Assembly (NCBI GenBank): GCA_977017645.1
Contig: OZ360236.1
Location: forward strand, 50,778,001-50,842,000
Direction of reading: 5' to 3'
From: Torpedo marmorata
Taxonomy: Eukaryota
Length of the DNA: 64,000 nucleotides
Shown here: positions 1 to 64,000 of the stretch, piece after piece
Layout of the letters: every line of letters starts with the position of its first letter
Numbering within the stretch: position 1 is the stretch's first letter
Made by a program: the position numbers and the translations under genes
The notes under the pieces: generated by a model
Databases searched by the model: none
Seen by the model: the letters and a program-made list of their open reading frames with translations, nothing else
What the model was told of the DNA's origin: nothing

Positions 1-531
1 GGCAGTTTCCTCAGTTCTTTCTCCTACCGTCCTTCAGTTACTGCTGTCGCTATTGCTTGTGCTTCTGGCCAAACCTCCTCACCGTCACTGCAATCCAGAC
101 TCAAGAACAATTACTTCTTCCCAAATGCACATTTTACCTCTCCTAACATCAACGTTGTGTCTGATCACCCAAGGTCTTTTGCTTTATCACGTAATGTTTA
201 ATGTTCCCATTCCCTAATTCAAGATTCTCAAAACTACATCCCTCTACGTCTAATCTTTGATGGCCCTTGCCATGAGTGCTTTCTTCCATTGATCCTTCTG
301 CCTAACCTAGTTCCAGTAATCTTCCTGAACTACAGCCGCAACCCCCTTATATTTTTTTACCTACAACTGCAAGTCGAACTCACGACAAACCACATTGATC
401 TGTTCTGGTGCAGCAAGTAGAGGAAATATGTTTTTCACACTAAGTGCATAAGGGCTGCTGTCTTACATTTTTTGTCTCATTATTGATGAAATTTCACTGT
501 TGTGGCATACACACAAAACCAACGAAGGCAC

Positions 532-554
532 GGGTTAGGGTTAGGGTTAGGGTT
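532..554 (+). repeat. Short interstitial telomeric-type repeat (TTAGGG)~4
   Basis: gggttagggttagggttagggtt read directly. Confidence 0.8.
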
Positions 555-732
555 GCACCCTCCATCGACTGGTCGCAGTGATGCCTTTGAGTGCTTTTCC
601 TGATCTGAAGAATTTCTAGTTTAGTTAATCTCTGATTATTAAGATTCAGTGGATGAAGAATCTCATTTACTCATTCATTAACTATTCTCTCTTCACTGTC
701 TATTTATATCTAAGGGGAGAAAATTCAAAATT

Positions 733-1401
733 CGGAGTGGCAAAGGGACTTGGAGTCCTCATGCAGGAAACTCTAAAGGTTACCCTAAACGTTAACCTCC
801 AGGTTTAGTCGGTGGTGAAGAAGGCGAATGCAATGTTGGCATTCATTTTTAGAGAAATAATAACATATAAGAGCAGGGATTTAAAATGTTGAGACTCTAT
901 AGGGCACTGGTGAGACCTCACTTGGACTACTGTGTGCAGTTTTGGATGCCTTAGACTGGCGTGCTGGCATTGGCGAGGGTTCAGAGAAGATTTACTAGAA
1001 TGATACAAGGAATGAAAGGGTTATCATATCAGGAATGTTTGTCGGCTCTTGGACTGTACTTGTTGGAGAACAGAAGGATGAGGGGAGAACTCATAGAGAC
1101 ATTTCGAATGCTGAAAGGCCTGGACAAGTAGGTGTGGCAAGGTTGTTACCCATGGTAGGGGAGTCTAGGACAAGAGGGCACAATGTCAGGATGAAAGGGT
1201 GTCAATTTAAAACAAAGATGTGGAAAAATTTCTTTAGCCAGAGGGTTGTGAGTCTGTGGAACTTGTTACCACAGGCAGCTGTGGAAGTGAGGTCGTTGGG
1301 AGTATTTAAGTCAGAGATTGGCAGGTATTTGGTTAGTCAGGGCATCAAGGGTTACGGGGAGAAGTCCGGGAAGTGGTGCTGAGTGGGAGGATGGATCAGC
1401 T
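733..1401 (+). mobile_element. CR1 LINE 3' fragment (degenerate ORF2 C-terminus)
   Basis: ORF 1035-1382 contains CR1-typical SRTRGH...FFSQRVVSLWNLLPQ; upstream LYRALVRPHLDYCVQFW-like coding. Confidence 0.85.
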
Positions 1402-1406
1402 CACAC

Positions 1407-1443
<37 letters not shown>
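1402..1443 (+). repeat. (CA)n microsatellite
   Basis: Direct reading. Confidence 0.95.
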
Positions 1444-1444
<1 letters not shown>

Positions 1445-1612
1445 AATTAAAGTGAAAAGTGAGTTGGCTTCTTTTAACACATGGCTTGATTTAGATTACA
1501 ATCAAAGCAGTGAATATTGGTACAATTTAAAATAATGTAAAATAACTCAATGGCAAAAGCAAACATATCAAATTTTGTATATTTGCATGCAAAATTCTGA
1601 ACATCAATTTAA

Positions 1613-1802
1613 CCCTTTGTACTCCGGCCATTTTTAACCTTTCATAATATATACTCCGGACTGGGTCAATGCGTAAATTACAGTACAAACATCAGTACGA
1701 ACCAGCTGGTGGTTGGGTAGAAAACCAGTCCCGGAAAACAGGGACATGGAGTATATGCGCTTGTTGGTAGTCCCTGAAAACCAGGACATGGAGTCCAAAG
1801 GG
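1613..1802. mobile_element. piggyBac-like MITE, copy 1
   Basis: TTAA at 1609-1612 and 1803-1806; terminal inverted repeats CCCTTTG(T/G)ACTCC; homologous copy at 15645-16040. Confidence 0.85.
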
Positions 1803-1931
1803 TTAACGATTGGTAATATTTTAAATACAAAATTGATCTTCTATGCTTCCTGCCACCATTTAGAGAATAATTTAATCAATTACATTGTTCTGCAAGGTCA
1901 AACAAAATGGGTCGACTTCCTTCTGCATATA

Positions 1932-2247
1932 CAGGTTGTTCCCAGGTAATGCATGGGTTCCGTTTTTACGGACGCCCAGATGTCGGTTTTGTCCGAATAT
2001 ACACAAGTCGGAATATACACAAAAATCACTCATATGGTAACCTTAGCTCCATGGCTTTGTAATGAATGGCATCAAATGCACATAAGAATGATCAAAAATA
2101 ACAATTACTAAAAGTAAAAGAGAGAAACTACCGGTAGTTCTGTTGCTCATAGGAATGAATGTATCGATGGATTTAATAATATTATGTGGGGTCGTTCGTA
2201 TGTAAGGGACTGCATAAATTGAACATTTGTAACCCAGGGATGGCCAG
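1932..2247. mobile_element. Degenerate Tigger/pogo-like MITE
   Basis: TA-CAGG start; ends resemble those of the 46072-46413 MITE; inverted repeats diverged. Confidence 0.5.
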
Positions 2248-2557
2248 AACAATGACATTTCACAAAGTCCTTTATTTGTTTTAACCTCCTTCTTACCCCC
2301 ACTTACCCAGATACATGTTAAATGACACACGCATTCAGACACATCAGTACTTCCACACTAATGGAAACAGAGATAACAATCTGGCCCAGCCATATTATGG
2401 ACTGTAAATTGGGAATTAAATTCTGGATGTTGTTGAAAATGCTTTAAAAAATGTATTTCAGCATGAATTTCTATTCTTTTCGAACAAGTTAACGAAGTTT
2501 GGTATCTATAGAACCATAGCAATTTAGCCTTTGCTATTTTTTGTTACATGAGTATTT

Positions 2558-2812
2558 TAGCACCAATAGCCTGAATACGACTGGGATTGTCTGATCTCGG
2601 AAGCTAAGCAGGCACAGGACTGGTCAGTACTTGGAGGGGAGATCGTCTAGGAACACCAGGTGCTGCAGGTTTCTGTGAGGGGCGCTGGACAAAGTAGCGA
2701 CCCTCTGTCTGCCTTACGGTAGACAAAAATTAAAGAATTTCATGTATGTTACATTCTAAATGTAGTATTACGTGACAATAATGGAACCTTTACCTTTACC
2801 TTTTACCTTTAC
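2558..2812 (+). mobile_element. 5S rRNA-derived SINE (SINE3-type), copy 1
   Basis: Head gtctgatctcggaagctaagcagg...cagtacttggag...ggtgctg matches vertebrate 5S rRNA internal control region; unrelated body; (ACCTTT)n tail; second copy at 54599-54845. Confidence 0.9.
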
Positions 2813-3904
2813 TATCTTTTTCAAAAGTCCCAGAGCCTTTTATTGAGCAGCAAAATGTTGGTCATTGAATAACAATTCAAGAAAAGTATTTTTTTAAATG
2901 AGCAGGTTTTTTGATGATGCTGTGCAATTGGTCAAAGTGGAGTAAATTTGGATGGAGTTAACTAGATCCAACTATTTGTTTGGCTGCTGAGTATTTGGGC
3001 AGAATCCATCTCCTGGCTTAAGTTAACTTTATACGTGAGTGCAGTTAGAAAGGTAAAGGGATATTAGACACGTCGTGGCTGATACAGGGCTTCAGGTGAG
3101 CAATGGAGTGACATTTAGGTTATTGATCTGTACATATTAGATCATAAAGTTATATTCTGAAGACTTACTACCAATAATATTATTGTTGCAACTTTTACTA
3201 GACTGATTCTCTATACTTTATATTCTATGTGACTTTGGTGTTGAGTTTATTTGATGTACAGCTGATTGTAAGGTATTTGAGAGGTTATTGGGACATTTCT
3301 CCCATCATATAAAATTACTCAAAAAATTAGATTTGAGATATGAGCAATTTGACCCAATTATTTGATTGAATTATAGTCTCAAAAAACAAAATTATTGTTT
3401 GACTTGGATAAGCTGTACACACCATGTCTCCCCTATGCTCTTTTTTTGAAATACAAGAAGTCATCTTTGTGGCCTTAATGTCAGGGAGCTGATTGTTCAC
3501 CTTCTTTATTCTCCACTAGCATCAAGAAATCTTGATTAAACAAAAAGACAAGAAAGGCAGAAAGAATGATAAGCAATCTGCAGACAAGATTGTTAGTTGG
3601 CTTGTACATACCAAAGGCTGGGCAAAGTGGAAAATTGCAATCCCTCTTTATTTGTTAGCTCTCCTACCCCCACTTCATCTTATCCAACATTTGTATCAAG
3701 ACTTGGAATGAAGTATTGATTTTTGAAGATTTTTGTGGAATGAGAAGACAAGGAGATAACTTGTCGGTGAATAGAAAATAAACTTTGTTGGGGACAGTTG
3801 TGTCCTCTGAGTATTGCTTCCTGTCATTTGTAGTTTTGTTGATGGCCTTGTGTGCTCAAGTTAGTGCAAACAGGAAACTTGAGCAAAATAAAAATCAGAT
3901 GTTG

Positions 3905-3961
3905 AAAGAAAGAAAGAGACAGAGACAGAAAGAAAGGGAAAAAGAAAGAAAGAAAGAAAGT

Positions 3962-4012
<51 letters not shown>
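3905..4012 (+). repeat. (GAAA)n purine microsatellite
   Basis: Direct reading. Confidence 0.95.
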
Positions 4013-4013
<1 letters not shown>

Positions 4014-4787
4014 GTAGATGTGAAAGAATTCTTGCCTCATCCATGAATTAGTTTTGTGGCTGGTAAATGATTTTTCATTTATATTAAAAAAGTGTTTGTT
4101 TTGAGACAATATAAATATTTTATTCTTTTTTAAAGCATTGTAAAACCAAAGAAATCTTTATTTTGCATCTGAATAATGAAACATATTTGTTAGTCATTGG
4201 CAGTTAAGCACAGACAGGTATTTCTGGTCAATATCATAACATCGTCCTGTTGCAACTAGAATGTGAACGTAGAAGTTAATAATTATCTCTGGTTTAATTT
4301 TACAAAAACAAAATTGCTTTCCTGTAATATAACAAGAAAACCCTGACAATGTTTTCAAAGATAGTCAGTAAATTCTTTCAAACATTTCTGTGTCAAAGGA
4401 AGACAATAACATCCTACCATATTTTCAGTGAATGATTGCTGTCTGTTTTGGCTATATAATGCTCTGCTTTTAAAAATCAGTTCAAGTTGTTACCTGTCCC
4501 ACCTCCATGGAAACCCTTACTGCAATGCAATGATAATGATGAGTTTCTTGTCATACACATAAGAACAATGTATATATATGTCCCCATTCTTACTTGCTGC
4601 AGCCAAACAGGCACTTTGTAATAACAAGCAACCACCCTAATAGTGTGCAATTATTACCATACAGAAAGAGATAATAAATATAAAAGATAGATAATAAAAC
4701 ATTCACAGCTACAGTAGTGCAACAAAAAATGATTTTTCAATGCTATGGTGCAGTTTGGTGCATACAGCTGCGAGGGATAGTTCTACT

Positions 4788-5023
4788 GGGCGGCACGGTT
4801 AGCGTAGCGGTTAGCGCAATGCTCTTACAGCGCCAGCGACCCGGGTTCATATCCAGGGCTGTCTGTAAGGAGTTTGTACGTTCTCCCCGTGTCTGCGCAG
4901 GTTTCCTATGGGTGCTCCAGTTGCCTCCCACCCTTCAAAACGTACCGGGGGTTGTCGGTTAATTGGGTGTAATTGGGCTACACGGACTCGTGGACTGGAA
5001 GGGCCTGTTACCGTGCTGTATGT
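4788..5023 (+). mobile_element. tRNA-derived V-SINE-like element
   Basis: tRNA-like head with A/B-box-like motifs (ggttagcg...gggttca) plus V-domain-like ggtttcct..gggtgctcc.gtt.cctcccac; further copies at 8209, 29381, 57393. Confidence 0.85.
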
Positions 5024-5545
5024 GTGCTGGTGGAAAATCAAAATGGTAGTTGTACTAACAACCTTTATTCATACACTGTCATTAATAAAGCTGGACGTCC
5101 CAAAGTGCTAAACAGGAGCGTTATCAAACAAAATTAGACTTCAAGCTACACAAGGGGACACAAGTAGATCCATATTCAATGAGGTAAGTTTAAAGAGAAA
5201 ATAAATGGAGACTTACAGGTGAGGAGGTTTAAGGGAAGAAATTCCAAATCTTAGGGTTATGGCAAGTGCAAGTATGACCACGCATGGTGAACTTTTAAAC
5301 ACCTGGATTGGAGCCCAAATATCACTGATGGTTGTGGTCGAAGATGATGGAAATTGGGAGAACCAAGGTCCTGGAGAAAATTTCACACAAGGAGAATTTT
5401 AATTTCAAGGAGATTTTTTAAAAAATAACATTAATTAATAAAATGTGCAAGTTATAATAAAGTGAATTTATATCTTTCAATTCATGGAACAGATCATCCA
5501 TTTTTCTTTAACAAACATTCCATAAGCGACAGCTAAGCAATGATT

Positions 5546-5707
5546 CTTAAGCCTTCCTGTTCTTTCTTATTCCTTGAAGAAGGGTTCAGGCCTGAAACTT
5601 TGGTAATATATGTTTACCTCCTATTGGCACTGCGAGACTGTCTGAGTTCCTCCAGCATTTCTGTGTGTTTTTACTACAATCACAGCATCTGCAGACATTT
5701 GTGTTTC
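5546..5707 (+). mobile_element. Penelope-like terminal-repeat fragment with hammerhead motif
   Basis: ttgaagaagggttcaggcctgaaac motif; 14-bp TSD gctaagc(a/g)atgatt at 5532-5545 and 5708-5721. Confidence 0.8.
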
Positions 5708-5779
5708 GCTAAGCGATGATTGCACAGCTTCCAGCCTCCTACCACATAACGACAGAAGGATCCTGTACTTCTTGCAAAA

Positions 5780-6000
5780 GCTGGTGAATTTCTGGAATTC
5801 CCTACGCCAAGGATTGTGGAAGCTAAACCCCAGTGGACATTGAAAGACAAAGGTAGATAATTGTTTGAAATGTTCGGGAATTGAAGGATATGGAGAACTG
5901 ACACTAAAGATGTGATGGGCTGATCATCGTGATCACATTGAATGGTGAGGCAGACGAGGGACTAAGTGGCCTACAACTGCTCCTATTTTCTTATTTCTTT
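5780..6000 (+). mobile_element. Old CR1 3' tail
   Basis: gtgaatttctggaattcccta...gaatggtgaggcagac...gctcctattttctta, similar to other CR1 tails in the window. Confidence 0.6.
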
Positions 6001-6002
6001 AT

Positions 6003-6620
6003 ATTCCCCAGAGGAACTTTGCAGCATCTGACCTAAGCTTCAGTGCCTCTACCATCATGTCCTGCACCTCAGAATATGTTGGTTGAGGACAGTTACTCGC
6101 ACTGCAAGACCAGAAAGTTTCTGGCTGGCCAGAAGTAATTTGTCAACGAACTCAGAACCTTCCAGAAGCAGTTTATGTTTGTCATCGTATGCAGTATGCA
6201 TTCCTAGGAATAGCCAGTAGTTTGTAGACTCCTGCAAAGATCAGAGATCAGTTTCCAGACCTCTTGGCAACTGAACATTCCAGAAGGAGATTGGATGATG
6301 GCCTCATCCCTGCCATAGCCACTTAAGGGCCACATATCGTGGCAGTGGGACTCCCCTATAAACAAAGCGTCTGACAACAAGGGTTCTTTTCACCATCAGC
6401 AAGGAAGGTCTTGGTGCTTGTCTGAAAGTTCTAGGGACAAGGCATTCTGCTGAATGACTTTGAGAGGTTTCTCTGGAATCTTTATGCAGAAGGACGCCAA
6501 TGATTTTAAAATTAAGGAGTTGGTTAATTGAGAGCCAATGCAGTTCAGGGAGTCCTGCATTACAAATGGAATTAAGTCCAGAGGGAACAGATTTTATCCC
6601 AGATATCATCAGCATGACCG
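6003..6620 (-). mobile_element. Old Tx1/L1-clade ORF2 C-terminal remnant
   Basis: Frameshifted minus-strand translation resembles Tx1 C-terminus (QNA..PELS.KHQDL..L.V.R.L; LLLEC..AK.VW; RNLLV..; ALKL....AK..WG). Confidence 0.55.
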
Positions 6621-8208
6621 AACCTAAAGTACGAAAAATGTTTTAAATAGTTTCGCTACAATTTTATTTGAGCAGATATGCATATTCAAAATTTCAAAGC
6701 TTAATTCTGAAGATGAAGATGCTAAAATTAAAGAATATTTAAAAATCTGTCTGTAAGAGAAAGACTTCTTTAAATTGAGCCAAAATCGTTTTTTAAAAAA
6801 TGCTTGTTATAATAGGTACATTGTAATACTGAAGGTTGTTATAATAGTGTTCGACTTTATTCTGTAATTTACTCAAAAACAAAAATAAACTAAAACATGT
6901 GGAGCAGCAAAGTACAACCTCATGTAGAATTTAAGTGTGTGTAATTTGGGCTACAAACATCCATGGCATATTGTGAGTCTTTAGAAAGAAACTGCTACTT
7001 AACTGGAAATGACAGATAATTGTAGATAATTGTGTTCAGTTACATAAATGAATACACTGGAGTGTAAATAGAAAATGTTTCAGTTTTTCTCCCACATTTT
7101 CATTGCATTCAAGGGAAACATTCCTGAATCTATACTGTCAAATCATGCCTGTGAGAGATAACAAAAGGGAGCTGTATCTTATGAAAATAATGTGTACTTA
7201 ACAAAACCTTTGCACTGGTCAAAGTGTCTCAATAAAGCGAAACACACACAAGATAAAACTTGATACACCACTGATATGACAATTTAATTTAGATCAAATA
7301 AATCTCATTTGAGTCTTTGCAATATTTAATAAGGTCAACTGCAAAAAGATTCTTCAAACATTTCTGACTAAAAATAAATAAACACATTTATATTTCACCA
7401 TTCATGTGACATTCCAATCTACTTTGCAGACAATGAGTTATTATTGTAAGAATAGTCACTGGCCTGTGTTGGTGAACATGAAGATCAGGTTCTGCACAGT
7501 AAGGAAGCAACAAGATAAACTGAGAATGTTTCTGTTTTGGCTGAGGTGTGAGTGATGCAGATATTTTCCTTCTCTTTGAGGATTGGGAGTCATTAGAACT
7601 CACTTCCATGAAGGGCATTTTAGTACATGGACATTTTTCAGGCAGAGATAGATACATTCCTGAGAAGTAAGTGAGTAAATGTTTACTGAGGTAGATAGGA
7701 AGGCAGAATTGAGGTTACAATAAGATCAACCATAATATACAGTGATTAAATGGCAGGGCAGGCTTGAGGAGCCAATTGACCTTGTCATGAGTATTGGTGC
7801 AAGCCCTGGAAATACTTTCTTTTGTCTTCTTTGATGCTTTATGTTCTCCTGGTTGAACATTATGTTCTCTTGGTTTTATTGCTGATCGATTGTGTTCATT
7901 GAACCAGATGGAGGGATATGGCCAAGATTTTGAAATTTACAGCAGAAAGACTATCGCTTCCTTTGTTGTCTTGGGGCAGCTCAGAGACCACTGAGCGTCA
8001 TGATTCTGTCTGTGAATGCCAAGGCCGGTCACTTGCCTTTGCTCTGCATAGATTTTGCCTTGGACATTTCACTCTCCCCATCGATGGGCAGAATGCTGAA
8101 TGGCATCAAATCTCACCACAGCCGCCTATGCACTAAAGCACAATGCTCCATATGGATGCTGCTGCCTGCTTTGATTCATTGGTGGAATGACCACTGAACT
8201 AAAAGTTA

Positions 8209-8446
8209 TTTTTTTTAGACATACAACATGATAACAGGCCCTTCTGGCCCACGAGCCCGTGCCGCCCAAATACACCAATGAACCTACAAACCCTGTATGT
8301 TTTTGGAGGGTGGGGGGAAACCGTAGCACCCGGAGGAAACCCACGCAAACACGGGAACAATGTACAAACTCCTTACAGACAGCGTTGGATTTAACCCAAG
8401 TCGCTGGCGCTGTGTATCACGCCACCAGCTACGCTAACCGTGCTGC
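8209..8446 (-). mobile_element. V-SINE-like element
   Basis: Reverse-complement homolog of 4788-5023 with A-rich tail. Confidence 0.85.
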
Positions 8447-9121
8447 ATTATTGCCCTCCCAACATCTGTTTGAGCCTTAAATCAGGCATCAATCTAACCA
8501 GATCACAACTCCATTCATGGACTTGGAATGTTGGATCCAAGAGTGAACATCAATAGTGGAAAATAACTTGTACACTGACCAAATAAGTTTCCAAAAAGGT
8601 AGAAGCACATCTGATCAAGAAGTTATGTTAACCACATTCATTGATGGCTAACTCACAGATATAATTTAGTCATAATTTAGTTTAGATAAAATTGAACAAT
8701 TTGCCTGTGTAGTATGGGATCATCTGCAAATAAAAGTTGAAAAATATTGTCTAGCGACCAAATGGACAGAATTCATTTGTATCCACAGGATATTTCAAAG
8801 GGCTTTGTGGCTAATTATGGGGCTATCAATGCAATATTATAACAACCGGCACAGATCAGGGTGTGGGAATCCCCACTGATGACTCTTAATTCCCTGGTTA
8901 GAGCAGAAGACAAGTGAGATGAGGTCCTGCACTATCACAGCACAGGATGCAGAAGGGCTAAAATGAACCAGTAGTGGGAGGAGGTGGCCTGGGAAACTCA
9001 ATGATGCTCCGAGGATATGGTCTCAGTGAAGAGCATGTTTAACAATTGGATACATCTCGCCACGGTTGGTGGAAACAAGTGAATTACCGTACCCATGCAT
9101 TCACACAATACAGCACACACG

Positions 9122-9700
9122 TTTTATATCTATGACTGTGTGGCTCGGTATGACAAGAACACCATTTACAAATTTGATGACGATACCACAGTAGTAGGTT
9201 GTATAAAAAGGGGCGATGAGTCAGCATACAGGAGGGAGATTGAAAACTTGGCTAAATGGCGTATTAACAACATCCTCTCACTCAATGTCACCAAAACCAA
9301 GGAGCTGATTGTAGACTTCAGGAAGGGAAAAGTGGAGGTGTACGATCCATGATCATTTAGAGATCAGAGGTGGAGAAGGTGATCAAATTTAAATTTCTGG
9401 CAGTTACTATCTTGGAGGATCTTTCCTGCACCCAACATACTAATGTCTTTGTGAAGAAAGCGCCTCTACTTCCTCAGGTGTTTGCGGAGGTTCGGTATGA
9501 CATCAGAAACCCTGGCAAATTTCTACAGATGTGTGGTGGAAAGTGTGCTGGCCGGCTGCATCACGGTCTGATATGCGGGCACCAATATTTTTGAGTGGAT
9601 AGCCCTGCAAAGGGCAGTGGACACACAGCCCAGTGTATTCCAGGCAAAATTCTCCCTACCATTGAGAAAGTCTAAATGGAACATTGCCATCGGAGAGCAG
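9122..9700 (+). mobile_element. Rex1/Babar LINE RT fragment
   Basis: YDCVA..IYKF(A)[30 protein letters not shown] motifs. Confidence 0.85.
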
Positions 9701-10250
9701 ATTCAGATTTCAGATTTCAGATTTATTGTCAGAGTACATACATGACATCACATACAACCCTGAGATTCTTTTTCCTGCGGGCGCAGCAGAATTACCACTA
9801 ATTGGTAGTGCAATAGTAAACTGTACACAGCGTAAACATGTAAACAATCAAAAGAACTGCCAACAGGTAACGAATGAAACTGAAAATGGAACTGACTGTG
9901 CAATACAGAGAGAGCAAAGAAAAAAAATCAATAAAGTGCACGAGCAAGAGTCCTTAAATGAGTTCTGATTTGACTTTGTCGTTGAGGATTCTGTTCCTAA
10001 ACCTGGTGGTGCGAGTCTTGTGGCACCGATACCTCTTTCCTGATGGCAGCAGCGAGAACAGAGTGTGCGCTTGGTGGTGTGGGTCCTTGATGATTGCTGT
10101 TGATCTCCGACGGCAGTGTTCCCTGTAGATGTACTCAATAGTGGGGAGGGTTTTGCCTGTGATGTCCTGGGCTGTGTCCACTACCTTTTGGAGGGCTTTC
10201 TGCTCAGGGGTATTGGTGTTTCCATACCAGACTGTGATGCAGCCGGTCAG
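9701..10250 (-). mobile_element. Rex1/Babar 3' end with (AATCTGA)n tail
   Basis: IIKDPHH..LFSLLPSGKRYR motif; tgacaataaatctgaaatctg tail; abuts the opposite-strand copy of the same family. Confidence 0.85.
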
Positions 10251-10465
10251 AAGTGGTGGAAAAGTGACTGGAGGGGACTCTGAGGAATAGGATCTACCTG
10301 CAACAGGAAAGGCAAGGACTGATTAGGGATAGTCAGCGTGGTTTTGTGGGTGGGAAGTTGTGTCTCAGAAATTTGATCATGAAAAGGCGATGAAGAGAAT
10401 TGACAAGGTCAGATTGGTGGACATTATCTACACGGACTTCAGCAACGCATTTGACAAGGCTGGTC
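10251..10465 (+). mobile_element. CR1 RT fragment
   Basis: LIRDSQ.GF...VDIIYTDFSNAFDK motif. Confidence 0.7.
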
Positions 10466-10559
10466 CAGATTTTTACAATTTTAGGCAATCACTAACTCTA
10501 TCTGGTTCCACTGTTTCCACCTCTTCTTTACTTACTTCCATTCTCATTTTTCTTTCTAA

Positions 10560-10865
10560 TCTTTTTTTCTGTCCCTTCTCCACACCCTCTCCCCAAGTGG
10601 TCTCTCCCCCTGCCTGTCTCTCCCCCTCTCCCACCTTCATTTGACCAATATCCTTTCACTCTTTGGACCCTTTCCCTCTCCCCCACCCTCCCCCCCCCCC
10701 ACCCCTTTTTATGCTTACGATCTCCCCTTCCCACTTTGGTCTCGTTAAAGGGTCCCAGCACGAAAAGTTGACTGACCATTTCTCTTCATAGATGCTGCCT
10801 GACCTGTTGAGTTCCCCAACTAATGTTTGTTCACACAAGGTTCTAGCATCTGCAGTTCCTGTTCT
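10560..10865 (+). mobile_element. Old Penelope-like terminal repeat
   Basis: Pyrimidine tract, degenerate hammerhead motif (~10741-10772), gatgctgcctgacctgttgagttcc tail. Confidence 0.6.
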
Positions 10866-10983
10866 TCACCAGCATCAGGCCATTCATTTGAAAGGAATAT
10901 CATTATTTTTGCACTTGTTGCTAATCAAATGTATTTTCTATCTTGAGTGTAAAGATAACAATTAGGCTTCTCTTTTTCACTGG

Positions 10984-11145
10984 TCAAAGTTCAAAATTCA
11001 AAGTTTGAATTTATTGACAGAGTACAACATATGACATACAACCCTGAGGTTCTGTTTCCTGCAGGCCAGGCAGAACTTCTACTTATTGGTAGTGCAGAAT
11101 GTACTCAAGAAAAAGATACATATACAAAAGAGAGAAACGTAAACA
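10984..11145 (-). mobile_element. Rex1-type 3' tail fragment
   Basis: Homologous to the 9701-9850 tail. Confidence 0.6.
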
Positions 11146-11219
11146 CTTTCCATTCACCCCATTATCACATCTGATACAAATCATACAGATGGTGTAAACA
11201 TGTCCCTCCACTGTGAGAG

Positions 11220-11560
11220 GGAGGGAAGATTAGAAAAATAAGGGAGAACAGGGGCAGGTAAAGGACAGATGGAAAGAGTGGAACCAGATCAGGATGGGGG
11301 TTACCTAAAATTGAAAAAATCAATGTTCATGCTGTTGGGTTTATGCCTGTCCAGGAGGAATATGATATGTTGTTCCTCAGTTTACATTTAGCCTCACCCT
11401 GGCAATGGATATGTGTGTAGGAATGGTGAGGGAAATTAAACTGGTTGGCAGCTGGGAGTTCCAGCTTGCATCTAAGGACAGAGCGCAGGTGCTTCTCTAT
11501 TTTCTGAGATTCTGAGGCTAGTCGGTGTACATTGGGTGTCAACTGCACATGTGTGAATCA
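11220..11560 (-). mobile_element. Old Penelope-like GIY-YIG fragment
   Basis: LPAANQFN..H..H / KLEE.HIIF-like remnants. Confidence 0.6.
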
Positions 11561-11718
11561 ATTTCACAGTGTTAACATCAACGGGGCATTTCACTGAGGA
11601 TTGACATCACCCTGCTCTGTGTGGTTGCCGCATGGATGTGTTATGCATGTGGCATTTCTCAATCAGAGGCTCTATTAAATGTTTTCACACTGTTCGCTCC
11701 TGATTATACCGAACAATC

Positions 11719-13325
11719 AATTTCAGATTTCAGATTTATTGTCAGAGTACATACATAATATCACATACAACCCTGAAATTCTTTCTCCTGTGGGCCAGGC
11801 AGAATTAACACTTATTGATAGTGCAAAAAAACAACTGTACACAATGTACACATGTAAACAAACAAACAAATGAAAACAACTGACTGTGCAATACAGAGAG
11901 GAGAAATAAAAACAAACAATATAGTGCAAAAGGAAGAGTCCTTAAATGAATCTCTGATGGTGCGAGTCTTGTGGCACCTATACCTCTTTCCTGATGGCAG
12001 CAGCGAGAACAGAGTGTGTACTGGGTGGTGTGGGACTTTGATGATTGCTGCTGCTCTCTGATGGCAGCGTTCTCCATAGATGTTCTCGATGGTGGGAAGG
12101 GGTATGCCTGTGATGTTCTGGGCAGTGTCCACTACCTTTTGCAGGGCTTTACAATCAGGGGCATTGGTGTCCCCATACCAGACCGTGATGCAGCCGGTCA
12201 GCACACTTTCCACTACACATCTGTGGAAATTTGCCAGGGTTTCCGATGTCATACCAAACCTCCATAAACTCCTGAGGAAATAGAGGTGCTGATGTGCTTT
12301 CTTCATGATTCCATTAGTGTGTCGGCTCCAGGGAAGATCCTCCGAGATAGTGACTCCCAAGAACTTAAATTTGCTCACTCTCTCCACCTCTGATCCCCCA
12401 ATGATCACTGGATCGTACACCTCTGGCTTTCCCTTCCTGAAGTCAACAATCAGCTCCTTAGTTTTGGTGACATTGAGTGCAAGGTTGTTTTTGTGCACCA
12501 TTCGGCCAAGTTTCCAATCTCCCTCCTGTATGCTGACTCATCGCCTCTTTTATACAACCCACTACTGTGGTATCGTCAACAAATTTGTAGATGGTGTTAT
12601 TGTCGTACCGAGCCACACAGTCATAGGTATAAAGTGAGTAGAGCAGGGGGCTAAGAATACAGTCCTGTGGTGCTCCGGTATTGATGGAGATCGTGCAGGA
12701 GATGCATAATCTCACTGATTGTGGTCTGTAGGTGAGGAAATCAAGGATCCAGTTACACAGTGGGGTGTTGAGTCCCAGGTCTTGGAGTTTGCTGATCAGT
12801 TTTGAGGGGATGATGATTTTAAATGCCGAACTATAGTCGATAAAGACATCTTTGCCATCCAGGTGTTCCAGGGATTTGTGTAGAGCCAGTGAGCTGGCAT
12901 CCGCTGTAGACCTGTTGCGACGATAGGTGAACTGGAATGGATCCATGTCGCCTCTCAGACAGGAGCTGATATGTTTCATCACCAGCCTTTCAAAACACTT
13001 CATCACTGTTGATGTGAATGCCACTGGTCGATAGTCATTTAGGCAGGTTACCACACTCTTCATGAATGACGCTTGTTTGAAACAGGTGGGTAGCACACCC
13101 TGCAGGAGTGAGACGTTGAAGATATCTGTGAATCCGTAAGTTGGTCAGCACAGAGTTTTAATGCTCGGCCGGGTACTCCGTCCGGACCGGATGCTTTCCT
13201 CGGATTCACTCTCCTGAAGGCAGCCTGCAAGTCATCCTTGGATACGGACAGGAGAGGATCATCAGGGGACATCGGGGTGTGCCTTGGTGGTTCCTTCTTG
13301 TTTTTGCGGTCGAATCTGGGTTAGA
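11719..13325 (-). mobile_element. Rex1/Babar LINE, 5'-truncated RT pseudogene
   Basis: ORFs 13060-13272, 12458-13096 and 11812-12501: [51 protein letters not shown]; microsatellite tail. Confidence 0.92.
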
Positions 13326-13791
13326 TGACACTGAGCAGCATTTAAAAAGTATTTGCTGCACAATGAATTTCAAGGCCTAGAACTCCAACATTCATACTAA
13401 ATTCCTCTTTCAATAACAGAGTTAAATAAAGGTAGATTTAAAGCAGAAACAGAAGTTTGAAAATAAACAGCACAGGAAACTATTTTGTGAAGTACTCTCT
13501 TTTGAGTCTCAAATGCTTTTCTGCTTTTGTTTGCATGAGATTCTTTTAAAGATATTATCTCTTCACTTAAGTGTAAGCTCTGAAGATAAATGAAAGCAAG
13601 CTAGTCAACTGTTGCAGCATCACTATTAACCCTCATTGTCTCACCTGGCTTCTGCATTGACATTCTTCCAGGAAAGGATGGTGAATAGTAACCAGGTAAC
13701 CAGGAGCCAGCTCTGCCATTCCTGATGCAAAGGCACTCAAGTCACATGTGTTATTCGTGATACTGCCGATGCGAGAAGGCTCACGAGGGGG

Positions 13792-14407
13792 TAAATCACG
13801 AAAATCTGTAGACACCGTGGTTGAAGTAAAAAACACAAATGCTGGAGAAGCTCAGCAGGTCAAACAGTGTCTTTTATGTAGCAAAGGTAGAAATACATAA
13901 CCGACGTTTCGGGCTTGAGCCCTTCATCAAAGTATGAGAAAATGCCGGCAGGCGTCCGAACAAAAGAGTGAGGGGGGGAAGGGGGGGGTGGCAAAGGCAG
14001 GAGATGATAGGTGAAGAAAGGAGGGAGGGGACAGCAGCAAAGAGGGGGAGGAGACATGGCTGGGTGGGTGGGGAAAAAAACTGGAAGGACAGGTGAGGGG
14101 GGAGGGGAAGGAAAAGACAAGCAGGTTTAGTGGAATGCAGAAAGGTCAATGTTAATGCCATCTGGCTCGAGAGTGCCCAGACGGAAAATGAGATGTTGTT
14201 CCTCCAATTTGCGGGTAGACTGGGTGGGATAGTACATAAGGCCATGGACAGACATGTGAGTGTGGGAGTGTGACTCGGAATTGAAATGATTGGCTACTGG
14301 GAGGTCGCTGTTGTTGCGGACGGAGAGGAGGTGCTCAGTGAAGCGATCTCCCAATCTACGACCGGTCTCTCCGATGTAGAGAATACCACAAAGGGAGCAC
14401 CGGATGC
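13792..14407 (-). mobile_element. Penelope-like 3' fragment (GIY-YIG endonuclease plus terminal repeat)
   Basis: RCSLCGILYIGETGRRLGDRFTEH...RKLEEQHLIFRLGTLEPDGIN; TSD ggctca(c/t)gaggggg at 13778-13791 and 14408-14421. Confidence 0.92.
13896..13936 (-). ncRNA. Minimal type-I hammerhead ribozyme motif (Penelope family 2)
   Basis: catact-TTGATGA-aGGGCtcaaGCCC-GAAAC-GTC-ggttatg: core boxes, stem II and helix I pairing. Confidence 0.7.
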
Positions 14408-14680
14408 GGCTCATGAGGGGGCTTGGTTGTTTGCAGCTTCCTGATCGTATTGGAGGTTTGAAACCAGGAGCTCAGGTTCACCACTGGAGCAGACTGGAAG
14501 CTGTGTCGCTGCAAAGGTTACAGAAGTGCAGGAGGTGAATCCACAGAAACTCCGTGTCTCTGAAGGGACTCTCTTTCTCTCATTGGTGGAGGAGCCAGCT
14601 GAGTGCCTCTTTATGTGCCTAGACCAAATTTATGCATTTAGATACATAATATTAAATGAATCTTGAATCTTGATTGAATC
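14408..14680 (+). mobile_element. Old copy of the CpG-rich non-autonomous family (split by Penelope; 5' part near 13769-13791)
   Basis: Similar to reverse complement of 56109-56430; (ATCTTGA)n tail. Confidence 0.65.
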
Positions 14681-15227
14681 TCTTTCTCCAGACGTTAACA
14701 GCTCTTTTCATGGGTTGTGTTGTGTTGCTCAGTCATTAACTGGATGAATTTGCTGGGATACCATGGAAGCCTACAGTGCTTATTTACCTTGCTTTAGCAG
14801 TGGAAATGCCAGTCAGCTACTTAAATTGACGCTACATGTGTAATCAGATCCTGACTTTGATAAGCAAAGGTAAACTGAGACCTTCCCTCTGAGCAAATTC
14901 CATCTCTGTCATTAGCCTCCTCAATTGAAAGCATTTGTTCTGCTCATATACATCAGAAACACAAATTCCAATTGCTAGTTTTGAGTTGCAAATTAATTTG
15001 AATTAAACTATTACAAAAAGAGATCATGGAAAGAATCTTCTGAGATGGAAGAATAGGTTTTCAGTTAAATTTGACACAAAATTACAAACTAACTGGAAAA
15101 TGGTTTTTGAATGAACGATCTAAATTGCAAAGAGGCAGTAAACTGCAGAAACACATCATATTTTGCAGCAAACATGAATTTTAACTTTTTTTTCCCAGTT
15201 GCAGTCAAAAAAAACCTTTGAAAAATT

Positions 15228-15407
15228 CGAGAATGCTGGAGGAACTCAGCAAGTCTTGCAGCATTCATAGGAAGTAAAAATATATAACCAATGCTTTGGG
15301 CCTGAGCCCTTCTTCAAGATATGGACACTGCGACACCAGCTGAGTTCCTCCAGCATTCTTGTATTTTTACCACAATCACAGCGTCTGCTGACTTTCGTGT
15401 TTCACTT
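15228..15407. mobile_element. Palindromic mini-Penelope (two terminal-repeat ends in inverted orientation)
   Basis: gaatgctggaggaactcagc ... gctgagttcctccagcattc inverted arms with a hammerhead remnant between. Confidence 0.7.
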
Positions 15408-15644
15408 AAAAAATTTAGACAATACCCAGTCAATAAAGAAAATCACCCCATTGTTCCTGGACAAAGTAACAACAGGATTTATGGTTTCTCTTTTGTAACG
15501 ATCAATGTGTCATCATAGCCTGGGTAAACATTCCAAAATAGTCCCAAGGAAATGCCAATAGTCCCACGAATATTGGAGGTACCATCCTTTCAGCGAGGCT
15601 CTTACCTTTCATATCAACTGGAAAGATCTTGTGACATTTTTTAA

Positions 15645-16040
15645 CCCTTTGGACGCCGTGTCCCTGCTTTCAGGGACTATCAACAAATGCATATAATCCG
15701 TGTCCCAGTTTTCAGGGACTGCCAACAAAAGACGTCGGTTATGTATTTCTACCTTTGCTACATAAAAGACACTGTTTGACCTGCTGAGTTTCTCCAGCAT
15801 TTGTGTTTTTTACTTCAACCACGGTGTCTACAGATTTTCGTGTTTTACAAATGAATATACTCCGTGTCCCAGTTTTCAGGGACTACCAACAAGTAAATAT
15901 ACTCCATGTCCCCGTTTTCCAGGATTGGTTTTATACCCAACCACCAACTGGTTCGTACTGGTGTTCGTACTGTAGTTTACCCATGGACCCAGTCCGGAGT
16001 ATATATTATGAAAGGTTAAAAATGGCCGGAGTCCAAAGGG
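15645..16040. mobile_element. piggyBac-like MITE, copy 2, with nested Penelope tail (~15731-15846)
   Basis: TTAA at 15641-15644 and 16041-16044; CCCTTTGGAC inverted repeats; reverse-oriented homolog of 1613-1802 with extra ~36-bp internal repeats. Confidence 0.85.
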
Positions 16041-17862
16041 TTAAAGAACAGCTGGTTCACGTGGATCTTTCCTCATGGTTAGCACTGCCAGTCCTCTCAG
16101 GTCACCCTGGAATTAAACTTTAATGTCCTAGTCACTACTATGGTAAGAGAGAAACACGATAGGCTGCAGACGCTGTGATTGTAGTAAAAACACCGAAATG
16201 CTGGAGGAACTCAGCCGGTCTTTTCAGCATCTATAGGAGACAAAGATATATTGCCGACGTTTCGGGCCTGAGCCCTTCTTCAAGGAAAAATCAGAAAGGG
16301 CAGAAGCAGGATATGTCAGAAAGTCTCAGAATTCAAACAATGGGGGAGGAATCCAGACCAACAAAAGGTGTTAATTGGATGTGATAAGGGAGGAGGTAGA
16401 ATTTATTATATCTTTGCGAAAGGAGACAGGGAATGGAGAGATGATGGGGGGGGGGGGAGAAGCAGGGGGTGGGGTTTAACGAAAGCCAGAGAAGTTGATA
16501 TTAATGCCACCCGGTCGGAGGGTGCCCAGTTGGAAGATGAGGTGTTGTTCCTCCAATTTACGGGTGGTCTCAGTCTGGCAGTACATGAGGCCATGGACAG
16601 ACATGTCTGCAAGGGAATGGGATGGAGAATTGAAATGGGTGGCCACTGGGAGATCCACGCTATTGCGGTGGACAGAGCCGAGGTGCTCAACAAAGCGATC
16701 TCCCAGTCTGAGTCCAGTCTCTCCGATGTAGAGGAGACCACAGCGGGAGCACCGGATGCAGTAGACCTCGTTCTGGTCTTCAACCTGCTGTGGACCTTTA
16801 TATTTCCAACTGCCGCTGTGACATCAACCGTATCGACTTCACTACTCCCCTCACTCATTCCAATCTCACCCCCTCGGAACGCCTGGCCCTCCACTCTCTC
16901 CGCACCAATCCGAACCTCACCATCAAACCTGCAAACAAGGGTGGCACTGTTGTGGTCTGGCGCACTATCTGGCCGAAGCCAGACGACAACTCTCAGACAC
17001 CTCCTCTTATTTACCCCTCCAACAGGACCCCACCAAAACTCAAACCACTGTATCGCGCACCATCTCTGAACTCATCACTTCTGGTCACCTCCCTGGCACG
17101 GCCTCCAACCTGATTATTTCCCAACGCCCACCGCCCGTTTCTACCTCCTACCCAAGATCCACAAACCCAGTTTTCCCAGCAGACCCATCGTGTCCACGTG
17201 CTCCTGCCCCACCAAATTGGTCTCTGCTTACCTCAACTCTGTTTTGTCCCCCCTGGTTCAGTCCCACCTCACCTACATCTGGGACACTTCACATGCCCTC
17301 CATCACTTCAACAACTTTCCAGTTCCCTGAACTCGATTGCCTCATATTTACCATGGATATCCAATCCCTATACTACTCCATTCCCCATACTGAAGGCCTC
17401 AAAGCCCTTCGTTTCTTTCTGGAAAATAGAACCTACCAGTCCCCCTCCACCACCACCATCCTCCGGCTGGCAGAACTTGTCCTCACCCTCAATAATTTCT
17501 CCTTTGACTCATCGCACTTTCTCCAGGTTAAAGGGGTAGTCATGGGTACCTGCATGGGCCCCAGCTATGCCTGCCTTTTTGTTGGCTACGTGGAGCAATC
17601 CATGCTACAAGCCTACACAGGCAAGGCCCCTCAACCTTTCCTCCGCTACATCGATGATTACTTTGGTGCTGCCTCATGTACCCATGCTGAGCTCGTTGAC
17701 TTCATCCACTTTGCTGCCAACTTCCACCCCGACCTCAAATTCACTTGGTCCATCTCTAGCATCTCTAACACTCTCCCTTTCCTCAATCTCTCTGTCTCCA
17801 TCTCAGGAGACAAACTCTCGACAGACATCTTCTATAAACCCAACAACTCCCACAGATACCTC

Positions 17863-17944
17863 TTTTTTGAATATTTTATTTAATTTTTTTGATACATGTA
17901 ATAATCCCCAATCCCCTCTCCCCCTTCCCCCCAAACCCACCCCC
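17863..17944 (-). mobile_element. Extremely truncated L1-type 3' tail inside the Penelope RT
   Basis: G-tract, AATAAA and polyA on minus strand; 16-bp TSD ctcccacagatacctc at 17847-17862 and 17945-17960. Confidence 0.8.
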
Positions 17945-18917
17945 CTCCCACAGATACCTCGACTATACTTCTTCCCACCCTGTAAGGATTCCATTCCATT
18001 CCCTCAATTCCTCCGTCCCCGTCGCATCTGCACCCAGGATGAGATCTTCCATGCCAGATCATCAGAGATGTCCTCCTTCTTCAAACAATGTGGCTTTCCC
18101 TCTACCACCATCAATTCGGCACTCACCCGCATATCCTCCATTACCCGCACATCTGCCCTAGCCCCCTCCGCCCCCACGCGCAACAAGGATAGGATTCCTC
18201 TTGTCCTCACCTACCATCCCACCAGCCTCCGCATCCAACATATCCTCCTCCACCATTTCCGCCACCTACTACGTGATCTCACCACTAGACACATATTCCC
18301 CTCTCCGCCTTCCACAGGGACTGCTCCCTCCGTGACTCCCTTGTCCACTTCTCCCTCCCCACTAATTGACCTACCCCTGTGACCGCAGTAGATTCTCCAC
18401 TTGTGCCCACACCTCCTCCCTCACCACCATTCGGGGCCCCAAACAGTCCTTCCAAGTGAAGCAACATTTCACTTGTGAATCTGCAGGGGTCATCTACTGC
18501 ACCTGGTGCTCCATCGGAGAGACTGGACGCAGACTGGGAGATCGCTTTGTTGAGCACCTTGGCTCTGTCCACCGCAATAGCGTGGATCTCCCAGTGGTCA
18601 CCCATTTCAATTCTCCATCCCATTCCCTTGCCGACATGTCTGTCCATGGTCTCATGTACTGCCAGACTGAGACCACCCGTAAATTGGAGGAACAACACCT
18701 CATCTTCCGACTGGGCACCCTCCGACCGGATGACATTAATATTGACTTCTCTGGCTTTCGTTAAAACCGCTCCCCCCCCACCCCCTTGCTTCCCCCATCG
18801 TCTCTCCATTCCCTGTCTCCTTTCGCACAGACCTGATAAATTCTACCTACTCTCTTCCAATTAAAACCTTTTGTTGGTCTGGATTCCTCCCCCATTGTTT
18901 GAATTCTGAGACTTTCT

Positions 18918-18990
18918 GATATATCCTGCTTCTGCCCTTTCTGATTTTCCCTTGAAGAAGGGCTCAGGCCTGAAACGTCGGCAATATATC
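18918..18990 (+). ncRNA. Minimal hammerhead ribozyme motif (Penelope family 1)
   Basis: gatatat...cc-TTGAAGA-aGGGCtcagGCCT-GAAAC-GTC-ggcaatatatc; equivalent copies at 16254-16285 (-) and 21396-21427 (+). Confidence 0.7.
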
Positions 18991-19237
18991 TTTGTCTACT
19001 ATAGATGCTGAAAAGACTAGCTGAGTTCCTCCAGCATTTCGGTGTTTTCACTACTATGGTAACCTGGGAAAAACATAATTTGGACATTAAGTTTTAATTC
19101 ATTTAACAATTAAATAAAACACTTCTGTTTAATTGTTAAGGGAATATTGGAGAGAGATTTCTGACAGTTGAGAATCCTTCATCCGTGTTACAGAGAGTCT
19201 CAACTACATCAGAGAGATTGGGTGCAGACTGGGAGAT

Positions 19238-20511
19238 TTATTGTCATGACCAAGTCATGAAATTCGGTGTTTTGCGGCAGCATCATAGTGCAAGCATTCA
19301 TATTATAACCATCTTACGACATTACTATAAAAATATATATATAATAGTGCACGAAAAGTAAGGCAGTGTCTTTGGTTCATTGATTATTCAGGAATCTGAT
19401 GGCAGCGCGGAAGAAGCTGTCCTTGTGCCGTTGAGTGCTCGTCTTTAGGCTCCTGTACCTTTTTCCTAATGGTAGCAGAGGGAAGAGGGCATGGCCTGGG
19501 TGGTGGGGGTCTTTGAGGATAGAGGCTGCTTTTTTAAGACATCGCCTCGTGTAGATGTCCTCGATGGAGTGAAGTCTGGTGCCTGTGATGTCACAGGCCA
19601 AGTTAACAACCCTCTGGAGTTTATTCTTCAAGATTCAAGATTCAAGATTCAATTTATTGTCATAGTAATAAGACAGTGTCATATTCCATGAAATTTCTTT
19701 TTGCCTGCTGCAAGGCAGACAGATTCGCCACCGGCAGAAATTGCCTAAGCGCCTCTAACATTCCTTACAGTCAGAGAAAGAGAAGCAAAAGAGAGTCCCC
19801 CCAGAGTCACCGAGTGTCCGTAGATTCGCTTCCAGCACTTCCGCAGCCACACAGAGTCCAGTCCAAACGATCGGCATCCCGAGCTCCAGATCCGAACCTC
19901 CAACACGGTCAGGTCGCCCTCGGCACCCCCTCGCATCCCGGTTCCGATACCTGGTACTCCTCCAGCCAGTTCAAGCCAGCCTCCAGCAGTCCGCAGCCCG
20001 GCGTGAGTCCCCCGACAGCAGTCTCCAGCAGCCCACAGCCTCCGCGGGTTCCTCGCCTCGAGTCGTCAGCAGCCCGCCGCATGCACTGGTCCTTCAGCGT
20101 CAGAGCCCCTCACCGGTCCGCCGCTGTGGTTACCGTCCCATGGGTCTTCTCCTCCGCTTCTCCTTCTCAGACGGGGGGTGATCTTCCCATCCTCTGGTGC
20201 CCTGCTCCAGTCTCCCGCTTCCCCGGTGGCTGCTGCCGGTTAAAAGGCGCTGCCATCTTGGGCGCATACCCCGCAGTCGCGGGATCTCAAATAAAAACCA
20301 CCGTCGGCTCCTTTACCGGGCCGTTCAAAGCCCGTGCGGAACCGACGGCAGTTGACTGGGCGGCTGGACCCCGCGGGAGTGCTGTGTCTCCGCTCCCTTG
20401 TTCCCCGCGGGTCTGCACCAGCGGCAGCGCTGCTATTACAGCGGCTCCGGCAGCACTGCCATTACTCACGCCATTACTCACGTCCTGAGAGTTGGCGCCT
20501 CCATACCAGGC
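19238..20511 (-). mobile_element. Rex1 3' fragment (19238-19628 and 20482-20511) inserted in a Penelope remnant
   Basis: KLQRVVN.ACDITG...LPLGKRYR; sequence resumes as gtcctgagagttggcg after the nested element. Confidence 0.85.
19629..20481 (-). mobile_element. CpG-rich ~850-bp non-autonomous retroelement, young copy
   Basis: Highly similar to 56109-56949 and 63339-64000; tgacaataaa + (ATCTTGA)n tail; interrupts Rex1. Confidence 0.85.
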
Positions 20512-21498
20512 GTGGATCTCCCAGTGGGGACCCATTTCACTTTCCCATCCTATTCCCTTGCTGACATGTCTGTCCATGGTCTTATGCACTGCTAAACTGA
20601 GACCACCCGCAAATTGGAGGAACAACACCTCATCTTCCGTCTGGGCACCCTCCAACCAGATGGCATTAACATTGACTTCTTCAGTTTCCATTAAACCACC
20701 CCCACCCCTTCTTCTTCCCCTGTTGCCTTTCCCCCAGCTCTGTCTGTTTCTCTCTCGCAACCCAGAAAAGGAATCTCAGTTTTGTATGTGATGTCATGTC
20801 TGTACTCTGACAATAAATCTGAATCTGAATCTGACTCTTCTCTTTTCCCTCCATCTCTTTTCACGGAGCCAAAATCAATTCTCACCTCTCCTCTTATCAT
20901 ATCCAATTAACACCTTTTGTTGGTCTGGATTCCTCCCTGGCCAGTCCTCAGTCTTTATTGTTACACCTTCCTGTTCTTTGCTTATTCCTTATAGAAGGGC
21001 TCAGGCCCGAAAAGTCGGTAATATATTGGGGTAACGGGGTATTGAGAGAACAAATGTAACAATGTAACAATGTACATTGATGAGAATGTGTCGATATGAC
21101 TGACATTATGAGTGTAAAAAGACTTGAACTCTTTTCCTGTTTGTAATTTTAAAAAAAATTCTAGACAAGGTATGTCTAATGACACATTGGAGGATCAACA
21201 CCTCATCTTCCGACTGGGCAGCCTCCAACCGGATGGCATTAATATTGACTTCTCTGGCTATCGTTAAAACCCCTACCCCACCCCCTTGCTTCCCCCGTTG
21301 TCTCTCCATTCCCTCTCTCCTTTCGCATAGACATGATAAATTCTACCTAGTCCCTTATCACATCCAATTAACATCTTTTGTTGGTCTGAATTTTTCCTTG
21401 AAGAAGGGCTCAGGCCCGAAACGTCGGCAATATATCTTTGTCTCCTATAGATGCTGAATAGACCGGCTGAGTTCCTCCAGCATTTCGGTGTTTTTACT
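20509..21498 (+). mobile_element. Penelope GIY-YIG/terminal-repeat remnants in partial tandem (20509-21030; 21186-21498)
   Basis: DLPV.THF..DMSVHGLM..KLEEQHLIF; hammerhead motifs near 20988 and 21396; small Rex1-type tail insert ~20760-20833. Confidence 0.8.
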
Positions 21499-21785
21499 GA
21501 AGGCTTCCTGATTGTGTCAGAAGTTTGGATATGGAGCTCGGGTTGCAGATGAATCGAACAGGAGTCTATGAAGCTGCAGAGTCTGTGGGAGCACTGGAGG
21601 CGAATCCACAGACAGTGAGTCTGAAGCGACTCTCTTTTGCTTCTCTTTCTCTCGTACTGTAAGGGGTGGCGGCCAATACTAATGGCGACTCTTTGTCTGC
21701 TTTACCGTTGGCAAAAGTTAAACTATATCATGTATGTTACATTTTTAATGTATTGTTACGTAACAATAAAAGGAACCTTGGAACT
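21498..21785 (+). mobile_element. Old relative of the CpG-rich family (3' part)
   Basis: gactctcttttgcttctctttctct...tgtctgc...tcatgtatgttacatt...acaataaaaggaaccttg. Confidence 0.65.
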
Positions 21786-21852
21786 GGTTTGCACAGAATT
21801 ATTGAAGTCAGAAAAAAATCCTTCATCTCTGATGCAACTGCTCCTTAAAGAG

Positions 21853-24800
21853 TAAAAACACAAAATGCTGGAGAAACTCAGCAGGTCAAACAGTGTCCTT
21901 CATGTAGCAAAGGTAGAAATACATAACCGACGTTACAGGCTTGAGCCCTTCATCAAAGTATGAGAAAATGCCAGCAGGCGTCCAAACAAAAGAGTGAGGG
22001 GGGGAAGGGGGGTGGCAAAGGCAGGAGATGATAGGTGGAGAAAGGAGGGAGGGGACAGCAGAAATGAGGGGGAGGAGGGATGGCTGGGTGGGTGGAAGAA
22101 CAGGAAGGACAGGGAAGGGGGGAAGGGAAAGAAAAGGTGAGCAGGTTTAGTGGAAAGCAGAAAAATCAATGTCAATGCCATCTGGCTGGAAAGTGCCCAG
22201 ACGCAAAATAAGATGTTGTTCCTCCAATTTGCAGGTGGTCTGGGTGGGATAGTACATAAGGCCATGGACAGACATGTGAGTGTGGGAGTGTGACTCGGAA
22301 TTGAAATGGTTGGCTACTGGGAGGTCGCTGTTGTTGTGGACGGAGAGGAGGTGCTCAGCGAAGCGATCTCCCAATCTACGACCGGTCTTTCCGATGTAGA
22401 GAATGCCACAAAGGGAGCACCGGATGCAGTAAATAAGTTCTCTGGATGTACAAGTGAAGTGTAGTTTCACTTGGAAGGCCTGTTTGGGGCCCCGGACCAT
22501 GGTGAGGGAGGAGGTGTGGGCACAGGTGTTGCACCTCCTGCGGGCACAGGGGAAGGTACTGGGGGGGAGATTGGTGGGGAGGGATGAGTGTACGAGGGAG
22601 TCTCTGAGGGAACGGTCCGTACGGAAGGCAGAGAGGGGAGGAGAAGGGAAGAGGTGTCTGGTAGTGGGATCCTGTAGTGCCGGAAATTCCGGCGGATAAT
22701 GTGTTGGATGCGGATGCTGGTGGGGTGGGAGGTGAGGATGAGGGGGATTCTATGTTTGTTGCTTCTGGGGGCAGAGGGGGACAGGGCAGATGAGTGGGAA
22801 ATGGAGGAGATGTGGGTGAGGGCTGAGTTGATAGTGGTGGAGGGGAAGCCACGTTTGTGGAAGAAGGCAGACATTTCGGAAGATCTGGACTGGAAGACCT
22901 CATCTTGCGAACAAATGCGGCGGAGATGGAGAAATTGAGAGAAGGGGATGGAATCCTTGCAGGGGACAGGGTGTGAGGATGTGTAGTCAAGGTAGTTGTG
23001 GGAGTTAGAGGGTTTGTAGTATATTTCGTTGGAAAGCTTGTATCCCGAGATGGAGACAGAGAGATCCAGGAAGGGGAGACTGTTATCGGAGATGGACCAG
23101 GTGAGTTTGAGATCAGGGTGGAAGTTGGCCGCGAAGTGGATGAAGTTGACAAGCTCATCGCGGGTGCATGAGGCAGCCCTGATGTAGTCGTCGATATACC
23201 GGAGGAAGAGTTGAGGGTTCTTCCCTGTGTAGGCTTGCAGCATGGATTGCTCCACAAAGCCTACAAACAGGCAGGCATAGCTGGGACCCATGCGGGTACC
23301 CATGGCTACTCCTTTGATTTGGAGGAAGTGGGATGAGTTAAAGGAGAAGTTATTTATTGTGAGGACAAGTTCTGCCAGGCGGAGGAGGGTGGTGGTAGAG
23401 GGTGCCTGGTTGGGTCTTTGGTCCAGGAAGAAGCTAAGTGCTTTGAGACCTTCTGTGTGGGAGATAGAGATATAAAGGGATTGGATGTCCATCGTGAAGA
23501 TGAGGCGGTCCGGTTCGGGGAATCTGAAGTCATTGAGGAGATGGAGGGCATGTGAGGTGTCACGGATGTAGGTGGGGAGGGATTGGACCAGGGGAGAAAA
23601 GATAGAGTCAAAGTAAGATGAAACTTGTTCGGTGGGGCAGGAGCAGGCAGAAACAATGGGTCTGCCCGGATGGTTGGGTTGTGTATCTTGGGTAGAAGGT
23701 AGAAACAGGCAGTTCTGGGGTGCGAGAGAATGAGGTTGGTGGCCGTGGAGGGGAGGTGACCAGAGGTGATGAGGTTGGAGATGGTGTTGGAGACAGTGGC
23801 TTGATGTGCAGTGGTGGGGTCCTGTGGGAGGGGTCGATAGGAGGAGGTGTCTGAGAGCTGTCGACTGGCCTCGGCAAGGTAGAGGTCAGTGCGCCAGACC
23901 ACCACCGCACCACCCTTGTCTGCGGGTTTGATGGTGAGGTTGGGATTGTTGCGGAGAGAGTGGAGGGCAGAGCATTCTGAGGAGGTTTACTCGGAATTGA
24001 AATGGTTGTTGCGGATGGAGATGAGGTGCTCAGTGAAGCGATCTCCCAATCTAGACCGATCTCTCCGATGTAGAGAATGCCACAAAGGGAGCACCGGATG
24101 CAGTAAATAAATTCTCTGGATGTACAAGTGAAGTGTTGCTTCACTTGAAAGGCCTGTTTGGGGCCCTGGACTGTGGTGAGGGAGGACGTGTGGGCGCAAG
24201 TGTTGCACCTCCTGCGGGCACAGGGGAAGGTGCCGGGGGTGCGATGGGTGGGGATGGATGTTTACTCAGAATTGAAATGGTTGGCTACTGGGAGATTGCT
24301 GTTCTCAAGCTCAAAACGTCGGTTTTGAAGAGCTCAAGCCCGAAACGTCGGTTATGTAAGGACTCAAGCCCGAAACGTCAGTTATTTATCTTTACCTTTG
24401 CTCTTTGCCAGCTTGGGACCACCCTGCTTCACTCCAGGCCTAGAACCGTGGAAGGGCGCTGGAGAAATTGTTGATGGCGGCGGTGCGAGTAACTCTCAGC
24501 GGCTCCTCTGGGCTTGTGCATGTTTTATGTTAAGTTGAGAGCCGTGCACAGTCAGCGACCGGTAGGATCGGATCAATGAAGCGTCGAGGAACACCTTGAA
24601 CACAACAATAGCATCGTGTGAGGTCCCAGGGCACTGTTTGACGGACTGGACTGATACTGCAGTAGTAGGCCTTCACTCCTCGGGGTCGAGTGGCGATGGC
24701 AGCCGAGGTGAGGATGCGATGCGAAGGCAGCTGAGGACGGTTCGGAGGATGGTGGCAGTGGAGCTCGGAGGACGGGGTTGAGACCTCTTCCACGCAAGTA

Positions 24801-25596
24801 CTCACAGAGGTTCTGCGACCGAGAGGACTGGAGTACGCTGTATGCTGCGGAGACCAACGGGGGAGTTCGATGGTGAGGCCGGCCGGGGCAAATGACGGGA
24901 AACCCAGTCGCAGTGGCACTGCGGGGTGCGATGTTGGAGGGAGATGGAGGCGACGTCAGTGGCCAAGGACTCAGTGGGGTTTTTCCCTTCTGGACATGGG
25001 CGCAGGGGCGCTGAACCCTACAGAACTCTGGGTTAAATGAACTGGGGCGGTTCTGTGCTGTGTAGTTTTGTTGTGGTATCGAGCCTATTGTCCGACCCTA
25101 CTGTTTGTAGTATTGTAGTCACTGTATAGTAACGAGGGGGGGGTTATTCGTGTATGGCGTGTCCCTTGTGGATTATTGTGTGTTTAGTACGTCCTTACCG
25201 CGAGCATTTTTAAGATAGCTACGCTTGGTTTGCGGCGGCTTCTTGGCGGGTAAGCGGTTGGACCTGGTTGTTTGTTTTGTTTGCGCCCATGCTGGCTGCT
25301 TGCCTGCTGGGGATGGCCGCGCATTAATCCGCAGCGACTTCCTCGACAGGTTGAGTGGTGGGCAGTGGATGTTTTGGTTAGTTTTGTTTTGTTTGTCAGC
25401 AGGCATTGTCTTGGCCTTGTCTCGTGTTTTATGGGCACTGACCGGGGAAACTCAATTTCGTTTTGCTCTATGTAAGTAGTGTAAAATGACAAATAAATTA
25501 TTCTGATTCTGATTCTGATTAAAGGACACTGTTTGACCTGCTGAGCTTCTCCAGCATTTTGTGTTTTTACATGGTGTCTACAGATTTTTGTGATTT
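21853..25596 (-). mobile_element. Penelope-like element (family 2) with partial tandem 5' duplication and inverted terminal arm
   Basis: RT ORF 22467-23492 (MDIQSLY, GVAMGTRMGPSYA, RYIDD), GIY-YIG 22147-22500; 23986-24303 repeats the endonuclease region; plus-strand arm 24304-24402 and 25521-25596; TSD act(g/a)ctccttaaagag at 21837-21852 and 25597-25612. Confidence 0.9.
24403..25520 (+). mobile_element. ~1.1-kb CpG-rich non-coding retroposed element with (TTCTGA)n tail
   Basis: Interrupts the Penelope arm (tacctttgct | aaaggacactg); ends aatttcg...tgacaaataaa-ttattctgattctgattctga. Confidence 0.7.
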
Positions 25597-25874
25597 ACTA
25601 CTCCTTAAAGAGCTTTGCAATTTTGAACAACTACATTTGTGGAGTTGCAATAACAGCCAGATCTCAACCAGCAACCAGGTTACAAGGCATCAACGACTCC
25701 ATGAAATAATGCTGATTGGACGGTCAGTCTCACTCTTTGATGTACATCCGGCTCTGCAAGGTTCACAGGTTGTTATCATCTCCAAAATGGCAGATTACTG
25801 ACATGGTAATCAGTCAGCTGAGGAAACTGTCAGCATATCCTCTGCATGCAATCTGATGCTCTCACTAACCTCAG

Positions 25875-26024
25875 TGGAGGCATACGACACAACACCTTTC
25901 AATCTGTCTTCTGCATTTCGAGATCTTGTAAAGACTCATTTTGAACTTTGTGTTACATCGATCAATGAGGAAATGTATGATGAAGGTGGATGGAGATTGG
26001 AGAAAAATTGTCCTTCTTCGATAT
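25875..26024 (+). CDS. Candidate host exon, gene unidentified
   Basis: ctaac..ctcAG acceptor, 150-nt open frame (EAYDTTPFNLSSAFRDLVKTHFELCVTSINEEMYDEGGWRLEKNCPSSI), GTAAGC donor; unique sequence. Confidence 0.3.
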
Positions 26025-27870
26025 GTAAGCTTTAAAATTTACGTAACTTGATTCAAAGACCTAGAGGAAGCCATTTAATCTACATTTGTTTATATCAACT
26101 CCCAACTTTATTTTTCTGATTTTTGTAGTTTTGACTTCACTGGAGGTGTAATTATTCTTTCTGCATCAAGAAACAAGAATTTTAAGTTTGCTAATTCCAG
26201 AACAGAAATTTAACCACAAGGTATATTTCTATACAATACTTACATATTTAGCAGTGAAAAAAAATCACAATGCAAAGGATCAAATCTAAATTATACAACA
26301 TTAAGAGCTGCATAAATGTTAGGAATCTTGTTTTGATTGTGAACAAAAAATAACTGTTTTTCAATTATTTAAAAAATATACAAATATGTTCATATGTTTA
26401 AATTCCAATTAGTTATCTAGCCAATTGTGCCTGCATTATATATAATTTTAAACAATATATTTGGGGTCATTTTCATTGTTATTCTAAAGATAATGCACAT
26501 AAAAGTAACGCTCTAATATCTTTAACAGAAACAATTTTATCAGTAACTGACAATTGTGCACATTTAAAATAATTTTATAGCTGTTTTCTTACTGCTTCTG
26601 AACTATCATTTTTTTTAAAAATTGAAGCTCATACGAATTTGGGGAAAACAAGAAATGAGACTTTTTGTTATTTTGCTTACTTCATCATCTCCTTAAACAA
26701 AAGCAATGATTGATATCATGATTCAGAGCCCAAGGCCACAAAATAGCACCTCCTGTTTCTGAAACATCTTCCAATATAGCTTACTGTGTAAAAGCCCCAA
26801 AGTATTCATGTGAAAATGTTGACTGAGGGTGGTCACCATCTGTGCGAACTATTTGAGGTCTCATATCATCCCAATGATATCTCCCCTGAAGGCAGGAGGA
26901 AGCCAGGCAGCCTGAAGTGCAATCATAAGGGATGACTTCCATTTTAGAGGAAAAGTAAATAGGCTTCAGATAGTGCCATGGAATTCGCTTTCCGTTGGAG
27001 AGTTTTCTGGTTTACTCTCTTAAACAAACAAAACCCTTGGATGATGTGATAAGTGTCACTGTGCTGCTACTATTCTTTGAGTTCCAAATTAAAACAGCAT
27101 TGCCTGTCTACAAAGGGGATTCGCTGCAGTGTGACTTGCAAGATTTTAAATGAATTTGATCTCCTGAGTGTTTACACTGCTCATCACCTTGCCAAACCAA
27201 CCCAGGGGCAGGTCAGTTATTAATAAATAAGTATTTGAAAGCTCAGAGGGCAAGAGAACATGTAAAGAATGAGATTCAAATCTTGCCTGCTTCCACCAGC
27301 ATCTTTTTTTTAATTCAATCCTTTTGAAATAGAATTCGTAAACTGAATGTTTCTCATACTGAATTTATGGTATTGATTAATCCCCTGTTTAAAATACATA
27401 AAAGTGTAATAATTATAAGCTCCATCTCACTCCTGAGTTAACAGAGGATTATGTGTTTTTAAACAATATATGCTGCATACCACTTGTGGTTAATGTAAAA
27501 AAGAAATTCAACAACATCATTGCAAATGACTGACGAAACCAGTATTACCCTAAATTACATACAGTTGTGAGCATATCTGCAAAAGCAATCAAAGACTTAA
27601 ATTTCCCACTCAAATATATACATGCAATCTACCCACATCTTGGAATGATATCAGTAAAGAGGTTGTTCAATGGAGATCACCATAGCTGCAGCCAATAACA
27701 TATCCAGGACCTTAACATTTTAAATGGCCATTTTGACAAAACCCAGTTCTGACAAAAGAAACAGAAAGAGATGTCTTAAAGTGGCAATGATGTTAATTTG
27801 ATTTGCAATATAATGTATGAACACACATTGCTGACATTGAATTCTGCATTGAAAACGCCTTCCAGCAAAC

Positions 27871-28770
27871 TCAAGTCTCAAGTTAAGTTTATTGTCATCT
27901 GATTGCACAAGTACAACCCCACGAAACAACGTTCTCCGGTCCTTGGTGCAAAACACGCAGACACACAACCAGACGTAACCCACATACAAACAATACACAT
28001 GCAGGATAAGTATTCTAATATACAAATAAATAAATATTGTTTCATGAATATGAGAGCCTCGCATGGTTAGTGTGAGCAGTTCAGAATCAGAATCAGAATT
28101 TATTGTCATGAACAAGTCACAAAATTTGTTGTTTTGTGGCAGCATCACAGTGCAAACATTTATATAAACCACTTTACAAAAATTTAAAAAAATAGTGCAC
28201 GAAATGTCAAAGTAAGGCAGTGTTTTTGGTTCATTGATCATTCAGGAAGCTGATAGCAGCGGGGAAGAAGCTGTCCTTGTGCCGCCAAGTGCTTGTCTTC
28301 AGGTTACTGTACCTTTTTCTCAATGGTAGCAGAGTGAACAGATCTGTGTGTGGGGGGGGGGGGTCCTTGAGGATAGAGGCTGCTTTCTTAAGACACCGCC
28401 TCTTGTAGATATCCTCGATGGAGTGAAGTCTTGTGCCCGTGATGTCGCAGGCCGAGTTAACAACCCTCTGGTGTTTTTTTTGTCCTGAGCGTTGGCACCT
28501 CAGTACCAGACAGTGAGGCAACCAGCCAGAATGCTCTCCATGATACACCGTAGAAGTTTTCGAGAGTCTTCAGTGACATACTGAATCTCCTCAAACTCCT
28601 CACAAAGTATAGCCGCTGGCGAGCCTTCTTCATGATTGCATCGACATGGTCATTTCTTTGGTCATTCAGCATTCTCACTGCCCGTGGGAAGAAGCTGTTC
28701 CTCAGCCTGGTGGTGCTGGCTCTGATACGCCTGTATCTCTTTCCCGATGGGAGCAGCTGAAAGATGCTTC
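27871..28770 (-). mobile_element. Rex1 3' end (27871-28080 and 28651-28770) interrupted by a second Rex1 subfamily copy (28081-28650)
   Basis: LLPSGKRYRRIRASTTRLRNSFFP in the outer copy; KKARQRLYF..RVVNSAC.. and (TTCTGA)n tail in the inner copy. Confidence 0.8.
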
Positions 28771-29380
28771 CTTGCAAAATTCAGTAAAAATTGCCATTTA
28801 CTTGGACATCTGGAATTAAAAGCAGGGTCAAGCAATTCATCAAAAGTTTTCATGGACCCATGCAAATAAGACCTGTGACCTTGCTGAGGTGATAACGGAG
28901 ATGGCACAGTAACAAATTAGCATCGCAAAGAAGGATCTCTAATTTCAGAGATAACTATTCTTACCAAAAGAAACCTTGCAGCGAGGTTGATCTAACCCCA
29001 AACCATTTATTGACTTGTCAAGTGAATGATGAATGCTTATAGTGGTCCCAGATCACACTTTTATCTGTGATGAATGACCTCTGGTAGAGTGTTGTCATGG
29101 GTGAAAATGTCCACTGCAATCTTGGGTTAGGAAAGGAAGCATTGATCGGTAATCCTGCTGTTTTTGGATTCTTGGGAAGAGAATTAGGAGGGGTCCCTTG
29201 GATGCATCTCAAAACTCCTGTGACCACTGAAAGATGAGTAGCATTTCCCTCGTCATCCAATATTACAATGAAAAGTTCTCATTTCTGTGCACAGTCCAAC
29301 AATTTGTCAAATGATATCCCCAGTTTAACACCTTTCTCTTTCACTCTGTTAAGTTTCATCCTAATTTTCTCTTTTCCTCT

Positions 29381-29619
29381 CGGTGGCACAGTTAGCGTAG
29401 CAGTTAGCATGATGCTATTACAGCGCCAATGAACCAGGTTCGAATCCGGCGCTGTCTGCAAGGAGTTTATACGTTCTCCCCGTGTCTGTGTGGGTTTCCT
29501 CCGGCTGCTCTGGTTTTCTTCCACCCTTTAAAACTTTCCGGGGTAAAAGGCCCTTCCGGGCCACGAGCCTGTGCCTCCCAAATACCCCAATTATCCTACA
29601 ATCCCCCTACGTTTTGAAT
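29381..29619 (+). mobile_element. V-SINE with 3' half inverted
   Basis: 29381-29545 forward head and V-domain; 29549-29619 matches the minus-strand 3' half. Confidence 0.75.
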
Positions 29620-32600
29620 GATCAATTAATCTCATCCACCTCATTCTTTTCCTATACTGCTGGATTTATTTCTTCAATGTGCTTGAAATCCTTCTTTTGA
29701 AGCTGATTGAGGAGGGGTTGGGGATGACATCTTTCCATTCCAGTTCTCAGGGTCTGAGATGGCTGTAGAGTTTGTTATAAAATGAACAGAGCGGGCAGGC
29801 AGGGTTTGATGGGATGGGTGGATGGATTATTTGGACCATTGTATACCCTTCCTTCATTTCCTCATGGTCTATGTATCTCCCCGCTGTAGAGACTCATGGT
29901 GGACAGTTCCTTTCCAGAGGCTCTTGCTCCATTTTCAACAGTAACTGGCCAGGAATTGCCATGAGTCAGTGATGTTGCATTGTTTCCAAGAAACATTGAC
30001 AATTTCTGAAGCATTTTCCTTTGCTCCCTGCAAATCTCTCACTGTGACAGATCTCAGGGCAAGAGTAGCTCCAGGAGTCTGGCATCACACATGTGTACTA
30101 GGTATTCTAGTCTCAGATTTGGTTAAATGATATCAGAGCTTTAATGCTGGCCTGGCAGGTCATGTTGACATTGGTTCATTGGACCTGACAAAGAACTTGT
30201 AGCATTGTCTAGTGTTCTGTTCTACGATATATTGCCCGCAGCTCCAAAGCATGGAAATGAGCAAGCATCACTGCTGATTGGTCAAACTCAAGCTTGGTTC
30301 CATTCTGAGGACTTGCTGTGCAAACACCCTTTTCTTCAGTGTCACTAGTGCACTGGAGGCAGTGTGTCTGCCTTTGCTGAGAGGTAGCTCCTGAAGTAAG
30401 GTAAGCAATTCATATTTCCAGTCTCATTATGGATTTGATTGTAGGGCAATGGTGAGCACAACTTGGTGCAAGGACTGTTCTCTTATACACTTTAGTGAAA
30501 GAATAAATGGTGACTTGGAGTTCTGATTCCAAACCTGGTCTGTGCACTGTAAATTAATACCTATCAGTCCACCCATCAAGGAGAACAATGGATATGATGT
30601 TCACCAGGTAGCAAATTGAAGAAAAATGTATAGAACTGTTCTGAACACTGTAGGTGGTCTTGTTTGAGCATATGAAAGCTTTTAATTCTATCAACTGAAT
30701 GGATTATGGAGAGTCCTCAAATTTAGATGTCCTCATTAGGCTTACATGTCATCTGCTTCATAAACTGTGATCCTAACTAATGACTCAATGACTACTGCTG
30801 ACTCAATCCCAGTGCAGACTGGGTTCAAGCAATGCTTTGCCATTACATCCAATGAGCTTTCCATGGAGAGGAGTTAATTGATCGCATAAACAGGACACTG
30901 TTCAACCTTCATTGTCTCCCCTCTAGAACCAAGATCACCAAAACCATTATCAATCGTGTACAGCATGAAGATGAACTCGAGAATGTATCCCTTTGGATAC
31001 CATCTCCTTCATTTTCCAAATGACCCTCTCACTGCTTTCTGATCTTTGTCTCAACATACTGGACAACACACTTGCCAATGGAATCAATGAAATTCAGAAT
31101 ATTTCATACTGTTCAGTCTGAAAATGCGTTATCTGAAAATAATTAACTTTCTTGTAACTCAAGTGGCTTACATTTGAAGGAAGTATTTCGGAATAACAGT
31201 GAATGCATCTTAATGTTCTTTTACAGTCCAGGAAGTTTGATTTACGTCACAAATAAATGAGAACTACAGGAACTTTCAAACTTTTTATGGTAGTCAGTGT
31301 TTAGAACATATTTACAGAAGTTAGCATTCTGGAACAGTCATATCTACATGCAACAGAATGGTAGCGCTGATTATCATAATTTTTGGCAATTGATATTCCA
31401 AGGTAAATATTATTGAAACATTAAAAAACAACTGTACAAACTAGTACTGAATATGCTTACTGAGGAATGAGGAAGACAAACAATTTAAATCATTCCCATA
31501 CTCATTGTTTAAGTTATCTTAATGTTATTGAATATCACAGATGATGCTGATGTATTTACATTCTGAAATTTCCAACCATGAAGCTTCCTGGAGAAAACAT
31601 TCGGGCAAAATGTTGTTTTTGGTCACTGGTGCTGGATGCAAGACGATCAGCCGCAGGTTGCACACGCCTCCTGCATAATCAGTTCCCATGGAACTTCTTC
31701 CTCCGTCCTTCAGTAAATAGATGTATACTTGTTAGCCGTCCAGAAATTAAAAGTTCCCACTTTCGCAGCTGCTACTAGTCTTATTGACAGTGTAACTGTG
31801 CAAATTGATGATGCAGTCTTTAATTAATAAGATACTTAAAAAAAACAATAGGGGAACATCTTGGCCTCAACATTCAAACATCTCAGCAGTAAAACATGGC
31901 CCATCCACAGCAGGGGGTTGCATTATAAATCAGGTGTTTTTTGAATGGAATGAACTAATTGTTTAGTCTGAATGTTTATACCCTGAAAACATAGCATTAA
32001 CTGTTAGAAACTTATTGCAGCAATAAAATGTCTAGACAGCAATTAACAGCCTTTTTCTTCAGATGTTTTTAAGAGTGCCATCGATGTCTGTTCACAGGTC
32101 TCTGGAAAGGCCAGAAAAGTTGGATAATTTGTTTTATTCTTGAAGGTGTAATATTTCTTTAGCTGTGCTTCCTGCTGATGTTTTTAAACCTGTATCACAA
32201 ATTTAAAATATCTTTCCTTTGCATTTATTTAATAAAGATAGCTGAATCATCTTACCTTTAGAAACTAGGTGTTATTTTATTGGTGCAATCTTTACCAACC
32301 ATTCTCAGTTCAACTCAGACCAAGTGGACAGTGACACTAGAAAGTAACTTAACATCTACTGGTTTAAATTGAGCTGAAACTGAGGGGGTATTTAGTAAAG
32401 TTTGAACTTTATTGGAAAAGTTACATTAAGAGTATAAATTAAGATCCTTCCAACAGAAATTTGCAATTATGATATTGTCACAATATTTTCAATTTATTCT
32501 ATATATTTTTAAAAAGTCTTTCTTTGCCTTCTTTATGTGCTCAAATCAAAGCATGTTAAGACAGACGCAGCCAATTAGAAAATCTGTGAATGCATTTTAT

Positions 32601-32939
32601 TTCAATGTGTTTTAGTAGCAAGAAGGCAGGGTGTGGGTGAGGAGAGAGTGCTGGGAGTGACCCTCTAATTTTCCCTCCTCTTTTGTGGAGTAGATCCTGG
32701 TCAAAGGGATTTCGCAACTCTAATTAGAAATCAGTGACAGGAAGTTTAAAGTGTGAACGTATTGCCTATCGATCAGTGTACCACGATATTCCTGAGCTTG
32801 AGTGCTTGCCAATTTTGCACACCTAGAGATATGTAGAAAACAAAACCTTTGATCCAGGAACTGCTGGCACCTATTAGAACACATCATCATTTGTCCAGGA
32901 GACTGCAAGGATGTCCACTTCACAGTGTCAATGACTCTT

Positions 32940-33222
32940 TTTAAAAATATTTTTTTAATATTTTATTTAAAATTTTAAATCACACGATAATACATGTTTA
33001 TAAAATACAAAATTACCAGAATACATGTGATATATTTTCACCCTCCCCTCCCTCCCTCCCCCCTCCCTAACCCACCCACCCCTACTACTCTAATAATATA
33101 GAAAGAAAGAAAAAAAAGAATAGAATTTGGAGAATGTCAATCTAAAAAAGAACTATACATTAATTTTATTGTGGAACACAGGTTTGCCAGTCAGACCTGA
33201 TATCAAGAGATCCTCAAATCAT
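32940..33222 (-). mobile_element. L1 3'UTR/polyA tail (D), similar to the 3'UTR of element A
   Basis: Shares gatttga.gatctct...tagattgacattctcc, G-tract and polyA with 41681-41954. Confidence 0.8.
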
Positions 33223-34988
33223 TGCTTCAAGAAATATGTTGCAGGAATGCAACCCTTTTTTAAAAAGTATATTTTATTTGTATTTTTATCAATAACAAAA
33301 ATAATACATCATCAAATATAATATTCGTCTGTTGACTATTATACTAAAAAACAACAACAAAATTACAAACAAAGGAAAACCCACCCACCCAATTCCCCCC
33401 TAAATGAAAGAAAAGAGAGGAATAGAATAAGAAAAGGTTGAAGTATAAAAGGAAAGAAGACGTTGGAGGCTCGTCGCCCACCCCGCAGGCTTAAATTACT
33501 TGGCATACTCGGATTTCTGAAGAGGAAATGGACATAGGTCCTGGAGGCGAGGGGGGGGGCCTGGTTATAGATTTACAGCCATGTGTTGTAAATATGGAGT
33601 CCAAATCTTTAAAAATATATCATATCTATTTCTAAGATTATAGGTAATCTTCTCAAGGGGAACACAATTGTACATTTCCTCATTCCATCTTGTCATACCT
33701 AGATGGGAATCAGACTTCCATGTGACCGCTATACATTTCCTGGCCACCCCCAATGCGATCTTCACAAATTTTATTTGAAATTTTGACAGCCTCATCTTAG
33801 GTCTTACGCCGGAGATATTGCCCAATAGAAATAATTCTGGGCGATGTGGGAACTGAATTTCGGTAATTTGTTCTAAGAGTTTCCCTAAGTCTGTCCAGAA
33901 AGGTTTTACTTTGGGGCATGACCAGGTTAAATGTAAAAACGTTCCTATTTCTTTGCTGCATCTAAAACATTTATCTGATATTTCTGATTTAAATTTATTC
34001 AATTTTTGCGGCGTGAGATTGCACCAGTCTGTATCTCACATTTACTGTGTTTTTCATACTGTCCCGACATAAGTCTGACTCCCATCTCTGTCTAGATCTA
34101 TGTAGCCCCTGTTTAGGGGTTCCTTTTTGTAGTAAAAGATAGGCTGCTGAAATAAACTTCTTTGTGATCCCCTTTCGAATGAAAGTCTCCACTTCAATTT
34201 ATCCCTTAAGTAAGATCTCAGCTGGAAATAGCAGAAGAGTGTATTAATCATAATACCATACTTATTTTTTAATTGTTCAAATGACATAAGTTGTAAAAAA
34301 TTACATTATAATTTATTACAAACATACAAAATGGAAAAGTTAATTGAAAGAACTAAACAAAGATATTATGAGTTAGGGGAAAGAGCACATAAAGTTTTGG
34401 CATGGCAATTAAAAAAAGATCAAGCTTCTAGAACTATAAATGCTATTAGGAAAAAGAATTCTAGGGAAATAACTTATAAAACACGAGAAATAAATGATTC
34501 TTTTAAGGATTATTATTTAAATTTATATAAATCTCAGATTGATCAAGATAACTCTAAAATTAATAGATTTTTATCTAAAATTACATTACCTAAACTAAAT
34601 ATTCAAAGTAGAGAAGCTTTAGATTTACCTTTCTCAATGAGGGAAGTTAATGGTTCTTACTTCCTTAACGAGTGGTAAATCTCCAGGTGATGATGGATTT
34701 CCAGCAGAATTTTATAAAGAGTTTAAAGATTTATTGATACCTCCGTATATGGATGTATTAAATCAAATTACGGAAACCCATTCATTATCGGACACATTTT
34801 TAAATGCAATAATTAGAGTTATACCTAAAAAAGATAGAGATGTATTGAAAACTGAATCATATAGACCTATTTCACTGTTAAATGTAGATTATAAGATAAT
34901 GGCAAAAATTTTAGCAAATAGAATGGCTAATTATTTACTAGATTTAATTCATGTAGATCAAGCTGGTTTTATTAAGAATAGATATTCA

Positions 34989-37264
34989 TTATGTGGCAAT
35001 TTAAACTGAGTGGTTCTTTTACATACAGTATAGTCTCCCTCTGTAAGAGGCATAATTTCACTTTTATCCCAATTTATCTTGTAACCAGAGACTTTTCCAT
35101 ATTCCTCCAGTTTGAAATGTAGTCTTTGCAAAAAAGTCTCAGGCTCTGTCAAGTCTATTAAAACATCATCCGCAAATAGACTAATTTTATGTTGCTCTTG
35201 ACCAACTGTAAATCCCTTAATTGCCAAATCACTTCTAATAGCCTCTGCTAACGGTTCTATAGCTAATACAAATAAAGCTGGTGACAATGGACACCCTTGC
35301 CGACTAGATCTTGTTAAACAAAACGAAGTTGATATTTGTCCATTAGTCACTACTTTGGCTTTTGGAGCATTATATAATGCTTTAATCCAATCTATATAAG
35401 TCTTCCCAAATCCAAATTTCTCCAAAACTTTGAATAAAAAGTCCCATTCCAACCTGTCAAAAGCTTTCTCTGCATCTAATGCCACTGCTACACTTAGTAC
35501 TTTTCTTTTTTGGGCTAAATGAATAATACTAAGTAACCTTGCTACATTGTCAGCTGCTTGTCTTTTTTTTATAAAACCTGTTTGGTCCATATTTACTAAT
35601 TTTGGCAAAAATTTTGTTATCCTATTTGCCAGAATTTTTGCCACAATCTTATAATCTGCGTTCAATAATGAAATTGATCTATATGATGAGGGTTTCAATG
35701 GGTCTCTATCTTTTTTTGGTATTACTGTAATTATTGCAGTGGAAAAAGATTCTGGAAGTGTATGGGTCACTGAAGCTTGCTGTAACATATCCATAAAAAT
35801 AGGAATTAATAATTCCTTGAATTCTTTATAGAACTCTGGTGGAAAACCATCCTCTCCCGGCGCTTTATTACTTTGTAATGAGCTAATTGCTTCCTTTACT
35901 TCCCTCTGCATAAACTGTGTACTTAATTCTAATCGCTCTTGTGTATTTAATCTTGGTAGATTTATCTGTGATAAGTATCCATCAATTTTACTATCGTCTT
36001 GTAGAGATTCTGATTTATATAAATCAGAATAAAAAATTTTTAAAGAATCATTTATTGTTTGAGGTTTATAACTAATAACATCAGTCTCAGTTTTAACTGC
36101 ATTGATTGTTCTTGATACTTGTTCTGTTTTTAATTGCCATGCTAATACTTTGTGTGCACGTTCACCTAACTCATAATATCTTTGCTTAGTTCTTATAATA
36201 GTTTTTTCCGTTCTATAAGTCTGTAACATATTATACTGTAGCTTTTTATTAGTTAATTGTCTACGTTTATCTATAGAACTCCTCTTTTGCAAATCTTTTT
36301 CTAAAATCGTTATCTCTTTTTCTAGTTGATCTATTTCATTCATGTAATCTTTTTTAATTTTTGAAGAATAACTTATAATCTGACCTCTTAAAAATACTTT
36401 TAACGTTTCCCATATTACAAATTTATCAGGCACTGAATTTAAATTTGTTTCACAAAATATTTGAATTTGCCTCCTTATAAAATCACAAAAATCTGTTCTT
36501 TTTAATAATAAAGGATTTAATCTCCATCTGTATACCGATTTCTCTATATCAGGTATAACCACTGTCATCAATAAAGGTGAATGGTCAGACAAAATTCTAG
36601 CTTTATATTCTGCTTCTAAAATTCTATCTTGCATTTGAGCTGAGACTAAAAATAAATCAATTCTAGAATAAGAATCGTGTCTAGTAGAATAAAATGAAAA
36701 ATCTTTATCTCTGCGATGAATTCTCCTCCAGGCATCAATCAAGTTTAAATCATTCATTAATACCAACGTAGCCTTTGCTGCTTTAGTTCTCCTCACACCT
36801 CTTGTAGATTTATCTAAAACCGGGTCTAAGCAGAAGTTGTAATCTCCCCCTATTATAATATTTTCATGCGCTTCCGCTATGTTAAGAAAGGTCTCTTGAA
36901 TAAATTTGTCATCATCCATATTGGGAGCATATATATTCAAAAAAGTCCAAAATTCTGCATATATCTGACAGTGAATCATTACATATCTCCCTGCAGGATC
37001 TGTCACAACATTCTGTATCTTAATTGGAAGATTATTTTTTATTAAAATTGCCACACCCCTTGCCTTACTATTAAATGAAGAAGCCATTACATACCCCACC
37101 CAGTCCCTTTTTAATTTCAGATGCTCTTTCTCTGTTAAATGTGTCTCTTGTAAAAAAGCCACATCAACACCCAATTTTTTAATATATGCTAAAACTCTTT
37201 TCCTCTTAATTGGTTCATTTATCCCATTAATATTAAAATTCAAAAATCTTAATATATTGCTCAT
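34989..37264 (-). pseudogene. L1 ORF2 endonuclease + RT portion (~760 codons, uninterrupted)
   Basis: Starts MSNILRFLNFNING; FLQETH, GGDYN, SDH, QGCPLSP and FADD motifs. Confidence 0.9.
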
Positions 37265-39607
37265 TTTTAATTATATTTCATTCCTGTTAATGTTATCTCT
37301 TCCATCCCAGACCCCTATCTCACTCTCTTTAACTTCTTTCTTCAGTCTCCATTGAGCCAACATGTGTCCCCTCCAGCAATTCACACAGATAAAAAAAAAA
37401 AATACAATTAATGAATACATTCCCCCCTCTCTACAAAAAAGAAAACATAATCTAACTACTTCCCCTCTAGCGCTATTAATATATACAGCGCTACCCCCCC
37501 TCTATTTTACGGGTCGCGACCTTGGCCGCGAAAATACACATGATTGTAGTAGAAATCAAGATCTCATCCTCCTCCCCCCAACCCTCCTGGTATAACATTT
37601 TTAACATAGACATTCTTTTATCATCAGTTTTACCAAATTACAAACTGATATATATCACTCCATTAACAAATTTTAAAAAACATTCATTTTTTAACGATCA
37701 TCCCTAATCAGCGGCAGTTCATTAGCAAATTCCTCTGCTAGAGTACAATCTGTAAAGAAATATCTTGGGGTTCGGACAGATAATAAATTAAAAAATCTAT
37801 ATAAATGGAACTATGTACCATTACTTAACAAGATTAAGGAGGATTTAGAAAAGTGGACTAATTTACCAATTACACTGATAGGAAGAGTTAACTGTATCAA
37901 AATGAATATATTTCCAAGGATACAGTATTTGTATCAGACTATACCTATTTTATTACCACAGGTTTTCTTTCAGGACTTAAATAAACAAGTGCGAAAATTT
38001 TTATGGAAAGGTAAAATGTCAAGAGTTTCAATGGAACGTTTAACATGGAAATATTAATTGGGGGGTTTGCAACTCCCTAATTTTAAGAATTATTACCGAG
38101 CGGCACAAATGCGATTTGTTGCTTCTTTTTTTGAAACTGAAGAAAGACCTGCGTGGGTTGGAATAGAACTAGGAGAAATAGGAGAAAAGGTGCCACAAGA
38201 ATTTATATACAAATGGAATTCAAAACTATTGACAGGTGTTAAAGAAACGCCGTTATTAAAACATTTGATTAATGTTTGGTATAAGGTTAATGATGACATA
38301 GGGTTGAAAGGAAGTATATCACCCAAAGTGCCTTTGATACAGAATAATCTTATACCATTTACAAAAGATAATCAATTTTTAAATACTTGGTCATTAAAAG
38401 GAATAAAGAAGATAGAAGATTGTTATGAAGGAAATCAATTGATGTCATTTATACAATTACGGAATAAATATGGAATACCCAATAATACTCTTTTTTGTTA
38501 TTTTCAACTAAGAGGTTATTTAAGAGAAAAACTAGGTCCAGATTTGTTGTTACAAGATTGTAGTGAGGTAGAAACTCTTATTAGGAAAGGAAATATTAAG
38601 AAATGTACTTCTATAGTGTATTCTTTGCTACAAAGGGGAGCTTTAAAACGAGGACTTCATAAATCTAAACAAAGATGGGAACAAGATCTTAATGTTACAA
38701 TTGATGAAAAAAGGTGGTCGGATTTATGTTTAGATAGTATGACTAATACTGTTAATGTAAGATATAGATTGGTACAATATAACTTTTTACATCAATTATA
38801 TTTTACACCACAAAAATTGAATAAGATAAATTCTACGATATCAAATAAATGTTTTAGATGTGGTGAAGAAGCGGGAACCTTTTTACACTCAACGTGGTCA
38901 TGTTCAAAAGTTTAAGGTTTTTGGATAGAGCTAGGAAATCGGTTAAAACAAATTACAGGTGTTACATTTCCACAGAATCCTGACTTATTTTTATTGGGAA
39001 ATGTGGAAGGAATTAGACCAAAATTGAAGTTATCTACATGGCAATTGAAATTTGTAAAAATTGCATTAGCAGTAGCAAGGAAATGTATAGCAGTAACTTG
39101 GAAATCGGATACAAATTTAAGTATGGATAGATGGAACTCAGAGATGCAGAGTTGTATTCCATTGGAAAGAATAACATATAACATGAGGAATAAATATGGG
39201 GTATTTTTGCAAATTTGGCGTCCATTTATCCAATTATTAGGAATGAATATTTAAATGTGTTGCTCTACATCCTAGACCCTGCTGACTCTCTTAAATTTAA
39301 ACTTAAAGAATGAATACTGTTGAATGTCTCGCATCGAGCCGTGGACCCGTACGGATGGTTTTTTTGATAAATGTCAATGTCTTCTCCTCTTTCTTCTTTT
39401 TTTTCTTTATTTTTAGTTAGGGGAGGAAGTAAGGGATGGGAGGGGTGGAGGGTGGGTTGTTTTAGTGAGGGTGGGTTGAGATGGGGTTAGAATCATGGTA
39501 ATACAAATTTTGTTTGTATTTAATTCATTAATGTCTATCATATATTTTGTACTATTTTGTATTATTGTGAAAAATTTGAAAACTTAAAATAAAATATATT
39601 AAAAAAA
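34989..39607 (+). mobile_element. L1 element B (inner) with 5' inversion
   Basis: 34989-~37758 on minus strand (ORF1 end, spacer, ORF2 up to FKLPHN); ~37758-39607 on plus strand (KYLGVRTD... to polyA); TSD aagaatagatattca at 34974-34988 and 39608-39622. Confidence 0.93.
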
Positions 39608-42600
39608 AAGAATAGATATTCAAAAGATAATATAGCTAGATTAATTAGTTTAATTAATTTACAAAAAAAGAAGGAAGATTTATCATTAGTATTAATGCTA
39701 GACGCCGAAAAGGCTTTTGATAGATTAGAGTGGAATTTTTTATTTAAGGTATTGGAGAAATTTGGTTTTGGAATTACATTTATTAATTGGATTAAAACTA
39801 TATATAAAGAACCATCAGCTAAAGTAGTTACAAATTTCTTCAAGATTTCCTTTGACTCGATCTACTAGACAAGGATGTCCTTTGTCACCAGCGTTATTTA
39901 TTTTGGCGATAGAACCTTTGGCAGAATTAGTTAGAAAAGATCCTAAAATAGTTGGTATTAAAGTTGGAATGGAAGAACATAAAATTAGTTTATTTGCAGA
40001 TGATGTATTGATATATATGACAAAATCTACTACATCTTTAGTACAATTGTCTGCGTTATTGAGAGAATATGGGGAAATATCTGGATATAAAATTAATTCT
40101 GATAAAAGTGAAATTATGGCATTATCACAAGGGGATTATAGTAAATGTAAAGAAATTACACAATTTAAATGGGCAAAGGAAGGAATTAAATATTTGAGAA
40201 TAAGGATTGACACAAAATTGGCTAATTTATATAAATTAAATTATTTACCATTATTTGTGAAAATAAAAAAGGATTTAGAAAATTGGAAAGATTTACCTAT
40301 AACTTTAATGGGAAGAGTAAATTGTATTAAAATGAATGTTTTTCCAAGAATTCAATATCTTATTCAATCAATTCCTTATGAAATTCCTCAAAAGTTTTTC
40401 AAAGATTTAAATTCAATTATTAGAAAATTTTTATGGAAAGGAAAGTTAGCAAGAGTAGGTATGGAAAAATTAACTTGGAATTATGAAATAGGTGGTTTAC
40501 AACTTCCTAATTTCCAAAATTATTATAAAGCAGCTCAATTAAAATTTGTTAATGAATTTTTTGATTCAACTAAATCTTCTGCTTTGATTAAAATAGAACT
40601 AAATAATATAGGAGAAGATTCCAAAGAAGAAGTTATTTATAAATGGGATTCTAAATTAATATCAACAAGAAAGAAAAATTCTCCTATTCTTAAACATTTG
40701 TTAGAAATATGGAATAAGATGGATAAGGAAATAGGAGGAAAAGGATTGATTTCTTCAAGGATGCCTTTATATCAAAATGGACTTATTCCATTTACTATTA
40801 ATAATCAATTATTTAAAATTTGGTTTCAAAAAGGAATTAAGAAAATAAATGATTGTTTTGAAGCTGGGAAATTTATTACTTTTCAAAGAATGAAAGATAA
40901 ATTTAATATATTAGATAATACACTTTTTGCTTATTATCAAATTAGAGCTTTTCTGATTGAGAAATTAGGTTATGCTTTGATTTTACCAAGACAGAATGAA
41001 TTAGAATTATTAGTTACTAAAGGAGATGTAAATAAATTTATTTCTCAAATGTATAAATTGTTTCAGAGGAAAATTCCTAAAGTAGGAATTCATAAATCAA
41101 GATTAAAATGGGAATTAGATTTGAATGTAATAATAGATGAAAATCATTAGAAAGAATTATGTAAATTAAGTATGACGAAGATTATTAACGTTAGATATAG
41201 ATTAGTACAATACCATTTTTTTCATCAATTATATTTAACACCTAAAAAACTAAAGAAATTTAATTCGACATTATCAGGTTTATGTTTTAGATGTAATAAA
41301 GAGGAAGGTTCTTTTGTACATTCTACATGGTTTTGTCCAAAAGTTTATGATTTCTGGTTGAAAGTTAAAAAAATTTTAGATAAGGTATTTAAGATTACAT
41401 TTCCAATGGATCCTATGATATTTTTGTTTGGAGATATTAGAAAATTTAGTATTAAGATGAAATTAAATATGTATCAAATAGAATTTCTGCGAATTGCTTT
41501 AGCTGTTTCAAAGAAATGTATTGCTATTACTTGGAAATCTGATCTCGATTTAGGGTTAGAAAGATGGCATGCAGAACTTCGTTCATGTATACCACTTGAA
41601 AAAATTACTTATAACTTACGGAATAAATATCATTTCTTTTTAAAAATATGGAGCCCATATATGAAAGCTGTTGGCTTAAGGATTTGAAGATCTCTGGACA
41701 TCGGATATACTGGCTACCTAACCTCCATAATAGAATTAGTTTATAGATGTATTTATTAGATTGACATTCTCCTTACCTTATCCTTTTCTTTTTCTTCTTT
41801 TTTTAAATTATTTTATTAGATTAGTGGGGTTGGGAGGGTTGGGGAGGGGAGGGAGGGAGGGGGGGGTGAAAATGTATCACAAGTATTTGATAATTTTATA
41901 TTTTATTTTATGTATTTTGTGATTTAAAATTTTTAAATAAAATAATAAAAAAACATGACATAAGTTGTCCCTGCTCATAGCAATCCTCGACACATCTGAT
42001 CCCTTTCCGGGACCAGGCGTCCAGGATCTTATTATCCATTGTAAAAGGTATACACCTATTTTGAGCCAGGTGCGTATTTGGAGATAACCTCCCCTTATTC
42101 CCAATTTGATCATTTATTTTATACCAGGTATCAATTATATGTTTCAACAGGGGGGTTTCTTTCACACCAGATATTAATTTTTTATCCATTTGTATATAGT
42201 CTTTTGCTATCTTCTCTCCCACCTTATGCAGTTCCATCTTTACCCAGGAAGGCTTGTCTTCCCCTTCAAAGAAGGAGGTGACAAATTTCATTTGGGCTGC
42301 CCAATAATATTTTTTGAAATCTGGAAGTTGTAAACCTCCCAGTTCATATCTCCATGTTAATTTTTCCGTGGAGACTCTGGCTACCTTACCTCTCCAAATG
42401 AACTTCCTGATATATTTATTTAATTCTTGAAAGAACCCTCGAGGCAATGGTATAGGTAGTGTTTGGAAAAGATATTGGATCCGTGGCAATATATTCATTT
42501 TTATACAATTGACCCTGCCAATAAGTGTTATTGGCAGTGCCGTCCATCTGTTAAGATCCTCTTCAGCTTTTCTAAGCAAGGGGAAGTAATTTAACTTATA

Positions 42601-44999
42601 CAAATCTTGTAAGTTGTTATTTGTTTTAATGCCTAAATATTTTATCCCATTTGCCGGCCACTTAAAATTTAAATTCCTTTGGTATTGAGTATAATCTCCA
42701 CCTGTAAGTGGCATAATTTCACTTTTGTCCCAATTTATCTTATAACCGGAAATTTTCCCATAATCTTCCAATTTTAAGTGCAATTTTTCTAATGAAACTG
42801 CTGCTTCTGTCAGGTATATCAGTACATCATCCGCAAATAAGTTAATTTTGTGCTCTTCCTGGTTAACCCTGAATTCCTTAATGTCTGGATCTCGCCAAAT
42901 AGCTTCTGCTAACGGTTCTATAACCAAAATAAAAAGAGCTGGAGACAGTTGACAGCCTTGCCTGGTAGATCTGGATAGTGGGAATGCTGAGGAAATTTGT
43001 CCATTAGTCACAACTCTAGCTTGGGGCTTATTATATAAAGCCTTAATCCAGTTTATAAAATTCTGTCCAAGTCCAAATCGATCCAGCACTTTAAATAAAA
43101 AATCCCACTCCACTCTATCAAAAGCTTTTTCTGCATCCAGGGCCACAGCGACACCTTGATACCCTCTTGATTGTGCCAGATGTATTATACTAAGCAATCT
43201 GCTTACATTATCTACTATTTGTCTTTTTCGTATAAAGCCTGTTTGGTCCATATTTATCAATTTTGGCAAAAAAACTGCCAGTCTGTTTGCCAAAGCTTTT
43301 GCAATGATCTTATAGTCTGAATTTAATAATGAAATAGGTCTATAAGAAGACGGCTTTAATGGATCCCTATCTTTTTTGGGTATCACTGTAATTATTGCTG
43401 TTGAGAATGATTCTGGGAGGGTATGTGTCTCGACCGCTTGATCCAACACCTCCATAAGTAGTGGTATCAAAAGATCTTTAAATTCATTGTAAAATTCAGG
43501 TGGAAATCCATCCTCCCCCAGAGATTTATTAATTTGCAATGAACCCAGTGCCCCCTCCATCTCTACTTGAGTAAAGGGGGCATTGAGCTCCCTCTGTTCT
43601 TCTAAATCTAGATTTGGAAGATCCAATTGTGACAGGAATCCTTCAATTTCACTAATATTCCTTTGAGATTCTGATTCATATAGTCTAGTGTAAAATTGTT
43701 TAAAGGCCTCATTAATATCCTGTGGTTTATAGGAAATCCTGTCTGTTTCCATTTTGATCGCATTAATCGTTCTTGAGACCTGTTCTGTTTTCAACTGCCA
43801 TGCTAAGACCTTTTGGGCTCTTTCCCCTAGCTCATAGTATTTTTGTTTAGTTCTGGTTATCATTTTCTCCATTTTATATGTTTGTAATGTATTATACTTG
43901 AGTTTTTTATTAATTAATTTTCTACGTTTTTCCTCTGAGCCTGACTTTTGAAGGTCTTTTTCCAAATGAGATATCTCGTGTTCTAATTCATCCACCTCCC
44001 TTGTATATTCCTTTTTCATCTTTGTAGTGTAACTGATTATTTGTCCTTGCAAATATGCTTTTAAAGTATCCCAGATAATAAATTTATTTGTAGTAGAAGT
44101 ACAGTTGGTCTCACAGAACGTTGTAATTCCTTTTCTCATAAAATTATGAAACTCCTGTCTTCTCAACAGCCCTGAATTTAATCTCCATCTATACACCGTC
44201 TTTTGTTTATCTGGCATTGTAATTTTTAATATCAGAGGTGATAGTAGTCTTGCTTTATATTCAGCTGCCACAATTCTACTCTGTAAATGAACCGATATCA
44301 AAAATAAATCTATCCTGGAGTATGAATCATGTCTGCATGAATAAAAAGAATAGTCCCTTTCCCTTGGATGGAGTCTTCTCCAGGCATCCATTAAATTCAG
44401 CTCCTTCATTAACTGCAAAGTAGCTTTAGCTGCTTTCGTCCTTGTGATTGTTCTTCCTGACTTATCTAGAACCGGATCCAGACAAAAATTAAAGTCTCCA
44501 CCCACTATAATATTTTGCTGTGCATCAGCCAATTTCAAAAATGTTTCATGTATAAATTTCTCATCATCCGTGTTGGGAGCATACAAATTCATCAGGGTCC
44601 AGGGCTTTGAATATATCTGACAGTGAACCATTATATACCCACCTGAAGGGTCTGCAATTATGTCTTGCGCTTTAATTGGAACATTTTCCCCTATTAAAAT
44701 TGCTACTCCCCTTGCTTTTGAGTTAAATGAAGATGCTATGACCTGACCCACCCATCCTCTCTTCAATTTTTGGTGTTCTTTTTCTGTTAAGTGAGTTTCT
44801 TGAAGGAAGGCCAGGAGTGCCAATGACTCTTGACCGACTACCATCCAATCCCATCAGTAATGTCCATCTATCTGGCTTCCGAATGGTGATGGAAGGAGAG
44901 GCACTGTTGCAGGACACTCAGTGTCAAAGCTCGTAGAACCCCTTTAAAGAAAGCGTCGGTCAAGATGTGATGAGCTTCATAACATCAGGACAAATGATT

Positions 45000-45120
45000 C
45001 TCATCAGTGATTCTCACTGGAGTTTATATCCCTCCCGATACCCATTACAAACAGACACTTGCAGTCCTGCATGATGTGGTCAGTAAACAAAAGCCGGCCC
45101 ACCCTCACACTTTCCCAGAT
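45000..45120 (+). mobile_element. Rex1-type endonuclease fragment
   Basis: ILTGVYIPP...LHDVVSKQ..AHP. Confidence 0.55.
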
Positions 45121-45518
45121 GCTCACACAGTCTCCTGTATTGTCTTCACTGATTCTTTGGAATCCCTGGCTATAATCACTCAAAATGGAGAAGGAGCACT
45201 CGGGAGATAACCGAACACCTTACGTTTCTACATTATGAGAATGTAGGGACCAAGAGCTCTTGGTCATCCTCAATCCTGATAGTCTAAAAAGAAATAAGCA
45301 TGTTCAGAACACATAAATTCTGCAGCCATATTTGAAATTCATTCTATATATTTATTTAGCCACTTCCATTACCTCAGCATGTTTGAAAGTTGTTCCCAGC
45401 TAAATGAGTAAGCAAACGTGCTACAATTCTAGTTAAGGGATGTACACCACCAAGGTGTCACAGCAGATTGAGGTAAATAACCCCATATCTGTTGTTACTT
45501 GAATTACAGATACAGGTA

Positions 45519-45736
45519 CAGTATACCCCGCTTTACGAAACTAGAGCGTTCCTATGAAACCCTTCATAAGCCGAAATGGAGTAAAGCGAAGACCCATTCA
45601 CTACTATTGAAGGCTATTTTCATAAAAGCGAAAACCCATTCAAAACCCATTCAAACCCTTTCGTAAAAGCAAACACAGGTTTCTTTGTAAAAGCAAATTT
45701 TCGTAAAGCGAGTATTCATAAAACGGGGTTTACCTG
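45519..45736. mobile_element. Tigger/pogo-like MITE
   Basis: TA-cagtataccccgctttacgaa ... ttcataaaacggggtttacctg-TA inverted repeats. Confidence 0.75.
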
Positions 45737-46071
45737 TATTGGTCAGGCCACCCGTACATCTGGTACAATGGGATTTTTTTTTAATTCTTGCTCTGAACTG
45801 AAACTTTTTTTCACTGCTGCAGTTTAAATTTCTCCTAATAAAGTCTGACCTTTCATATTATAAATATTTACAGGGTAATGTTTTGTGTTTGCTCTCAAAA
45901 AAATAATTTTGCTTCTCATGAACTAGTGTCGTAGGAAGGAGTAAATTAAACCAACAATGTTTGGATGTACTTCTGGAGCTTTTATTTCACAGTTTCCTGC
46001 CTCCAACCACCCTGCCTGCTCACTCAGTCTTTGTCCCATCTCATGTATTTTTTTACCAATAAACCAAAGTA

Positions 46072-46413
46072 TAGGCAGTCCCCAGGTTACGAACGTCCGA
46101 CTTACGGACAACTTGTTCTTACGAACGGACTACACGCAGCTTCCGGTGCGTCGGCTCGAGTAAGGAGAAAGCCGTCTGCCATTTTAAGTTGGATCACGTT
46201 GCCGTTAACATTGTGTTGAGTGTGCCTACTTCAAGAAATTAACTCCAGTAGTTTTATATGCATAGAAAGGTAAAATATATACTATATACTAAGACAAACA
46301 TTTGACTAACTGACGCTAAATAAGAACCGTATGTACCTGTTCCGACTTACCTACAAATTTGACTTAAAGGCAGACTTAGGAACGGATCTCATTCATAACC
46401 CAGGGACTGCCTG
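46072..46413. mobile_element. Tigger/pogo-like MITE
   Basis: aggcagtccccaggttacgaa ... ttcataacccagggactgcctg-TA inverted repeats. Confidence 0.8.
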
Positions 46414-46599
46414 TAATCACAGATTTTGAAAAAAAGCTCTTTTTTTTTGCAGCCCCTATTTTTTCCCCCAAGAAGCTCAGAGCAGTTTCAGGATTTTGTA
46501 AGAAGATGGAGGTGTTTTACCTGCAAGGCTAAAACCCATGTTATAATGGACCAATGACAGAAGCTCCTCTGTTAACCGGGAGGAAGTCTATCCTTAGTG

Positions 46600-46848
46600 T
46601 GAGAAACACAAAAGCTGCACATGCTGGAGTCTTGAGCAGACGAAGAATTGATGGAGTAACTCAGCAGATCAGTCAGTATCCATGGTTCGAAATGGTTAGT
46701 CAACATTTCAAGTTAAAATTCTTTATTAAGAACAGACTCCCACATTTTTCCAGTCTCAGTAAAGGTCTTTGGCTTCAAACATCGACCATTGTTTTTCTTC
46801 CACTGATGCTGCTTGACTTGCTGAGTTCCTCCTCCAGCAGAATGTGTT
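46600..46848. mobile_element. Old palindromic mini-Penelope
   Basis: Inverted arms (aactcagca / tgctgagtt) with two degenerate hammerhead remnants. Confidence 0.55.
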
Positions 46849-46916
46849 TAGCTTGGATGGAGAAATTTTGTGCAGAGGTGAAAAATCTCTGATTGGGGTC
46901 ACAATTACATGTGTGG

Positions 46917-47788
46917 ATAAGATGGGAATCAGACTTAGGTATAGTAATTGATGAAGAATTATGGTCAGAATTGTGTCAGAATAGTATGTTAATTACTATA
47001 AATGTACGTTATAAATTGGTCTCCTATAATTTTCTTCATCAATTATATTTGACTCCACAGAAATTACATAAATTTAAACCAGAATTATCAGAGATGTGTT
47101 TTAGATGTGGAACGGAGTTTGGTTCTTTTTTATATTCGACAAGGATGTGCTGTAAGTTGAGGCAATTTTGGCATAATCTCTGTGACATCTTATCTAAAGT
47201 TATTGGAGTTACTCTAATTTTAGATCCAGAAATATGCCTTTTTGGAAATTTTACTACTATTAAGGACACCTTAACCAGATATCAAATTATATTTTTGGGA
47301 ATAGCTTTTTGTGTGGCTAGAAAGTGTTTAATGACAACTTGGAAGTCAGATTCCCCATTGTCTATTGATAGATAGACCTCAGAAATAAATAGTTGTATTC
47401 CATTGGAGAAAATTACGTATAACATTAAAAACAAACAGGTTATTTTTTATAAATTTTGACAACTTTATTTAGATTATTTGGGGTCAGGATAAATTAAATC
47501 AAAGAAGATTTGTTATTAATTTGTTTTGGGTTCTTTCACGCGATAAGCCCGGTTGCCGGGAAGCCTTGGAGTTTTTCTTTCTTTTATATATTTGAAATTA
47601 GTAATTATATAAACATTGTCGACCATTTGTTTTGTTTAGTTTTTTTTTCTTTGGGGGGGAGGTTTGGGGTAATTGTTTTTTTTAATTATATATGTTACTT
47701 TTATTGTATTACTATATAATGTGATATCTGTTTTTGAAGTATTTTGTTTCATTGTTTGTTAAAAATTAAAATAAAATATTTAAAAAAA
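46917..47788 (+). mobile_element. L1 3' fragment
   Basis: RWESDLG..NVRYKL..CFRC..TWKS; polyA; degenerate TSD acaattaca...gtgg at 46901-46916 and 47789-47804. Confidence 0.85.
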
Positions 47789-48124
47789 ACAATTACACAA
47801 GTGGTCTAGAAATTAGATCACATGGTGCCTCCTCTTTTGTTCGCATTATTACCTAATTCCAATAAAAATTTCAATCGCCAAGTAAAATCACAGATTCGCT
47901 GTAAGTTTCACGAGAGCCGTGACTTCCCTTTTGCATGCTCTGCTTCTCTGATCTGCAAATATGAAACAACTTCCATGTTGGACATTACTGTCTTGAATTT
48001 GGAACATGTATGTGAGACCCGTGGATGGTACTGGTTACCAATAAAGGTGGCATCCTTCACTGCACTTGTGAGACCAAATTTGTCATTACTGTACTTAAAC
48101 ATGACATGTTGCACCAAGTCCAAT

Positions 48125-48282
48125 ACCAGAATAGAAAATGCGAGAAAGACTCAGCAGTTTGGGCAGAGTCTAAGACTCCTCATCAGTTATCAGTTTCTCT
48201 TTCTACAGATGATGTCTGCCCTGTTATGTATTTATATCAATATCTGTTTTTATCTCAGATTTTCAGCATCTGCAATTTTTTT
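48125..48282. mobile_element. Old palindromic Penelope-tail remnant
   Basis: gaaaatgc..actcagcag arm followed by cagatg..ttcagcatctgca arm. Confidence 0.45.
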
Positions 48283-48499
48283 GATTTTCAATTGGAACCA
48301 ACCACTACTACACAGATTCTCTAGAATTCACTTCCATGGTATCCTCTACACCACTCCCCCATCAGACTGATCCCCGACCCTACCCTGTCCCACAGCCCAA
48401 CCTTTGTACAATTCAAGCACCCAATAACATCTCAATTCCGGAAACCTGATCAAAATTCCAAAAGATCGATTCATTCCCAAACTGCTTCAGATGATGCTC

Positions 48500-48839
48500 T
48501 GAAGAGGTATAGGTGCCATTAGACTCGCACCACCAGGTTCAGGAACAGATGCTACCCCTCTACCATCAGACTCCTCAACAACAAACTCAATCAGGAACTC
48601 ATTTATGGACGCTTAATTTTGCACTTTATTGATTTTTTTTTCTCTCTGCATAGCACAGTTTGTTTGCATTATTTATTTGTTTACATGTGTACGTTGAGTA
48701 CAGTTTTATTTGCACTTCCAATAAGTGGTAATTCTGCCTCGCCCACAGAAAAAAGAATCTCAGGGTTGTATGTGACATCATGTATGTTCTCTGACAATTA
48801 ATATGAAATCTGAAATCTGAGTCTGAATCTGAATCTGAA
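48500..48839 (+). mobile_element. Rex1 3' end with (AATCTG)n tail
   Basis: KRYRCH.TRTTRFRN coding; homologous to the 9701 and 11719 tails. Confidence 0.8.
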
Positions 48840-49989
48840 CCTCTTGCTACATTTTCACCCATTCTGCAACTCAGACTGGTGCCCAAAACATACCTTATTT
48901 TCTCTGCATGCTCCAGCAGAGCTGAGTGCACGCAGGAAGGGCCTTTCAGGCAAGAAGTGCATGACATACATGATTTTTCTTGTGCAGGAACCAGATTGGG
49001 TGGCAAACCAACACCTGATGCACAAATAAAATCCAATTATAAGGCCGTATTATTAACAGGTTTGGAAAGCATAATGTTACAAATTAAATATTAATTAGCT
49101 GATTGTCTCATTTGTGTAAAAGTATGAAGGATGGAGATTCAGGCGGGATGGCAAATGTTTCATTTGATTTAAGCTGCTTGGGTTTCAGCCTCTTGAACTA
49201 CTGAGTCTTGCACTGCAGATCTTTAAACAACGCTTCTGTTGGCTTGACCCAATTAATGCACTTTTACAGGCAACAGTAACTTTTTTTGGCTGGTTTGTGT
49301 CAGAATTAAAATAATTCCCACTTTGCTCATTCCATGTTCAGAACCTACAGCATCAACAACTTGAAAGTATTTGATCTTACATTTTCAACCCAGGCCTCTG
49401 CTCCAGACTCATTTTTTTTTATCTGCAAAGGCTTTTATAATGGAAGGCAGCAATTAAAAGCAAACATTATTTGTTGGCTCGTGGTTAAATGCTTCAGTGA
49501 GAAATCATAGGGTTTAGGCCAGAAATTCACAATACAAATTTCAGACAGTTGCAAAGAATTAACATTAACATCAACCTCCCACTGTTTGCTGATTTTTTTT
49601 TAAGATCATTTAAGTCAGGGATAATGAGATCATAGGGAGACTCGTTTGCACAATTTATTGAATTAGACAGTGCATGGAACCTGAACTAATATCAGTAAAG
49701 TGAATCACAAGACCAGTCATGAACACTGCAAATTTTTTTGATTGCACATTCTATCAGACTCAATAACCTTTCCTGACATTACATATTTTCTCACCTTTTA
49801 AGGAAAAATATACATTTCCTCCAGAGTAAAGGAAGCATCAGACTGAAATATGGGGTCACTTTTAACATCTACAAAGCAAGAATGGTGTGTGGAGAGACTA
49901 TATAAGAACAGGAGGAATTCATTCAACCTCCTTAGTCTATTCTACCAATGAACAGTCTCCTCCTTTAATATAGAAGCCAACTCTCGTGC

Positions 49990-50200
49990 ACCGATCAGGA
50001 GTGTTGTGGAGGCTGGATCATTGAAGGGGTCTTGAAGTGGATACGCTCTTGACAAACCAGGGAATTGAGGGCTCTGGGGAACTGGAACAGGAAAGGAGAT
50101 GATGCCTGGGGCAGATTAACTATGATCATATTGAATGGCGGAGGAAGGCTTGTGCCACCAAGTGACCTGTTCCTGCCTCTATTTTCTTTGGTTCTTATGT
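49990..50200 (+). mobile_element. Old CR1 3' tail
   Basis: gttgtggaggctgg...atgatcatattgaatggcgga. Confidence 0.55.
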
Positions 50201-51957
50201 GCTTATTTAGCCTTGTCCAGACCTCTCAGCACAGTTTGTGTAGGTCTCTTTGTGGCAGTTGGCCAATGAACTCACATCACTTAACCTTCAGGGACTGCAT
50301 GTTTTGATTTTAATAATTTAAATCTTCAAATACATTCACGATAAATTCTTGAAAAATGGGTTGCAAGTTGCTGAATTTGTTGGCATTGATTTTGAAAATG
50401 TTAATTTTTAACCTTTCCTCTTTTGGATGCTGCACTTTCCATGCTTGTGATGCAATCTGTGCTGCATGAGGACAACACATGCACTTTACAGAGGGCAAAT
50501 TCCCATTGCCGGGGAAATCGCTGTGTGAAGTTGATGATGATCATCTTAAAGAGTAGTATTTATATGATTGCCACTTCCCACCATAAATTACAGAATGAAA
50601 GAGGGCAGGATGTGGGGAGAGAAGTGGGGGTGCTTTGTGTGCAATTGTTATTGGTAGGCACAAAAGTCTTAGAAGAAGATCCCAATGATTGTTTGCCTAT
50701 TTAGAAACAAAGCAAAGGCTTTAAAAAGGTTTACTTCAACCATCGGTAATTTGCTTACATTAGATTTCTACAGAGATGGATTTGACTGTTTTGGACACTT
50801 CCTGCCTGAATAACAATGAAAAGAGGAATTCCTAATAAGTGCAATCTTGTCTGAAGCTACTTTCTCACTTGACATCAGAAATCCCGGAAAATACAACATT
50901 AAAGACAGCGCTGGACATTATGTGTAACAGCATTTTAATGCCACTTCCTGTGCCTCAGTCTGCAAGAGGTACCGTAACAATTGAGTTCCAGATAATTTGC
51001 AAGCTGTCTGTTTGATCTGGAGATCATATCAAAGTTAGCAGATGCAGGTAAGCCAGGAAAGGTCTGCACTGTTCCTGCCTTAAACAGGTTGTATTATACT
51101 CCAGTTTGTTCTGCCATCTTCAATTGCTTGAGAAAGATGGGCTGAGAAAAATATATCATTAAGATTGGAGATTAAAAAACAATCACTGCGTATTCTTACT
51201 GCAATGCAGCGTGTTTGTGTACACCTGCCCTTTGTGTGAAAAGATTGGTAATTTGAGTGCAAAGCACATGCAGAACAACCATGGTGATCTGCCAACACAT
51301 CTATTAATCATACTAAGTATGTGTATAAGACAGGCTGAATTTGTAAGAAGTATCATATTCTCCAGATTTTATCAAAGGGTTTAATATACTTCACATGACA
51401 ATGATTTCCTGTTTATGAAATCCTCAAATGCTGACAAAACAATGCAAGATCTTCAATATCTTCAATAATCTTTCAAGCATTTTTAGCTTTATTTACCTTC
51501 TTGTAAATCCATTTACTTTCTGATTATCATATTTTCTCAGATTTATCTCACTGTTGCTTGTCATTTTAAACCACAAATTGCATCTCCTCGTTAGAATGGG
51601 GATGGAAAGGAGAAAGGTACTAATGCCAATAGGCATTCAAACCGTGGATGTACTAAACAACTGACCACACAACTGAACATGAGAAAAGACAAAGGGAATA
51701 AAAACAACGTTCAACTGGTCTCCATATCTGCCATTGAACTCAAAGAAGTCTTATAGAATTATTTATTGCTATTCCTGGCAGTCTACATTCTGTGAAGGAG
51801 TAACACACGTGACAGATTGTGACATGTGATTTTTTTTCTCTTCTTTACCAGACCCCTAAGATTGAGGATGACTTGGCTCCACTCCAGTTTTGTGGGTTCT
51901 GAAGTGGCTAATGAGACCAATGGAGGAACTGAAGACTCTTCCATCACTCATGGAGGT

Positions 51958-52150
51958 TAAACAAGAAGTTTGCAGAAAAATGGAGAGCTGGAATAATTCA
52001 CTTAAGAGCTGGAGGAACTCAGCAGGGCATGCAGCATCCATGCAAAGTAATAAGCAGTCGACATTTTGAGCCTGGCCCTGAGCCCTTCAACAGGGCCCAT
52101 CCAGGAGCAATCCCATTCAGGTCACTGTTGAGTTCTTCCAGCACATTTAT
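51958..52150. mobile_element. Old palindromic mini-Penelope
   Basis: gctggaggaactcagc ... ttgagttcttccagca with a tgagcccttca remnant. Confidence 0.5.
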
Positions 52151-53144
52151 ATATTGTTCCATTGCTCACGGAGCTGGTGGTAGCCGATGATCAGGTGGAT
52201 GCGTAGTTTGTGAAGCTACTGTATTGCCAAAGTACTTCCTGAGCTGCCAAGATAATCTACAGTCAAAACACCCAAGGACAACTTCATGAAACCAAAGTAC
52301 AAATGTAAACCCATCAAAGGCACCTCTTCACTTGCTACATGGTGATTGAGAGACAGGGGCATGTTGTGCCATTCATCAGCTCCCGCTTGCACCACTGGCT
52401 GCTGAAGAGGATTGAGAATGGAACTGAACACAGCTCAAATATCAATGCACCTCTTCACTTCTGATCATACGATGGAAGGGAGATCTCTTACCTCACATAT
52501 AGGGAAAGGTGAGTTGGATGAGATAATGCAAGACTAACATACATAAACATTTCCAGAGAGAATAAAAAAACGCATTTGGCTCTGTTTCATGTTGTCGTGC
52601 CATTAAGATGTATTTTAAAATTATTTTCCAAATGTGTGGGAAAAACATATGGAATTTGAATGGCCTTTGCTTATTTTCCAGTTAAACATGTTGAAATAAA
52701 TGGTGTAATTGTTTGGCTTACACCAGATATAACAGCTGACAAAATAACTTTGATAAATATGGCCAGAGAGCCAGAAAAATAACAAAATGTGAATGGGGAG
52801 ATGAGGTAATCACCCATTAAACCAGAGGTTTTTTTTATTTAATACAACACTATGGATATCCTGTGGCTGATCACCAGATGTACAGTCAGAGGACTTGGAC
52901 CCAGACTTCAGAAAACAATTTCCTCATAATAGCAGCTGGAATGACAATACTTTTCTGGACCTTATGATCACGCATCTTTCAGGATCTGTGTTTGAAAAAG
53001 CACATGGAAGAATTTTTGATATTCCTTTTTTAAGTTGTTTCGTTTCCCCTGTGGACACTTTGCAATCTGTTTGGCAGCTCTTATATTTGCTTCTTTGCAC
53101 AAAAGTATGCCTAGTTTCATGATATCCAGGAAAAGAAAGAGCTC

Positions 53145-53365
53145 GTTAAATAAAATCTGCAAATGCTGACACTTTGAATCAAAAACAGAAAGCATTGAAA
53201 ATGTCCAGGATATCAGACAGCATCTGTGAAGTGTACAGATGGTTTAGTTTTTTGGGATGATCTCTTTATTGAAATAATGAATGGTGCACAAGACACTGAA
53301 GCATCTGTTTCTTTCTCTGCAGATGTGGCCTGGACTTTCAGATGTTTCCTGCATTTACTGTTATC
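53145..53365. mobile_element. Old palindromic Penelope-tail remnant
   Basis: tctgcaaatgctg..cagcatctgtg arm and tgcagatgtggcctgg..cctgcattt arm. Confidence 0.45.
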
Positions 53366-53629
53366 TTTTTTCATAAATTTCCTTATTAAATGACATTGAT
53401 TCATCAGTTCTAGTGCAACATAATCAACTAATATATCAAATGGTCACATTCAGTCATCTTACTCTCTGATGTGATTCAAATAATTCATTTATCTAATGTA
53501 CATTATACAAACAAGCAAGTAAATCACTTCACATAGCTTTTCTTTTCAAATGCAAATACATTGTAAAACACTGATAATGACGTTTTATTCATTTGTTCAT
53601 AGGATGAATACATCATTAGCAATGCCAAC

Positions 53630-54012
53630 ATTTATGGGAGAGTCACAAACAAGGGGACAAAGCCACAGAATCTTTTAGGTTTGAGGGATGTGGAGATCTC
53701 TTCTCTCAGAGAATAGTAAATCTGGAATTCTCTGAACCTGAGAGTGTTGGAGGCCAAATCAATAGATATAGTTAAGGTGGAGATTGATCAATATTTTAAA
53801 GATTGGGAATTGAGATTTTGGGGAACTAGCACAGAAGATGATTTGAAATGAGCATAAATCAGCCATTTTCATATGGAATGGCAGGACACTCATCTTATTT
53901 TTGTTTGTCTTCTTTAATTTTTGTCCATCCCTTATCACATCTGCCATGATCATATTGAATGGTGAGGCAGGGATAAGGGGCCCGGTGGCCGAGCCCTGCA
54001 TCTATTTTCTTA
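53630..54012 (+). mobile_element. Old CR1 3' tail(s)
   Basis: ttctctcagagaatagtaaatctggaattc...atgatcatattgaatggtga. Confidence 0.6.
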
Positions 54013-54870
54013 GTAAAAATACAATGCTGGAGAAACTCAGCAAGTCAAACAGTGTACTTTATGTAGCAAAGATAAAGATACATAACCAACTTTTCAGGCT
54101 TGAGCCCTTCATCAAGGATTGAACAAAATGTAGGCAGGTGCCTGAACAAAATAGTGGGGGGGGGAGAGGCAGGGGTAGGAGCACAGTCCCACAGGCAGGA
54201 GATAATGGGTGGATAAGGGAGGGAGGGCACACCAGCAAACAGGGGAAGGGGGGAATAGCCCTGTGAATGGAGAGGGAAGAGGTTGGAGAGTTGGAGGAAA
54301 GAAGACAGAGGGATTGGGAAAGAAGGAGAATGGGGAGTAGGCTAGCGGAAACCAGAGAAATCAATGTCAATGCCATCCAGTTGGAGAGTGCCCAGACAGA
54401 AAATTAAGTGTTGCTCCTCCAATTCACGGGTGGCTTTAGTTTGACAGTACATGAGGCCATCGACAGATATGTCAGCACGGGAGTGGGGCGCAGAATTGAA
54501 ATGGTTGGCCACTGGGAGATCCCCGTCATCGATGTGGACAGAGCGAAGGTGCTCAGCGAAGCAATCTCCCAGTCTGCGTCCAGTATCTCCGATGTAGATA
54601 AGGTAAAGGTAAAGGTTCCATTATTGTCACGTAATACTACATTTAGAATGTAACATACATGAAATTCTTTAATTTTTGTCTGCCGTAAGGCAGACAGAGA
54701 GTCGTTACTTTGTCCAGCGCCCCTCACAGAAACCTACAGCACCTAGTGTTCCTAGGCGGTCTCTCCTCCAAGTACCGACCAGTTCTGTGCCTGCTTAGCT
54801 TCCGAGATCAGACAATCCCAGTCGTATTCAAGCTATTGGTGCTGTTCCAGTCTCTCCGATGTAGAGAAAC
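54013..54870 (-). mobile_element. Penelope 3' fragment interrupted by the 5S SINE
   Basis: GIY-YIG remnants; hammerhead-like motif at 54081-54117. Confidence 0.85.
54599..54845 (-). mobile_element. 5S rRNA-derived SINE, copy 2
   Basis: Close reverse-complement homolog of 2558-2812; 20-bp TSD tccagt(a/c)tctccgatgtaga at 54579-54598 and 54846-54865. Confidence 0.9.
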
Positions 54871-56108
54871 AATATAAAACATATCTTCTTATGTTTCTTT
54901 GTGTTCAACAGTCATAGGAACCGTCAATACCAAAGCCATTTTTAACAACCATTTTTGGTTCCCTATGTTTTTTTCTGATTGACTGATTGTTTTGAATTGT
55001 TTCTTCCATTCTGTTAGGGTTTTGCCCTCTCCTTTGGTTCCATGTTGCGGAAGGTGATGGGGAGGTTGGTAGCAGATGCAGACGAAGTTTATGCTGGTTT
55101 CAATGCTTCAACAAATTTCTGTGCACAAGTTCAATCCTTTTGCATGACGAGAAGGATGATCGAATGTCTGAGGGCAGAAGAAACTGAAAGGGGAAGAAAG
55201 AAGAGGGGAAATATATTTCAGCTTATCTTCCTGGGACCTTCTAGGAGAAATTTTCCTATCAGAATGATGGAGCTAAAGAGTCTCAATATTTATGGTCAGC
55301 TTGAAATTGGTCACGTGTCACAGCCACAACGACAATTTTAAACGTGGTCAAGGACTGCACTACCATTGGCTGCCAAGGCGATCCTGGCAATTTCTGATTG
55401 GTGTTCACTATGAGTCTTAAGTCTGCAGTTAAAGATATTTGCAATACCTCACAATCTGTAATCAAGTGTTGCACAAGTAAAGCCATGAAGTATTTCTGTT
55501 TAAAGAAACCTAATGACATTTAATTCTCTGGTGGGGTCCAGACATCAGCCTGAGTCATCTCTCTCAATATCTCTATTATGTGGTTCAGCATTAAATGTCA
55601 CATGTTAATGGTGTTCCAAAGTGTGTAAGACACTATTATAGTGATAAAGACACGATGTTAACCTTAAATTGATGCTGTCAGTGGTTTCAGTAGATGAGCT
55701 GAATCAGAGACAGAAATGCATGATGATAGAAATGAGGAAGGAACAGTCTTCCTGATTGGCTGAGTATAGATTCAAGGTCAGCACAAGCTCAGATAAAACT
55801 TGATTCTCTAAATAGTCTCACATGGGCTAAGACAAAAACTAGGGAGGCTGTTGTTCCAAGGCAAGAGGCATATTTTGGGGGGTAGCACAATGCCTGGAGG
55901 TGCGGGGTACCCGTGGTAATGTCAAGTGATGTATAATGTTCATTTGATGGCAGGAGAAAAGTTCTACCACAAACCTCAGTGCCTCAGAAGACCACAGGTG
56001 TCAAACCAGTCTCAACTGGAAGGCTGGGGCCTGATTTGATTAAAGGTTAATTAAATTAATTAAAGATTCTTTAATAATCAAAATCACCCATCCTCGTTAT
56101 TGATACAC

Positions 56109-56949
56109 TCAAGATTCAAGATTCAATTTATTGTCATTGTAATAAAAATGTGTCATATTACATGAAATTGCTTTTGCCTGCTGAAAGGCAGACAGATTCA
56201 CCATCGGCAGAAATTGCCTGAAGCGCCTCTTACAGTCAGAGAAAGAGAAGCAAAAGAGAGTCCCCCCAGAGTCACCGAGTGTCCGTAGATTCGTCTCCAG
56301 CGCTTCCGCAGCCTCCACAGCCACACAGAGTCCAGTCCAAACCATTGGCAACCCAAGCTCCAGATCCGAACCTCTGACACGGTCAGGAACCCTTCAGCAC
56401 CCTCAGCACCCCCTCGCATCCCGGTTCCGATACCTGGTACCCCTTCAGCCAGTTCGAGCCAGTCTCCAGCAGTCCGCAGCCCGGTGCGAGTCTCCCGACA
56501 GCAGTCTCCAGCAGCCCACTGGCTCCGCGGGTTCCTCGCCTCGAGTTGCCAGCAGCCCGCCGCTACAGTCTCAGAGACCCTCACTGGTCCGCCGCTGTGG
56601 TCATCGTCCTGTGGGTCGTCTCCTCCGCTTCTCCTTCTCAGACGGGGGTGATCTTCCCGCCCTCTGGTGCCCTGCTCCAGTCCTCTGCTTCCCCGGAGTC
56701 TGCAGCCCCTCGTGGCTGCTGCCGATAATAGGCGCCGCCATCTTGGGCGCAGACCCCGCGGTCGCGGGATTTCAAATAAAACCACCGTCGGCTCCCTCAA
56801 CGGGCCGTTCAAAGCCCGTGCAGAGCCGATGGCAGTCGACTGGGCAGCTGGACCCTGCGGGAGCGCTGCATCTCTGCTCCTCGCTCCCCACAGGTCCGCA
56901 CCAGCGGCAGCGCTGCCGCTACAGTGGCTCCAGCAGCGCCGCCATTTTC
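56109..56949 (-). mobile_element. CpG-rich non-autonomous retroelement, apparently full-length
   Basis: 5' end AAAATGGCGGCG; internal AAGATGGCGGCG; (ATCTTGA)n tail. Confidence 0.85.
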
Positions 56950-57392
56950 TGTGACCTTGCTCCACAATGATCACCTCCACTGCTCCACACCAAGCCTTGG
57001 GATCCTCTAGCTGCCTGCCTCCCCCCACCCCTCGTCTTCTCCACAGATTAACTCCTACTCCGTCCTTAATCTGCTCTTGAACTCTGTCCCATCACCATAC
57101 CCCTTCTCAGGAATGGAATCTTTGTCCTCGTGTAGGCATTTGTGATGTCGCACTTTTTCAATTGATATATTTTGTATTACTGAATAATTTCAAGGCCCAA
57201 AGCTTTGATCTTGCTAAATAAATGAAGGAAATTGAAAGATTAAGAGAAGTTGTCGTGAGTCATTATTCGATTCTATTAGCACAAGCTCGACATGATGCCT
57301 TTAAACGAAGTCACTAAGCTGCAGCATATAGGTGCTTAATAGTGTGGGTAGGTGGATGAACCAATGAAACCTTTACTTTAAATCTTTTAAAA

Positions 57393-57651
57393 TTTTTTTT
57401 AAAAATTCAGATATACAGCCCGATAACAGCCCTTTCGGCCCACGAGCCCGTGCTGCCCAATTACACCCAATTGACTTACATCCCCGGTACATTTTGAACG
57501 GTGTAAGGAAACCGGAGAGCACCCAGAGGAAACCCACGCAGACATGGGGAGAACGTACAAACTCCTTACAGACAGTGCGGAATCGAACCCCAGACCCAAT
57601 CGCTGGTGCTGTAGCAGCGCTGCGCTAACCGCTACGCTAACCATGCCGCCC
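57393..57651 (-). mobile_element. V-SINE-like element
   Basis: Homolog of 4788-5023 with intact B-box-like ggttcgattcc. Confidence 0.88.
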
Positions 57652-58119
57652 AGACCCCTTATTTCATCCAGTTCTTGCACTATGGAACATATTTCATCTT
57701 ATGATGATATCTTTCCCTCTTTTGCTATCCTCTTCTGACCGAGATTCAAAATTCTTCAATAACCCCTCTCACACTTCAAGCCATTTCATTTTCAACAACA
57801 ACCGGACCCTACACTTTGAATATCATCACTCTCTGCACCTGAGCTTCGGATATGTCCTTTTCGCAGCTGAGGATCCTCATCACAGTTTTTGAAGTGATCA
57901 TTGATTTTCTCCCCACTTCCCATGGTTTTCCCCAGTTTTCTATTTTGCTCTGAAATCACCTGCTTTTGAGCAAGCTTGTGTCCATCATTAGTAATTATTC
58001 ATAATTAGTAATCCAGACTGATCATTTCAAAAAATAGTGTTGTGAATGACAAGACACAGCCTTGCTTCATAGCAAAGTCAATGCTCAACTCATTCCATCC
58101 CCACAGCCAATTTCCTCAA

Positions 58120-58575
58120 GGAAGCTTAGGAATGAAAGGGTTAGGATTTGAGGAATGATTGTCAACTCTTGGATTGTACTCATTGGAGTATAGAAGGATG
58201 ATGGGGTCCTCATAGAGACATTTTGAATGATTGAAAGGCCTGGTAGATGTGACAAGGATGTTTGCCATGGTACGGATTCTAGGACAAGAGGGCATAACTT
58301 CAGGATAAAAGGGTATCAATTTAAAACAGAGTCGTGGAAAAATTTATTTAGTCAGAGGGTCGTCAGTCTGTGGAATTTGTTGCCGCAGGCGGCTATGGAA
58401 GATGGGTGTATTTAAGGCAGAGTTTGAAGGTATTTGATTAGTCAGGGCATCAAGGGTTACGGGGAGAAAGCCAGGGAGTGGGGCTGAATGGGAGGATGGA
58501 TCAGCTCATGATTAGAATGGCGGAGCAGACTCGATGGGCCAATGGACCTACTTCTGCTCCTACATCTAGTGATCT
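58120..58575 (+). mobile_element. CR1 3' fragment
   Basis: SRTRGHN..FSQRVVSLWNLLPQ; similar to 1010-1401. Confidence 0.85.
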
Positions 58576-58689
58576 TGTGAAGAGCAGCATCCTTTGTGGT
58601 CTGGCAGGATGCTGTAGGTGCCATTTCTGCAACTGTGTCAAAAGTCAACAAATAATGCATGAAAGGATGTCTATTGTTCATGAGATTTT

Positions 58690-61251
58690 CTTACAACAAA
58701 CACATGATCGAAGAGCATTTTAAATCCTTGGACCCTCGCCGCATGTGGCAGGGCATACAGATCATCACAGACTATAAATTATCTAGTATTGTGCCTTCTT
58801 CTAGCTGTGCCTCCCTCTCTGAGGAGCTTAACTATTTCTATGCTCGCTTTGACCAAGAGAACAAGGAGGTCGCTTTCAAGGCGGATCTTCTACCTGATGA
58901 ACTGCCTCTCTCACTTTCCATCTCTGATGTATGGGCCACCTTGAGTAGGGTGAATGTACGGAAGGCAGCTGGTCCGGATGGCATACCTGGCCGTGTGCTT
59001 AGAGCCTGTGCAGAACAATTGGCCGGGGTCTTTACGGACATTTTCAATCTGTCCCTAGCCCAGGCAATTGTTCCAACGAGCTTCAAGATTGCTACCATCG
59101 TGCCAGTGCTGAAGCGTTCTACCGTTATGAGTTTGAATTACTACCATCCAGTTGCACTCACCCCCATCATCGCAAAGTGTTTTGAGAGGCTGGTCATATC
59201 ACATTTGAAATTCTGTTTGCCTGCCACCATGAACTCTCATCAATTTGCCTACCATTTCAAGAGCACTTCACTCTGCTTTGATTCACTTGGACAGCTCTAA
59301 CTCCTATGTCAGAATGCTGTTCATTGACTTTAGCTCGGCTTTCAACACTGTGATTCCCTCCAAGCTGATCACCAAACTTCGTCTGCTTGGTATCAGCTCA
59401 TCCCTTTGTAATTAGATTTTGGACTTTCTAACTAATGGACCCCAATCTGTTAAGTTAGGCAATCTTTTCTCTTCCAGGGTTGTGTGTTGAGCCCTCTTCT
59501 GTATTCCCTTTTTACCTCCGACTGCGTTCCTGTACTTAGTACAAATTCGATAATCAATTTCGCAGATGACACCACGGTGGTTGGCCTGATCAGAAGGGAC
59601 GATGAAACGGCCTATAGGGATGAGGTTCAGCACCTGGCATTGTGGTGTGCTGATAACAACTTGACACTCAACACTCAGAAGACCAAGGAGATCATTGTAG
59701 ACTTCAGGCGTGCTGGAAGCCACACTCACGTCCCTATTTACATCAATGGAGTTGTGGTGGAACGTTTATCGAGCTTTAAATTTCTTGGTGTCCATATTTC
59801 CGAAGATCTCACCTGGTCCCTGAATACTTCAATTCTGATTAAAAAGGCACAACAGCGTCTTTATTTTCTGCGAAGCATGAGGAAGGTACACCTCTGTCCC
59901 AGGATATTGCTGGATTTCTATAGATGTACCATTGAGAGCGTACTCACATATGGCATCTCGGTGTGGTATGGCAATTGTCTTTCACAAGACCGCAAAGCAC
60001 TCCAGCGAGTGGTGAAAACTGCCCAGTGGATTATTGGCATCCAATTGCCCACCATCGAGAACATCTATAGGCAACGGTGTCTGGGCAGGGCGAGGAACAT
60101 CATCAAGGATGCATCACACCCAAATCACGGACTTTTTACTCTTCTCCCATCGGGCAGACGCTACAGGAACCTTCGCTCGCGTACCAGCAGGCTCAAGAAG
60201 AGCTTTTTTTACGAGGCTGTGACCCTGCTGAACATTGAATCACAGCGCTGAGTGGTACTGCACTCATATTGTAATATCAGTACTTTTATAATAGTTCGTT
60301 TGTTGAATAGGTTTGTTGTTGGTTTTAATTGCACGTTTATTTGTGATGTATATAGCACTATTTTTTTTTAACATCCGGTTAGACGCTAATTGTATCTCTT
60401 TGCTGTGGCCAGGCATAATTCCAATGCCATCTACAAGTTTGCCGATGACACCACAGTTGTCAGCAGAATCACAAACGGCAATGAGGAAGCGGACAGGAAG
60501 GAGATAGATCAGCTCGTTGAATGGTGTAACGACAACAACCTTGAGCTCAACGTCAGCAAAACCGAGGAGATGATTGTGGACTTCAGGAGGAAGTCAGAGG
60601 AGCACGACCCAGTCCTCATCGAGGGCTCAGTAGTGGAGAGGGTCAAGAACTTCAAATTCCTGGGTGTCAACATCTCCGAGGATCTGTCCTGGAGCCTCCA
60701 TGTTGATGCATCACAAAGAAGGCTCGCCAGCGGCTATACTTTGTGAGGTGTCTGAGGAGATTCTGTATGTCACCAAAGACTCTCGTAAACTTCTACAGGT
60801 GTACCGTGGAGAGCTTTCTGGCTGGTTGCATCACTGCCTGGTATGGAGACGCCAACTCTCAGGACAAGAATAAACTCAAGAGGGTTGTTAACTCGGCCTG
60901 TAACATCACAGGCACCAGACTTCACTCCATCGAGGACATCTACATGAGGCGGTGTCTTACAAAAGCAGCCTCCATCCTCAAAGACCCCCACCACCCAGGC
61001 CATGCTCTCTTCACTCTGCTTCCATCAGGAAAAAGGTACAGGAGCCTCAAAGACACTGCCTTACTTTTCGTGCACTATTATTTATATTTTTTTATAGTAA
61101 TGTCGTAAGATGGTTATAATACGAATGTTTGCACTATGATGCTGCTGCAAAACACCGAATTTCATGACTTGTTTACGACAATAAATTCTGATTCTGATTC
61201 TGGTTCTGTTTTACACAGGTACAATGACAATAAAGTGAATCTAATCTAATC
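58690..61251 (+). mobile_element. Rex1/Babar RT fragment (58690-60402 plus tail 61201-61251)
   Basis: ORFs 58659-59300 and 59484-60251 (KAAGPDGIPG, FADDTT, LLPSGRRYR); tgacaataaa + (AATCT)n tail. Confidence 0.9.
60403..61200 (+). mobile_element. Second Rex1 subfamily copy nested in the 3'UTR of the previous one
   Basis: IYKFADDTT...LLPSGKRYR; (TTCTGA)n tail; host tail resumes at 61201. Confidence 0.85.
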
Positions 61252-63338
61252 TTTTCTTTTTAAAATATTTTTATTGAGTTTAACATATAAACATGTATAC
61301 AGAAAAAAAAATATTAAGAAAAACACTTAAAATGTCATCTCATATTCACACATATATAAAGAAACAACAAATGCAACTGCATTAACCAGTTCTTAAATTG
61401 AAATGAGAGACAAGTTATGAATATAGTGTAAATTCATGTTAAAGCTCATATTGTAAATTATTAACTAAAAGAATAATATAAAAGAAAAAAAATTTCCAAA
61501 ACAAAAAAATCCTAAAAGCTAAAACTAATCTAACCCCTTCCTCTAATCAAGGTTATCTTTATACACAAAAAAAAAGAAAAGAAAAATGGATCAGATAGCA
61601 ACCTCCAGACATCAGACAGAGACTCCTCGGGACATTCACAGTTATTAATTCTTCCAATCAGGATAGTATTCTATGAATCGGCCCCATACCTTTAAAAATT
61701 GAAACTTTCTATCTTTAATATTACATCTAATTTTCTCCAAGCTCAAATAAGACATTACATCCTGTAACCACTGTATATGGGTAGGTGAGGAATCATCTTT
61801 CCATTTCAATAGAATTGCTCGTCTGGCTATCAACATGGAAAAGGCTAAAACTTTCTCCTGAGATGCGGACAGAAGTATATTTGGTTCACGTGAAAAACCA
61901 AACATAGCAATTATCGGACATGGTTCTATTTTAATCTTAAAAATCGTCGATAAAGTTTGGAAAATGTCTTTCCAAAATCTCTCTAAATTTGGGCATTCCC
62001 AAAACATATGAATTAGTGAGGCTTCAAAAATTTTACACTTCTCACATAGTGGATCAATATCTGCATAAAAACAAGATAATTTAAGTTTGGACATATGGAT
62101 TCTACGTACCACCTTAAATTGTAATAAACAATATCTTGCACAGAATGAAGAGGTGTTAATCAAGCTAGAGTATGATAGCAGTCTTCATCTGAAAATGTTA
62201 TATTCAAATCACATTCCCAGTCATTCTTAATCCCCGCCATAGAGTCTGATCTTATGTCCAATAAATTGTTATATATGCATGATGTTAATCCACGCTGGAA
62301 AAAAACCGTAAATTAAAAAGTGAACCAAGGAAGTTAGTATTTGAGATTCGAGGAAAATCTGATAGCTTGGACTGAACAAAATGTCTAATTTGTAAATATC
62401 TAAAAAAATGTCTATTAGTAAGATTAAATTTTTCAACCAGTTGTTCAAAAGAGGCGAAATTATCTCGAATAAAAAGATCATTATAGCTATGAATTCCCAA
62501 TCTATACCATTCCTTAAATCCTGCGTCCAGCACAGACGGCTGGAAAAGGTGATTATCTATAATAGGACTAGCCAGAGAAAAACTATTAAAACCGAAAAAT
62601 TTTCTAAATTGAGCCCATATTCTCAATTTATATCTCAATAATGGATTATGAGTTAAATTGGAAAAGGAAAATGGTAAAAAGGATCCCAAAATTGCCAACA
62701 TAGATGTCTTTTTTGAAAACTTCAGTTCCATTTCCACCCATGAGGGGCGAATCTCCAACTTATCAAAATGCAATAATAAAAGCAAATTACGAATATTAAT
62801 CACCCAATAATAAAATCTAAAATCTGGAAATGATAACCCTCCATTTCTTTTAATCTTTTGAAGATGGGTTTTGTTTATGCGAGGTTGTTTTCCCTGCCAT
62901 ATATAAGAAGAAAGGACCGAATCTAATGAAGTAAAAAAACCTTAGGAATAAAAATTGGTGGAGCTTGGAAAAGATACAAACATTTAGGCAAAATATTCAT
63001 TTTAATCGAATTGATACGATCCATCATTGTAATAGATAAGGGGGACCAACCCAATAGTAATGGTTTAATCTTATTAAGTAGTACCCAGAAATTCTCTTTC
63101 ACTAAATTTTTATGACTTTTTAAAATTATGATTCCTAAATATTGTAATTGATCATTCACTATTTTAAATGGAAAATTGGGATAACTAACAAGAGGTCCCC
63201 TTAAAGGCAGTAATTCACTCTTATGTAAATTTAATTTGTAACCTGAAAATTGACTGAATTGAGTAAACAAAGTTAATATATTTGGTATAGAAACCTCAGG
63301 ATTTGAAATAAAAAGCAATAAATCATCTGCATAAAGAG
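61252..63338 (-). mobile_element. L1 (divergent family) 3' portion
   Basis: SLYADDLL..SGYKLN..KSE; CEKC..HMFWEC knuckle; polyA. Confidence 0.88.
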
Positions 63339-64000
63339 ATTCAAGATTCAAGATTCAAGATTCAATTTATTGTCATAGTAATAAGACAGTGTCATATTCC
63401 ATGAAATTTCTTTTTGCCTGCTGCAAGGCAGACAGATATGCCACCGGCAGAAATTGCCTCAGCGCCTCTAACATTCCTTACAGTCAGAGAAAGAGAAGCA
63501 AAAGAGAGTCCCCCAGAGTCACCGAGTGTCCATAGATTCGCCTCCAGCGCTTCCGCAGCCTCCGCAGCCACACAGAGTCCAATCCAAACCATGGCAACCC
63601 GAGCTCCAGATCCGAACCTCTGACACGGTCAGGGCGCCCTCGGCACCCCCTCGCATCCCGGTTCCGATACCTGGTACTCCTACAGCCAGTTCGAGCCAGC
63701 CTCCAGCAGTCCGCAGCCCGGCGTGAGTCCCACGACAGCAGTCTCCAGCAGCCCACAGCCTCCGTGGGTTCCTCGCCTCGAGTCACCAGCAGCCCGCCGC
63801 ATGAACTGGTCCTTCAGCCTCAGAGCCCCTCACTGGTCCGCCGCTGTGGTCACCGTCCCGTGGGTCGTCTCCTCCGCTTCTCCTTCTCAGACGGGGGTGA
63901 TCTTCCCGTCCTCGGTGCCCTGCTCCAGTCCTCCGCTTCCCCGGAGTCTGCAGCCCCTCGTGGCTGCTGCCGGTTAAAAGGCGCTGCCATCTTGGGCGCA
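63339..64000 (-). mobile_element. CpG-rich non-autonomous retroelement abutting/inserted in L1 RT (runs off window)
   Basis: Highly similar to the 19629 and 56109 copies. Confidence 0.85.

What the first reader, a model, noticed from the sequence alone, without database searches (positions are those of the whole stretch)
5572..54117. Dispersed minimal hammerhead ribozyme motifs with a U3 core variant in Penelope repeats
Seen: about 10 copies of TTGA(A/T)GA-aGGGC-tca(g/a)-GCC(C/T)-GAAAC-GTC (5572, 13896, 15292, 16254, 18951, 20988, 21396, 21922, 54081 and others), some degenerate. Two families keep potential helix-I pairing using different sequences (cc/gg plus gatatat/atatatc versus catact/ggttatg). 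Established: Penelope-like elements carry minimal type-I hammerheads with a palindromic stem III thought to act as dimers. Notable: core position 3 reads U rather than C in both families.
Basis: partly seen in the sequence, partly recalled or inferred. Interest (0 to 1): 0.7.

Follow-up and report, generated by a model that had tools for sequence, protein, structure and literature searches.

The report
Wobble-core hammerhead in Penelope retrotransposons
A very abundant jumping gene in this animal genome carries a small self-cutting-RNA motif of a known kind whose key core base pair has switched among three pairable forms over the element's history, so the motif is likely still under selection but slowed, and the inserted copies likely derive from uncut RNA.

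Summary
Observation confirmed. All nine named motifs are real (11 window matches, none in shuffles). They lie in the terminal repeat of RT + GIY-YIG Penelope-like elements. U3 is the master state, not decay: 88,166 exact U3 copies against 655 C3 in the genome. Families defined without using the core carry three states of the 3-8 tertiary pair: C-G, U·G (all young families) and U-A (an old family). Position 3 changed at least twice, and the eight strict core positions are invariant in 8 of 8 families. This points to selection on the hammerhead fold in source elements; dispersed copies decay neutrally. Inserted copies do not end at the predicted cut (0 of 62) but pile up 0-7 nt upstream of position 3 (10 of 62; replicate 5 of 6), which fits uncut RNA starting there as the template. 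Minimal hammerheads in these elements are known, U3-A8 is published, and U3·G8 appears once in a 2014 supplement. This scan noted the U3 variant before on other DNA of this genome. Cleavage is untested. Verdict: variant of a known kind.

The parts
13896..13936 (-). Family B minimal hammerhead (U3, U7, G8; helix I CAUACU/GG-U-UAUG) in a 3' pseudo-LTR; core 13903-13930, predicted cut between 13903 and 13902
   Evidence: element fragment 13791-14407 from self-BLAST
21851..23986 (-). 5'-truncated family B Penelope-like element: broken RT and GIY-YIG frames followed by the pseudo-LTR with hammerhead core 21929-21956 (A13 changed)
   Evidence: RVT_1 E 1.4e-5 at 22470-23885, GIY-YIG E 6.6e-4 at 22150-22749, both under Pfam cut-off
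16148..19057 (.). Family A element with inverted 5' part: minus-strand 3'-end copy (core 16256-16283) joined to a plus-strand RT-EN-pLTR (core 18952-18979); U3, A7, G8; helix I UUUUCC/GG-C-AAUA
   Evidence: (RVT_1 E 1.1e-6 at 16822-17880)
21183..21498 (+). Family A 3' fragment with hammerhead core 21398-21425
20510..21026 (+). Family C 3' fragment with degenerate core 20989-21016
5542..5710 (+). Family C pseudo-LTR stub, core 5574-5601 (cleavage triplet mutated); helix I UAUUCC/GG-U-AAUA
15218..15407 (.). Head-to-head family C stub; core 15290-15317 on the minus strand, degenerate
54012..54601 (-). Older family B (B0) 3' fragment, core 54088-54115
24304..24416 (+). 2.8 tandem 30-nt pieces of the family B core and 3' helix strand, without an intact 5' core
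10730..10783 (+).
46600..46848 (.). Head-to-head pair of old-family copies, both U3...A8 (position 3 at 46729 minus and 46756 plus)
51955..52105 (-). Old-family copy with canonical C3...G8 (position 3 at 52093), otherwise degenerate

Best explanation
The motif is the minimal type-I hammerhead in the terminal repeat of an abundant Penelope-like retrotransposon lineage, and in all young families its 3-8 core pair is a fixed U·G wobble that likely makes it a slow, conditional ribozyme rather than a dead one. Shown: host element, fixed U3, three family-linked states of the 3-8 pair, core conservation between families, neutral decay of dispersed copies, and copy 5' ends clustered just upstream of position 3 rather than at the cut. 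Inferred: the element's RNA starts about 5 nt upstream of position 3, so the hammerhead sits at the very 5' end of the transcript; the element's reverse transcriptase copies uncut RNA to that end; a monomer folds into an inactive rod and would cleave after GUC/GUU only as a dimer through the ACGU palindrome or with help from the element's protein; such cleavage would remove a ~33-nt 5' piece or trim read-through transcripts, a regulatory step for which a weaker core is tolerated or favoured.
For: U3 88,166 vs C3 655 exact matches; position 3 is not a CpG site. RT, linker Zn-finger and GIY-YIG next to the motif; full-length pLTR-ORF copies L082-L084 with the first in-frame ATG about 150 nt after the cut. 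Families clustered on downstream DNA only: young A/B/C U·G, O3 C-G, O1 U-A, O2 U·G. In 30 loci picked blind at positions 3/4/7/8: 15 U-A, 12 U·G, 1 C-G, 2 other; in another 30: 25 C-G, 3 U·G, 2 C×A; each state travels with its own downstream sequence. Tree with positions 3-9 masked: young U·G clade 100/100, O1+O2 92/89, C3 copies between them, so at least two changes at position 3; the coding-region tree also separates C3 from young U3 copies, 92/94. Strict core invariant 8 of 8 columns vs 38 of 142 flank columns across 8 family majorities, Fisher p 5e-5; young families alone 11 of 11 vs 68 of 142, p 5e-4; N7 and H17, the free positions, do vary. Both-sided changes in helix I (2.2-1.2: C-G vs U-A) and helix II (10.4-11.4); 98.2% of 168 cells paired. 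Junctions: 0 of 62 at the cut, 10 of 62 at -35..-27 (8 events); replicate 5 of 6 (4 of 5 events). The Anolis element uses unprocessed RNA in vitro and its hammerhead needs the protein (PMC11167929).
Against: No cleavage or expression data. The U-A state rests on one compensatory event, and related sequences inflate the pair statistics (one search says so; its 24 rows were picked as the least diverged of each family). The whole 28-nt block is conserved (25 of 28 columns in young families), so catalysis cannot be told from a protein-binding or promoter role. C3×A8 copies exist (15 of 100 listed rows by hand count, 7 explained by CpG decay at C7). O1 and part of O3 also carry C4, a second departure from the consensus, and family A has a U·U mismatch in helix I, which fits relaxed selection. 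Only 1 of 15 U-A loci showed endonuclease-coding DNA upstream, and 0 of 12 old U·G loci did. Predicted minimum-energy folds of monomers and dimers are not the active hammerhead. Flank alignment of old families is poor because copies are truncated, which inflates the 8-family test.
Confidence: 0.58

Rival explanations
1. U3 inactivates the ribozyme. The block is kept because it overlaps the internal promoter or a site bound by the element's protein, and the 3-8 changes are drift.
For: Copy 5' ends lie just upstream of position 3 and an initiator-like hexamer (motif recalled) precedes it in 5 of 8 family majorities; Drosophila Penelope has an internal promoter in its repeat (PMC2377424); helix II is as conserved as the core; hammerhead mutants do not impair insertion in vitro; Naiad elements amplify without hammerheads; no footprint of cleavage.
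Against: A DNA promoter does not predict both-sided changes in helices I and II, variation confined to N7 and H17 plus 3/4/8, or G8A fixed only on a U3 background.
Confidence: 0.27
2. The U3·G8 hammerhead is fully functional and cuts the element's RNA out of longer transcripts, defining the transposition template as proposed for PLEs in 2014.
For: Core and helix conservation; the most amplified families carry it; model in PMC4209133.
Against: No pile-up of ends at the cut: 262 genome-wide hits, and of 30 inspected only 10 had unrelated flank, 11 were inversions, 5 small indels or substitutions, 4 tandem duplications; full-length copy L082 begins 33 nt upstream of the cut with the hammerhead intact.
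Confidence: 0.1
3. U3 is post-insertion decay or a chance resemblance to a hammerhead.
For: Dispersed copies do mutate in the core at the flank rate (5 of 410 vs 12 of 697 and 2 of 410 sites, 41 copies); Rfam gives no hammerhead hit.
Against: 135:1 excess of U3 over C3; not a CpG site; 60 of 70 randomly sampled young copies are U·G; full consensus geometry matches published PLE motifs.
Confidence: 0.02

Closest known systems
Minimal hammerheads (min-HHR) in pLTRs of metazoan Penelope-like elements (Cervera and De la Pena 2014, PMC4209133; first two of four parts of the main text and two of three parts of the supplement read)
   Same: Type I, no helix III, palindromic 15.1-16.1, extra nucleotide after A9, G10.1-C11.1, short helix I, location in the pLTR, thousands of dispersed truncated copies. 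Fig. S3 lists a PLE-linked Saccoglossus kowalevskii motif with U3 and G8, and Schistosoma families with U3-A8.
   Different: Here U3·G8 is the state of the dominant young families (88,166 exact copies), helix II is only 4 bp, helix I is extended by a bulged second stem, and C-G, U·G and U-A occur as linked states in related families of one genome. No cartilaginous fish is among the species lines I read in Fig. S3.
Poseidon element of Anolis carolinensis, PAc (Frangieh et al. 2024, PMC11167929; first two of four parts read)
   Same: pLTR hammerhead, tail with two 3' end points, no RNA or insertion ends at the cut site.
   Different: PAc has canonical C3-G8 and its ORF starts inside the hammerhead; here the ORF starts downstream and the protein has a linker Zn-finger.
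Neptune-clade EN+ Penelope-like elements (bioRxiv 10.1101/2021.04.23.441226; passages read)
   Same: DKG motif, RT, CX4CXXC linker, C-terminal GIY-YIG, inverted 5'-truncated copies, optional tail.
   Different: Clade not tested by a tree with reference proteins; Nematis shares the linker.
Natural core variants of hammerheads (Perreault et al. 2011, PMC3088659; passages read)
   Same: C3-G8 to U3-A8 covariation known in nature and stated to be active in vitro.
   Different: The passages seen do not report a U3·G8 wobble; a U3 haloarchaeal variant with an insertion is mentioned in PMC7151607 (passages).

Membership tests
EN+ Penelope-like element | Single ORF with RT and C-terminal GIY-YIG endonuclease | tested here: met
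   RVT_1 and GIY-YIG hits in order, below Pfam cut-off; 820-aa open stretch with RT motifs in L089
EN+ Penelope-like element | Pseudo-LTRs from partial tandems, inverted truncated copies, optional tail | tested here: met
   L082-L084 pLTR-ORF copies; inverted 16148-19057; two 3' end points
Neptune clade | Zn-finger in the RT-EN linker and placement in a tree with reference PLEs | tested here: inconclusive
   CX4CXXC present; no reference tree built
Minimal type-I hammerhead | Core G5 A6 A9, G12 A13 A14, A15.1-U16.1, H17 | tested here: met
   Invariant in 8 of 8 family majorities; 17 is C or U
Minimal type-I hammerhead | C3 with a Watson-Crick 3-8 pair | tested here: not met
   Young families are U3·G8; met in older families O3 (C-G) and O1 (U-A)
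Minimal type-I hammerhead | Helices I and II with compensatory changes | tested here: met
   3 of 7 named pairs change on both sides, 98.2% of cells paired in 24 chosen copies; few independent events
Minimal type-I hammerhead | Palindromic 15.1-16.1 allowing a dimeric helix III | tested here: met
   ACGU in 8 of 8 family majorities; the active dimer is not the predicted minimum-energy fold
Minimal type-I hammerhead | Site-specific self-cleavage after H17 | not testable with these tools
   No raw RNA reads offered; genomic ends do not mark the site
Non-LTR retrozyme | Tandem non-coding units, each with a complete hammerhead | tested here: not met
   Copies are dispersed ends of coding elements; the only tandem in the window (24304-24385) lacks the 5' core
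Rfam hammerhead families | Covariance-model score | tested here: not met
   No hammerhead family at E<=10

The most novel reading that the evidence does not exclude
This lineage records a ribozyme active-site pair evolving through a wobble intermediate (C-G to U·G to U-A) in one genome, and its most successful families were selected for a deliberately slowed hammerhead placed at the transcript's 5' end, where it acts as a timer: uncut RNA is translated and copied, and protein- or dimer-triggered cleavage removes the cap-bearing first ~33 nt.
Probability: 0.2. Interest if true: 0.72.

Novelty: new variant of a known kind. Interest (0 to 1): 0.42.

Why it matters
Why Penelope-like elements keep hammerheads is an open question: the motif is near universal in them, weak in vitro and dispensable for insertion in a test tube. 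Here related families with C-G, U·G and U-A cores on an almost identical scaffold form a natural allelic series, and the cluster of copy ends just upstream of the core predicts where the RNA starts and that the template is uncut. Both can be tested with short transcripts and 5'-end mapping. If the U·G form does not cleave at all, this is a clear case of a ribozyme fold kept for a non-catalytic job.

Tried and rejected
Rfam scan: no hammerhead model hit. PDB sequence search with the RT frame: 0 matches. RNA data: no RNA holder listed on record and no raw reads; contigs of four coded runs from four studies cover the motif, list no variant at position 3 among the rows shown (28 rows not shown) and show C7 and U17 variants, but cannot show ends, strand or expression. 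Cut-site footprint: tested and not found; the total for that anchor was not measured, so 262 is not a rate. Distal gatatat helix: rejected. Thermodynamic folding does not give the active fold for monomer or dimer, as expected for minimal hammerheads, so it was not used as support. A larger random replicate for the junction map could not be fetched; 30 loci already held were used instead. A downstream promoter element at +28..+32 from the inferred start was looked for by eye and not seen. Papers not held, so unseen: Lunse et al. 2017 (PMC5785218; most likely place for further U3 variants of PLE hammerheads), Przybilski and Hammann 2007 (PMC1986816), Nelson and Uhlenbeck 2008 (PMC2151028). Searches for U3·G8 data or a shark/ray report found nothing relevant; passages of PMC11014351, PMC8370743, PMC6155905, PMC6765202 and bioRxiv 10.64898/2026.07.22.740005 (first part and passages; its supplements are closed) added no measurement. 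That C3U slows cleavage is recalled, not read.
Full report
Observation. All nine named coordinates lie within 7 nt of a core, four cores are exact, and all nine read T at position 3. Rfam has no hammerhead hit at E<=10. The window lies in a 6.2-Gb animal assembly; the exact U3 pattern occurs 88,166 times and the same pattern with C3 655 times. Position 3 is followed by T, so this is not CpG decay.

Host element. Self-comparison shows that each motif sits in a shared 3' end. Upstream frames hit RVT_1 (E 1.4e-5, 1.1e-6) and GIY-YIG (E 6.6e-4), below Pfam cut-offs (41 frames scanned). A genomic copy gives an 820-residue open stretch with DKG and RT motifs, followed by a CX4CXXC linker, which points to the Neptune clade (passages; not tested with a reference tree). 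Three of 12 extended loci carry the repeat at the 5' end as well, followed by the start of the ORF. Inverted 5'-truncated partners and two alternative 3' ends match published Penelope-like anatomy.

Anatomy of the motif. Reading 5' to 3': helix I strand, U3 U4 G5 A6 N7 G8 A9, one extra A, a 4-bp helix II with a tetraloop, G12 A13 A14, the palindrome ACGU, C17 or U17, then the helix I 3' strand. Predicted folds keep helix II but pair the core into an inactive rod or a local hairpin; dimers do not fold into the active form either.

Families and the 3-8 pair. I sampled 1.28 Mb at fixed steps plus the window, and loci picked by patterns. Of 299 copies with full context, 252 were kept (47 dropped for lacking a close neighbour) and clustered on DNA downstream of the hammerhead only; two small clusters (6 copies) were left out. 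Young families A, B and C are U·G (60 of 70 random copies). Patterns with N at positions 3, 4, 7 and 8 found 2,328 and 2,066 old copies. Among 30 fetched loci of the first: 15 U-A, 12 U·G, 1 C-G, 2 other; of the second: 25 C-G, 3 U·G, 2 C×A; each state goes with its own downstream sequence. By hand count of the 100 listed rows: 43 U-A, 40 U·G, 9 C-G, 3 C×A, 5 other, 15 of 100 are C×A, 7 of them at a C7 CpG. O1 mostly has U7, so its A8 is not CpG decay; O1 and part of O3 appear to carry C4. A tree of 66 copies (up to six least-diverged per cluster, positions 3-9 masked) gives the young U·G clade 100/100 and O1+O2 92/89, with C3 copies on both sides of a 99/98 split between them: at least two changes at position 3 and one at position 8; the bootstrap had not fully settled and the root is unknown. 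A tree of 36 endonuclease-coding pieces also separates C3 from young U3 copies (92/94) but holds no O1 or O2; only 1 of 15 U-A loci and 0 of 12 old U·G loci had such DNA within 800 nt. The window itself holds all three states.

Selection. Across eight family majorities the eight strict core positions are invariant, against 38 of 142 flank columns (p 5e-5); among the five young ones 11 of 11 against 68 of 142 (p 5e-4). N7 and H17 vary. Columns are not independent, old flanks align poorly, and helix II is nearly as conserved as the core. On 24 chosen copies, 98.2% of 168 cells pair, 3 of 7 pairs change on both sides, and the 3-8 column reads U·G 14, C-G 6, U-A 4; relatedness inflates these controls. 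Within 41 young B copies the core mutates like the flanks (5/410 vs 2/410 and 12/697), so selection acts on source elements only.

Where copies end. If cleavage defined the template, copies should start at the cut. A pattern for junctions exactly there found 262 genome-wide hits; of 30 inspected, 10 had unrelated flank. Among 62 family-B copies none ended at the cut (nearest -7, -5, +5), 31 ran past -190, and 10 ended at -35..-27, that is 0-7 nt upstream of position 3 (8 of 29 events, p 3e-5, window chosen after looking). In 30 other loci, which can only show ends upstream of -28, 5 of 6 ends (4 of 5 events) fell in the same window. Full-length copy L082 begins at -33. Reverse transcriptase meets the 3' strand of helix I first, so a structural stall would lie on the other side; a template end near -33 is the simpler reading (inference). 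An initiator-like hexamer (consensus recalled) sits there in 5 of 8 family majorities, weak evidence in pyrimidine-rich DNA. Drosophila Penelope has an internal promoter in its repeat, and the Anolis element copies unprocessed RNA while its hammerhead cleaves only with protein.

Mechanism. [quoted passage not shown] Rivals: dead ribozyme kept for a promoter or binding role (0.27); fully active template-defining ribozyme (0.10); decay or chance (0.02).

What is known. Minimal hammerheads in Penelope-like repeats, their low activity and the U3-A8 variant are in PMC4209133; its Fig. S3 prints one PLE-linked U3...G8 motif from Saccoglossus. U3-A8 is also in PMC3088659. I could not read Lunse et al. 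2017 or the mutagenesis papers, which may already cover U3·G8; six searches found no measurement. Earlier notes of this scan on other DNA of the same genome report the U3 wobble core and the stop in front of the motif; a word search found no note on the three-state series. Verdict: a new variant of a known kind, useful as a natural test series; interest 0.42.

Noticed in passing
window 2553-2802 (+), 54600-54846 (-), 21657-21779: 5S rRNA-derived repeat (Rfam RF00001 39.6 bits, just above cut-off) with a shared ~130-nt tail, 95% identical between two copies: likely a 5S-derived SINE.
   Followed up: no
window 34958-37270 (-), 41908-44853 (-), 37794-41687 (+): Several LINE copies with long open frames (770 and 981 aa; APE endonuclease + RT, zf-RVT), about 70% identical to each other.
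   Followed up: no
window 9123-12633, 59454-61055: LINE fragments with RT followed by a PF09004 (ALKBH8_N) match.
   Followed up: no
G000:C1:208855595-208857644 (L231-L235) and C11:71430838-71430955: Short tandem arrays (27-30-nt units) built from the DNA that starts right after the predicted cut site; the window's 24304-24385 array is of a similar kind.
   Followed up: partly
about 45-65 nt downstream of the cut in all families: A second conserved block (GCTGAG...TCCAGCA) shared by all eight families just upstream of the two 3' end points; candidate binding site for the element's protein.
   Followed up: no
L252-L310 old families: C4 in place of U4 appears as a master state in O1 and in part of O3 and O2, inferred from CG/TG/CA decay products.
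   Followed up: partly
L084:4094 and 4117 in coded runs X2 and X8: In other samples the related repeat reads U17 in about 80% of depth and, in X8, C7 in 44%, i.e. change at the two tolerant core positions.
   Followed up: no
L011/L012, L023, L031, L036, L181, L185; window 15218-15407 and 46600-46848: Head-to-head stubs whose seam lies at or just upstream of the hammerhead core, in young and old families alike.
   Followed up: partly
L081:1851-9501: A 4.5-kb-period direct duplication, 99% identical, containing part of a Penelope-like element.
   Followed up: no

What the first reader, a model, noticed from the sequence alone, without database searches (positions are those of the whole stretch)
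32924..44831. Three-level L1-in-L1-in-L1 nest with every TSD preserved
Seen: element C (minus) is split mid-ORF2 (GQLMS|FEQLK) by A (plus) with a 14-bp TSD at 34281/41955; A is split (GFIKNRYS|KDNIA) by B with a 15-bp TSD at 34974/39608. The three copies are related but diverged, and two retain long open frames, fixing the order C, then A, then B. Inference: several L1 lineages were recently co-active and may preferentially hit AT-rich L1 ORF2 sequence.
Basis: partly seen in the sequence, partly recalled or inferred. Interest (0 to 1): 0.7.

Follow-up and report, generated by a model that had tools for sequence, protein, structure and literature searches.

The report
Three nested L1 copies, untargeted
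Three copies of the L1 jumping gene sit one inside another in what is likely a ray genome, most likely by chance because L1 is so abundant there; the innermost copy has its front half flipped, and the outermost carries a short piece of DNA that matches an intron on another chromosome.

Summary
The nest is real. All three target-site duplications are at the stated places (14, 15 and 16 nt), and the pieces of A and C are colinear on unbroken genomic copies, the gap equal to the TSD: order C, A, B. The proposed preference for L1 ORF2 is not supported: 12 of 160 family copies have L1 behind their tail (7.5%), against 16% of random positions. L1 covers about 14% of sampled DNA (some 340,000 copies), so roughly two thousand three-level nests are expected (inferred). 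B is a 5'-inverted, twin-priming-type insertion (8 of 160 other copies are inverted; the scan noted such inversions before on other DNA of this genome). C's TSD encloses a 316-nt tail, 35 nt of unique DNA plus a fourth family's 3' UTR, that maps to a CCDC157 intron on another chromosome, where no source L1 is assembled; a second tail found elsewhere also lacks its source. Likely 3' transduction from unfixed source elements; a template switch is not excluded. Junctions were not checked against reads. Known kinds of event, a clean example in a likely ray.

The parts
32924..32939 (.). TSD of C, copy at its 3' end (16 nt, one mismatch to the other copy)
32940..33220 (-). Tail of C, part 2: 3' UTR and poly(A) end of a fourth L1 family (D, sister to A); matches a short D insertion at G000:C11:160524390-160524693
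33221..33255 (-). Tail of C, part 1: 35 nt of unique DNA found only here and in a CCDC157 intron on C11, directly in front of the D insertion
33256..34280 (-). C, 3' part: end of ORF2 (private deletions of 31, 36 and 23 nt, frame broken), 3' UTR and C's own short A-tail
34281..34294 (.). TSD of A, 5' copy (14 nt)
34295..34973 (+). A, 5' part: 5'-truncated ORF2 (one frameshift)
34974..34988 (.). TSD of B, 5' copy (15 nt); its last bases are complementary to the L1 RNA at the inversion point
34989..37757 (-). B, inverted 5' segment: last 21 codons of ORF1, spacer, ORF2 endonuclease and RT to about residue 756 (770-codon open frame)
37758..39607 (+). B, forward 3' segment: ORF2 from about residue 760 to the end (2 stops), 3' UTR, A-tail; starts 7 nt after the inverted segment ends on family copies
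39608..39622 (.). TSD of B, 3' copy
39623..41954 (+). A, 3' part: rest of ORF2 (8-nt deletion, 1 stop), 3' UTR, A-tail
41955..41968 (.). TSD of A, 3' copy
41969..44815 (-). C, 5' part: 5'-truncated ORF2, endonuclease and RT, open throughout (9-nt in-frame deletion)
44816..44831 (.). TSD of C, copy at its 5' end

Best explanation
Three truncated L1 copies of three different families sit one inside another, each bounded by its own target-site duplication, and likely arose by three independent, untargeted target-primed insertions in a genome where L1 is abundant enough to make such nests common; the inner copy is 5'-inverted, likely by twin priming, and the outer copy carries a 3' tail matching a CCDC157 intron on another chromosome, likely by read-through from a source L1 that is not in this assembly. 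Step 1 (shown: structure; inferred: mechanism): C inserted at TC/AAGA; its RNA likely came from a C-family element standing in the CCDC157 intron, ran through its own weak end, copied 35 nt of intron and stopped at the poly(A) signal of a short D-family 3' UTR just downstream. Step 2 (shown): A inserted antisense into C's ORF2. Step 3 (shown: structure; inferred: mechanism): B inserted at TT/AAGA in A's ORF2; the second DNA end likely primed inside the same RNA, giving the flipped 5' segment. All three copies lack a 5' end and a whole ORF1 and so are predicted to be unable to move.
For: TSDs and colinearity. TSD lengths typical of these families: a TSD was called for 73 of 111 copies with the 5' junction in view, mode 15-16 nt; of 54 clean ones the two bases before the nick are TC 20, TT 13, TG 5. 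No excess of nesting: 12 of 160 against 16-31% expected. L1 covers 14.1% of 600 kb of random DNA (CI 9.5-18.8), 33 L1 3' ends in it, about 340,000 genome-wide; one TSD-bounded L1-in-L1 nest (L151) and two more split L1s with L1 inside (L164, L141) turned up in those 60 random stretches. Twin priming: one TSD round both segments, 7-nt loss at the breakpoint, TSD end complementary to the RNA there (2 nt exact, 6 of 7 with one bulge), 2-nt overlap at the inversion junction; 8 of 160 other copies inverted. Tail: the 34-nt probe of the unique part occurs at 2 places in the genome at up to 2 mismatches; tail and donor differ at 6 of 262 positions in the D part and none in the unique part, in line with C's age; the donor junction reads TG/AAAG, a nick context seen in 5 of 54 TSDs; a second case (L008) maps to one donor (L309, 96% against 82-86% for the other 38 family matches) with junction TC/AGAT and only one A to pair.
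Against: No source element stands at either donor locus in this assembly (2 of 2), and no sibling copy carries C's tail, so read-through is inferred, not seen. Contigs of four runs did not settle whether an insertion allele exists at the C11 site. The D part of the tail is no closer to the donor (6 differences) than to the nearest other D copies (4-6): the link rests on the 35 unique bases. The family copies are top-scoring search hits, not a random draw; my L1 library misses distant L1-like families; today's L1 content overstates the targets available when C and D inserted. The nest junctions were not checked against reads.
Confidence: 0.8

Rival explanations
1. These L1 families prefer to insert into AT-rich L1 ORF2.
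For: L1 DNA is AT-rich (GC 0.29 against 0.45 for the rest) and holds about 31% of TT/AAAA-type sites though 14% of the DNA. A and B copies nest more often than C and D copies (12 of 103 against 0 of 57, p=0.005). In human, L1-in-L1 insertions are numerous and biased to sense (PMC2836564, passages).
Against: Observed nesting is at or below every expectation: 7.5% overall, 11.7% for A and B, against 16.3% (uniform), 16.5% (motif from these TSDs) and 31% (stricter motifs). With both flanks in view 4 of 54 had L1 on both sides and 2 more on one side.
Confidence: 0.07
2. C's tail came by template switching, not read-through: reverse transcription began on a host RNA (CCDC157 intron RNA polyadenylated at the D 3' UTR), then jumped to the poly(A) end of a C-family RNA. 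No source element ever stood at C11.
For: Both donors lack a source element. D lies in sense about 180 nt behind a CCDC157 exon, a gene described as highly expressed in testes from Drosophila to mammals (PMC10955179, passage), so such an RNA could exist in the germ line. The tail starts with three A that could pair with poly(A). Template switching is a proposed route to L1 chimeras (10.1101/2025.02.02.635956, passages).
Against: Both donor junctions have endonuclease-like context (TG/AAAG, TC/AGAT) and the second offers one A only. C's internal tail looks like the short, T-interrupted tails of genomic copies. Sources missing from a reference are known in human (51 of 268 L1 transductions in Table 4 of PMC9311842). 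The chimeras described in the passages read have the cellular RNA 5' of L1, the reverse of this layout.
Confidence: 0.18
3. The nest is an assembly error that merged separate L1 loci.
For: All pieces belong to families with thousands of candidate matches; no reads were laid on the junctions.
Against: Three TSD pairs, gaps equal to TSD length, junction complementarity at B, and an order that agrees with divergence are not what a mis-join makes; each piece has one 100% match in the assembly.
Confidence: 0.03

Closest known systems
Nested L1-in-L1 insertions in the human genome (Levy, Schwartz and Ast 2010, PMC2836564; abstract, outline and passages read)
   Same: L1 inserted into older L1 with a TSD; 21,559 sense and 9,899 antisense cases in its Table 3; nests give relative age.
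   Different: Here three levels, three families about 70% identical yet all young, in a likely ray; no excess of nesting in my sample, whereas that paper reports over-representation for many insertion types.
5'-inverted (twin-primed) L1 insertions (model of Ostertag and Kazazian 2001, seen only as a citation; described in PMC2912911 and PMC4245944, passages read)
   Same: Inverted 5' segment, single 15-nt TSD, microhomology at the 5' junction and at the inversion junction, small loss at the breakpoint.
   Different: Non-mammalian host. PMC4245944 saw inversions almost only with human L1 in human cells, none with L1 in chicken DT40 cells. At least 8 of 160 copies here are inverted (a lower bound, as the search favours colinear copies).
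L1 3' transduction, including from sources absent from the reference (PMC9311842, passages read)
   Same: Element with its own 3' end, then unique DNA from another chromosome (7-997 nt in that study; 316 nt here), then poly(A) and the TSD.
   Different: The source element is not seen at the donor in this assembly, so membership is not established; the tail ends at the poly(A) signal of another L1 family's 3' UTR, in both cases found.
Fish-type L1 diversity (Boissinot and Sookdeo 2016, PMC5381506, passages read)
   Same: Several divergent L1 families active in one genome; nearest named ORF2 relatives are teleost and Polypterus L1 proteins (36-52% identity).
   Different: That review gives non-mammalian L1 as hundreds to thousands of copies and under 0.5% of the genome; here about 14% and some 340,000 copies, a mammal-like load.

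Membership tests
L1 clade of non-LTR retrotransposons | ORF2 with N-terminal APE-type endonuclease, RT and C-terminal cysteine-rich region | tested here: met
   Pfam RVT_1 and Exo_endo_phos in C and B; zf-RVT (below its cut-off) in A and C; the natural 1257-aa B-family ORF2 matches human L1 ORF2p over residues 51-1246, E 6e-166, against 6e-20 for R2.
L1 clade of non-LTR retrotransposons | Upstream ORF1 of L1 type | tested here: met
   In family copies: PF17490 above cut-off in the C-family ORF1 (L138), no L1 family hit for the B-family ORF1, which is 40% identical to it. The window holds only the last 21 codons of B's ORF1.
L1 clade of non-LTR retrotransposons | 3' UTR with poly(A) signal and A-tail, 5' truncation, variable TSD at an AT-rich nick site | tested here: met
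5'-inverted (twin-primed) L1 insertion | Inverted 5' segment and forward 3' segment of one element within one TSD, adjacent on the RNA | tested here: met
   7-nt gap on uninterrupted copies, identical in 6 of 6 copies printed
5'-inverted (twin-primed) L1 insertion | Microhomology at the 5' junction and at the inversion junction | tested here: met
   2 nt exact (6 of 7 with a bulge) and 2 nt; short enough that chance is not excluded for either alone
L1 3' transduction | Extra sequence between the element's own 3' end and the TSD, ending in a poly(A) signal, matching one locus elsewhere | tested here: met
L1 3' transduction | A source L1 directly upstream of the donor sequence | tested here: not met
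   No C-family DNA upstream at C11 in 30 kb fetched; no B-family DNA at the second donor. Holds for this assembly only.
L1 3' transduction | Source present on another haplotype or in another individual | tested here: inconclusive
   Contigs of four runs barely cover the site; no piece bridges it
Target-specific or repeat-targeting LINE | Insertions concentrated in one target sequence above expectation | tested here: not met
   12 of 160 in L1, at different places and in both orientations (6 antisense, 4 sense, 2 by protein match only). Targets other than L1 were not classified.

The most novel reading that the evidence does not exclude
In this genome L1 reverse transcriptase starts on host or dead-element RNAs that end in another L1's 3' UTR and poly(A), then jumps to the poly(A) end of its own RNA, making L1-first, host-RNA-last chimeras that mimic 3' transductions but have no source element; here the primer RNA is intronic RNA of the testis gene CCDC157. 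Both tails traced so far lack a source at the donor.
Probability: 0.15. Interest if true: 0.6.

Novelty: new member of a known kind. Interest (0 to 1): 0.3.

Why it matters
The nest itself is ordinary and shows no targeting. It is a tidy teaching case that holds four known L1 behaviours in 12 kb: nesting, 5' truncation, twin-primed inversion and a transduction-like tail. Of wider use: this likely ray genome combines a mammal-like L1 load (about 14%) with fish-like family diversity, shows that 5' inversion is regular outside mammals, and its tails point to source loci that are empty in the assembly. If those sources were never fixed, tails would map lost or rare active elements and test directly whether selection removes full-length L1 from germ-line genes in non-mammalian vertebrates.

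Tried and rejected
Reads: the nest junctions were not examined with reads, which leaves misassembly and heterozygosity of A or B open. Contigs of four runs laid on the C11 donor gave no piece bridging the junction; two runs had no cover; a contig of another organism covers the exon only. The run search found one holder at 0.44 of the words and small shares otherwise; no habitat or identity is drawn from it. A fourth nesting level: C's right flank is unique for 166 nt, then a short repeat; no empty-site paralogue was found. Clustering of three deletions in C next to A's insertion: none shared with 30 family copies, but 24 such deletions occur in those copies (p about 0.05), so not treated as special. 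Reciprocal nests as proof of co-activity: none found. An independent three-level nest among 85 fetched 10-kb stretches: none recognised by my rough tiling, only two-level ones; TSD look-ups failed for 4 of 6 split elements. The Atlas search with the donor exon gave only sub-0.9 hits; the sequence search named it. The first TSD script timed out and was rewritten; 19 of its 73 TSD calls were set aside as AT-only, too short, too long or far from the tail before the motif count. Ichiyanagi 2007 (host-dependent L1 pathways) is not held. Searches for L1 share in ray genomes and passages of PMC10620051 and PMC10468316 gave no figure; their supplements were not read and may hold one, so the 14% is not claimed as new. 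Searches for non-mammalian twin priming and non-mammalian transduction listed no such study; most subscription papers are not covered.
Full report
Observation. C has a 16-nt TSD with one mismatch at 32924/44816. Repeats of this length also arise by chance here, so I tested position instead of excising: each piece was aligned on its own to uninterrupted copies from the same genome (searches, longer stretches). The two parts of A follow each other with a gap of 15 nt and the two parts of C with a gap of 14 nt, the TSD lengths. The order C, A, B follows.

What the elements are. ORF2 has endonuclease, RT and a C-terminal zinc-binding region; a natural unbroken B-family ORF2 matches human L1 ORF2p end to end (E 6e-166); the nearest named relatives of C's ORF2 are fish L1 proteins. 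A tree of 35 rows over a 580-nt ORF2 stretch puts the window copies in three starred families, with a fourth (D) sister to A (bootstrap not fully settled). The host is likely a ray: an exon at the donor locus is 88% identical to Narcine CCDC157, 83% to Pristis, 80% to Mobula. Among 29 copies each, family pairwise distance is 1.3% (B), 3.8% (A), 3.6% (C); the window copies carry 0.54%, 0.34% and 0.88% private substitutions. C is older than A (p=0.02); A and B, and C and B, are not separable. All three are 5'-truncated; A has two frameshifts and a stop, B two stops in its forward part, C three deletions in its 3' part. The long frames reflect youth, not function (inference).

B is inverted. 34989-37757 lies on the minus strand and 37758-39607 on the plus strand within one TSD. 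On family copies the two segments are 7 nt apart; the TSD's last bases are complementary to those 7 nt (2 exact, 6 of 7 with one bulge), and 2 nt overlap at the inner junction. This is the twin-priming layout described in PMC2912911 (passages). PMC4245944 (passages) saw inversions almost only with human L1 in human cells. Here 8 of 160 other copies are inverted. The scan noted twin-primed L1 in this genome before (e1-9941528, e1-9926575).

C carries a tail. After C's own 3' end come 35 nt of unique DNA and the 3' UTR and A-tail of a D-family element, then C's TSD. The unique part occurs at two places in the genome, here and at G000:C11:160524393. There a short D insertion with its own TSD lies in sense about 180 nt behind a CCDC157 exon, and no C-family DNA stands upstream in 30 kb. 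A second case turned up among the 111 copies with the 5' junction in view: L008, a B copy with a 430-nt tail inside a 16-nt TSD; its donor L309 (96%, next best 86%) also has no source element. Both donor junctions fit the nick context of these families (TG/AAAG and TC/AGAT; TC 20, TT 13, TG 5 of 54). I read this as 3' read-through from sources that are polymorphic or lost (about 0.75), as known for non-reference human sources (PMC9311842, passages and Table 4); template switching from a host RNA remains possible (about 0.18). CCDC157 is described as testis-expressed (PMC10955179, passage; PMC6370830, listing only), which suits either route; its expression in this animal was not tested. Contigs of four runs did not decide it.

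Is there a preference for L1? I took the A, B, C and D copies returned. Left out before counting: the window's own copies, the donor locus, 6 duplicates, the 29 loci (flank too short) and 7 A copies whose 3' end was not located, leaving 160 of 167. As background, 60 random 10-kb stretches were drawn from 36 large contigs covering about 3.3 of 6.2 Gb. With one pipeline for both, 12 of 160 copies have L1 directly behind the tail (B 5 of 52, A 7 of 51, C 0 of 29, D 0 of 28), against 195 of 1200 random positions (16.3%, cluster CI 9.9-22.9) and 25-31% of positions at AT-rich motifs. With the motif read off these TSDs the share in L1 is 16.5%. So nesting is at or below expectation (p=0.002 against 16.3%, p=0.36 against the lower CI bound). 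Limits: top-scoring hits are not a random draw, distant L1-like families are missed on both sides, and present L1 content overstates past targets. L1 covers 14.1% of the random DNA with 33 3' ends, about 340,000 copies genome-wide (CI 230,000-470,000). Multiplying by 0.075 twice gives about 1,900 three-level nests (600-5,500 over the CI of the rate); this is my arithmetic, not a count, and I did not recognise another three-level nest in 85 stretches.

Comparison. L1-in-L1 nesting is catalogued in human in tens of thousands (PMC2836564, abstract and passages). Several families active side by side is the rule in fish and reptiles, but at under 0.5% of the genome according to PMC5381506 (passages); the load here is far higher. 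A preprint on retrocopies (10.64898/2026.06.26.734816, passages) gives cartilaginous fishes an intermediate retrocopy share. I found no figure for L1 in ray genomes in two searches and two papers' passages; supplements were not read.

Verdict. Observation confirmed, order confirmed, targeting not supported, strict co-activity not shown. The locus is a new example of known events; the inversion, the source-less tails and the high L1 load are the parts worth a genome-wide look. Misassembly is unlikely but was not tested with reads.

Noticed in passing
60 random stretches L141-L200: L1 covers about 14% of the sampled DNA, some 340,000 copies genome-wide, from several young families: a mammal-like load with fish-like diversity.
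   Followed up: partly
L008 (G000:C30, about 207284264-207284839) and L309 (G000:C76:19716463-19716892): B-family copy with a 430-nt tail from the 3' end of a distant L1-like family inside a 16-nt TSD; the donor has no source element.
   Followed up: yes
L010, L023, L241, L044, L286, L098, L099, L109: 5'-inverted copies in the A, B and C families, with gaps of 2-693 nt at the breakpoint.
   Followed up: partly
L202:1181-1810 (G000:C11): Short D-family 3' UTR with its own 17-nt TSD, in sense just behind a CCDC157 exon; could cause intronic polyadenylation. An A-family element interrupted by another L1 lies 0.7 kb further on (L291, L292).
   Followed up: partly
L151:4439-9066, L164:168-6118, L141:2433-6565, L103: Further two-level L1-in-L1 nests; L151 has a 17-nt TSD; L103 looks like A inside C, as in the window.
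   Followed up: partly
window 33565-34280, 39835, 44241 and C-family copies: Small deletions (5-68 nt), several between short direct repeats, are common in these L1 copies.
   Followed up: partly
window about 46890-47790 (+): A further, older 5'-truncated L1 3' end (67-74% to the library) with its own A-tail, 2 kb from the nest.
   Followed up: no
window 11812-13144, 16822-17883, 22467-23885, 59454-60251: Other retroelement remains: RT frames, two with an ALKBH8_N Pfam hit; the 13.8-24.4 kb region holds many direct and inverted repeats that look Penelope-like (label recalled, not tested).
   Followed up: no
L112, L024, L243, L123: Family copies with large internal gaps or non-L1 insertions (about 550 nt missing in L112; 2.2 kb inserted in L123).
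   Followed up: no

What the first reader, a model, noticed from the sequence alone, without database searches (positions are those of the whole stretch)
34974..39622. Twin-priming 5' inversion (2.8 kb) in a non-mammalian L1
Seen: within one TSD pair, the 5' 2.77 kb is inverted. It runs from an ORF1-like C-terminus (FFTDCTLAEEFANELPLIRDDR*) through ORF2 to FKLPHN, and the forward part restarts at KYLG (~37758), only ~2 codons later by comparison with A and C (FKW...GIKYL). The TSD end (reverse complement tgaat) resembles the expected missing sequence, as an internal primer would. Established: twin priming is well described for mammalian L1. Inference: the same mechanism operates in this lineage.
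Basis: partly seen in the sequence, partly recalled or inferred. Interest (0 to 1): 0.7.

Follow-up and report, generated by a model that had tools for sequence, protein, structure and literature searches.

The report
Front-flipped L1 copies in a ray
A dead L1 jumping gene in a ray genome has its front 2.8 kb inserted backwards, and roughly 6-13% of the related copies sampled show the same flip, likely because both cut DNA ends started copying one RNA ("twin priming"), a process described mainly from mammals.

Summary
Confirmed. One 15-nt target-site duplication (34974-34988, 39608-39622) encloses an L1 whose 5' 2771 nt are inverted and head-to-head with a forward, A-tailed 3' part. Both halves are 97% identical to one collinear full-length copy. 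The 7 nt missing between them (TGGAATA) match the end of the duplicated target at 6 of 7; the internal junction shares 2 nt. The host is a ray (RAG1 94% to an electric ray). Inversions are routine here: 10 of 167 similarity-picked copies (6%) and at least 8 of 60 tail-anchored copies (13%), against 31% in human and chimpanzee. Primer pairing is above chance over 10 other copies (p=7e-4) but not for this copy alone (p=0.1) nor in a 3-copy hold-out (p=0.26). The target nucleotide, inside an older L1, was hit at least 41 times, and one older-subfamily copy inverted at exactly the same RNA position. My idea that this site promotes inversion failed its control (4/29 against 4/31). Twin priming at insertion is the best explanation; it is inferred, not shown. 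No reads bridge the junction. The scan noted single such copies before, in this genome and other rays. Known mechanism, new lineage, now with frequencies.

The parts
34974..34988 (+). Left copy of the 15-nt target-site duplication; its 3' end is the inferred second (top-strand) primer
34989..37759 (-). Inverted 5' part of the L1, 2771 nt (family positions 1197-3967)
   Evidence: 97.2% to L011, 98.3% to family majority, ends mapped
34989..37264 (-). ORF2 N-terminal part: AP endonuclease and most of the reverse transcriptase, open frame
   Evidence: Pfam Exo_endo_phos and RVT_1; human L1 ORF2p E=5e-132
37691..37759 (-). Last 22 codons and stop of ORF1
   Evidence: matches the ORF1 end of full-length copies; full ORF1 of L052 hits human L1 ORF1p at E=6.5e-10
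37758..37759 (.). Inversion junction, 2-nt overlap (AA) shared by both halves
37758..39254 (+). Forward part, ORF2 C-terminal portion from KYLG, with CCHC motif; two premature stops (38055-38057, 38913-38915)
39255..39609 (+). 3' UTR and short A tail (39601-39609)
39608..39622 (+). Right copy of the target-site duplication
34294..34988 (+). Older host L1, part upstream of the insertion (about 70% to the inserted family)
39623..41954 (+). Older host L1, part downstream of the insertion, to its A tail; host TSD at 34281-34293 and 41955-41967

Best explanation
This is a single, now dead L1 insertion whose 5' part lies inverted inside one target-site duplication, and it likely arose by twin priming during insertion. 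Inferred steps: (1) the L1 endonuclease nicked the bottom strand at TT/AAGA and reverse transcription began on the A tail; (2) the top strand was cut 15 nt away before that copy was finished, freeing a 3' overhang ending TATTCA; (3) this overhang paired with UGGAAUA in the same RNA (6 of 7, one bulge) and primed a second cDNA that ran 2771 nt towards the 5' end, stopping in ORF1; (4) the first cDNA stopped where the second primer sat, which is why exactly those 7 nt are missing; (5) the two cDNA ends were joined over 2 nt of microhomology and filled in. Shown: layout, TSD, gap, junction matches, subfamily identity, recurrence in the family. The outcome is common for L1s of this genome.
For: One 15-nt TSD, head-to-head layout, halves of one subfamily. 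The 7-nt gap equals the predicted primer site; copy L041 lacks the same 7-mer at another place and its TSD also ends TTCA. 10 of 167 similarity-picked elements are inverted, all head-to-head, with TSDs of 13-17 nt and the far end of the inverted piece within 2 nt of the TSD; no forward-inverted-forward copy among 201 elements (pieces of 25-30 nt or more, 90% identity or more). Primer-to-RNA pairing over these 10 copies exceeds a two-sided random-join null (Fisher p=7e-4). Tail-anchored searches give at least 8 of 60 inverted. L249 sits at the same host nucleotide with the same far breakpoint but comes from an older source: 74 of its 100 differences from the family are shared with L227, 4 with this copy, 68 lie at third codon positions. 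TSD length and both microhomologies fit the human description (PMC2912911, PMC4245944).
Against: The primer match of this copy alone is weak (p=0.09-0.10); the scoring was set after I had seen the first 8 copies, and the 3 hold-out copies alone give p=0.26. 3 of 11 copies have no strict 5' microhomology (L088, L149, L170), against 4.6% in human (PMC2912911). By duplex energy the site used is unremarkable (9% of windows as stable or more; the primer slice in that call was shifted by one base). Of 4 inverted copies of the host family at this site, 2 show little pairing (L244, L266). Two copies lack 0.65 and 1.2 kb between the halves (L031, L170). No public contig bridges the junction. The model itself still lacks direct experimental proof (PMC10760644).
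Confidence: 0.85

Rival explanations
1. Inversion at insertion without a second priming: a long first cDNA broke, and the far piece was joined back flipped by host end-joining, using microhomology at both seams.
For: It also predicts one TSD, a head-to-head layout and short microhomologies; several copies pair poorly at the 5' junction and two have large gaps.
Against: It does not predict that the missing bases are the ones matched by the target end (also L041), nor the same breakpoint in two independent insertions at one target (L249).
Confidence: 0.08
2. Snap-back: the first cDNA folded on itself and copied its own sequence before joining the target.
For: Described for R2-based insertions (PMC11371274, passages); L088 and L145 duplicate 20 and 4 nt.
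Against: Snap-back makes the inverted piece a copy of sequence also present in the forward piece; here the two do not overlap at all (family 1197-3967 and 3975 onward).
Confidence: 0.02
3. A normal insertion was inverted later by recombination or repair.
For: These copies are often rearranged later: nested insertions and internal deletions are common.
Against: The far breakpoint falls on the TSD edge in all 11 copies with both ends mapped; simple flipping of a 5'-truncated copy gives no reason for the primer match; no internal inversion among 201 elements.
Confidence: 0.02
4. Assembly artefact in nested repeats.
For: The region is three L1s nested in each other; neither public run bridges the junction.
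Against: A clean 15-nt TSD, a 7-nt gap with primer match, and 23 further inverted copies on many contigs, one with the same breakpoint, are not what misassembly gives.
Confidence: 0.02
5. Two separate insertions that happen to lie head to head.
For: L1 copies do pile up in each other here, often in opposite directions.
Against: The inverted piece has no tail and no TSD of its own, ends 7 nt before the forward piece begins, and has the same divergence.
Confidence: 0.01

Closest known systems
5'-inverted human and chimpanzee L1 insertions (twin-priming model of Ostertag and Kazazian 2001, paper not held; as described in PMC2912911 and PMC4245944)
   Same: One TSD of about 15 nt around the whole, endonuclease-type target, head-to-head inverted 5' part, microhomology at the 5' and inversion junctions.
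   Different: Host is a ray; frequency 6% (10/167) to at least 13% (8/60) against 30.9% (639/2068); 5' microhomology looks shorter and more often mismatched at the last base; target reads T(C/T)/AA(A/G)A rather than TT/AAAA.
The single inverted zebrafish Nimb-2_DR insert recovered in chicken DT40 cells (PMC4245944, passages)
   Same: A 5' inversion made by a non-mammalian LINE outside mammalian cells.
   Different: That was one cell-culture event of a non-L1 element; the paper found no inversion for human L1 in chicken cells or for ZfL2-1 and concluded that inversion depends on host and element. Here it is inherited and frequent in a fish-type L1.
Fish-type L1 elements (best named ORF2 relatives: Kryptolebias 54%, Oryzias 41%, Polypterus 40%)
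   Same: About 5.8 kb, short 5' UTR starting with a G run, ORF1, spacer, ORF2 with AP endonuclease, RT and CCHC, A tail, mostly 5'-truncated copies.
   Different: I found no report of their inversion frequency in the library searched; the zebrafish L1 papers of Ichiyanagi and Okada were seen only as citations.

Membership tests
L1-clade LINE | ORF1 related to L1 ORF1p (coiled coil, RRM, CTD) | tested here: met
   ORF1 of full-length copy L052 hits human LINE-1 ORF1p structures, E=6.5e-10; no Pfam family passes its cut-off
L1-clade LINE | ORF2 with AP endonuclease then RT, closest to L1 ORF2p | tested here: met
   Pfam Exo_endo_phos and RVT_1; human L1 ORF2p E=5e-132 against R2 E=3e-17
L1-clade LINE | C-terminal CCHC motif | tested here: met
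   CFRCGEEAGTFLHSTWSC in the translation; zf-RVT E=1.4e-4, under its cut-off
L1-clade LINE | A tail, TSDs near 15 nt, T-rich/A-rich cut site | tested here: met
   median TSD 15 nt in 83 non-inverted copies; site T(C/T)/AA(A/G)A in 91 copies
L1-clade LINE | RT tree places it in L1 proper rather than the Tx1 branch | not tested
   no tree built; no named Tx1 reference was fetched
Twin-primed 5'-inverted L1 insertion | One TSD of 10-20 nt around both pieces | tested here: met
   15 nt, unique pair
Twin-primed 5'-inverted L1 insertion | Inverted piece is the upstream part of the same RNA, 5' ends facing, far end on the TSD | tested here: met
   family 1197-3967 inverted, 3975 onward forward; same subfamily
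Twin-primed 5'-inverted L1 insertion | Target end pairs with the RNA at the inversion point | tested here: inconclusive
   2 nt strict, 6 of 7 with one bulge; p=0.09-0.10 alone, p=7e-4 over 10 other copies, p=0.26 in the 3-copy hold-out
Twin-primed 5'-inverted L1 insertion | Microhomology at the inversion junction | tested here: met
   2 nt here, which chance can give; 8-9 nt with one mismatch in L146 and L197, 5 nt in L153, none in L031
Twin-primed 5'-inverted L1 insertion | Second cDNA is really primed from the top-strand end by the element's RT | not testable with these tools
   needs an assay; also unproven for human L1 (PMC10760644, passage)

The most novel reading that the evidence does not exclude
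Twin priming is not a mammalian speciality but an old, routine outcome of jawed-vertebrate L1 insertion: several L1 subfamilies of this ray invert 10-20% of the time, and the priming point is set by sequence so reproducibly that two independent insertions at the same target nucleotide inverted at the same base of the RNA. Repeated hits of one multi-copy target would then be a natural replicate experiment for a model that still lacks direct proof.
Probability: 0.6. Interest if true: 0.55.

Novelty: new member of a known kind. Interest (0 to 1): 0.42.

Why it matters
The papers I could read describe 5' inversion almost only for human L1 in human cells and argue that it depends on host and element (PMC4245944). 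Frequent inherited inversions in a ray L1 move the trait back to a lineage that split from mammals very early in jawed-vertebrate history (recalled: over 400 million years) and fit the idea that a long, about 15-nt overhang is what permits it. The multi-copy target hit dozens of times lets one ask, with the primer held constant, where in the RNA the second priming lands. The insertion itself is dead and has no sign of function.

Tried and rejected
(1) 'Inverted copies have TSDs ending in TTC': 5 of 8 against 2 of 83 when first noticed, 0 of 3 in the hold-out set noted in advance; rejected as a general rule. (2) 'This target site promotes inversion': 9 of 34 resolved insertions against 9 of 118 background, p=0.006, but control sites searched the same way gave 4 of 31 against 4 of 29 here, p=1.0; rejected. 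The excess came from the search design: similarity-picked samples miss copies with very short forward parts and older subfamilies. (3) 'Sites with a cut-like word on both strands are hit more': the two predicted sites gave 3 and 4 insertions, the two negative controls 14 and 4; not supported. (4) Duplex-energy ranking of priming sites was uninformative (primer slice off by one). (5) Public contigs: uninformative for the junctions; none bridges 37748-37756, and a hole proves nothing. (6) A search for more copies with this copy's exact far junction found only L249. (7) Opposite-strand pieces in L010/L026 (85% identity), L110 (2.3 kb away), L029 and L050 (another repeat) were not counted as inversions. 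(8) Three key papers were not held (Ostertag and Kazazian 2001; Ichiyanagi et al. 2007; Kojima and Okada 2009).

Full report
1. What is in the sequence. The 15-mer AAGAATAGATATTCA occurs twice in the window, at 34974-34988 and 39608-39622. It encloses a minus-strand piece (34989-37759, 2771 nt: last 22 codons of ORF1, spacer, ORF2 from its ATG to FKLPH) and a plus-strand piece (37758 onward: ORF2 from KYLG with two premature stops, 3' UTR, A tail). The element interrupts an older L1 (34294-41954, own 13-nt TSD), which itself interrupts a third, minus-strand L1. Public contigs of the host family read across the site without the insert.

2. Comparison with an intact copy. Own-genome searches with the two halves shared a hit that proved to be a full-length collinear copy, L011 (5846 nt, 14-nt TSD). 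The inverted and forward parts are 97.2% and 97.5% identical to it, 98.3% and 98.4% to the family majority. Across 40 copies that cover both halves their distances correlate (rho=0.78; medians 2.3% and 2.4%). The halves do not overlap; 7 nt (TGGAATA) are missing; the reverse complement of the TSD end matches these at 2 nt strictly and 6 of 7 with one bulge; the inversion junction shares AA.

3. Element and host. ORF2 hits human L1 ORF2p at E=5e-132 and R2 proteins at 3e-17; the ORF1 of L052 hits human ORF1p at 6.5e-10; the best named relatives are from bony fishes. The genome (6.2 Gb) has one RAG1 match, 94% identical to an electric ray, 89% to a stingray and a skate, 85-88% to sharks, about 80% to tetrapods: a ray. 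In 91 copies the cut site reads T(C/T)/AA(A/G)A and non-inverted TSDs have a median of 15 nt.

4. How common is the inversion? I fetched 6.8-10 kb around hits of similarity searches, each limited to the best 40 (all new hits fetched except 4 of 10). First set: 6 of 103 inverted, 74 of the 103 with a credible TSD. Hold-out: 3 of 61. With L088-L090: 10 of 167, 6.0% (CI 2.9-10.7). Of 33 further copies picked by their ORF1 end (one presumed duplicate not fetched), none was inverted. All 10 are head-to-head, with TSDs of 13-17 nt and the far end within 2 nt of the TSD; gaps between the halves are -20, -4, 1, 7, 21, 21, about 20-28, 40, about 650 and about 1200 nt. No forward-inverted-forward copy was seen in 201 elements. 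This design misses copies with very short forward parts. Pattern searches anchored on the last 12 nt of the element gave at least 8 of 60 inverted (13%, CI 6-25), counting as non-inverted every copy whose forward part ran beyond the 1.5 kb in view; these include older subfamilies. Both figures are below the 639 of 2068 (30.9%) for human and chimpanzee (PMC2912911, Table 2; p=2e-14 and 0.003).

5. Is the target end a primer? I scored pairing of the last 12 nt of each TSD with the RNA at the far breakpoint against random joins that allow chance extension on both sides. This copy: p=0.09-0.10. Seven others of the first set: 0.003-0.37; three hold-out copies: 0.15-0.37, combined 0.26; all ten without this copy: p=7e-4. 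The scoring was set after I had seen the first eight. Strict 5' microhomology is 0-4 nt (none in 3 of 11). So the signal is real over the set but modest, and often has a mismatch at the last base.

6. The target site. Copy L149 is inverted at the same nucleotide of another host copy, with other breakpoints. A pattern search found 41 L1 tails at exactly this host site (reversed pattern: 0). Control sites of similar representation (12-19 against 12) gave 7, 5, 14 and 4 matches, and 6 at a sister-family site; after dropping 4 that were host sequence and 1 doubtful, 3, 4, 14, 4 and 6. So the site is a preferred target, 3 to 13 times the controls. Of 40 left junctions followed by two non-A bases, 30 were viewed: 8 full-length, 8 truncated, 7 inverted (2 of them already known), 7 not insertions or unclear. 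One, L249, has the same far breakpoint as this copy. It is 93% to the family; 74 of its 100 differences are shared with L227, 4 with this copy, and 68 fall at third codon positions, so it comes from an older source and is an independent event. That is one repeat, not a series (one search found no third).

7. A hypothesis that failed. The site seemed rich in inversions (9 of 34 against 9 of 118, p=0.006). With like-for-like controls the rates were 4 of 29 and 4 of 31. I reject it, and also the TTC-end rule (0 of 3 in hold-out) and the two-strand cut-site prediction noted in advance.

8. Mechanism. Shown: layout, TSD, gap, junction matches, one subfamily, recurrence. Inferred: bottom-strand nick and tail priming; early top-strand cut 15 nt away; the freed end primes at UGGAAUA; the first cDNA halts there; the two cDNAs join over AA. 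Snap-back needs overlap between the halves, which is absent. Later inversion does not explain breakpoints on the TSD edge. Flipped capture of a broken cDNA remains possible but does not predict the gap or L249. Neither public run bridges the junction, so long reads are still wanted.

9. Literature. PMC4245944 (passages): inversions only with human L1 in human cells, apart from one zebrafish Nimb-2_DR insert in chicken cells; long TSDs proposed as the condition. PMC2912911 (passages and parts 2-3 of 5): frequencies and microhomology. PMC10760644 (passages): the model needs experimental validation. PMC11371274 (passages): snap-back in R2. PMC4476161 (passages): twin priming described for mammalian genomes. 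PMC5381506: no occurrence of 'inversion' or 'inverted'. PMC5389967 and PMC2718515: the term only in reference lists. Ten searches (listings and abstract starts) showed no report for cartilaginous fishes, but the library lacks most subscription papers; Ostertag and Kazazian 2001, Ichiyanagi et al. 2007 and Kojima and Okada 2009 were not held, and the zebrafish L1 papers of Ichiyanagi and Okada were seen only as citations and may already hold counts. No supplements were read.

10. Verdict. Observation confirmed, interpretation supported. A known outcome of L1 insertion in a lineage where it is little documented. Earlier notes of this scan list single cases in this genome and other rays, sharks, a lizard, a coral and a dinoflagellate (unchecked).

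Noticed in passing
window 32945-44853: Three L1s nested: the inverted element sits in host A (34294-41954, TSD ATGACATAAGTTG at 34281-34293 and 41955-41967), which sits in a minus-strand L1 whose two parts flank it.
   Followed up: partly
window 34974-34988 and L212-L271: This nucleotide of the host L1 family carries at least 41 independent-looking L1 insertions genome-wide, from several subfamilies including the host family itself, 3 to 13 times more than control sites; cause unexplained.
   Followed up: partly
L217:1-1230 and L299:1400-1480 (oriented as): Inverted pieces that run to the very 5' G run of the element and join a forward part of only about 300 and 40 nt: second cDNA reached the RNA's 5' end.
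   Followed up: partly
L165 (oriented 3055-4907): Within one 13-nt TSD, three same-strand pieces in shuffled order (family 4694-5267, 3002-4221, 5763-end): template jumps without inversion.
   Followed up: no
L160 flank, about 2750-5160: A host-family L1 that looks 5'-inverted, found among 48 flanking copies screened; TSD not checked.
   Followed up: no
window 35492-35534: A 43-nt near-perfect palindrome inside ORF2, shared by family copies.
   Followed up: no
L181, L198: Copies hit at 99% over 200 nt but only 81-82% to the family over their length: possible recombinants or gene conversion between subfamilies.
   Followed up: no
window 13800-25600 and 54000-54630: Several copies of another RT-bearing repeat family in both orientations, with long inverted arms; weak RVT_1 hits.
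   Followed up: no

Follow-up and report, generated by a model that had tools for sequence, protein, structure and literature searches.

A CpG-rich, non-coding retroposon with a Rex1-type tail, abundant in the Torpedo marmorata genome and probably transcribed by Pol II

What kind of element is the GC- and CpG-rich unit at 56 kb of the 64,000-nucleotide stretch analysed here (the window), which enzyme copies it, and which polymerase reads it? The earlier note, made from the window alone, had taken it for a Pol II-driven, non-autonomous LINE parasite that disperses CpG-island-like promoters. The unit is a real, ~860-bp non-coding retroposon on the minus strand, and that it belongs to an abundant parasite of Rex1 type is very probable. 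Judged from sequence, the best explanation as a whole is, in our view, likely to be a Rex1-mobilised retroposon with a CpG-rich head transcribed by Pol II. The reference copy is organized as follows.

56109-56948, minus strand: full-length copy of the young group, nearest to subfamily A2 by sequence comparison
56937-56948, minus strand: 5' terminal YY1/TISU-like motif AAAATGGCGGCG, of the same type as the starts of full-length Rex1 LINEs
56906-56943, minus strand: 13-bp 5' hairpin, predicted in 4/4 subfamily consensuses (z -2.8 to -4.2)
56892-56902, minus strand: degenerate B-box-like site, with two mismatches in the consensuses (positions T55 and A58) and three in the 56-kb copy
56228-56936, minus strand: GC/CpG-rich head and body, without conserved ORF, Pfam or Rfam match
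56778-56781, minus strand: further T4 run in this copy
56733-56745, minus strand: second YY1-type motif CAAGATGGCGGCG, whose core CAAGATGGC is kept in 41/43 young full-length copies
56252-56257, minus strand: conserved TCTTTT run of Pol III terminator type upstream of the tail, present in 26 of the 27 scorable copies among 30
56205-56227, minus strand: start of a ~120-nt 3' module common to the element and to 5S- and tRNA-headed sisters
56134-56197, minus strand: Rex1-C/F-like 3' recognition region, made of hairpin 1, an A-run and hairpin 2 (56166-56134)
56109-56132, minus strand: AATAAA (56132-56127), then a (TTGAATC)n 7-mer tail

The CpG-rich character noticed at the outset is confirmed by a GC content of 60% and a CpG observed/expected ratio of 0.77, against 0.44 for the whole window; the element carries 70-75 CpGs. 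The 3' hairpin, the AATAAA and the 7-mer tail are all in place, the hairpins numbering two. The start and inner motifs that had been quoted are exact in the 56-kb copy, but the other young copies differ: the 19.6-kb copy begins TAATGGCAGTG, and the inner site of the element mostly reads CAAGATGGCAGCG, so that both motifs together have the quoted form only at 56 kb. The ATG within the terminal motif of the 56-kb copy opens an ORF of 8 codons only.

Four further pieces of the family lie in the window.

19627-20466 (end approximate), minus strand: young copy of subfamily A1, inside a 5'-truncated Rex1-B fragment
63337-64000, minus strand: young copy of subfamily A1, running past the window end to ~64197, its tail adjoining an L1-like RT fragment
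21498-21790, plus strand: 3' fragment of the Old subfamily, tail type GGAACCTT
14435-14680 (start approximate), plus strand: strongly diverged 3' piece of an older, related copy

The three young copies, 84-92% identical to one another, are thus those already seen, with starts refined from 19629, 56109 and 63339 to 19627, 56109 and 63337. Of the two old copies proposed, the piece at 21498 does belong to an older subfamily, on the plus strand and with a different tail, whereas the stretch 13769-14680 is mostly Penelope: about 13829-14407 is a GIY-YIG fragment of that type, with a GIY-YIG match under the Pfam cut-off. Similarly, the location described as within Rex1 and at an L1 RT applies to the 19.6-kb copy and to the tail of the 63-kb copy, respectively, but not to the 56-kb copy, for which the self-comparison of the window gave neither a Rex1 nor an L1 match. 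The 19.6-kb copy splits its Rex1-B fragment exactly, without target duplication and with extra bases at the 5' junction, where a 12-bp tandem duplication and additional bases are found at 20458-20482; these possibly stem from template jumping at integration. The surroundings are rich in other repeats. Nested Penelope-type fragments (RT and GIY-YIG) occur in both orientations at 13829-14407, 16178-19057, 20510-21400, 21851-24260 and 54012-54601, and AT-rich DNA at 32947-47450 and 61645-63354 holds several stacked L1-like copies that point in opposite directions and have frames as long as 981 codons. A short element with inverted ends starting TAACCCTTTGGAC, at 15641-16050 and 1608-1806, is possibly a non-autonomous DNA transposon.

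Across the 6.2-Gb host genome, a DNA search with the 56-kb copy returned 11,553 candidates; the 40 that were scored have 88-91% identity to the query, self excluded. An exact 26-nt tail motif has 25,475 genome matches and an exact 26-nt inner motif 27,002; since the reversed-pattern controls of both gave 0 matches, the abundance of the element is far above chance. The exact tail is present in 12/30 inner-motif loci and the exact inner motif in 16 of the 21 tail loci that are long enough, and correcting for these frequencies puts the tails at about 64,000 and the near-full copies at about 35,000, rough figures from small samples. This suggests a copy number of roughly 35,000-65,000, divided among four or more subfamilies. 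Taken in order of position, the first 30 tail loci comprise 16 full-length and 14 5'-truncated copies, two of the latter just 39-52 nt long, and the same tail is reached in all 30 inner-motif loci. The 5' end is sharp: among the 30 best matches, which favour full-length copies, 27 begin within 7 nt of it and have unrelated flanks. The unit therefore has the hallmarks of a retroposon, being dispersed and multi-copy, with 5' truncation, an intact 3' end and a simple-repeat tail. No target-site duplications were detected in 37 copies: the longest shared word of 3-8 nt is like that of the control (3-10 nt), which argues against a regular target duplication.

A tree of 51 copies resolves subfamilies A1, A2, B and Old, and a single copy falls between the groups. 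Leaving CpG sites aside, copies of the young groups differ from their subfamily consensus by 2.3-2.5% and those of Old by 7.8%. The Old consensus is 81-84% identical to the young ones over the whole length and begins at the same place; the subfamilies overall are 81-97% alike. Six loci (L093, L102, L149, L177, L202 and L229) hold intermediate subfamilies that have other tails or sequences, and the clan is wider than the four groups built here, with a changing tail repeat. Contigs from 4 of 9 listed runs, from three organisms, span the whole element and end at both its ends; they record its presence in those three organisms only and have no bearing on transcription.

The tail points to the copying enzyme. 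The genome holds several LINE families that end in TGACAATAAA followed by a microsatellite; they are 3.2 kb long, with a single ORF containing RVT_1 and PF09004, and are labelled Rex1-A to -F. We take them to be Rex1/Babar from their hallmarks and from the label used in the earlier note, rather than from a reference tree. RSg-1 also belongs with Rex1. The last 68 nt of the element resemble Rex1-C with mean z values of 5.5 (A1), 4.1 (B) and 4.4 (Old), and Rex1-F with mean z values of 4.0-5.3, while no similarity was detected to Rex1-A, -B or -D (z -0.8 to 1.1). Alignment and folding give a two-hairpin fold common to the element tail and Rex1-C. Its distal stem reads UCAG/CUGA in 9/11 Rex1-C copies, UCAU/AUGA in 11/20 element copies and UCAU/GUGA in 11/14 tails of the sister-SINE type, so that it is changed on both sides between Rex1-C and the element, as a compensatory pair. 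Rex1-A and -B, too, are closed by a UCAU/AUGA stem, which makes this stem common to the clade as a whole. The element is thus likely to be copied by a Rex1 enzyme, the likely partner being one Rex1 lineage similar to Rex1-C/F, as judged from a gapped match of ~70 nt. No LINE with an identical tail appeared among 30 tail loci and 25 loci of a second set, nor a parent with identical tail or head among 7 Rex1-A, 20 Rex1-C, 20 Rex1-B and 25 Rex1-C 5' loci; the full-length parent comparison took in Rex1-A, -B and -C, and left out Rex1-D and -F.

The 5' end provides a second, shorter link. Rex1-A begins AAGATGGCGG (start reached in 4/7 fetched copies), Rex1-B AGATGGCGCC (3/20 copies) and Rex1-C AAATGGCGCC, so that full-length members of all three families open with A(A/G)ATGGCG, the ATG of which is the ORF start. 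The first nucleotides of the element match this YY1/TISU-like start, the complete motif (AARATGGCG) being kept in 13 of the 43 young full-length copies and ATGGCG in 32. Beyond the motif, the first ~730 nt have no similarity to Rex1-A, -B or -C, and an extended 5' part taken from the partner LINE is therefore absent in the comparison with these families. The check proposed in the earlier note, whether the ends match a Rex1/Babar LINE, thus gives a match for the tail, with z values of 4-5.5 to Rex1-C/F, and one limited to the motif at the 5' end. In the Old subfamily, the 30 nt before hairpin 1 are also similar to the opening ~35 nt of Rex1-C and -B (p 0.002-0.03 with a window chosen post hoc, 0.01-0.21 over the whole element), and in the young subfamilies this likeness of the module start to the Rex1 5' end is mostly not significant. 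Given the post hoc window and the mostly negative young subfamilies, a bipartite mini-Rex1 is a hint, not a result.

The start motif of Rex1-A, -B and -C resembles TISU, a YY1-bound element described as active in both transcription and translation (PMC2518114). The full-length Rex1-type LINEs (L061-L067, L224, L228, L239, L241-L265) have practically no 5'UTR, with the ORF start ~3 nt from the end. An ORF start at the very 5' end in a TISU/YY1-like context suggests a joint start of transcription and translation in Rex1. One Rex1-C 5' end recurs with an identical flank on about 20 small contigs (L245-L264), suggesting a multi-copy tandem or segmental array.

These observations leave room for a Rex1-mobilised element that has no promoter of its own. 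A few master loci would be read from flanking host promoters, the fixed 5' end would be produced by RNA processing or by a host-set start, and the AAGATGGCG motif would act on the RNA, in translation or RNP assembly. Such a role would suit both the use of the motif as ORF start codon in Rex1 and the double activity of TISU, as well as the 8-codon ORF from the first ATG, which is kept in 4/4 consensuses; against it, the CpG-rich head is maintained across subfamilies that differ by up to 19%, and 41/43 young full-length copies preserve the second YY1 site. The sequence just ahead of the ATG is not constant among copies, and ribozymes are reported to trim 5' ends in several LINE clades (PMC5786205), but Rfam returned no ribozyme or other known RNA family for the element, in a search that also missed a control tRNA-SINE, and about half of the position-ordered copies reach the same 5' nucleotides. 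We regard a promoterless element as unlikely, though it is the strongest of the alternatives.

Which polymerase reads the element bears on the preferred reading, a Rex1-mobilised retroposon with its own CpG-rich, Pol II-transcribed head. T4+ runs occur 2-5 times in each of the 37 full-length copies and are missing from 8 of 11 copies of the 5S-headed sister, in which the T5 loop of the Old subfamily is also broken. AATAAA is present in 29/30 young copies and in 17/17 scorable Old copies (of 20), and is replaced by AATAAT in 11/11 5S copies; its frequency was scored on the 30 inner-motif loci, a count on the 37 full copies having been discarded as circular. The TCT4 run is described as an efficient Pol III terminator (PMC8466645) and CAAGATGGC as the YY1 site found where mammalian L1 elements begin (PMC5381506). 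A G stands 4 nt before the ATG in 21/37 copies, a possible cap trace that may simply be templated. Taken together, motifs and terminators argue that the element is probably transcribed by Pol II, and a YY1-type promoter of its own is plausible.

Alternatively, the element could be an unusually long but ordinary Pol III SINE, with a head that derives from tRNA but has diverged too far to be recognised. As a control we used a tRNA-derived SINE of the window, presumably akin to HE1/V-SINE, with intact A and B boxes.

57406-57654, 4786-5023, 8214-8446 and 29378-29618: copies of the control tRNA-derived SINE

In the box consensus, weight lies on positions T55 and A58. Within the first 60 nt of the consensuses, A sites lie at +5 and +14 and a B site at +47, each with two mismatches; they make up a degenerate pair at tRNA-like spacing that is found in only 19/1000 shuffles, yet T55 and A58 are absent from the B site in 4/4 consensuses, whereas both boxes of the control are perfect and the element has none intact. 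No match to a 5S or 7SL head was found with Rfam, which did detect the 5S sisters; a tRNA head was not matched by Rfam or ARAGORN either, but both missed the control tRNA-SINE too. The earlier statement that there is no tRNA or 5S head therefore stands for 5S and for intact boxes, and is weaker than stated for tRNA, given these missed controls and the two-mismatch pair. The same tail is used by tRNA- and 5S-headed sisters, as such a SINE would have it, but the head folds into a single long hairpin rather than a cloverleaf, the T4 run at about nt 170 and the TCTTTT run at about nt 700 would halt Pol III before the tail, and the length is 860 nt. The element thus combines the lack of an intact Pol III promoter head with a terminator ahead of the tail, contrary to a classical SINE, and we hold this second alternative to be decidedly improbable.

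A coding element can be discarded. Subfamily A has a frame of 178-181 codons that begins at the second ATG, but 1-nt indels shorten it to 34 codons in B and 46 in Old, it reaches at least 175 codons in just 6 of the 43 young full-length copies, and the four long frames of the element have no Pfam match; the absence of an ORF common to all copies, noticed in the window, hence extends across subfamilies. Identity with a LINE 3'UTR is ruled out by the sharp 5' end and the lack of an attached RT: no RT ORF lies upstream in 30 position-ordered tail loci or in 25 loci of a second set. The variant in which a rare LINE has the element as its long 3'UTR, with copies always cut at one place, is very hard to credit: its LINE-like 5' truncation and the mere 30-60 loci read among tens of thousands would give it room, but no common upstream sequence and no RT was seen in the 30 best matches, 30 tail loci and 30 loci with the inner motif, the Old subfamily has the identical start point, and that start fits a LINE start motif. 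With a tail of Rex1 lineage, no RT upstream and no intact A/B boxes, the view of the element as a non-autonomous LINE parasite holds; the two findings named beforehand as fatal to it, a consensus running 5' into an RT ORF and A/B boxes, were not encountered, the boxes not in intact form.

The proposal that the element disperses CpG-island promoters fares less well. Although 42/43 young full copies have CpG-island composition, only 2/8 old ones do, and in 48 position-ordered copies transitions at CpG amount to 8.9% against 2.2% at other C/G sites, transversions being equal. CpG sites thus decay fourfold faster than other C/G sites, which indicates germ-line methylation. Germ-line methylation probably affects most copies, which lose their island with age.

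The last ~120 nt of the element are also found behind a 5S head and behind a tRNA head.

2553-2802, plus strand: 5S rRNA-headed sister SINE with the same 3' module
54600-54846, minus strand: second copy of the 5S rRNA-headed sister SINE
L131:1571-1644, L138:1629-1702 and L156:1327-1400: tRNA heads of a sister SINE with the same 3' module

The tRNA head was seen in 3/30 loci, two called Thr (Thr-TGT) and one Ser. The 5S-headed SINE, also present among loci L131-L160, has a 3' module of the Old type and one tail pattern in common with the tRNA sister, with 1,420 exact matches. T-runs and AATAAA may have been lost just once in the 5S and tRNA sisters, given that both carry a single common tail variant.

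A scheme for the favoured Rex1-mobilised, Pol II-transcribed element would then run as follows. In a few unmethylated master copies, the CpG-rich head would direct Pol II transcription that begins on the motif or directly ahead of it. The single endonuclease-RT protein of Rex1 would bind the RNA in trans at its two 3' hairpins and its repeat tail and would prime at a nick (TPRT) without regular target duplication, and the new copies would mostly be methylated and then decay. The last ~120 nt would serve as a module that can be exchanged, perhaps a mini-Rex1 that arose by internal deletion, fitted also with 5S and tRNA-Thr heads. A bolder and rather doubtful extension is that this mini-Rex1, made from the first ~30 and the last ~75 bases of the LINE, is a portable module joined to tRNA-Thr, 5S and 730-nt YY1/TISU CpG-island heads, and that the 730-nt form, present in tens of thousands of copies, is a true vertebrate Pol II 'SINE' and the first of the Rex1 clade, some of its copies being unmethylated and serving as new gene promoters.

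As it stands, the element is a selfish repeat. Roughly 30-50 Mb of CpG-rich repeat would confound the annotation of CpG islands and promoters in this genome. Since tRNA-, 5S- and GC-rich-headed forms share one tail in one genome, they offer a natural comparison of the effects of promoter type, and T-runs and AATAAA are kept in the GC-rich-headed form and lost in the others. The element also offers a test of the model in which SINE bodies arise from bipartite LINE fragments. Short LINE parasites devoid of Pol III promoters have been described as rare and limited to few clades, to which it would add Rex1 and a high-copy vertebrate case.

ORF-less LINE derivatives presumed to be transcribed by Pol II are described for RTE, Ingi, Vingi and R2 (PMC5786205), and CR1 adds Persaeus, derived from CR1 Zenon, with up to about 40,000 copies (PMC6740152). 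Rex1 is mentioned in neither source (0 occurrences in the available text of PMC5786205 and PMC6740152), and the literature, taken apart from Repbase, Dfam and supplements, yielded neither an account of this family nor one of an element that derives from Rex1 and lacks a Pol III promoter. Parasites of this kind being known for other clades, a Rex1 partner would be new, Repbase and Dfam aside.

Like the SIDEs (RIME, NARTc, Bov-A, RTESINE, the Vingi derivatives and the R2 SIDEs), the element is ORF-less, has no Pol III promoter, ends in a LINE 3' end and is presumed to be transcribed by Pol II (PMC5786205), and it shares a high copy number with Persaeus (PMC6740152). Unlike these, which are described as internally deleted and as matching the parent over a long 5' stretch, it shares with its partner a ~10-nt motif and a weak ~30-nt match ahead of the tail (PMC5786205, PMC6740152). 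With the Rex1/Babar LINEs it has in common a conserved 3' region followed by an oligonucleotide repeat (PMC6274825) and, with the Rex1 families of this genome, the start motif and the TGACAATAAA end, but it is 0.86 kb long against 3.2 kb and encodes neither endonuclease nor RT. The salmonid SINEs Hpa I, SlmI and OS-SINE1 are likewise non-autonomous with a fish LINE (RSg-1) tail, and their tRNA and 5S heads on one tail type parallel the two sisters of the element, which itself differs from them in having no Pol III head (PMC3747384). The likeness to the mammalian L1 5'UTR is limited to the motif and to description, with no further homology seen: both are CpG islands of similar size (70-75 CpGs against a mean of 62 in L1) and begin with a CAAGATGGC YY1-type site, which in the element lies nearer the 5' end and is present twice, and the island of the element is not followed by an ORF (PMC5381506).

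Close in design, too, are BuceSINE and ManaSINE2 of birds, in which a GC-rich head of no known source sits on a LINE tail (PMC4844689, PMC7245038). Like them, the element is non-coding and LINE-mobilised, has a GC-rich head without a small-RNA promoter, and has its tail in common with tRNA- and 5S-headed sisters; unlike them, with their bipartite AviRTE tail, its partner is Rex1 and not RTE, its ~730-nt head opens with the LINE's own YY1/TISU-type start, and its three head types occur in one genome (PMC4844689). The element works like the known SIDEs and BuceSINE and, by the features compared here, is neither a classical SINE nor a SIDE in the strict sense.
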